From Chiloscyllium plagiosum (taxonomy: Eukaryota): a stretch of DNA of 27,432 nt. A program made the position numbers and the translations under genes. The notes beneath the pieces are model-generated. The model saw nothing but the letters and a program-made list of their open reading frames with translations. It was not told the origin of the DNA and searched no databases. Positions 1 through 27,432 of this stretch are shown piece after piece; within the stretch, counting starts at the first letter, position 1, and each line of letters opens with the position of its first letter. The DNA lies in the NCBI RefSeq assembly GCF_004010195.1, contig NC_057718.1, positions 47,429,535-47,456,966 on the forward strand, written 5' to 3'.

Positions 1-21
1 GGATGAGCAACAAATACTAGT

Positions 22-138
22 CTATACCAGTGATGAAGGAACGAATAAAAAATAACTTGAAATTTGCAATATATGTTCACAGGTGAAGCACAAAAGCAAT
101 TTGTGTCTCCAGATGTCTGCCTCAGCATGACTTAGCAC
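22..138 (-). other. Candidate exon of an unidentified host gene (minus strand)
   Basis: Strong acceptor on minus: ttttatttcctttttctttcccAG (AG at 140-139). Only phase 0 is open: VLSHAEADIWRHKLLLCFTCEHILQISSYFLFVPSSLV*. No strong donor and the peptide is not recognised. Confidence 0.25.
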
Positions 139-724
139 CTGGGAAAGAAAAAGGAAATAAAACATATTACTAGGCGATTCTTTAGGAAGAAGTGGTTGAG
201 TGTGACAAAAGACAAGTGCTCTATTCATTCCTTTCCAAGAAAGCTTTCTCAATAAAATTAAAGCAGCAAAATGACTTTTTACTATCCAGCTGAATTTTTG
301 ATATGGACAAGTTAGCCTGAAATGTTGTTTTTAAAAAACACAGGTACTCAATGAAGCACTGTGCAGGAAAGCAGACAAGGCAGCTTTTTGGTCTTAAACA
401 AAATATGTTTGCTTTCACTTTGGCTGTGTATTAAATCAGCATCTAGTAAGTCAGTCTTTATCTGAAAGCACTGAAATATTTGACCATTAGATGTAAATCA
501 ATGGAACACTCTCTCATTTTATTCCACTTTTAATCCAAAGACTGCTTTTAAACAAAAGGTAAAAAGAATTAGTTGGTCAATGATTTATAAAACGAACGTT
601 CACCTTGAATATGCTGATTGTGGGTTGAGAGTTAAATGCTTGTCTGTTTATAAATGTCTGGAATATGGTATAGAATGATTCCCAGTAGATACAATGATAC
701 ATACTTGTTAATAATGACATTTTT

Positions 725-1075
725 AGAAGTTCATTCTTGGTATGAGTCTTGCGAGCAAGGTCACCATTCATTGTGCACCTCTATCTTTAGCAGGTAGTGA
801 TGGGCTGTCTTTGTGAATTGCTGAGTTTTCATATAAATGAAGATGTTGCTAGTCCATTTTTAGAGGGCAATTAAAATTTAAAATAAAAAAAATAAGTGTG
901 TGTGTGTCTGGGATTAGAGGCAAATATATGCAAAATTAAGTGAGGACTCCTTCCCTAACATAATCCAGTTAGATTTTTACTACAAGCCAGTTATCTGTTT
1001 TCCAATTTTAAAACATTGAATTACAATTCTAAATTGCTGTAGTGAGATTTCCTAAGATGTTAGACCAAGCCTGTC
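725..1075 (-). mobile_element. Old tRNA-derived SINE relic (same family as 3680-4005)
   Basis: The reverse complement matches segments of the 3680-4005 and 5267-5475 copies, e.g. ccttccctaa at 949-958 = rc of ttagggaagg at ~5304. A tail-like segment is at 725-825. Heavily diverged. Confidence 0.55.
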
Positions 1076-1274
1076 ATACACAAATTAAGTTTACAAATAA
1101 AAATTAACAACAGTTTGTGTATTCTATAGTGATTCATTGAGTAAAATGTTTTGATGTATTACTGTGACGTAATTGCATTTTATTAATAAGTGCACTTGCT
1201 TTGTATTTTCATTTCACCAGTTTCACTGGTTCTCCTAATGATATCTCAATGTTAATTAATAGCTGTGATTGCTC

Positions 1275-1420
1275 TGTCGACCATCACTACCAACAAAAAC
1301 AAGGATGGCAGGTGCAAATCATGCACCACCTGATTTGGAAATAGATGATAATGTTTTCATGGCCATTTGCTGAAGACCCTAGAACTGCCACCAAATGAAA
1401 GCATCATGCCCATGTGAATT
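1275..1420 (+). mobile_element. Very degraded 3' fragment of the LINE family seen at 4490-4990
   Basis: Colinear weak similarity to 4715-4860 (acaaggatggcaggtgc...cacctgatttggaaatagat...ccctagaactgcc). Confidence 0.35.
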
Positions 1421-2174
1421 TCAGCTGTGCTGTCCTAGCTGTCCAACTCTCTTGAACAAATTTTTTAAAAGCCCTGATGTGCTGAAGTTCAATTATTAGT
1501 CAGAAGAAAATCTATGGAGATGAAAACTGCCCTTTTTTTATTGCAGAGTTTGCTTTCACCAAAGCATTTCAAGACAGCAAATCTTGTTTAGTTTGGTTCA
1601 GTAATTCGTTTAAATAGTTTATGGTTACATTGGGAGTGATTTCTTATAATTTACAAAAAGCTGCTTGTTTATCTGTAATGAATTTATGTCGCATTAGTTG
1701 AAAGATGTATACTTTATGAAGTTTCAAGGGCAAAATGTGTTTTGTTTAGTTTATGATATGAAATTAGCCTTGTTTTGTCCATGTACATAACATATTAATG
1801 CATATATGAATTTAACATTATCAATCTGAATGTTAAGATTTTTTTTTAAAAATCCAATTGAAGATGTATGAAAAGTAATCAATCCATTATAGAATTTCAT
1901 TATTATTTCTAAGTCTTTTCTGTACTTTTTCTGCTTGGCAAATATTTCTACATCCAACCTCCTATTGTAAAAGATTTATTAATGTTCCAGTTTATAAAAT
2001 CTGTGGGTTTAATTTCCAGCATTCTAATGCAATCTAGGCAGCAATAGTTCAAAATTATTTTTCATGCAATAAACAGATGAATTCAAATGGAGTAATTATT
2101 ATTCCTTGATAAACATTTTCAGAGCTTCCGAGAACCACAGCCAAAGTTACAAGAGAAAATATTCTTGTGAAATC

Positions 2175-2192
2175 ATATATATATATATATAT
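2175..2192. repeat. (AT)9 microsatellite
   Basis: Direct reading. Confidence 0.9.
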
Positions 2193-2606
2193 TCTACGGC
2201 AAAATATTTTATCAGGAAATACTGAAACTGGGTCATTTGTAGGCACTCAATTAACCAGCAATCGAAATAAAGAAGCAATTATATCAGATAATTGTCTTTA
2301 ATAAAAGATATAGATTTATCTCTCCAAAACCTTGCATCTAGTGACTATCCCTTGATCCTCCATCCGTGTAATAATTATACAGATGGTACTCTTTTTATGC
2401 CAATAATTATCACTGAAAATTCTTGAGCAAACATTTTAATGGAAATCATATGTCAATGTTTAGAATGTTAAAACTCTATCTGAACGTATGTACAGTTTGT
2501 TGTCTTGGTGAATTAATGAACCAATCAAATCATTCAAAAAGTTTCTGAAAACATGTTCTTTCCATTAACTGAAATTTCTTGAGGTTAGTAGTGTGGCATA
2601 AAGCTT

Positions 2607-3640
2607 CATAGAATAATAGAATCATAGAATTTTACAGAAGAGGCTATTCAATCTGTTGAGTCTGTATCGACTCCCAAAAGAGCTACCCAGCTAGTCCCAT
2701 TCTTACTCCTATCTCCATAGCCCTCACCTTTCAGATATATATCTACTTCTCTTTGAAACCTCTTGTGGAATCCACCCCCACCACTCTCCCAGGCAACGCA
2801 TTCCAAATCCTAACAACTGTGAGTAAGTTTCTCCTCATCTCACACCTAGCTTTCTTGTTGACAACCTTGAAATTGTGACCCCTCGTTACTAACACATCAA
2901 CTACTGAAAACAGAATATCCTTCTTTACCTTGTCAGAATTGTTCATAATTTTGAACACCTCCTCTTATCCAAGGAGAATATGTCCAATATCTCTAATCTC
3001 TCCATATATCTAAAATTCATTATTCCATGTATCATTCTAGCAAATCTCATTTGCTTTCTCTCCAGGGCTTCACCATTCTTTCTTAAATAAGTTGTGCCCA
3101 GAACTCTTGCAATACTCCAAGTGTGGTCTGACCAACAATTTGTAGAAGTGTAGCATCATTTCCTCGCTTCAATACTCTATGCCTCCAATTAAAAACCCAA
3201 GGATTCTACAAGCCTTCTTAACTGTTTCAACATATCTGGCCACCTTCAGAGAATCATGCAAATGAACCCCACTCCCAAAGTTATACCAGGAGAAAGTGAG
3301 GACTGCAGTGCTCGAGATCAGAATTGAGAGTGTGGCTGGAAAAGCACAGCCAGTTAGGCAGCACCCAAGGAGCAGGAGAATCGACGCCTTGAGCATAAGC
3401 CCTTCATCAGGAATGAGGGCCTGACCGGCTGTGCTTTTCCAGCACCATGCTCTCAATTCAAAGTTATGTTATGTATTTTCTTTCTATGTTTCTTCTACCG
3501 AAACGTATTAGTGGGCATTTCCCCGTATTGAAATTCATGTGCCAGGTGTCAGCCCATTTGGTCAACTTGTCAATGTCACTCTGAAGTCACTCGTCATTGT
3601 CACAATTCTCCCTAGTTTAGTATTATCTGCAAATTTAATG
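2607..3640 (-). mobile_element. 5'-truncated CR1 LINE (RT C-terminus, 3' UTR, tail), interrupted by an insertion at 3285-3458
   Basis: Minus-strand translation gives KFADNTKLG (~3635-3610, the CR1 FADDTKL motif), VKKACRILGFL and TRGHNFK...VVRIWNALP. Tail catagaataatagaatcatagaat (2607-2630) = rc of (ATTCTATG)-like repeats. Frameshifts and stops are present. Confidence 0.92.
3285..3458 (-). mobile_element. Short fold-back Penelope-like (pLTR-derived) insertion, family A, with a decayed hammerhead core
   Basis: Flanked by exact caaagttat at 3276-3284 and 3459-3467. Partial inverted arms (gctggaaaagcacagcc / ggctgtgcttttccagc). Minus strand reads CTGATGA-A-GGGC-ttat-GCTC-aagg-CGTC (GAAA mutated). 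Homologous to 13870-14087 and 27329-27432. Confidence 0.8.
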
Positions 3641-3679
3641 ATAATCCTAGGAGAACACCACTTTCAACTTGTCTCCAAT

Positions 3680-4005
3680 TACTTGGACTAACAATCTGTA
3701 AATGCAAGTTCAATTCCTACAATGGTAGCTACGGAATTAAAATTAAGTTAATTAAATAAATCTGGAATCTTAAAAAAAAACTACATTTGTAACAGTGACC
3801 ATGCAGCTACCAGATTGCTGTAAAAGCCAATATTTACTAAAGTCCTTTAGAAAGGAAATCTACTGTCCTTAGCTTCTTTGCTATATGTGACTCCAGACTC
3901 CACGTCAAAGTGGTTGATTCTTAATCTAATTCGTGAGCCAGTCATGTTCAAAAAAGCAGCTCACCATCATTCCAAAACACAAGGGCAATTACTGATCAAA
4001 CATTA
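3680..4005 (+). mobile_element. tRNA-derived SINE relic with LINE-derived 3' tail
   Basis: B-box-like gttcaattcc at 3708-3717. The body is similar to the 5267-5475 and 725-1075 copies. Tail cagctcacca (3957-3966)...gggcaatta matches the LINE end at 4907-4916. Confidence 0.7.
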
Positions 4006-4489
4006 AGGTGAATTTTTAAAATCCTGGAATTTGAGTATATTTTGGAAAAAAAAATACAGATCTGCACAATGTGGCAACTGTCTATGTATTTTATTTCCAA
4101 CTCAAACAGCTCATTGCTTAGCATGGTTTTTAATTGAATAATCACATATAGCTTCTAATCCATTACTTGCCAACCTCTTTGTCTGAAACTGCTATAAATT
4201 GTTATTTCATCCAAATGGAAAAGACTGATTGGCAATATCTGATTCACCCTTGAGATTTGCAACAGTGTTCATTTCTGCATCAAAGTTCATACAATTACAA
4301 ATTTGTATTTCTTTTGATGTACTACAAGATAGGGTAGTCTTTGTTATTTGTATAATTCTGTGTTTCTAATCAATATCTCAGGCAAATCACACATCCCGGA
4401 TAAGCTTTACCCAACATGTGATTATGTTTACCAAATAAATGTGTGTATTTTTAACACGTTCCTTAACCCAATGCCTTAAAGTCCTCAGC

Positions 4490-4990
4490 TCCTTCCACAA
4501 GCTAGGCTTACGTATGGCAATTTTGTCCACCACAGTGACTCAAAAAATTATACCATCTAAAGCAAAGCAGCTCATTTGTATGGCACCTGATCCACCACCT
4601 TCATCTTTATTTCCCCCCACTGCCACATTGGCAGTAGTGTGTAAGATCGACAAGATGCACTATAGCAACTCACTTGGCTCTTTGAAAGCACCTTGCAAAT
4701 CTATGATCTGTAATACAGAGAACGGGCAAGAGCAGATGATTCATGACAATATTACTACCTTTTAACTTCACTGTAAGCCATACACCATCCTGATTTAAAA
4801 CTATGTTGCCATTCCTTCACTATCATTTGGTCAAAATCCTGGAATTCTCTTCCTAACAACATTGTGGGTTTACCTACACCCAAAAGACTACAGCAGCTCA
4901 GGAAGACAGCTCACCACCACCTTCTCTCGGGCACAGGGTGGACAATAAATGCTGGGTCAGCCAATGAGACTCGTGATGCATGAATAAATG
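4490..4990 (+). mobile_element. 3' end of a CR1-group (L2/Crack-like) LINE, degenerate
   Basis: Encodes KSWNSLP (WNSLP at 4840-4854) and RKTAHHHLL, typical of CR1-group ORF2 C-termini, followed by caataaatgctgg and a tgaataaa tail. Confidence 0.8.
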
Positions 4991-5033
4991 ATTTTAAAAA
5001 TTGCAAGCAGATCTTGTGTTGTAAACATGTTTA

Positions 5034-5034
<1 letters not shown>

Positions 5035-5088
<54 letters not shown>
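5035..5088. repeat. Perfect (TA)27 microsatellite
   Basis: Direct reading, 54 bp uninterrupted. Confidence 0.98.
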
Positions 5089-5092
<4 letters not shown>

Positions 5093-5266
5093 TTATCTGG
5101 ATGCATCAGTCGCATTTAACTGGCCAAATGATTAAATATTTATTTCTAGTCCTGAATAAAATCTATGTTTTTCCTCCGAGTTATTTAAATGGAAAAAAAT
5201 ATTTAAACTGTTAATTCTGGAGTCAGTAAATAAATAAAAGGTACTTTGACTAAAGATTTACACTCA

Positions 5267-5475
5267 GGATTGTTATAACAATCCAACTAGCCATAAAGGT
5301 TCTTTAGGGAAGGAGGTTTTCCCAAGTTACCTATATGATTCTAACCTCACATCAATGCAGTTGAACATTTCTGTCTCTGAAGTGGCTTAGTGAACCATTT
5401 AGTTGTGTCAAATGACTCATCCAATAAGAGATGGAGAATAAATGCCATCCTTGCAAGCACAGCTCACAGCCAAAT
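5267..5475 (+). mobile_element. 3' half of the same SINE family as 3680-4005
   Basis: ggattgttataac...ctttagggaagga...ctatatgattcta parallels 3812-3900 and ends in aataaatgcc...gctcaca, as does the LINE tail at 4944-4975. Confidence 0.6.
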
Positions 5476-5627
5476 TTGTTTTTTTAAGTCCTAATATCAA
5501 TTTTTCCAAACCCAGGAAAATTCTCAACAACTGTGTTGTTCAATTTCAGCATTATTGGTTGCCCTGTACTGTTATCAGACGAAGCAATGTAGTTAAACTC
5601 CACTCCAAGTATGGCTTAAATACCAGG

Positions 5628-6430
5628 TGTTATGACCAGTGGAAGGGTTCCCCTCTTTTTAACCCCTCTCCGTGGGTTGCAACAAATATTTGTATTTCTT
5701 TTTAACATGCAGTTGCCACACCTCACTTAATATTTAGCTAAATAGAAAATGAAGGAGAAATTATTCGGGTTTCCTTGAGTGAAAGGAAAGACTTTTATTA
5801 CCTGACAACCCTGAGAAAAATTAACAAATGTCTGATATCAAGGACACACACAAACATGCATAATAAGTTTAAAGGGTTGGTGTCTGGTATAGACAGAGAG
5901 AAATACAATTACACTACTCAAACCTTATTAGAGTATTTCAAGTGTTAAATTTTAAACCTCTGACTACAGTTTAATTCATATCCACAGCAGCAGCAGAATC
6001 TGTAGATCTTTGATTTCTCCATGAATGGCTGTTTCCTCAAGATGTTTTTTCATTGGTGTTGTTTCCAAGATGATAAGAGAAACAGCAGGGAGAGTTCCAG
6101 CGCTTGGTGTCACAGTTCACTTTTCCTTCGTTCCTTCTGCTACTCAAAAGCAACTGTGGAAATAAAGAACAGTGTATATTCTAGAGTCTAACTCCATTGT
6201 CTTTCCAAGAATGTTAACCACAACGTAAACCTTTCATCTACCAATACATGAAATTATTATACATGTGTGAATTAAATAAGAGGTATGGATCCCGTGATGC
6301 TGGCTTAGTTGCCTGGTTTCAATGTCTTGAGACAAAACTGTTAATTTCAAAGTGGGCAGCTTAGTTTGTTCCACACTGGTCTCCCAAAGCTTGCCTTAGT
6401 CTGTGGCCAGGTGACCACTGCAGTCATTTT
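5628..6430. mobile_element. Possible LTR-like relic (probably reverse orientation)
   Basis: Starts TGTTA (rc ...TAACA) and has tttatt (rc AATAAA) ~165 bp inside, as expected for the U5/R end of an inverted LTR. The other end and a TSD were not found. Confidence 0.25.
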
Positions 6431-6440
6431 CGTTTGGGAA

Positions 6441-6505
6441 CATGATCGGCATAGACTCATTGGACCAAAGGGTCTGCTTTCATACTGTATGACTTTATGA
6501 CTCTA
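6441..6505 (+). mobile_element. CR1 3' terminal fragment
   Basis: ggaccaaagggtctgctttcatactgtatgactttatgactcta matches the CR1 end at 24478-24527. Confidence 0.8.
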
Positions 6506-8414
6506 AAACTAACAGAAATATCATAATCCAAACTAAATCAACATTTTGTTGTATGTACAGACCTTTAAAACTGATGGGGAATACATTAAATATATTGGTA
6601 AAGATATTTAATAAAATAAAAGCCAATCATTAAAAGATTTCACACAACAATGGATGAAGTAATTGAATTTGATCCCCAAAGCATTAATGAGAATTACAGA
6701 ATACCTATTTAATAAGAATGTAATTTGACTTACTTAGTTACTATAAATTAGTTATGACATTATTCTCTCCATGGCAGAAACTCCTATTATTATAAAATAG
6801 TATAAGCTCAGACTCACAGTGAGCAATCTCTGGGGGGATATTACTGTCGTACTCACATTAGAAGTGTTGGAATATTTTTTATTGTTCCTGAGTTTAAAAA
6901 AAGCACAGCAATCAGGGACATCTTCACAATGCTATTACTAAAAGTGAAGTTCTGTCTAAACCAGTTGAATTGCATTTTGTTTATTTTTGTTACTATAATT
7001 AGTGGCCACACAAATATGTACATACACTATTTTTGTAATATGGGTAACTGAATACAGTACCGAGGTCCATACATGGCATTCTTAGTGTGTACCATCAGTG
7101 TGTTTTCTGATTGGTTAGTGGTGATATTAATAGGGACAAGTAGCAAGAAACTGTATCTAGGTAACCACAATACACAAATACATACAAATGTGAGCTGGCA
7201 CATGTGTGCTTAGATACACATGTTTAAATGAGCAGTCCAAGTTCGAAACAATGTACAATTAATAAACAGAATATTGTTTAAATTTCCACTGCACCAAAGA
7301 ACAAGTTTTGAAATTAACATTTTTCAGTAGAGTCATACCTAACTGGTAACTTCTAATTATCAAATGATAACATCAGAAACTTACTTATAATTGTCATTTG
7401 GTAATACAGAATTGAGTATTACTTTATTTTGATATTTGTTATGGATTAGCCTGATTAGACCAAAATGAAAAGATTCGACAAAATGTGTATGATTTTCCGC
7501 AATATTCAAAACCTGCTTCTAATAACCTATGAGACAATTATGGTTGATTCTATAATAGAAAATAACAAATGCTGGAGATCACAGTGGGTCAGATAATGGC
7601 TGAATATTACAGCACTAATATTAACAGGATGTTCTCAATAACTACTTTTCATAATCAGCATTAAGTGCATATCTTAGATATGTAGTGTTTGGGCATCTTG
7701 ATAATAGGACAGAGGAATATCAGAGATGCAGAAAAGGATGTCTGGCATGAATTAGGAAAGCTTCCAATAGGGACAGATCACATCAGAAAGTCTTCATTGC
7801 AAATAATAATAGTTGAAATATGTTTTAGTAAAATTCAAAGTTAAATCTTGTCTATACTGCTCTTTTTTTATTTGCTAGTAACATAGAGCAAGCCAAATAC
7901 CAATATCTATATCAGATATAAGGCTGAGGCTTCTGGTGTAATACTCTGGATACTTAGTAAGATGCCTTTGAACCTCTTTTGAGACCAATGTTCTTTATAT
8001 GCTCCAAAGTCTGATTATATGCTGCAATTACATGTTGAGGATGTTTTTAATCTTTTTATCTGAAGAAAGGAGCAGGATCGATCACAATTAGTTCTGAGAT
8101 CATTTCTGATTAGCCACTGTTTGGAGGAAGATTTGCTCCTTCAGGTTGTACAATTATGTCCTTTATAATTAAACCTTAAGTATATTTTAGTTTCTCCATA
8201 CATTATGCCATCAATCTTTGAGAGTGAGGGAGACCAATAAAAAGCTTCAGGCTTTAGATTTGAGAGAAGATGTGATAAGTTGGTCAAGTCCAGAATGGCG
8301 TATTCTTGCTGATGGGGCAAAATTAACATCGCTTGGAAAAATCTGAATTAATTAAATAAAACAGCAGGGGCAAATTTTGTGTTTAGCTAATTTTATTTGA
8401 GATTTTCAATTAAA

Positions 8415-9560
8415 ATCAGAGAGAGTTGCGCAGCTGTTGTGATATACATGGACTTCCAAAAGACTTGCGTTAAAATGTCAAGCAACAGGTTTGACAGAAA
8501 TGTTGAAGCTCATGGAATATAAAGAGCAGAAGGAGCTTTTGTAGTGGTAATGCCCCTACTTCTGGTTCGGGTTCCACCTGCTCCAGTGATGTGTAATAAC
8601 ATCTCTGAACAAGTTGATTAGAAAATATACAAAGGGCAGAGGCATCATGAATATAAAATTAGCCCTGGGAAATAACACAGAGTGGCGGTGAAAAACTGTT
8701 TTCCATGCTCAAGGTGTGGTTCCTCAGGGGTCTGCTTTTTCAATCAATTTAAGTGACTTAGACAAGGGGTGGGCAGTTAACAATGAAATGGGTTGACACA
8801 TGGCAGATTAAATTTAACACAGAAATGTGAAGTGATGGATTTCAGTAGGAAGAAGGGGGAGCAGCAACATAAAATAAAGGATTTAATTCTTAAGATATTG
8901 CAGGAACATAAGAACCTGGGGTTTTATGTACACAAGTTTGTAAGGTGATGGGGCCAATTATGTAAGCAAATAAAACATATGGAATTATGGGGTTTATATA
9001 TAGCACAAAATACAAAAGTGAAACAATGATGGTGGTCCTGTATAAAACATTAATTCAACCTCAATAGGAGCGTTGAATCCAGTTGTTTGTATTACACATT
9101 GACAAGCATGTAAAGGCTTTGGAGAGGGTGAAGGAAATTTATGAAAATGGCCTCAGGATGAGAAACTTCAGTTAAAAAGTTAGTTTAGTGAGGCTGGGGC
9201 GGGTAGCTTTAGGAAAGAGAAATTTGAGATGAGATTTATTGAGGTTTTCAAAATTGTGAGGAGTCCAGGCACCGTAGAAACTGTCCTTACTGGTGTAAGG
9301 GTGAAGAACCAGAGGACACCAATTTAAAATGAATGGCAAGAGAACCAGAGGCAGCATGTGGGACGCTTTTTACACAGTGTGAAATGTACTGCCTGAGCGT
9401 GTGGTAGGATCAAATTCTACTGTGGGCTTTGTAAGGGAACTGGATATTTATCTAAAGATGGAGGAAAAACAACGGTATGGAACTAGTTGAGTAACTCTTA
9501 GAGATCCATCACAGACAGGTTGGACTGAATGGTCTTTCTCTGTGATGTTACTATTCCATA
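8415..9560 (+). mobile_element. Old 5'-truncated CR1 LINE relic interrupted by a short SINE
   Basis: Decayed YMDFQK (~8446-8462), GVVPQGS-like (~8714), WQIKFNTEK (~8801), RTRGHQFK (~9305) and a CR1 3' UTR ggactgaatggtctttctctgtg. Many indels. Confidence 0.85.
8531..8626 (+). mobile_element. ~96-bp tRNA-derived mini-SINE with TSD
   Basis: Flanked by atataaagagcaga (8517-8530) and atacaaagggcaga (8627-8640), 12/14 identical. A-box-like tgtagtggta and B-box-like ggttcgggttcc. Removing it rejoins the host CR1. Confidence 0.7.
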
Positions 9561-10228
9561 CAGCAGTTGCATTCTGTGGAGACTCCATATTCATAGCCCA
9601 GTGTGGCAATAGTGTGATACTTGTAAGCCACAGATAACTCAGGAGTTGATGTAAATAAAAATGTACTGTTTATTAATCACACAGTAAAGTTCAGCTGAAA
9701 AACAATGGATTTGATGCACACACTTGATAGTAATGCTAGACAGCATTACTCCATTGTACAGTACATCAGCATGAATGCTGCCATACAGACAGTTTGAGTA
9801 TCTGTTCCCATGTGGGTTTGACAAGTTTCTGTATCATGTTGATGCTACATTTTAGTTTCTTTCCAAGATTCTGGAAGTTCTGTCGCTAAAATAGGATATC
9901 ATTGCAAGTCACTCCCAATTAGGAGAAATCATGCATCACAAAAGGAGACTTTTGGGACTTTGTTTGCTTGAAGCTTCCATACATTCCTATATACCTTCAA
10001 CATCACAAGCTGCACGTTTTTTAATTGGTCCGGAAGCCTGTGTTTAAGACACTACCTGTACCTGTTATGTCAAGATTTTTTATTTCTATGTTATCCTACA
10101 TAATGAATCATTAAAGCCAGGATAGTCTTTATGAAATTTGCATAAGTTTAAACCGCTTGGATGACAACTAAAATATTTTTTTTTAATTTGGAAATGCCAT
10201 ACACTTTAATGTATTGTGAAGTTACTTG

Positions 10229-10258
10229 TAACACATATTACAATAACACATGTTACAA
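10229..10258. repeat. 15-bp tandem duplication
   Basis: taacacatattacaa / taacacatgttacaa (1 mismatch). Confidence 0.85.
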
Positions 10259-10334
10259 TTCATTACTTTTGTGTCATTGGAATGACTTTGCAGTTATAGT
10301 GGGGAGTTACAGACTGAAAGGTGAAGCATCTTAC

Positions 10335-10362
10335 CTGTTTCCTTTCTCAGTTCTTCAGTTAA
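10335..10362 (-). other. Candidate 28-nt micro-exon (LTEELRKET + G), host gene unknown
   Basis: Minus strand: ttgctttcctcatgtttccAG | TTAACTGAAGAACTGAGAAAGGAAACAG | GTaaga. Both splice sites are near consensus, only phase 0 is open, and the exon is purine-rich (GAAGAA, ESE-like). Lies in repeat-free DNA. Confidence 0.45.
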
Positions 10363-10945
10363 CTGGAAACATGAGGAAAGCAAATTAAAAACCTTTCAAT
10401 TTCAATACTTGAACCAGGGGAATTCAATCTTCATATCCAATCCTTTGTGTTGTCCCTTGAGTGTAGTGGTGGCTGCATTACTCCTGCAGTACTAAATTAA
10501 AAAGTAAAAGGCAAGAAATATCATTTTTAACTTCAGCATTTGATCTAAGGTTCATACTGTTTGGTGAACTATCCTTTCAGTATTTACTTACACATTTTTA
10601 AAACTTCCCGCTTTGCAATGACATTTCAAAACCCATTTGGAACATTTGGCACAGTGGAAAGATGACTTAATTTTTGTAACAATGGTTTAAAAAACACAGC
10701 CAGAACAATATGGTGATAAGAAGTGGATTTATTTATTTTAGCTAGTAAAGATGTAATATTGACTCCAATATGATAATTTTCCTGGTATTGTCTTAATTTT
10801 AATCTATTTCAGCCAGGTGGTTTGAATACTCTCACTTGTGGGTATTCATGTAAGACCCTCAAAACATATTTCAGAAAAGCTGCTGGAAAATCCCAACTAA
10901 TCTTAACCACTGCCAAGAAAAATGATCATTAATGAATGACCTCAG

Positions 10946-11170
10946 TTGATTGATTCATTGTTGTCAGATGTACCGAGATACAGTGAAAATTATTGTTTTG
11001 TGTGCTATACAGGCAGAGTGTACCATACAAAGTGCATCAGGGTAGCAGAACAGAGTGTAGAATACAGTGTTACAGCCACAGGGAAAGTGCAGAGAGAGAG
11101 AGAGAGATCGGAATTAACATTTGAGAGGTCTGATAACAGAGAAGCTGTTCTTGAATCTCCTGCCCCCATT
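10946..11170 (-). mobile_element. Rex1/Babar LINE 3' end fragment
   Basis: High similarity to 18722-18915 (e.g. tgctatacaggcaga...taccatacaaagtgcat.agggtagcagaacagagtg), which is attached to Rex1-type ORF sequence. Includes a (GA)n run at ~11091-11107. Confidence 0.85.
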
Positions 11171-11975
11171 GATGACCTTTCAGATTTGCCACATGGTAGT
11201 TGATTCCCAGTTCTGTTCACTTATCAAAAAAAAAGTCAAGGATCCAAAACACTTCTTGGAACAAGAAAATTACTATTTTGAAACATGTTTCCATTACACA
11301 TGGGAAGAATCAAAATAATTTCTTCCAGGTGCCGGATTGGAATTTCTCCTCATTTACTACAATGGCTGGAATATTTCAACATAAATTTTCAAAAATGTTC
11401 TGAACATAATACTAATGTTGCCAGGCATTTGACTGAATCATCTCTCATAGGACCAGGGATTCCCACTATACTAAATGGACTTTTAACTCCAGGTAAATAC
11501 ATGCACAACACAGCTAGCCATTAATTGGCAGATGATAGTGAGCTTCCAGCAGTCAAAGGTTTGTGTGTGCAGGATATTAGGCAAGTGCTATTTTACAAAG
11601 CGGTGTGCATCTGTATGTTAAGTGCCAATCTGATGCCAAAGTTTAGTAAAATGATGTAAAACTCCAAATGAGCATATACTATGTTTATATGACTATAAGG
11701 AGAGAGTGGCTACATCCTGCTCTCCAGCATTAAAATTTATTTGCCAGGAGAATAAAATTTGGGGTGCATGATTAATATGGAAGGGTTGAATCCTTTTTCA
11801 AGAGTATCTTTACTGCAATCTACAATTTAGCAGAATAACTGCCATCAGTGAGGTATGCAAGCATTTCCCAAATAACAGTCTTGGACAGATTTCCATAACT
11901 CTGAATTTTGTAATACCTTGCAGTACATGTTCCTGAACAGCTATTGTTCATGTGGATCTGCTCAAATTAAATGCC

Positions 11976-11991
11976 TATATATATATATATA
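11976..11991. repeat. (TA)8 microsatellite
   Basis: Direct reading. Confidence 0.9.
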
Positions 11992-12134
11992 CAGCAAGGA
12001 ATAGCAGTGAATGTGATTACTAACCTTATAAGGCAAGTATTGGGTCAATGAGAAACAATTATCAATGAGGCATAACTAGTAATGTGATCCTTCTCATTAA
12101 GTTAAAAGTCAGAACAGATTAACAGGATCCCACA

Positions 12135-12285
12135 TAGATTAGTGAGAAGGCTACATTTGGAACAGTATGTGCAGTGTTTGGCGCCTTACATTTTGAATAC
12201 ATTGAAAGGGTTTGGAGGAAGGTTACCAGGACAATTCCAAAATTGAAATTTTAAAGTAGGAAGTGCACAAATGGACTGGGCATCA
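12135..12285 (+). mobile_element. Highly decayed CR1 ORF2 fragment
   Basis: ttagtgaga...catttggaa...tgtgcagtgtttggcgcctta...gaaagggtttggaggaaggttaccagg parallels the CR1 LVRPHLEYCVQFWSP...ERVQRRFTR region (cf. 24705-24805). Confidence 0.55.
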
Positions 12286-12900
12286 AAATTAAAAACTCAT
12301 TTGGCACCAAAGTACATTTCATGGTTTGAATACCAGGTCTACACTGGCAGTTCCTAACCATGAGAGAAATGTGTTGCAGCAAGTGGACGAAATGCTTCTG
12401 AGTGGAAAAATATTGGTCAAAGTTTCCACTCCTGATTACAATTCAGTTACATGTTGGATCAAGCTCAGCAAATTATCCACTAAAACTCACTTTATACTCT
12501 TACAAATACTTGTATGAAATACCAACTGATTGCTGTTCCCAAAGCAATTATATCCCAGCATAATTGAGTGACTCATTGGTGGTTATCCTTCGGGGAGCCA
12601 GCTGGATCTCTTTGATGTCAATGTTGCTCCAACTTAAAACTGATATTTGCTCAGATCCATAATACTCTAGAGTACTATTGTAGAACTGAAAGAATAGACT
12701 TGTCACTAGAGATTGGTTTTTACCCATCCTCTTCCAGTTAAGCCCAAAACTCTATGTCCAATAGGCTGGTAAAACCATTAAACCTATCAATGCACTGTGT
12801 TGACAGTCTATGTGGATTTTGCTGGTTTGATTCCTGCAGTAGCCATATCCAAACTTCAAGTTTTTACATTTTATGAAATCCACAAGATCAGGAAATGTGG

Positions 12901-13136
12901 TGCATAAACAGAAATTGCTGGAAAAGCTCAGCAGGTCTGGCAGCATCTGTGAAGAAAGATCAGAGTTAACATTTCGAGCCCAGTAACCCTTTTTCAGACC
13001 CTTCTGAGGAAGGTCACCGGACCTGAAAAGTTAACTCTGATCTCTCTTTACAGATGCTGCCAGACCTGCTGAGATTTTCAAACAACTTTTGCTTTAGTTG
13101 CTGATTTACAGCAGCTGCAGTTCTTTCGGTTTTTAT
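12901..13136 (+). mobile_element. Fold-back Penelope-like insertion, family B, with two opposed hammerhead cores
   Basis: Imperfect ~90-bp inverted arms (~12906-12997 / 13004-13095) and a ~40-bp extension on the right. TSD tcaggaaatgtgg (12888-12900) / tcaggaactgtgg (13137-13149). Plus strand: CTGAGGA-AGGTC-accg-GACCT-GAAA (13004-13028). Confidence 0.85.
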
Positions 13137-13379
13137 TCAGGAACTGTGGCGATCAGGTTGACTTAATTAGGCAGAATTTCAGATTCTCAAGGATGGATTG
13201 TGATGCAGAGATAAGCTCAGCAGCATGCTTGCAGCATGTTAAACATGATACCAGTCTGTGGAGGCTTGGTGCTTGAAGTACATTTGTTTGCTATGAATAC
13301 TCATTAACAAAAACCTTTGTCTAATTTCATCTCACATTCAAGATAATATCAGCGGTGTGTGAGAGTCCTGTGTTAACCA

Positions 13380-13720
13380 ACTCACTCTCATTTGAGGGGG
13401 ACTTGCACTATCAGCTGTGTGCAGCTGTGAGTAAGGGCAGTGTATTTTCTTGTTTAAGTCTACATCATAAAGGAGGGGAGCAGGAGAATGGCCACTTGCA
13501 TGGGTAATTAGGACTGGCAGTGATGAAGTGGAATGTAAATTGAAATCTACTGCACAGAAGAATAGGTGGGAAGGGCCTAATATCTTGGGTGTAATGGGAT
13601 GTTTGGTGGGGACAGTCAGTCCCCGAAGTAAGAAAATGAGTGATATAATGGAAGATGTCAATATTATCTGATCTCTGCTCAGAGTGAATGGTAATAATAT
13701 CATTTACAATGCATGGAGGG
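13380..13720 (-). mobile_element. Possible ancient L2-type LINE endonuclease relic
   Basis: Minus translation contains VDFNLH (GDFN-like) followed by ITHASGHS (PTH..GH.LDL-like), in APE-domain order but very degenerate. Confidence 0.35.
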
Positions 13721-13961
13721 GAGAGCTAACTAAACATAGAAGTTCAGCTATGTCCCGCAAAATGGTAGATAGAACCCAAACATTAACATGAACATTCAAT
13801 ATACAGCGAATAAGAAAGATGTCATATTGTTTCTTCCATAATAGACGAAATATGCTAAACTCCCTTATAGGAGAAAGTGAGGTCTGCAGATGCTGGAGAT
13901 CAAAATTGAAACTTTATTGCTGGAACAGCACAGCAGGTCAGGCAGCATCCAGGGAACAGGA

Positions 13962-13999
13962 GATTCGATGTTTCGGGCACAGGCCCTTCTTCAGGAACC
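13962..13999 (-). ncRNA. Minimal hammerhead ribozyme motif (opposite arm)
   Basis: Minus: GGTTC-CTGAAGA-A-GGGC-ctgt-GCCC-GAAA-C-ATC-GAATC. A 5-bp stem I (GGUUC/GAAUC, one GU) is possible. The ACGT palindrome has changed to ACAT (CpG-type transition). Confidence 0.7.
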
Positions 14000-14030
14000 T
14001 GAAGAAGGGCCTGTGCCCGAAACGTCGAAT
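13998..14030 (+). ncRNA. Minimal hammerhead ribozyme motif (type I-like, Penelope-type)
   Basis: CTGAAGA (13999-14005), A, stem II GGGC-ctgt-GCCC, GAAA (14019-14022), palindrome ACGT, triplet GTC (14024-14026). Stem I is mostly lost at the inversion junction. Confidence 0.75.
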
Positions 14031-14624
14031 CTCCTGTTCCCTGGATGCTGCCTGACCTGCTGTGCTGTTCCAGCAATAAAGTTTCAACTAAACTCCCTTA
14101 TAACCAATATGTGCCAACCAAGAGACATGCCAGAGCATATAACTCTTTGATTCAGCCAGTCTTAGTAAATAACAATGATGAAATATTTGTTAATCATTAC
14201 ACATCAATAAAGTGAAACCAGTATAATGTTTACGAATATATTTACAAATGAAACTTAATTTTGAAAAACACCCATACCACCTTTGAACTGCTAAGTCTTA
14301 TGATAATGACAATATAGTTGGGTGTGGCTGTGATGCAGAATCTTCTTGTTTGCACACAGTCTCTTTTTTTAACTACAACTATTTGGCCTTATTGCATTGT
14401 CAGTTGGCATTAGGTTTCACCACTGAAATTTCCACCAGTGATGAATTGCATGTGTTTTGAATTCATGCCTCTGGCACCTAGAATTTTAATTCCAAACACA
14501 AGAATGTAACTGGTCACTGTTCCAGTTGAGAATAGCAAGTTATTTTCAAAATTCTAATCTACAAGTGCGGAAACAAACTTGACTTGTGTGAATTTCTCAG
14601 CAGATTGGTTTAGAGAAGATGCTG

Positions 14625-14775
14625 GACTCTGATCCAATAGTAACTTCCAAAAGAAAAGACTTCACAAGGTTGAAATTGCAGGGCTCCAGGAAAACAGAAT
14701 AATAGTGAGATAATTGAAGAACCCTTTCAAAGAGGAAGCACAATTACCCTGAGCCAAATGTGTTGTGTGTTATCT
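14625..14775 (+). mobile_element. Decayed CR1 3' end
   Basis: caatagtaacttccaaaaga...ttgcagggct...ctttcaaagag...gagccaaatg follows CR1 3'-end order (cf. 9410-9545). Confidence 0.4.
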
Positions 14776-16297
14776 ATCAACCTAACTTGATCTTAAAAAT
14801 AATGCCAATTAAATTTAATTTTGCAAACTAACTTTGAAGCAAATTGTAAAGAAAGGAAGATTTGAAGGGAGAAGAGAAGTAGGCTTGATATGACGTGTTC
14901 TTTGTAAAGAATGAGTGCTGTGAAAGGGAATAAGTGGAGAATTATAAGTGAGAGGAATGACAGTAGAATTCACAAGAAAGCAGAGAAAAAACTGGACATA
15001 TTATTCAAAGAGGAAGACATAGAGATGGCACTAGTAAGTGAGTAAGATTGGTGGTGAGATTGTAGGGAGCTAGGAATTAATGATAGATATGATGAGAGTG
15101 ATGGACAAGTTCAGAGAGAAGATGTTGAAGGGTAAAAGAATGTAAGTGGCTGCAGTTCCATTTGGGATATTGGGGATGGTATGTTGTTGATGATATTCCA
15201 ATCTATAAGTAGGGAAACAAACTCTACTTATATGTATTTCTCAGAGATTGCTGATGAAAGAAGACTTGGTGATAGGGATAAAACATTGAACACAACTGTT
15301 GAGGCCATGCCATAGCCACAAACTCCACTAGAAATTTCAGGCAGCTGCTTTGTAACTCCTTCCCCCAACATGCCACACTATGACCTATCTCTCACCTGGA
15401 AGAAAAGAAAAGGAAAAGACAGAAATCAAAAGAAAAAAGTGAATAAGGAAGATAGAAGCATAGTGAAAATTGGATGCCAGAGACACATGAAATGAGACAT
15501 TAACAGGGAAACCAACAGAGACAAGTAAGAGGCCATGTTCTCCAAATTGGCTTGCTCAATGACAAAGGACCTCAACTGGTTACATTTCCTCTGATAATTT
15601 GTGGTAAAGCAGGACTGAAGACAAATATCATAATTTATCATCTTGGAAATTTTAATGAGATTATTTACTTCCTTTGGGAGATTTATCCTTGCATACAAAT
15701 CATTGAAAGGTGCTTGAGGGGGCCAAATAATGTTTTGGTTATTTTGCATATTGATTATCTTATGACAATATGGGCAACTAATTTTGTAAAACATTAGATA
15801 AAGTATAATAATTGCACTATCCATGTGTTGCCAATGGAGTGTGACATGAAAGAGCATGCAGGGAGTGTATTGGCATATTTTATGTTAAATACAAGTTGTT
15901 CTTGTTGTAATGTGGAAATATTTGCTCAGATTTGCAATAGAGTCAGTTGACAATGAGGAATAGAGTGTCTATTAGATCTTTAGGTTGCTTTGATTGCATC
16001 ATTCATGGCCAAGGAACGCACAGCTATGCAGTGCTCCACTGTGTTAAAATGACTCAATGTAGCTGCAACATTGACAGCTGTGAGGAAAGCTGCACTTCTC
16101 CATAGTTGTCAGTCAGTCATGAGAAAGTAGTATGTCATATCACAGTCTCCGGCCTGAACCAGAAGTGCCAAAGACAAGTTTCCTCTGAATTGCCTAGGAA
16201 GAACTGTCTGGACTAATAAAATAAAGGTTTGAAGTGACAACATATGCTTATATAATTGGTGCAGTATCTCTTGTTCCTCTGTTCTTTATGTCATTCA

Positions 16298-16340
16298 TGG
16301 CTCAATGGTAGCAAGAGGTTGTAGTTTCAAGTCTCATTTG
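16298..16340 (+). mobile_element. tRNA-derived SINE head fragment
   Basis: A-box-like tggctcaatgg and B-box-like tttcaagtc, with an internal deletion. Confidence 0.35.
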
Positions 16341-17851
16341 CACAGCTGAACTACCTTAAATAAAAAGAAAGCCAGCTATTCTTCTGACTTTGACCATCTC
16401 CCCACCCACTTACCCCAAAAAATGAGGCTGGTGAGTTAAGCAGTATTCTCAGCAACAACAATTAGTATCAAAGTGACCTCATATGTGCCAATTTAAACAA
16501 CCTCTCACAAAAGCAACTCAGAAATGACTTTGAGCAGACAGCTAGGTTAAACACAGTTCCACCTTAGCAGCTAAACATCAAAGGCACACACTTCACCGTA
16601 CTTGAGCACGTAATCCAGATTATCTCTTCAATTTAGTAAGAGTTTCGTGCAGAGGAATTGGAGGTGCAATGAGATGACTGTTGGTTGGCTTTCCATGATC
16701 CAGATTCTTAAAGTGAAATTTAATATACATTCAAGTTATTTGGATTTTCCTTTAAAAGAGCACAGAAAGTTTCTCAGAAAATTGAAATTAAAGTTAATAT
16801 GAAAGCCCCAAATGCAGGAACAGAGATATTAATTATCTTTAAGATTGCTATGAAACTTCCAGTTTTCATATGAGTACATTAAATTGTGCAGGAAAGATAT
16901 TGCTGTCTGATAGGCAATCATGTTACTAATTCTAGCCTCAACCCTCTCCCTCCATCACAATTTGGCCTTTATCAACAAACATCGTACTCTCCTATTGTAC
17001 AATATGTTGTTCTTTTCCCTCCTCCCCTGTCTGTTCATTTTTACTAACAACACTTTTCCCAAGATTTCAAAACTGGATTCTGTACTAGCTTTTGCTACTT
17101 GCTAGAATTGTCATGTTCTTAAAATCCATATTATTCAATGTTTAATCATTATATTGTGAATCACCTTGACTTCTCTTCCAGCCTTTTCTGTGTTTGTTGT
17201 ATTGTGCATTATAGGCATTGATGTTTCATGTTGATATATTTTACAAAATAGGGTTTTTAAAATCTAAATATAATTCTTGTGCTCAAATTCATTGATAATC
17301 TTGCTAATCGGAAATAAGGTGTTATTTTCAATGTGACCTGCTCTCCTGTGCGAATGCACAGTGAAGCCTAGTGTGCGCCTTTGATGTTGAGTTGCTAAGG
17401 TGGAACTGTGTTGAACCTAGCTGTCTGCTTAAAGTCATTTCTGAATTGCCTTTGTGAAAAGTTGTCCAAATTGACACATACTGAGGTCACTGAGATAGTA
17501 ATTGTTGTTGTTGAGAATACCGCTGGTTTAGCAGCTAACTGTAACTCACTAGCCTCATCTTTGGGGTGATGGGGTCTGGAGGATGGTCAAAGTCAGAAAA
17601 ATAGCTGGCTTTTTTAAGGTAATTCAGCTATAACTGATTAGAGCCAATGAGGTGCTAAAGGAATTCGTATTTATTTGAACGACAAAGCATGACAAATACA
17701 AATGCATGCAAGACCTTTACATTTGCAGAATGATTCTTTGCAAATAATTAGTATAAACAAAATGATTGCACACCATTTATAAACAAACAAAACTGCAATG
17801 ATTTTCTCTATCAAAAGTAATGGCCTTTTCTTACACCCTGCTATTTTTCAG

Positions 17852-17952
17852 AAATGGGGTGACAGCACCTTCACAATTAGTGTGGAACTTAACCTCCACC
17901 GTTGTCGCCTCATTTCACTATTTCACTCACTGCGAATCTGTTGGAAAATCAG
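17852..17952 (+). other. Candidate 101-nt exon, host unknown
   Basis: ccttttcttacaccctgctatttttcAG | ... CAG | GTatgt. Two frames are open (KWGDSTFTISVELNLHRCRLISLFHSLRICWKI or NGVTAPSQLVWNLTSTVVASFHYFTHCESVGKS). Three CpGs are retained in otherwise CpG-poor DNA. Confidence 0.4.
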
Positions 17953-18459
17953 GTATGTGCCCGAGTCTTCAATCAGAAACAGATAGGAGCCTCAATAAAC
18001 ATAAATATAAATAATTGCCTATATAATGTATATCAAGGCCTAATAATGTCAACTGGATCCTTGATCCTGTTTTAAGTAGCAAAGACGAAGTGTGCATTAC
18101 AGGCTGAATTTTATGGAATCAGGAGCAGCAAAGCAGGAAGTGGCGGGGAGCTGAAACACTAAGAGGGAATGTAGGTGAAAGTAGACTGACTTCTGCTTTC
18201 CACCTCCGTGGCATTTTGCCAACAGCAGGAAAGGTGGACAATAGCCTGACACCCAAAGGACACTCATAAGTCCCTAATTCAGTGCTCTTCCCATTGCTGA
18301 TGCCATTTTACCAGCCATGGATGGGCTCCACAATGCATGAGGAGAACCCTAGCAGCCTCTCTGCAGAGATGTGGGACTGTCCCAGTTAGACACACTGTCG
18401 ACAGGCAGCAATGGCAACTCACATGGCACACCCATAGGTTACAAACCATAAATTCTGGG

Positions 18460-18715
18460 GACCTGAACGGTTGCATCTTAGGATATTAAAATAATTAGCT
18501 GCAGAGATAGTGAATGCACTGGTAATAATCCTCCAAGGATCCTTAGGTTCTGGGAAGTCCAAAAGGATTGGAAAATGGTCATTGTAATACTTTTATTTCC
18601 AAAAAGAAAGGAGACCAAAAACAGGTTGCCAACAGCAGGAAGACAGTTAGTATAACTTCCTGTTGTTGGAAAAAATGTTCATAGAGGATGTAATAGCAGA
18701 GTATTTAGAAATACT
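18460..18715 (+). mobile_element. CR1 'host' element, piece 1 (pre-RT region)
   Basis: Decayed GPDGLHPRILK.LAAEIV...DWK...LF...VSITS.VGK...DVIAEYLE. It stops immediately before the QHGF motif, which resumes at ~20392. Confidence 0.85.
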
Positions 18716-19421
18716 GTTTGAGTGTTGTCACATGTACCAATATACAATGAAAAGTGTTGGTTTGTATGCTATACAGGCAGATCATACCATACAAAGTGCA
18801 TTAGGGTAGCAGAACAGAGTGCAGAATATAGTGTTGAGGATGCAGAAAGAGAGATCAGTTTGAGAGGTCCATTCAAAAGTCTGATAACAGGGGGGAAGAA
18901 GCTGTTGTTGAATCTTTTCGTCTGCGTATTCAAATTTTCATATCTGCTGCCTGATGGAAGAGGGTGGAAGAGAGTATAACCGAGGTGGGACAGGTCTTTG
19001 ATTATGTTAGTTGCTTTAGCAAGGCAGCGGGAAGTATCAGCGGAGTCAATGGATGGAAGGCTGGTTTGCGTGATGGACTGGGCTATGTTCATGATTCTCT
19101 GTAGACTTTTGGAAGTGCAGTTACCATATCATGCTGTGATGCACCAAGATACGATTCTTTCTGTGGTACATCTATAAAAATTGGTAAGGGTCTTAGTGGA
19201 CATCCTGAATTTCCTTAGCCTCCTGAGGATGTACAGGCATTGTTGTGCTTTCTTGACTGTTGCATTGACATGGGTGGACAAGGACAGATTGTTAGTGATT
19301 ATCACTCCCAGGAACTTAACACTCTTGATCATCTCCACCTCAGCACCATTGATGCAGATGGGGCATGCCCTCCTCTCTGCTTCCTGAAGTCAATGACCAG
19401 CTCCTTCATTTTGCTGATATT
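18716..19421 (-). mobile_element. Rex1/Babar LINE, 5'-truncated (RT C-terminus and 3' UTR)
   Basis: Minus translation: NISKMKELVIDFRK, KFLGVIITNNLS...VKKAQQCLYILRRLRKF...LTNFYRCT, IIKDLSHLGYTLFHPLPSGSRY...RFNNSFFPPVIRLLN. These are characteristic Rex1/Babar C-terminal motifs. Confidence 0.92.
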
Positions 19422-19575
19422 CATAGAACATAGAAAAGTACAGACCTTTCAGCCCACAATGCTGTGCCAAGCATTCATCTTAATGTAAGATCAACCTAAC
19501 CTACACACCCCTCAATTTACTGCTATTTATGTGCTTGCCCAGCAGTCACTAATGTCCCTAATGTCTCTCACTCTT
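19422..19575 (-). mobile_element. CR1 3' terminal fragment
   Basis: Begins catagaacatagaa (rc of a (TTCTATG)n tail), followed by cctttcagcccacaatgctgtgcc, a CR1 3' UTR in antisense. Confidence 0.8.
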
Positions 19576-19584
19576 CTTCTTTAG

Positions 19585-19617
19585 GTTAAATCCAATCAAG
19601 CTAATTACAAAATTCAG
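19585..19617 (+). other. Candidate 33-nt (cryptic) exon
   Basis: ctctcactcttcttctttAG | GTTAAATCCAATCAAGCTAATTACAAAATTCAG | GTAAGT. Perfect donor and frame-preserving length, but embedded among repeats. Confidence 0.25.
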
Positions 19618-19634
19618 GTAAGTGATAGAAGGTG

Positions 19635-19970
19635 CCATTGACAATGCAACAAAGAGGCACTTGCTCAGGAATAATTTGCCCAGTTTGGGATCTGCCAGGG
19701 CCACTCAGCTCTAGATTGCATCATCATGTTGGTTCAAATATGGACAAAATAACTGAATTCCACAGGTGAAGCGAGAGGCAACATTTGACCAAGTGTGGCT
19801 CTAAAAAGCCATAGCAAAACTGAAGTTAGGAATGAAGGCAAATTCTGACCAGATAGTCATGCCTAGCAAAAGATGGCTGTGGGTGCCAAACATCTCAACC
19901 TAAAAACATCACCACAGGAATCTAAGGCGAAGCATCTTCAAATGCTTCAATTACCTTTTGTGATTCCATC
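19635..19970 (+). mobile_element. Decayed RT fragment of a CR1-group (L2/Crack-like) LINE
   Basis: cagtttgggatctgccagggccactcagct (QFG..QGHSA), acatttgaccaagtgtgg (TFDQVW, cf. AFDRVW), atcttcaaatgcttc (IF.CF). Internal deletions. Confidence 0.7.
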
Positions 19971-20391
19971 ACTTCACAATTTCATCTTGTAATTAGTCAG
20001 AAAGTTTAAAACTTGACTGTTTACAACCTAATATTCACAACACGTTTTGGGGGCTTAGAGATTGTCAGTCTGTACATCACAGCTATTTTCATCATTACTT
20101 TACTGTGTGAATAACTTGCACCTCTCAATAAAGCCTTCCTTTAGTCATTAACAGCTCAATATTAGACATATTGTCTATCAGATTTCAGAGGTCACATGAC
20201 TCCCTTCATTTTACCCTAAATTTAAAACTGCCCCAAAGCATAGCAACCGTTGATATGCATTCCATTCAGATAGCCACTATTAGACTATTTTCTCTTACCA
20301 CCAGACTATTGATATTGGCAACTCCAACGTTGGTGAGAGATTATTGTGTTTACACCATGCTGCCAAGCATTCAATTTCTTTCTTGTACTTA

Positions 20392-20924
20392 ATATGAACA
20401 AGCAGAGTCCACATGGCTTCATGAAAGGTAAATCATGCCTGCCAAATTCATTAAAAGTTTTGAGGAAGTAACAAGTAAGATTGATGAAGGGGAAGCACTG
20501 GATGCAATATATTTGAATTTCCAGAAGGCATTGGGTAAGATATCACATGTTAGTCTGGTTAACAAGATAAAAGCCCATGGTGTTGCAGGTGGTGTATTAG
20601 CACAATAGATGATTGGCTAACTAATAGACCGAGTTTTGGATTGAGGGCATTTTCAGGATGGCAACCTGTGACACATCATTTGTTACAGGGATCAGAGCAC
20701 AATTATTTGCAATACATGTTAATGACTTGGATGAGAAATGTGAATGCACTATAGCCAATGTTGCAAATAAAACAAAAATAGGTAGGAAGGCAAGTGCTAA
20801 GGATGGCAAAAAAAGTGTACAGAGAGATATAGACCGGTTAAGTGAGTGAGCAAAAACTTGGCAGATGGAATATGATGTGGAGAAATGTGAGATTTTTGGC
20901 AGGAAAAATAAAAGAGCTGAATTT
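20392..20924 (+). mobile_element. CR1 'host' element, piece 2 (RT core)
   Basis: QSPHGFMKGKSCL, IYLNFQKA, LFAIHVNDLD...VANKTKIG...QRDIDRLSE, WQMEYDVEKCE, ending at KNKRAE. Confidence 0.92.
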
Positions 20925-23900
20925 TCAAGGCAAATTCTCAAAGGGGAACATGAATAGCCAGAGGTCATTGCACACATTAAAACCAACGAGTGGGGAGAGA
21001 AAAAGGTTTGAGGTTTTGCAAAGTTATTATATGGAGTTAGGTAGGAGGTTAAAAAGTATAACCTCGAGATTAGTAATCTCTGGATTTCTCCTAGTGCCAG
21101 TGATAGTAGGAATAGGAGAATGGGGCAGATGAATGCGTGGCTGAGAAGCTGGTGCAAGGGGCAGGGATGCAGATTTTTAAAAGTGATCGGTATAAGAGGG
21201 ACTGGTTGCTGCTGAGCTGGTGGGGGACCAATATCCTGGTGGGCAGATTTCTGAGTGCTATTCGGTAGGGTATAGACTAGTCTAGCAGGGCGGCCTAAAT
21301 GATAGTGAGACAAAAGAAAAGATCAAGGCTAGTACAGAAGTTAAAGAGAGCAAGTTAAATAGACAAGTCAGGCAAGACCAATCAGGGAATGAAGGATGAA
21401 TTAAACTATGTTTATTTCCATGTAAGAGGCCTGACAGGTAAAGCAGATAAACCCAGGGCATGGAGGGGTCGTGGGACTGGGATATCACAGCTATTACAGA
21501 AACATGGCTGATGGAGGGACAGGATTGGCAGTTTAATGTTCCAGAGTATAGAAAAGATAGAAGAGGAGGCAAGAAAGGAGGGGAGTGGTGTTTTCGATTA
21601 GGGAAATCATCACTGCAGTATTTAGAAATGATATTCCTGGAGGTTATATGGGTAGAACTGAGAAATGTGAAATGGATGATCACGTTGATGGGATCATACT
21701 ATAGGCTACCCAATAGTCAGTGGGAACTTGAGCAAAGATGTAGGGAGATCGCAGGTAGCTGTAAGAATAATTGGGTTGTAATAGGGGAATTTAACTTTCC
21801 AAACAATGACTGGGACTGCCACAGTGTTTGGGCTTGGACGGGAGGAATTTATTAATTGTGCTCAGTAAAGATTTCTCAATCAATATGTAGGTGGCCCTTC
21901 TTGAGAAAGAGCAAAACCTAAGCCCTTGGGAAATAAGGCAGAGCAAGTGAGTGAGGTGTGTGGAGGAGCATTTTGGGACTAGTGACCATAATTCTATTGG
22001 TTTTAAAATAGTTACAGAAAGGTTTAGGCCTGGTTCAAAAGTTAAAGTTCTAAATTAGGGCAAGGTCAATTTTGATGGTATTAGGCAGGAACTTTCAAAA
22101 GTTGATTGGTGGAGGCAGTTCACAGGTAAAAGGACATCTGGCAAGTGGGAGACTTTCAAAGGCAAGATAATGAGAATTCATGGCCTGCATGTTTCTATTT
22201 GTGTGAAGGGCGAGGCTGGCAGGTGGAGGGAAGACTGGATAACTAGAGATATTGAGGCTCTGGTTAAGAAAAGGAAGGAGGCATATATCAGGTATAGGCA
22301 GTTGGGCTCAAATGAATCCCCTGAGATGTACCGGGATGGAGGAGTACACTTACTTGGGAAATCAAGAGGACAGATAGGGGACATGAGATAGCTTTGGCAT
22401 ATAGGGTAAAGAAGGTTCCAAAGAGATTCTACAAGTATATTAATGGCAAAAGAGTAGCTAGAGAAAGAATAAAGCCCTGTAAAGATCAGTGAAGCCATCT
22501 ATGTATCGAACCATAGAAAATGAGTGAGATCCTAAATGAATATTTCTCGTCAGTATTTACCGTGGAGAAAGATATGGATGCTAGGGAAATCAGGGAAGTA
22601 AATAGTGATATCTTGAACAGAGTGCACATTAGGGAAGAGAAGGTGCTAGAAGTCTTAAAATAACTAGAGGTAGGTAAACCCCTGAGACTTGATCAAGTGT
22701 ATCCTAGAATATTGTGGGAAGCTAGGCAAGAAATTGTGGGGCCTCCAGCTGAGATATTTGTATTATCATAAACCGTGGGTGAGATGCCGGAAGACTGGCG
22801 GGTGGCTGATGATGTACCATTATTTAAGAAAGAATGCAAGGAAAAGCCAGGGGACTACAGACTGGTAAACCTAATGTCAGCAGTGGGTAAATTGCTGGAG
22901 GGGATTCTGAGACACAGGATCTACATGTATTTGGAGAGGCATGGACAAGTTAGGGGTAGTCAGCATGGCTTTATGTTTGGGAAATTGTATCTCACAAACT
23001 TGATTGAGTTTTTTGAAGAGGTGACCAAGAAGATAGATGATGGCAGAAAGGTAGATGTTGTCTATATGAAGTTTAGCAAGGCTTTCAACAAGGTTCTACA
23101 TGGTAGATTGGTTTGCAAGATTAGATCACATGGGATCTGGAGCAGCTAGCTGATTGGATACAAAATTGGCTTAATGATAGGAGACAAGGTGGTGGTTGGG
23201 AATGTTATTCGAACTTGACAAGTGGTGCACTGCAAGGATCTGTGCTAGGTCCACTGTTGTTCATCATTTATAAAAATGATTTGGTTGAGAATATAGGTTA
23301 GTGAGTTTGTAAATGACACCAAAATTACTGGTATTGTGGAGAATGAAAAAGGTTATCTAAGAGTACAATGGGATCTTGATCAGCTGGGCCAGTGGGCTGA
23401 GGAATGGCAGATGGAGTTTAATTCAGATAAATGCAAGGCATTGCATTTTAATAAGAGAAACTGGGCAGGATTTATAGTTAACGGTAGGATCTTGGGGAGC
23501 GTTGTCGAACAGAGAGACCGAGGGGTGCAGTGTGAAAGTGGCATGACAGGTAGATAGAGTGGTGAAGAAGGCATTTGGCATACTGCCTTCGTCAGTCAGG
23601 GCATTGAGTACAGGGGTTGGAACATCATATTACATTTGCTCAAGGCATTGATAAGGCCACATTTAAGTACTATCCGCAATTCTGGTCACCCAACTGTAGG
23701 AAGAATGTTGTTGAACCAAAAAGGGTGCAAAAAAGACTAGCAAGGATGTTACTGAGTATAAGGAAAGACTGGATAGGTTGGGACTTTCTTCCCTGGATCA
23801 TCAGAGGCTAAGGGATGTCCTTAGAGAAGTTTATAAAATCATGAGGGGCATGGATAGGGTGAATAGCCAAGATCATTTCCCACGGGTAGGGGAGTCCACA

Positions 23901-24170
23901 ACTGGAGAGCATATGTTGAAGATGAGAGGGGAAAGATTTAAAAGGGACCTGAGGGGTAGCATTTTGTTTGGAATGAGCTGCCAGAGAAAGCAGTAGGGGT
24001 ACGTACAATTGCAACATTTAAAAGACATTTGGATTGGTACATGGATTGGAAAGGTTTAGAAGGTTATGGACCAAATGCAGGCAAATGGGACTCGTACAGT
24101 TTAGGAAACCTGTTGGCATGGACGAGTTGGGCTGAAGGGCTTGTTTCCATGCTGTGTGAGTCTGACGAAA
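20925..24170 (+). mobile_element. Near-full-length degenerate CR1 LINE: ORF1 esterase remnant, ORF2 (APE + RT) and 3' UTR
   Basis: ORF1-like ELGRRLKSITSRLVISGFLLVP (SGNH/esterase region, ~21030-21100). APE: DITAITETWL, IGEFNFP, SDH (21981). RT: PEDWR...YRLVNLMSAVGKLLE, QHGF, DVVYMKFSKAFNKV, QGSVLGPLLF (~23233), FVNDTK (~23306), WQMEFNSDKC. CR1 3' UTR to ~24165. Many stops and frameshifts. Confidence 0.96.
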
Positions 24171-24527
24171 GCATGAGGGGTGTAGATAAAGTGAATAGTA
24201 GGTGTCTTTTCACTAGGGTGGGGGGTTTCAAGACTAGAGGCATATTTTTTCAGTGAGAGGAGAAAAATTTAAGAGGGACATAAGGGGCAACCTTTGTACA
24301 CAGAGGGTGGTTTGTGTGTGGAATGAACCTCCAGAGGATGTGGTGGATGCAGGTACTGTTACAATGTTTAAAAGATTATTAGGTAAGTATGTGAATAAGA
24401 AATGTTTGGAGGGATATGGGCCAAGTATAGGCAAGTGGGACCAGTTTAGTTTGGGATTATGGTCGGCCTGGACTGGTTGGACCGAATGGTCTGTTTTCAT
24501 GCTGTATGACTCTATGACTATGACTCT
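24171..24527 (+). mobile_element. Separate CR1 3' fragment in tandem with the previous element
   Basis: Restarts at MRGVDKVNS (repeating the region at ~23841), has TQRVVCVWNEPP...FKRLL, and has its own tail gactctatgactatgactcta. Confidence 0.92.
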
Positions 24528-25296
24528 AATATTAAATGGAGCAAGACTGCAGAAAGCTGCAGCAAAGAGGGATTTGGGAGTCTTCATACTAAAGCTAACG
24601 TACAAGTTATGGAGATAGTAAATAAGGCAAATGAAATGTTGGCCTTTATTCCAAATGAAATGAAGTGTGAAAGAGAGATGTCTTACTAAAACTTATACAA
24701 TTAACTCGTTAGACTATACCTAGAATACTGTAAACAGTTTTGGTCTCCTTATCTCAGGAAAAATACATTAGCTTCGGAAGCAGTCCAGAAAAGGTTTATC
24801 AGGTTGATTTCAACTATGAAAATCAATTTCATGATTGATTCCAGTTTATGAAAGGACTGTCTTATTAGGAGTGGTTGAGTAGGTTGACCCTATGCTCATT
24901 AAAGTTCAGAAAATGAGAGGCAAGTATTTTGAAACTTACAAATTTCTGACGGGACTTGACTGGGCAGATGTGGAAAGGTTGTTTCCCTTTGGGGAAAAGT
25001 CTCAGACCTAAGGGCATCATTTCAGAGAAAGGAGTCTAAAATTTAAGATGAGGATTTTTTTCTCAGACACTAGTGAATTTGTGGAATTCTTTACCACAGA
25101 GTGCTATCGAGAATGACTCATTAAACATATTCAGAGCTTAGACAGACACACTTTTAATTAGTAAGGGAATCAAGGATTAATGGGAAAAGGCAGGAAAGTG
25201 GATCAAGGATTAGCAGATCAGGCATAAACTCATTGAGTGGTAGAACAGATTCAATGGGCTGAATGGCCTACTTCTGCATCTATGTCTTAAGATCTT
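24528..25296 (+). mobile_element. CR1 'host' element, piece 3 (RT C-terminus, 3' UTR)
   Basis: Resumes with LNGARLQKAAAKRDLGV (the natural continuation of KNKRAE), then LEYCKQFWSPYL, VNLWNSLPQ and 3' UTR gggctgaatggcctacttctg...tatgtcttaagatctt. Confidence 0.92.
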
Positions 25297-25534
25297 GTGT
25301 GGTAATTTGCAGTCCAATGAGATTCTCACCAAATCAGTTGGTAACTTTGAATTCCTGCAAATCAAGATCCGCAACAAAGATGTCTCCAATCTCCTTGGAG
25401 ATGCAAGAAGCCCCATATGTTGGCCATCTCACTTGGGTCCTTTTCCTGCTTGCTTGGAAATGAAGGACTGGATCTTCTGTTGCCAGAAGCCACTCTTTCC
25501 ATCCATTCTTAACTGGAAGTAAACAAAGCATAAA

Positions 25535-25729
25535 AATGATGTGGAGGTGCCGTGTTGGACTGGGGTGGACAAAGTTAAAAAATCACACAACTCCAGGTTA
25601 TAGGCCAACAGGTCAATTTGGAAGTACAAGCTTTCGGAGTATTGCTCCTTCATCAGGTAGCTGATGAAGGAGCAGTGCTCTGAAAGCTGTATGTCCAAAT
25701 AAACCTGTTGGACTATAACCTGGTGCTGT
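25535..25729. mobile_element. Fold-back Penelope-like insertion, family C, with two opposed hammerhead cores
   Basis: Inverted arms ~25585-25656 / 25661-25729, spacer gtag, and a ~50-bp left extension. Candidate TSD aaagcataaa (25525-25534) / aaagtataaa (25730-25739). CTGATGA at 25661-25667 (+) and 25656-25650 (-). Confidence 0.85.
25624..25659 (-). ncRNA. Minimal hammerhead ribozyme motif
   Basis: Minus: TAC-CTGATGA-A-GGAG-caata-CTCC-GAAA-GCT-T-GTA. Intact core, 4-bp stem II, palindrome AGCT, NUH triplet CUU, 3-bp stem I (UAC/GUA). Confidence 0.7.
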
Positions 25730-26704
25730 AAAGTATAAAGAGGCAGCTAAAAGCTCTGAGGGGATGTGCTGTTTCCAGTGGGCAGAGAATGAACTGCATC
25801 CCACCTGAATTCTGCCCTCTGTAAAAGCCCATTCCTTTCTTTTAAAACAGCAGAATAATAACTAAAATAAGCACCAGCTTTTGATGGGTTAAGCGTGAAG
25901 GAAGAATCTTTGTGTTAGCTATCGTGCAACCCCATTGAACCTTACTCCAAATATGTTGTATGTATGCCCTTTCTTCCTTCATGTCATGTGATTTCTGTCT
26001 GGTTTAATCTCAAGACAACAAACATGAAGAAACCTTTCACCTTCTTTTGAAAAAAAAAAGAGTCTTTGCATCTGTTTTCCAGACTGTTCCTGGGTGTGGG
26101 CACTCTGCCTAAAAGTAGTGGTTGTTTGGTGGCAGTCTGACTCTGTAGAGTGCAGCTGCTTTCGACTCGATCGCCCTAACTCTGTCTCTCTGTCTGACAC
26201 AGCAGTACAAGTTTGGTCCAATACTCCAAGCCAAAAACACCAAATCGTGATGCTCTGAGCAGACAAAATAACTAGAAGAAGATGGCAATGTGTGATTATT
26301 GCCCTGAGCACACTCAAAGTTGGCAGCTGGGGATTTCCCAGCTTTACCAAAGCTGATCAGTAACACAACAGTCCACAGAGTTAACTTGTTAGTCATGTGA
26401 TGGTAATTGCAGCTTTCTTGCACAAACATGACTCATATTCTCTCACTGTAAGAAAGAAATAAGACACAAACATATCAAAACACAATGTTTTCTAGAGTAA
26501 TCTTAAATCAGCTTAACATGACATTCCCAATCCTATGGGTATTTTGGTACAAGTACTAATCTGAATATTTAGTTAAACTAAATAAAACTGTCTGAATGTT
26601 GGTATAGATATGAATGATAACAAAACACAGACATGTATTTTAAAGAAAGTGCAAACAGGGATGGTCGAGTTTAGGTTTCTTCTTGCTTCATTTGACAATA
26701 TTAC

Positions 26705-26879
26705 TTTTTCCATTTGTTTCTGCCATTCCCTTCCTGTGGAGCCCATATGGGAATCAATGGTGGTAAATTCCCATAGCCCCTTTGGAGAATGACTCAGCCT
26801 CTGCCTGAAACCAAGGCCTGTATGGGACCGTATCCAACCATCTTTCAATTCAAACTCCTCAATTTCTGAAGTGTCTTTT
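26705..26879 (-). other. Weak candidate exon (minus strand)
   Basis: Acceptor ctttacAG (26881-26880). One open frame, KDTSEIEEFELKDGWIRSHTG...QKQMEK. Only a weak donor (AAA|GTaata). Peptide not recognised. Confidence 0.2.
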
Positions 26880-27166
26880 CTGTAAAGTAACTTTAAAGCA
26901 TTTTTCTGTTACCTTAGTAACATACTGCTTGATATCCCCTGGCTGGCACTGATTACTGCCTGCATAAGACAATCTCAAACAATCAGTCAAGTGCCTCTAT
27001 TCGATTAGAAGATGAGTATGATATAATAAACCCTTCTTAAGGAAACTATTTTCTTCTACAGTCACCATAAATACTCATTGAGAAGAATATTTATTTCATG
27101 CATCCAACTGTCAACCTGACCCAGTTAGATGATCTTTCAACTCTCATTCTTAATACTATGGGCTCA

Positions 27167-27260
27167 GGAGGTCCAAGATGGCGGCAACCCAGCAAGTCTG
27201 AGTCTGTAGTGCTCTGCCCAAGACTCAGGCAAAGTGGGCTGCCCGCCTCCCCCATATCTG
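27167..27260 (+). promoter_or_regulatory. YY1-motif GC-rich segment, possibly a LINE 5'-UTR start
   Basis: Perfect YY1 consensus CAAGATGGCGGC (27174-27185), hairpin ctgagtct/agactcag (27198-27205/27221-27228) and GC-box-like cccgcctccccc. GC-rich island in AT-rich DNA. Confidence 0.4.
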
Positions 27261-27328
27261 CCAAACCATTTAAAATAACTTTTATTCAACATAGTTAGTC
27301 ATTTTGTACCAAACTTCAGTAGTTTGAT

Positions 27329-27432
27329 GAGAAAGTGAGGACTGCAGATGCTGGAGATCAGAGCTGAAAATGTGTTGCTGGAAAAGCGCAGCAGGTCAGG
27401 CAGCATCCAAGGAACAGGAGAATCGACGTTTC
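27329..27432 (-). mobile_element. Family A Penelope-like terminus, cut by the window edge
   Basis: gagaaagtgaggactgcagatgctggagatca...gcaggtcaggcagcatcc...aatcgacgtttc, homologous to 13871-13974. The last 12 nt read GAAACGTCGATT on minus (3' half of the hammerhead). Confidence 0.88.

Follow-up and report, generated by a model that had tools for sequence, protein, structure and literature searches.

A 27,432-nt stretch of the Chiloscyllium plagiosum genome (GCF_004010195.1, NC_057718.1, positions 47,429,535–47,456,966, forward strand), referred to here as the window, contains fold-back repeats carrying a sequence that resembles a minimal hammerhead ribozyme. The question raised by this locus is whether the copies constitute a working ribozyme system or are products of the way in which a parent element inserts. 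The original prediction held that three unrelated-looking repeat families share one core, CTGANGA followed by an extra A, stem II and GAAA, and we confirmed this arrangement at 13999+, 13004+, 25656− and 25661+. The corresponding stem II variants, GGGC/GCCC, GGTC/GACC, GGAG/CTCC and GGAGC/GCTCT, respectively, were also present, as were the helix III sequences ACGT at 14022–14025 and 27426–27429 and AGCT in both family C arms. Helix I was left out of the earlier motif description. The explanation that we favor, with a probability of roughly 0.68, is that the repeats are ends of Penelope-like elements (PLEs) generated by two-strand priming on capped RNA. Positions within arms are counted from C3 of the hammerhead core.

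CTGANGA alone was about as frequent in the window as expected by chance (20 matches vs 16.95). The full motif was found 60 times in 582,090 sampled bases compared to 2, 6 and 6 times in three Markov controls, and helix III was palindromic in 31 of the sampled matches versus 0 in the controls. A genome-wide pattern search yielded 167,470 exact matches versus 18 for the reversed pattern, which upholds the claim of a very high copy number; 97 of the first 100 of these matches contained ACGT or AGCT as helix III. An Rfam search gave no hammerhead among 11 matches at E up to 10. Fourteen representatives chosen for an intact core all had CUGANGA and GAAA with an extra base before stem II, which was A in families A, B and C and U in family D. 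As a MAFFT alignment (A1) shifted family C by one column, we scored pairs on anchored sequences instead. Helices I, II and III covaried across lineages, as the original prediction required, with 126 of 140 cells paired (shuffles: mean 83.8, maximum 99), although selecting representatives with a stem II filter biases the helix II counts upward. No filter was applied to helix I, whose first pair was present in 14/14 representatives with three pair types. Pairing across the seven lineages alone (63/70 cells) was reached by 0/5000 shuffles. The loopless palindromic helix III was ACGT in families A, B and D and AGCT in family C. From these data we conclude that the motif is the known minimal type I hammerhead of PLEs, for which the motif and its function as a dimer were proposed by Cervera and de la Pena (2014; PMC4209133). 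The sections of that paper available to us describe the same core with an additional base between 9 and 10.1, the G10.1–C11.1 pair, a short helix I and palindromic 15.2–16.2 positions, as well as many covarying families present mostly as single truncated copies with some opposite-strand pairs 100–700 bp apart. These sections mention no shark. They give about 4,000 copies in coelacanth and 9,000 in X. tropicalis, figures that are not directly comparable to our 167,470 because our pattern does not require helix I, as theirs does. The supposed unrelatedness of the families held only for family C, as homology between families A and B extended past the core (68% over 82 nt, E 1e-7) and the two formed a single cluster.

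A young family A fold-back of subfamily A2 occupies positions 13870–14087. Its tailed arm (13870–13997, minus strand) and tail-less arm (13998–14087, plus strand) are 99% complementary over 90 nt, a one-sided tail of ~36–38 nt (13870–13905, minus strand) lies beyond the inverted repeat, and exact 15-nt TSD copies flank the element on the plus strand (13855–13869 and 14088–14102). The tail-less arm contains a minimal hammerhead (13999–14030, plus strand) with the core, extra A, stem II, GAAA and ACGT (14022–14025). The predicted cut after 14026 falls where it had been placed, following C14026, and the 5′ strand of helix I is lost at the junction. In the hammerhead of the tailed arm (13963–13997, minus strand; core at 13994−), helix III has decayed to ACAT. 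The family B fold-back (12901–13136; 6180 first-look candidates for this family) consists of a tail-less minus arm with a decayed core reading CTGAAAA (12997−) and a tailed plus arm with a core at 13004+, and it is flanked by a 13-nt TSD with one mismatch (12888–12900/13137–13149). Its plus-strand hammerhead (13004–13036) has a helix III decayed to AAGT and two remaining helix I pairs. The family C fold-back (25535–25729) has AGCT as helix III in a tailed minus arm (core 25656) and a tail-less plus arm (core 25661), with a weak 10-nt TSD containing one mismatch (25525–25534/25730–25739). All features are intact in the hammerhead at 25625–25659 (minus strand), including a 3-bp helix I, stem II, AGCT and U17; the 25661+ arm carries G17. 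A family A head-to-head insertion at 3285–3458, with an exact 9-nt TSD (3276–3284/3459–3467), has a tailed minus arm (~3289–3418) whose core is decayed (C3 at 3410−, GAAA lost) and a short plus arm (3419–3458) that starts ~47 nt past the core. Thus, the statement that every fold-back element carries the motif, intact or decayed, does not extend to this right arm, which is without a core. Another family A tailed arm (27329–27432, minus strand; sense +20 to +123) is cut by the window end, its core lying beyond the window. With completeness defined as core, stem II, palindrome, cleavable H17 and three contiguous helix I pairs, only the 25656− hammerhead was complete among the seven window arms with a visible core.

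The repeats are almost certainly truncated ends of endonuclease-bearing PLEs carrying this hammerhead, the link being direct for family A, by homology for family B and by architecture only for family C. Family A arms run upstream into a GIY-YIG endonuclease with a CxxC and a CX4CxxC linker (P0001). The latter conforms to the CX2-5CxxC linker of Neptune/Nematis, and on this basis family A appears to be of the Neptune/Nematis type. The Pfam GIY-YIG match of family A was weak and below the cut-off (E 0.0096), the match in a shark homologue (P0003) was above it, and a Pfam GIY-YIG search of the genome gave one unhelpful match. Family A has a single ORF in which RT is followed by a C-terminal GIY-YIG endonuclease, upstream of the 3′ pLTR. 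One RT-EN locus (G000:C8:30.85 Mb) contains a stop-free match over all 469 query residues and ends in the A2 arm sequence of the window. The best locus is 5′-truncated, and no full-length element was found among the loci examined. In one copy (L188) a hammerhead, tail and ORF start are joined to a second hammerhead; the position of the ORF start after the tail is drawn from two rearranged copies. Family D arms have an endonuclease end upstream in which the CX2-5CxxC linker is absent. No ORF could be tied to family C, and no long family B copy was found. Extrapolation from our sample gives about 1.1 million PLE ends in the genome (0.89–1.30 million).

The arrangement of arms was analyzed in sampled fragments, with window and search-target copies left out of the counts of untargeted pairs and of 5′ ends. 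Duplicates were removed before clustering (L001, L092, L122 and L152) and before the comparison of partner-arm identity (L112 and L121). Neighboring fragments were oriented head to head in 66 cases, in tandem in 5 and tail to tail in 2. Both members belonged to the same family in 61 of 62 untargeted head-to-head pairs, and exactly one tail was present in 53 of the 62 (50% expected, p 5e-9). TSDs of 12–18 nt flanked 29/29 selected young family A pairs and 23/38 untargeted family A pairs (controls 0 and 1). The 3′ ends were bimodal, near +85–90 and +120–125. Among the 53 one-tail pairs, the 5′ end extended >10 nt further in the tail-less arm in 23 and in the tailed arm in 10, and it was equal in 20; the most extreme disparity within a pair was −452 vs +77. 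The inverted 5′-truncated partner, one-sided tail and TSD are features of PLE insertions. Canonical EN+ PLE insertions (Craig et al. 2021, PMC8557442; PMC3846280) are similarly described, in the text accessible to us, as having a head-to-head inversion, a 30–40 nt tail on one arm, a TSD, junction palindromes, TATA/Inr-like pLTR motifs and, in Neptune/Nematis, the linker. The shark repeats differ from that description in that the dominant product is a 90–130 nt arm that terminates at the edge of helix I and carries an extra G.

Arm 5′ ends piled up at the first base of helix I (family A, 53/164, 16-fold, p 2e-36). The 5′-end hazard in −8..0 per 100 nt was 9.1 for family A, 5.8 for family C (11/32) and 0.54 for family D (1/24). 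For family B the hazard was limited to within −8; since no long B copy exists in our set, it could not be computed further and the templated upstream base came from few arms. When young arms were chosen only by their tail end, 9/20 stopped in −8..0, and reads of run X19 had loose ends at −4, +84 and +123–125. The base preceding −4 in family A genome-wide was G in 10,206 cases vs A in 4,524, 3.2-fold over base composition, although partner-arm sequence can account for some of the G cases; AG occurred in 38 of the first 100 rows of this count. In family B, the first 100 of 1,577 matches listed gave 73 G vs 27 A, 3.8-fold over composition. C-to-G mutation was rarer than C-to-A (31 vs 55). The untemplated G before arm 5′ ends fits copying of an mRNA cap, a mark stated for L1 in the accessible part of PMC11702581. 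In the untargeted sample, G preceded 5/12 ends at −4 vs 7/45 other ends, and in long A1 copies it preceded 6/14 other ends; as this excess is small, a general RT preference for adding a base may be involved. TATAAA was present at −38/−40 in 4/4 long family C copies examined, and the TATA-like motif of family A was weak. No site at which many molecules start was seen in the RNA reads (~2% of the run, from a fragmented poly(A) single-cell library). An intron ending at helix I was rejected, as family A has no AG at −6/−5 and no common upstream exon. An apparent family D 5′-end peak at −52 was discarded as partly a probe artefact.

Taken with the two-site tails, these results suggest that each fold-back arises from two cDNAs, one primed on either target strand and both copied from capped sense RNA that has not been cleaved. 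The insertion mechanism that we consider probable is as follows. Transcription of the master element would yield a capped sense RNA that begins with the first base of helix I (−4 from C3), so that the mRNA would have the hammerhead at its 5′ end, ahead of the ORF. The RT-endonuclease would nick both target strands ~12–16 bp apart, and from each nick cDNA synthesis would start at an internal site of the uncleaved RNA, the inner (+85–90) tail boundary for one cDNA and the outer (+120–125) for the other. cDNAs primed on the 5′ copy would run off the RNA end after ~90 or 130 nt, often copying the cap as an extra G, while those primed on the 3′ copy would enter the ORF end and halt at scattered points. 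Head-to-head joining of the two cDNAs, often via 1–4 nt of microhomology, would yield a TSD-flanked fold-back with one tail, formed anew at each insertion. The ribozyme, if active, would work in the master RNA, where 5′ and 3′ copies could pair via the palindrome, rather than in the fragments. Genomic copies drift neutrally. An anole PLE protein nicks and extends both strands and primes at two internal sites, and ribozyme cleavage is not required, according to the available text of PMC11167929. A more speculative extension, which we consider unlikely, is that the hammerhead serves as a capped 5′ end of the PLE mRNA whose palindromic helix III is mainly an RNA dimerization signal. An RT-endonuclease dimer would in this way receive a pair of uncleaved RNAs and prime both target strands simultaneously. 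If true, this would make the ~1 million shark fragments a fossil record of strong-stop-like cDNAs and would explain inverted pLTRs, the one-sided tail and the scant cleavage by the ribozyme.

An alternative source of the second arm is a single cDNA that folds back, or an antisense RNA that primes itself, followed by trimming of the tail by the endonuclease. Arkhipova et al. (2013; PMC3846280), in the portion available to us, proposed self-priming antisense RNA from junction palindromes, and many shark junctions are likewise short hairpins or perfect palindromes. Partner arms were also closer than random copies (median identity 0.90 vs 0.82) and had more rare variants in common (0.44 vs 0.06 per pair) in 34 family A pairs, and the 20/53 one-tail pairs with equal 5′ ends would look identical under either model. 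However, in 23/53 one-tail pairs each arm holds sequence that the other is without, and therefore neither arm copies the other. Moreover, identity within the pair exceeded that to the best outside copy in only 1/34 pairs, and the G at the sense 5′ end argues for a capped sense RNA as the template. We consider fold-back priming unlikely on these grounds. The 2013 paper left the question open, as far as its accessible text goes, and the present data point to a capped sense template.

Similarly unlikely is that −4 is not an RNA start, but a site where RT stalls or releases as the nascent cDNA closes helix I, or where microhomology joins ends, with the extra G reflecting a terminal-transferase preference. 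The boundary does fall precisely at the edge of helix I, a 3-nt overlap at +14–16 is used by ~23 of the first 100 of 3,273 matches, read by eye, and the 6/14 other A1 ends preceded by G are in keeping with such a preference. The 7/45 value in the untargeted set argues against it. Further results against this reading are that the family D hammerhead, with its 3-bp helix I, shows no pile-up, that subfamilies with a U–U mismatch in helix I keep the same boundary, and that ends at −4, −3 and −1 occur in TSD-flanked solo arms as well.

It is improbable that the hairpins are self-standing non-autonomous MITE- or SINE-like elements copied as whole units. The best 40 genome matches to the 13870–14087 element do cover the entire hairpin at 97–100% identity over ~220 nt, and one 4-nt junction recurs in the best family C matches, which were chosen by likeness to the query. 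In contrast, 30 aligned copies had fixed arms and a variable central junction, the arms grade continuously in length into ORF-bearing members of their subfamily, and pair members account for only 68/177 fragments. The variable center, one-sided tail and 11–19 nt TSDs are not those of a MITE.

In its accessible text, the work on Poseidon PAc of Anolis (Frangieh et al. 2024, PMC11167929) describes two internal RT start sites bounding the tail, nicking and extension of both strands, a hammerhead near the ORF start and insertion without a need for cleavage; that text contains no derivation of inverted pairs from two-strand priming and no cap mark. Family A differs in its Neptune/Nematis-type linker and in an ORF that appears to start after the tail. 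Non-LTR retrozymes are likewise PLE-related and contain type I hammerheads in very large numbers (126,247 in axolotl), as described in the available parts of Cervera and de la Pena (2020; PMC7229834) and Li et al. (bioRxiv 10.64898/2026.07.22.740005). Their head-to-tail arrays with canonical ribozymes differ from the predominantly head-to-head arrangement here, which does not fit a retrozyme. Because the ribozyme and its PLE link were already known, the finding as originally posed is largely explained; the results suggest that what is new is the very large copy number in a shark genome together with a signature of copying from uncut capped RNA starting at the ribozyme. Our literature searches brought up no report of hammerheads in shark PLEs, nor any of PLE twin priming or a PLE cap mark, although subscription papers (Arkhipova 2006; Evgen'ev and Arkhipova 2005), Repbase/Dfam entries and supplements may hold such material. 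The junctions of the ~1.1 million ends bear on sense vs antisense templates and on the origin of inverted pLTRs, and the one-tail rule and extra G give sharp predictions for PLE retrotransposition.

The original prediction also read the dispersed copies as an active system in which transcripts of different loci pair via helix III and cleave. The motif part of this claim, a PLE-type hammerhead with a loopless palindromic helix III, stands on the covariation and genome matches described above. The genome matches also favor activity, and copies do occur in poly(A) RNA reads (2,007 placed of 12,955,460 read). An active system of this kind is very improbable, because the helix III duplex is worth only −1.7 (ACGU) or −2.5 (AGCU) kcal/mol, paired arms are sequestered in hairpins, 92% of placed reads continue into unlike sequence and the reads derive from both strands, as in host read-through, the helix III CpG decays as fast as neighboring CpGs (identity 0.74/0.69 vs 0.78–0.84 in copies) and published dimers cleave weakly, according to the accessible text of PMC4209133. 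The fold-back transcript is predicted to form a ~90-bp hairpin (−197.5 kcal/mol; family C z −13.5) in which paired cores lie on opposite strands. As only one of the seven arms is complete and the cores are opposed in the hairpin, the window copies are fossils. Almost every integrated arm extends across the cleavage site. We saw no clear sign that cleavage had occurred; among the first 100 of 3,273 genome matches, inspected visually, microhomology was common and the cut site gave no peak. A candidate cleavage fossil, 4/164 arms starting exactly at the cut site (+28, p 0.003), was not supported, as 0/20 young arms do so. Conservation of the family A core was 0.96 and that of its flanks had a median of 0.94 and a mean of 0.89; these figures are not a sign of selection on the copies.

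The window contained five insertions of Penelope-like element (PLE) ends in all, at 3285-3458, 12901-13136, 13870-14087, 25535-25729 and from 27329 up to where the window ends. Motifs and stems were as the original prediction gave them, and all hammerhead features were retained in one of the seven arms (an arm being half of a fold-back repeat) with a visible core. CTGANGA alone occurred at chance level in the window (20 versus 16.95 expected). The full motif gave 60 matches in 582,090 non-N bases, sampled as 60 stretches of 10 kb at round coordinates, versus 2, 6 and 6 in controls. Genome-wide (3.56 Gb), the pattern of families A–C matched 167,470 times and its reversed form 18 times, bearing out the proposed very high copy number; the 177 PLE-end fragments in the sample correspond to ~1.1 million in the genome (bootstrap 0.89–1.30 million). 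Runs of N abutted the 5' side of many arms (L037:8067, L057:3149 and 6665, L069:5139, L083:6977, L086:3996), and gaps at inverted repeats may conceal long fold-backs and skew the counts to short ones. The three repeat families had been called unrelated-looking. This was correct for family C, which was unrelated outside the motif, but not for A and B, which were homologous at 68% over 82 nt. A fourth hammerhead family, D, was found outside the window, and variants E and F (L040:4344 and L040:1542), which have distinct helices I and II, were seen once each.

Positions are numbered along the ribozyme strand with C3 of CUGANGA as 0, placing the predicted family A cut between +27 and +28. When 14 representatives were aligned on their cores, pairing held in 126 of 140 pair cells, versus a mean of 83.8 and a maximum of 99 in shuffles, and with one sequence per lineage 63 of 70 were paired; the helix II counts are not independent because the representatives were preselected by a stem II filter. 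Covariation between families was upheld. The helices originally listed left out helix I, yet its first position has three pair types (C-G 8, U-A 3, A-U 3). Helix III was ACGU or AGCU, and three family A subfamilies had a U-U mismatch in helix I. We conclude that this is a real, covarying and already-known ribozyme motif; what is new is the host lineage and the very high copy number. Among 184 family A arms the core scored 0.96 versus a flank median of 0.94, and the helix III CpG 0.74/0.69 versus 0.78–0.84 at other CpG bases. Decay of these copies is neutral, and selection acted on master elements rather than copies.

Long family A copies extended on their upstream side into a GIY-YIG endonuclease that has CxxC between its motifs as well as a CX4CxxC linker. 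These features match the description of Neptune/Nematis PLEs by Craig et al. (2021) (PMC8557442). The nearest named proteins belonged to carpet sharks (Chiloscyllium 82%, Rhincodon 62%). A 469-residue homologue had 92 genome matches, several of them stop-free, and at one such locus the ORF was followed by the window's arm sequence of A2, the young A subfamily, and a target-site duplication (TSD). This locus was 5'-truncated, and no full-length element was seen. In two rearranged copies the tail, the ~30–40 nt on one arm beyond the inverted repeat, led on to an ATG with a short peptide resembling the N-terminus of protein P0018, putting a hammerhead copy ahead of the ORF. At L188:164-334 and L035 near 7422, from different subfamilies, the ORF start was joined at nearly the same point, −7/−12 before the hammerhead, perhaps through recurrent microhomology deletion or a template jump producing mini-elements. 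Family D is the end of a Penelope/Poseidon-like ORF with its stop codon in loop II (endonuclease ends at L059:2800-3511, L085:2478-3368 and L051:6333-6924), and its hammerhead has U as the extra base and a longer stem II. No ORF was found for family C.

Thirty copies of the A2 hairpin had constant arms and a variable centre, and TSDs of 12–18 nt, lengths that could contain 1–2 element bases, were present in 29 of 29. Untargeted head-to-head pairs were same-family in 61 of 62 cases and one-tailed in 53; other neighbour orientations were rare (tandem 5, tail-to-tail 2). Head-to-head copies and a one-sided tail are PLE traits already described (PMC8557442, PMC3846280). The tail-less arm reached >10 nt further 5' in 23 of the one-tail pairs and the tailed arm in 10, with 20 equal. 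As neither arm can derive from the other in those 23 pairs, we infer that the pairs are two RNA-templated cDNAs, in agreement with an anole PLE protein that in vitro nicked both strands and extended them, starting at two internal sites (PMC11167929). Partner arms were 0.90 alike versus 0.82 for random copies; in only one of 34 pairs did the partner resemble its arm more closely than the best outside copy did, which a single master locus would predict. One 4-nt central junction recurred among the top family C matches (window 25657-25660, L096-L121), perhaps because this microhomology is favoured or because a sub-lineage was copied whole.

The 5' ends of 53 of 164 family A arms fell at −8 to 0 (16-fold, p = 2e-36), as did those of 11/32 C arms, but of only 1/24 D arms, so that family D showed no pile-up at helix I; family B ends were not scorable beyond −8. 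Among young arms chosen by tail end, 9 of 20 (from the best 23 matches listed) stopped at this helix I boundary. Loose read ends in sequencing run X19 lay at −4, +84 and +123–125, and contig depth in run X15 rose about fourfold across this boundary. At −4 stands an A, within TCATTC (family A) or TCAGTT (family B), sequences that resemble the initiator consensus, and four long C copies had TATAAA at −38/−40. Where the templated C at −5 was absent, G exceeded A in family A (10,206 versus 4,524, leaving out G at −6) and in the first 100 family B matches listed (73 versus 27), the expected G share being 0.41. Counted by eye, TG made up 54 of the first 100 G matches listed and TA 37 of the first 100 A matches (~3.3-fold when scaled), and partner-arm overlap did not account for the TG class. 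In full-length L1 insertions an extra G marks cap copying (PMC11702581). Against this reading, a local control was mixed, with G before ends at −4 in 5/12 and before ends elsewhere in 7/45 and 6/14, and no RNA start was mapped in the reads searched, ~2% of a fragmented poly(A) single-cell run. Antisense self-priming was proposed in 2013 (PMC3846280); the one-tail statistics, helix I boundary and extra G added here favour a capped sense template over it.

Nearly all arms crossed the cut site, paired cores lay on opposite strands inside long hairpins, and the 4-bp helix III duplex had little stability (−1.7 to −2.5 kcal/mol). The only plausible dimer cleavage is that between the 5' and 3' copies within a master transcript, as published (PMC4209133, PMC6765202). 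Cleavage at the 5' copy would take a 32-nt capped leader off the RNA, which may be the role of the ribozyme. An early hint of ends at +28 (4 of 164 arms) was not borne out by the young set or by the genome matches listed.

The window also had a large inverted repeat without a hammerhead (16346-16620/17350-17640; arms of ~280 bp, 81–89% complementary, ~750 bp apart), which may be a non-autonomous DNA transposon or the product of a local inversion. Decayed LINE fragments, presumably of CR1/L2 type, with endonuclease- and RT-like peptides lay at ~20400-25300, 18700-19400 and 8400-9550, and a (TA)n microsatellite of ~54 bp at 5035-5088.

Follow-up and report, generated by a model that had tools for sequence, protein, structure and literature searches.

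A 218-bp palindromic insertion in Chiloscyllium plagiosum is probably the end stub of a Penelope-like element

Introduction

Penelope-like elements (PLEs) that carry an endonuclease typically leave a characteristic structure on insertion, in which an inverted, 5'-truncated copy is found together with a tail of 30-40 bp (PMC8557442; also PMC8969392). In rotifers, the tail is 31 bp long, the inverted terminal repeat (pLTR) is 37 bp shorter, and target-site duplications (TSDs) measure 8-10 bp (PMC3846280, Arkhipova et al. 2013); a repeat of 34-37 bp has likewise been reported for PLEs (PMC2377424, Schostak et al. 2008). The origin of the inverted arms and tails has been stated to be unresolved (PMC8557442, Craig et al. 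2021). The best comparison for the chemistry involved is Poseidon PAc of Anolis carolinensis, whose enzyme is predicted to be a dimer, uses unprocessed RNA, and cleaves and extends both target strands, and whose tail lies between two adjacent RT start sites (Frangieh et al. 2024, PMC11167929). In the available text of that study, inverted arms are not discussed, and the word 'inverted' is used solely for a 3' dT block.

Metazoan PLEs also bear minimal type I hammerheads, the palindromic CG of which is needed for dimer formation, and minimal hammerheads occurring in pairs, 100-700 bp from each other and on opposite strands, were on record by 2014 (Cervera and de la Pena 2014, PMC4209133). In retrozymes, by comparison, same-sense hammerheads are repeated head to tail in tandem (Cervera and de la Pena 2020, PMC7229834; Li, Clavereau and Pollet 2026, bioRxiv 10.64898/2026.07.22.740005); the supplements of the latter report cover one cartilaginous fish, and sequences related to this one might appear there. 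Within the shark PLE literature, we found no paper describing the repeat family considered here. In this study, we analysed a hammerhead-bearing palindrome inserted in a stretch of C. plagiosum DNA of 27,432 nt, hereafter the window.

Results

The insertion spans positions 13870-14087 (218 nt) and consists of two inverted arms, 13906-13995 and 13998-14087, that are complementary at 89 of 90 positions around a 2-nt spacer, AA (13996-13997), with a 36-nt tail (13870-13905) on the left side only. It is bounded by a direct repeat, 13855-13869 on the left and 14088-14102 on the right, whose two copies are identical at 15/15 positions and represent the TSD. The duplicated 15-mer has just two occurrences within the window, and an exact match of this length would arise by chance with a probability of 2.4e-9 at a fixed place and of about 6e-6 over 50x50 offsets. 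The sole mismatch between the arms, a T at 13969 where the opposite arm implies C, is a CpG-type transition; the five remaining CpG sites of the insert are kept. The arms, spacer, exact 15-bp TSD, one-sided tail and largely retained CpGs recorded in the initial annotation are thus all present. The hairpin formed by the insert folds at -197.2 kcal/mol (z = -28), and none of 200 shuffled sequences was equally stable.

Alignment to other copies in the window resolves the insert into two copies of one repeat. The main copy lies on the minus strand and occupies 128 nt (13870-13997), comprising 3 nt upstream of a hammerhead core, the core, the body and the tail; the 2-nt spacer is the end of this copy and matches the family sequence upstream of the core in a copy at 3289. 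The inverted copy, on the plus strand (13998-14087, 90 nt), is without the tail. The main copy is 80% identical over 128 aligned nt to the copy at 3289-3413, and 88% identical over 104 nt to a second same-family copy on the minus strand (27329-27432), which runs from the tail end and is cut by the end of the window. The inverted arm matches the main arm at 89/90 positions, compared with 61/69 and 69/90 for the other family copies in the window. These alignments place both arms in one subfamily, and the outer ends of the insert both coincide with ends found repeatedly among family copies. The insert had been described as having no coding capacity, which holds in substance, although not to the letter: a stop-free frame of 89 codons crosses it on the plus strand (13881-14150), with no Pfam match and no hit among longer proteins.

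A hammerhead core of the form CUGAAGA-stem II-GAAA is found on each strand, at 13999-14022 on the plus strand and at 13994-13971 on the minus strand, the two cores being 4 nt apart. By pattern and stem check against the description in PMC4209133, the terminal repeat contains the minimal type I hammerhead motif. In the inverted copy's motif (13999-14033, plus strand), the core and GAAACGUC are intact and stem I is truncated away, leaving one pair beside the core, followed by two A-A mismatches. In the main copy's motif (13963-13997, minus strand), six stem-I pairs can form, partly borrowed from the other arm, and the mismatch at 13969 disrupts the palindrome of helix III, so that GAAACAUC stands in place of GAAACGUC and the palindromic CG is lost. 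Judged from sequence, neither motif is a complete minimal hammerhead and each arm is defective. Thus, of the 'back-to-back hammerheads' of the initial annotation, the presence of a core on each strand is upheld and the completeness of the motifs is not. A search of the window against Rfam returned no hammerhead family; two matches had E<=1, neither of them a hammerhead. Being on opposite strands, the two motifs cannot form a cis dimer within one transcript. In folding calculations on the whole 218 nt, forcing stem II to form carries a penalty of 26.2 kcal/mol for either strand, in agreement with the earlier proposal that the hairpin sequesters the ribozyme; the hammerheads would be passengers buried in the hairpin.

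The window holds three further complete elements of the same plan, all of them older, giving four for comparison, of which two belong to the family of the 218-nt insert. The same-family stub (3276-3467, minus strand) has a tail, a main copy, a 40-nt inverted arm (arms 34/40 identical) and a 9-nt direct repeat. A related family is represented by a stub at 12888-13149 (plus strand), with an inverted arm, a main copy bearing a 42-nt tail, arms matching at 75/92 and a 13-nt repeat with one mismatch, and a third family by a stub at 25525-25739 (minus strand), with a tail of about 52 nt, two hammerhead cores 4 nt apart, arms matching at 59/70 and a 10-nt repeat, again with one mismatch. An inverted arm is found in all four complete stubs, as is a tail of 33-52 nt confined to one side. 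Their flanking repeats measure 9, 10, 13 and 15 nt, of which those of 9 and 10 nt may be due to chance. The outer end of the inverted arm falls within two alignment columns of that of the 218-nt insert in the two other alignable elements, and the centres and arm lengths differ among stubs, as in the 40-nt arm of the copy at 3289. In three of the four, representing three families, the cores are spaced by 4-6 nt, which places the centre at the 5' edge of the hammerhead.

A short, non-coding sequence with inverted repeats and a flanking duplication might also be taken for a MITE of a DNA transposon. This reading is hardly credible here, given ends made asymmetric by the 36-nt tail instead of symmetric terminal inverted repeats, duplications of 9-15 nt, arm lengths that vary and a hammerhead motif within the arms. 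Instead of a TSD of fixed length, one of 15 nt is found at the insert and one of 9 nt at the other complete same-family copy (n=2).

A match to the Rfam family MIR5048 at 25586 scores 39 bits against a gathering score of 160 and was dismissed as just the hammerhead palindrome of the third-family stub (25535-25729). Stubs of this kind could pollute miRNA annotation.

Four of 24 listed runs were compared with positions 12700-14800: the DNA runs X2 (the same species, organism A, sample S2), X5 (organism A, sample S3, from another study) and X9 (a related species, organism B, whose flanks differ from the window by 2-4%), and the RNA run X21. The three DNA runs placed 70,779, 58,265 and 54,694 contigs, respectively, on this interval, nearly all of them on two repeats, and the summed repeat depth, which is not a copy number, exceeds that of the flanks by about five orders of magnitude. 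The repeat family of which the insert is a member is very abundant. In the three DNA runs, 263, 201 and 217 contigs end at 13869, with a flank agreement of 0.33-0.34, i.e. heterogeneous flanks. Loose ends pile up at this position, and therefore the tail end, at 13870, is the 3' terminus of the family; the window copies at 3289 and 27329 begin at the same terminus. By summed depth, T at 13883 accounts for 44% and 39% in organism A and 7% in organism B, and A at 14029 for 40% and 40% compared with 9%. That these subfamily letters are far commoner in organism A is as expected of recent amplification, and points to amplification of the insert's subfamily after the split of organisms A and B.

Joints between positions 12906 and 13869, in which 34, 6 and 25 contigs link the end of the 12906 family that has no tail to the tail-bearing end of the insert's family, on opposite strands, were also seen; they are either nested insertions at the ends of other stubs or an artefact of homology between the families. 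In a profile search with six hits, three of which were inspected, the C-terminus of a hypothetical protein of Chiloscyllium punctatum (P0004, GCC20401.1) was found to read into the repeat, so that the family is also represented in this carpet shark record; the protein is likely a gene-prediction artefact or an exonised stub. The two further inspected hits were rejected as unrelated repetitive proteins. DNA pattern scans found no copies of the family in viral contigs or in prokaryote genomes, and phage records held no match to it; the 17 loci returned from metagenomes were treated as chance, none of them matching beyond 20-26 nt.

Each of the three DNA runs contains one contig that connects the two flanks of the insertion with exactly 233 nt (218+15) missing and with the 15-nt duplicated sequence present singly. 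The X2 contig (record 6) matches 13108-13854 and then 14088-14284, that of X5 (record 12) 13566-13854 and then 14088-14173, and that of X9 (record 21) 12946-13856 and then 14090-14800. No filled allele was seen among the listed reads and contigs of X2, X5, X9 and X21. The share of window words was highest in X1, possibly the source sample, at 0.91, against 0.82-0.83 in X2-X4, which would fit the presence of the junctions in X1 and was not counted as evidence. The insertion is real and, with its 15-bp duplication, entered a previously empty site; since empty-site contigs occur in all three DNA runs, it is young and not fixed. This bears out the initial annotation, which had called the insertion recent and suggested a search for an empty site: two other samples of the species and the related species have the single 15-mer. 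The stub at 12906-13136 provides an age-order control, since it is also found at the same place in organism B, where X9 records 15 and 21 run into and through it, and it is therefore older than the 218-nt insertion. Relative to the window, the organism B contig has 21 gap positions in the left flank, within 12946-13856. The dominance of T at 13969 in contigs is an assignment effect, as records with C go to the other arm, and has no dating value.

Perfect palindromes are a known artefact of long-read assembly, and all three DNA runs show only the empty allele among the listed records, as would be the case if the palindrome were an assembly fold-back. We nevertheless regard such an artefact as highly improbable, because the inserted sequence comes from a repeat family and not from the locus itself, its start coincides with the terminus of that family, the duplication is exact and the correct right flank resumes after it. 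The arms also differ by one mismatch, and the same plan is seen in older, decayed stubs, one of which organism B shares.

X21 is a polyA single-cell RNA run, of which 2% was sampled, yielding 1,727 reads. Reads fell in 10 of 30 bins, on the repeats, apart from one stray bin with a depth of 0.76; 99% of placed reads continue into other sequence, and no reads of note lay in the unique flanks of the insert in this sample. The run gave no sign that the locus itself is transcribed, or that its hairpin is edited or diced as the initial annotation had suggested it might be. The family is transcribed from other places. Its RNA occurs in both directions, and 136 reads extend upstream of 13998 into other sequence. 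No RNA run is among the 24 listed holders. Differences of A>G in RNA at 13903 and 13905 were considered as possible editing and rejected as paralog variation, since the same differences stand in DNA contigs.

The remainder of the window contains several unrelated features. Inverted repeats of about 250-270 bp at 16355-16600 and 17360-17630, identical at 209/267 positions and some 770 bp apart, show no hammerhead motif and are possibly derived from an old DNA transposon, or else represent a dispersed repeat present twice. A decayed LINE, which we take to be CR1-like, extends from about 20800 to 24600 and includes an RT fragment (RVT_1, 22772-23146) with an E value of 2.9e-5, below the cut-off. 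On the minus strand, a fragment at 18770-19390 matches Pfam PF09004 (E 1.2e-9), a model that presumably hits the 3' part of Rex1/L2-type LINE ORFs. A diverged local duplication (14500-14600 and 15136-15244; 73-78% identical, about 640 bp apart) and a (TA)n microsatellite of about 54 nt (5035-5088) were also noted.

Discussion

We propose that the 218-bp insert is a truncated pLTR end stub of a PLE-type element, built at insertion, a conclusion that its structure and motif make quite probable; it is from these that we assign it to the PLEs. Four of five PLE insertion features are present: an inverted, 5'-truncated copy adjoining the main copy, a tail at one end only whose 36 nt fall within the range of 30-40 nt, a short and variable TSD made at insertion (15 nt, with repeats of 9-13 nt at the three other stubs) and a hammerhead motif. 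No RT/GIY-YIG ORF tied to the family was found by searches among longer proteins, which are weak evidence, or in the three of six profile-search hits that were inspected.

The structure is the published signature of PLE insertion. In common with insertions of endonuclease-bearing PLEs (PMC3846280, PMC8557442, PMC2377424), the locus has a head-to-head truncated copy that is shorter by about the length of the tail, a one-sided tail of 30-40 nt, a variable TSD, a palindromic junction and proof of an empty site. It differs from them in that only the pLTR end is present and the centre lies at the hammerhead edge, in a TSD of 15 bp compared with 8-10 bp in the rotifer examples, and in being a polymorphic vertebrate site for which protein searches found no parent ORF. 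As in PAc, the tail would lie between two RT start sites downstream of the hammerhead, an uncleaved hammerhead is kept in the cDNA and the target is A/T-rich; unlike PAc, no in-frame ORF start is evident at stem II (PMC11167929). The motifs themselves share with the minimal type I hammerheads of metazoan PLEs the CUGANGA core, the extra nucleotide before stem II, the G10.1-C11.1 pair, the palindromic 15.2-16.2 and the occurrence of close pairs on opposite strands (PMC4209133), but each arm here is without one requirement, stem I in one case and the palindromic CG in the other, and the ribozyme fold would lose out to the hairpin. The initial annotation had argued for recent retrotransposition by Penelope-type machinery as opposed to a MITE, and the empty site, the duplications of 9-15 nt and the asymmetric, tailed ends agree with this. 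Of the two forms that it had offered, the minimal inverted-pLTR product of an abortive insertion gains support.

The other form was a minimal non-autonomous, retrozyme-like unit. In a related reading, the whole palindrome would be a non-autonomous unit, retrozyme- or SINE-like, that is transcribed from a palindromic master and whose hairpin RNA is the template for a PLE enzyme. Several observations are compatible with this idea: three of the four complete stubs are centred at the hammerhead 5' edge, the family has RNA in both directions, mobilisation in trans requires nothing more in cis than pLTRs (PMC3846280), and animal retrozymes have been proposed to be non-autonomous derivatives of PLEs (bioRxiv 10.64898/2026.07.22.740005). 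Like metazoan non-LTR retrozymes, the insert is short, non-coding and pLTR-related, with a type I hammerhead and a TSD longer than 4 bp (PMC7229834; bioRxiv 10.64898/2026.07.22.740005). We nonetheless consider a palindromic master quite improbable. The two complete same-family copies differ in centre and arm length, the arms of the insert match each other far better than they match other copies, a 90-bp hairpin of -197 kcal/mol would presumably be a poor template for RT, and 136 RNA reads continue upstream of 13998 into other sequence. Nor does the locus resemble a retrozyme in its defining feature: in place of head-to-tail, same-sense tandems, which in retrozymes give circular RNA, the two hammerheads here form one pair, oriented head to head on opposite strands, the cleavage site is not where the copy starts and, on sequence and folding, neither ribozyme would be competent for self-cleavage. 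With both motifs defective and an uncleaved template apparently copied, the retrozyme-like unit is not supported.

If the insert is indeed a PLE stub, we see a somewhat better than even chance that it arose by priming on both target strands. Read inward from each duplication, both ends of the insert are element 3' ends: beyond 13869 the plus strand is complementary to the tail end, and from 14088 the minus strand is complementary to the element at a point 36 nt further in. Because the Anolis chemistry involves both strands and two start sites, we infer by analogy a staggered cut and one cDNA per strand at this locus, an application of the PAc chemistry to the palindrome that is our own. A PLE RT/GIY-YIG protein would cut the target, leaving 15-nt 3' overhangs; the plus-strand 3'-OH at 13869 would prime at the outer RT start, that is, at the tail end, and the minus-strand 3'-OH at 14088 would prime at the inner RT start, which lies 36 nt inward of the outer one. 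Both cDNAs would then copy through the uncleaved hammerhead, as the Anolis element has been found to do in vitro (PMC11167929), and would end at points 3 nt and 1 nt upstream of the core, either because the RNA begins there or because the RT stalls. The template would have been uncut at the ribozyme site because both arms keep the whole core. Repair would finally join the two cDNAs head to head, yielding a product that would be dead on arrival. In the open-access literature searched, we found no paper stating this two-strand explanation.

Alternatively, a single cDNA, or an antisense template, could fold back and prime itself, copying the first arm and stopping short of the tail, and palindromes at inverted junctions were interpreted as self-priming by Arkhipova et al. 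2013 (PMC3846280 Discussion). Arms that are alike at 89/90 and centred on a 2-nt spacer suit such an event, but in the 218-nt copy they fit two-strand priming equally well. We count in support of two-strand priming that the inverted arm has a constant outer end despite variable centres and arm lengths; this common end is accounted for by two RT start sites (PMC11167929), whereas fold-back has no built-in reason for it. Fold-back would moreover need a loop of about 65 nt in the copy at 3289, where no primer-like match was seen at the junction. Overall we judge fold-back rather unlikely, and slightly less so, though still doubtful, once the PLE identity is granted. Against two-strand priming stands the 4-6-nt spacing of cores in three of four complete stubs, a pattern not expected if a long RNA were truncated at random but expected of a palindromic master. 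Such near-core centres would be explained by a short RNA starting there, by an RT stop or, less likely, by a palindromic master. This leads us to a speculation that we consider unlikely but worth stating: the shark lineage may have an active, hammerhead-headed RNA of about 130 nt, a PLE-dependent SINE-like unit that starts just upstream of the ribozyme core and is inserted by two-ended target-primed reverse transcription, with one target strand per start site, writing a new 90-bp hairpin at each landing.

As a single locus, a dead stub of an abundant family matters little, and insertions of this type are already known; what is new is that the site is empty in two further samples and in a related species. 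The empty-site contigs fix the exact boundaries of the insertion, and they show movement of the subfamily so recent that presence/absence variation still exists among members of the species. Young stubs would serve as population markers, and a genome-wide set of them would test two-strand priming against fold-back by sequence alone. If the PLE-dependent SINE-like RNA proposed above is real, segregating copies would be fresh footprints, in a vertebrate, of the integration step of PLEs.
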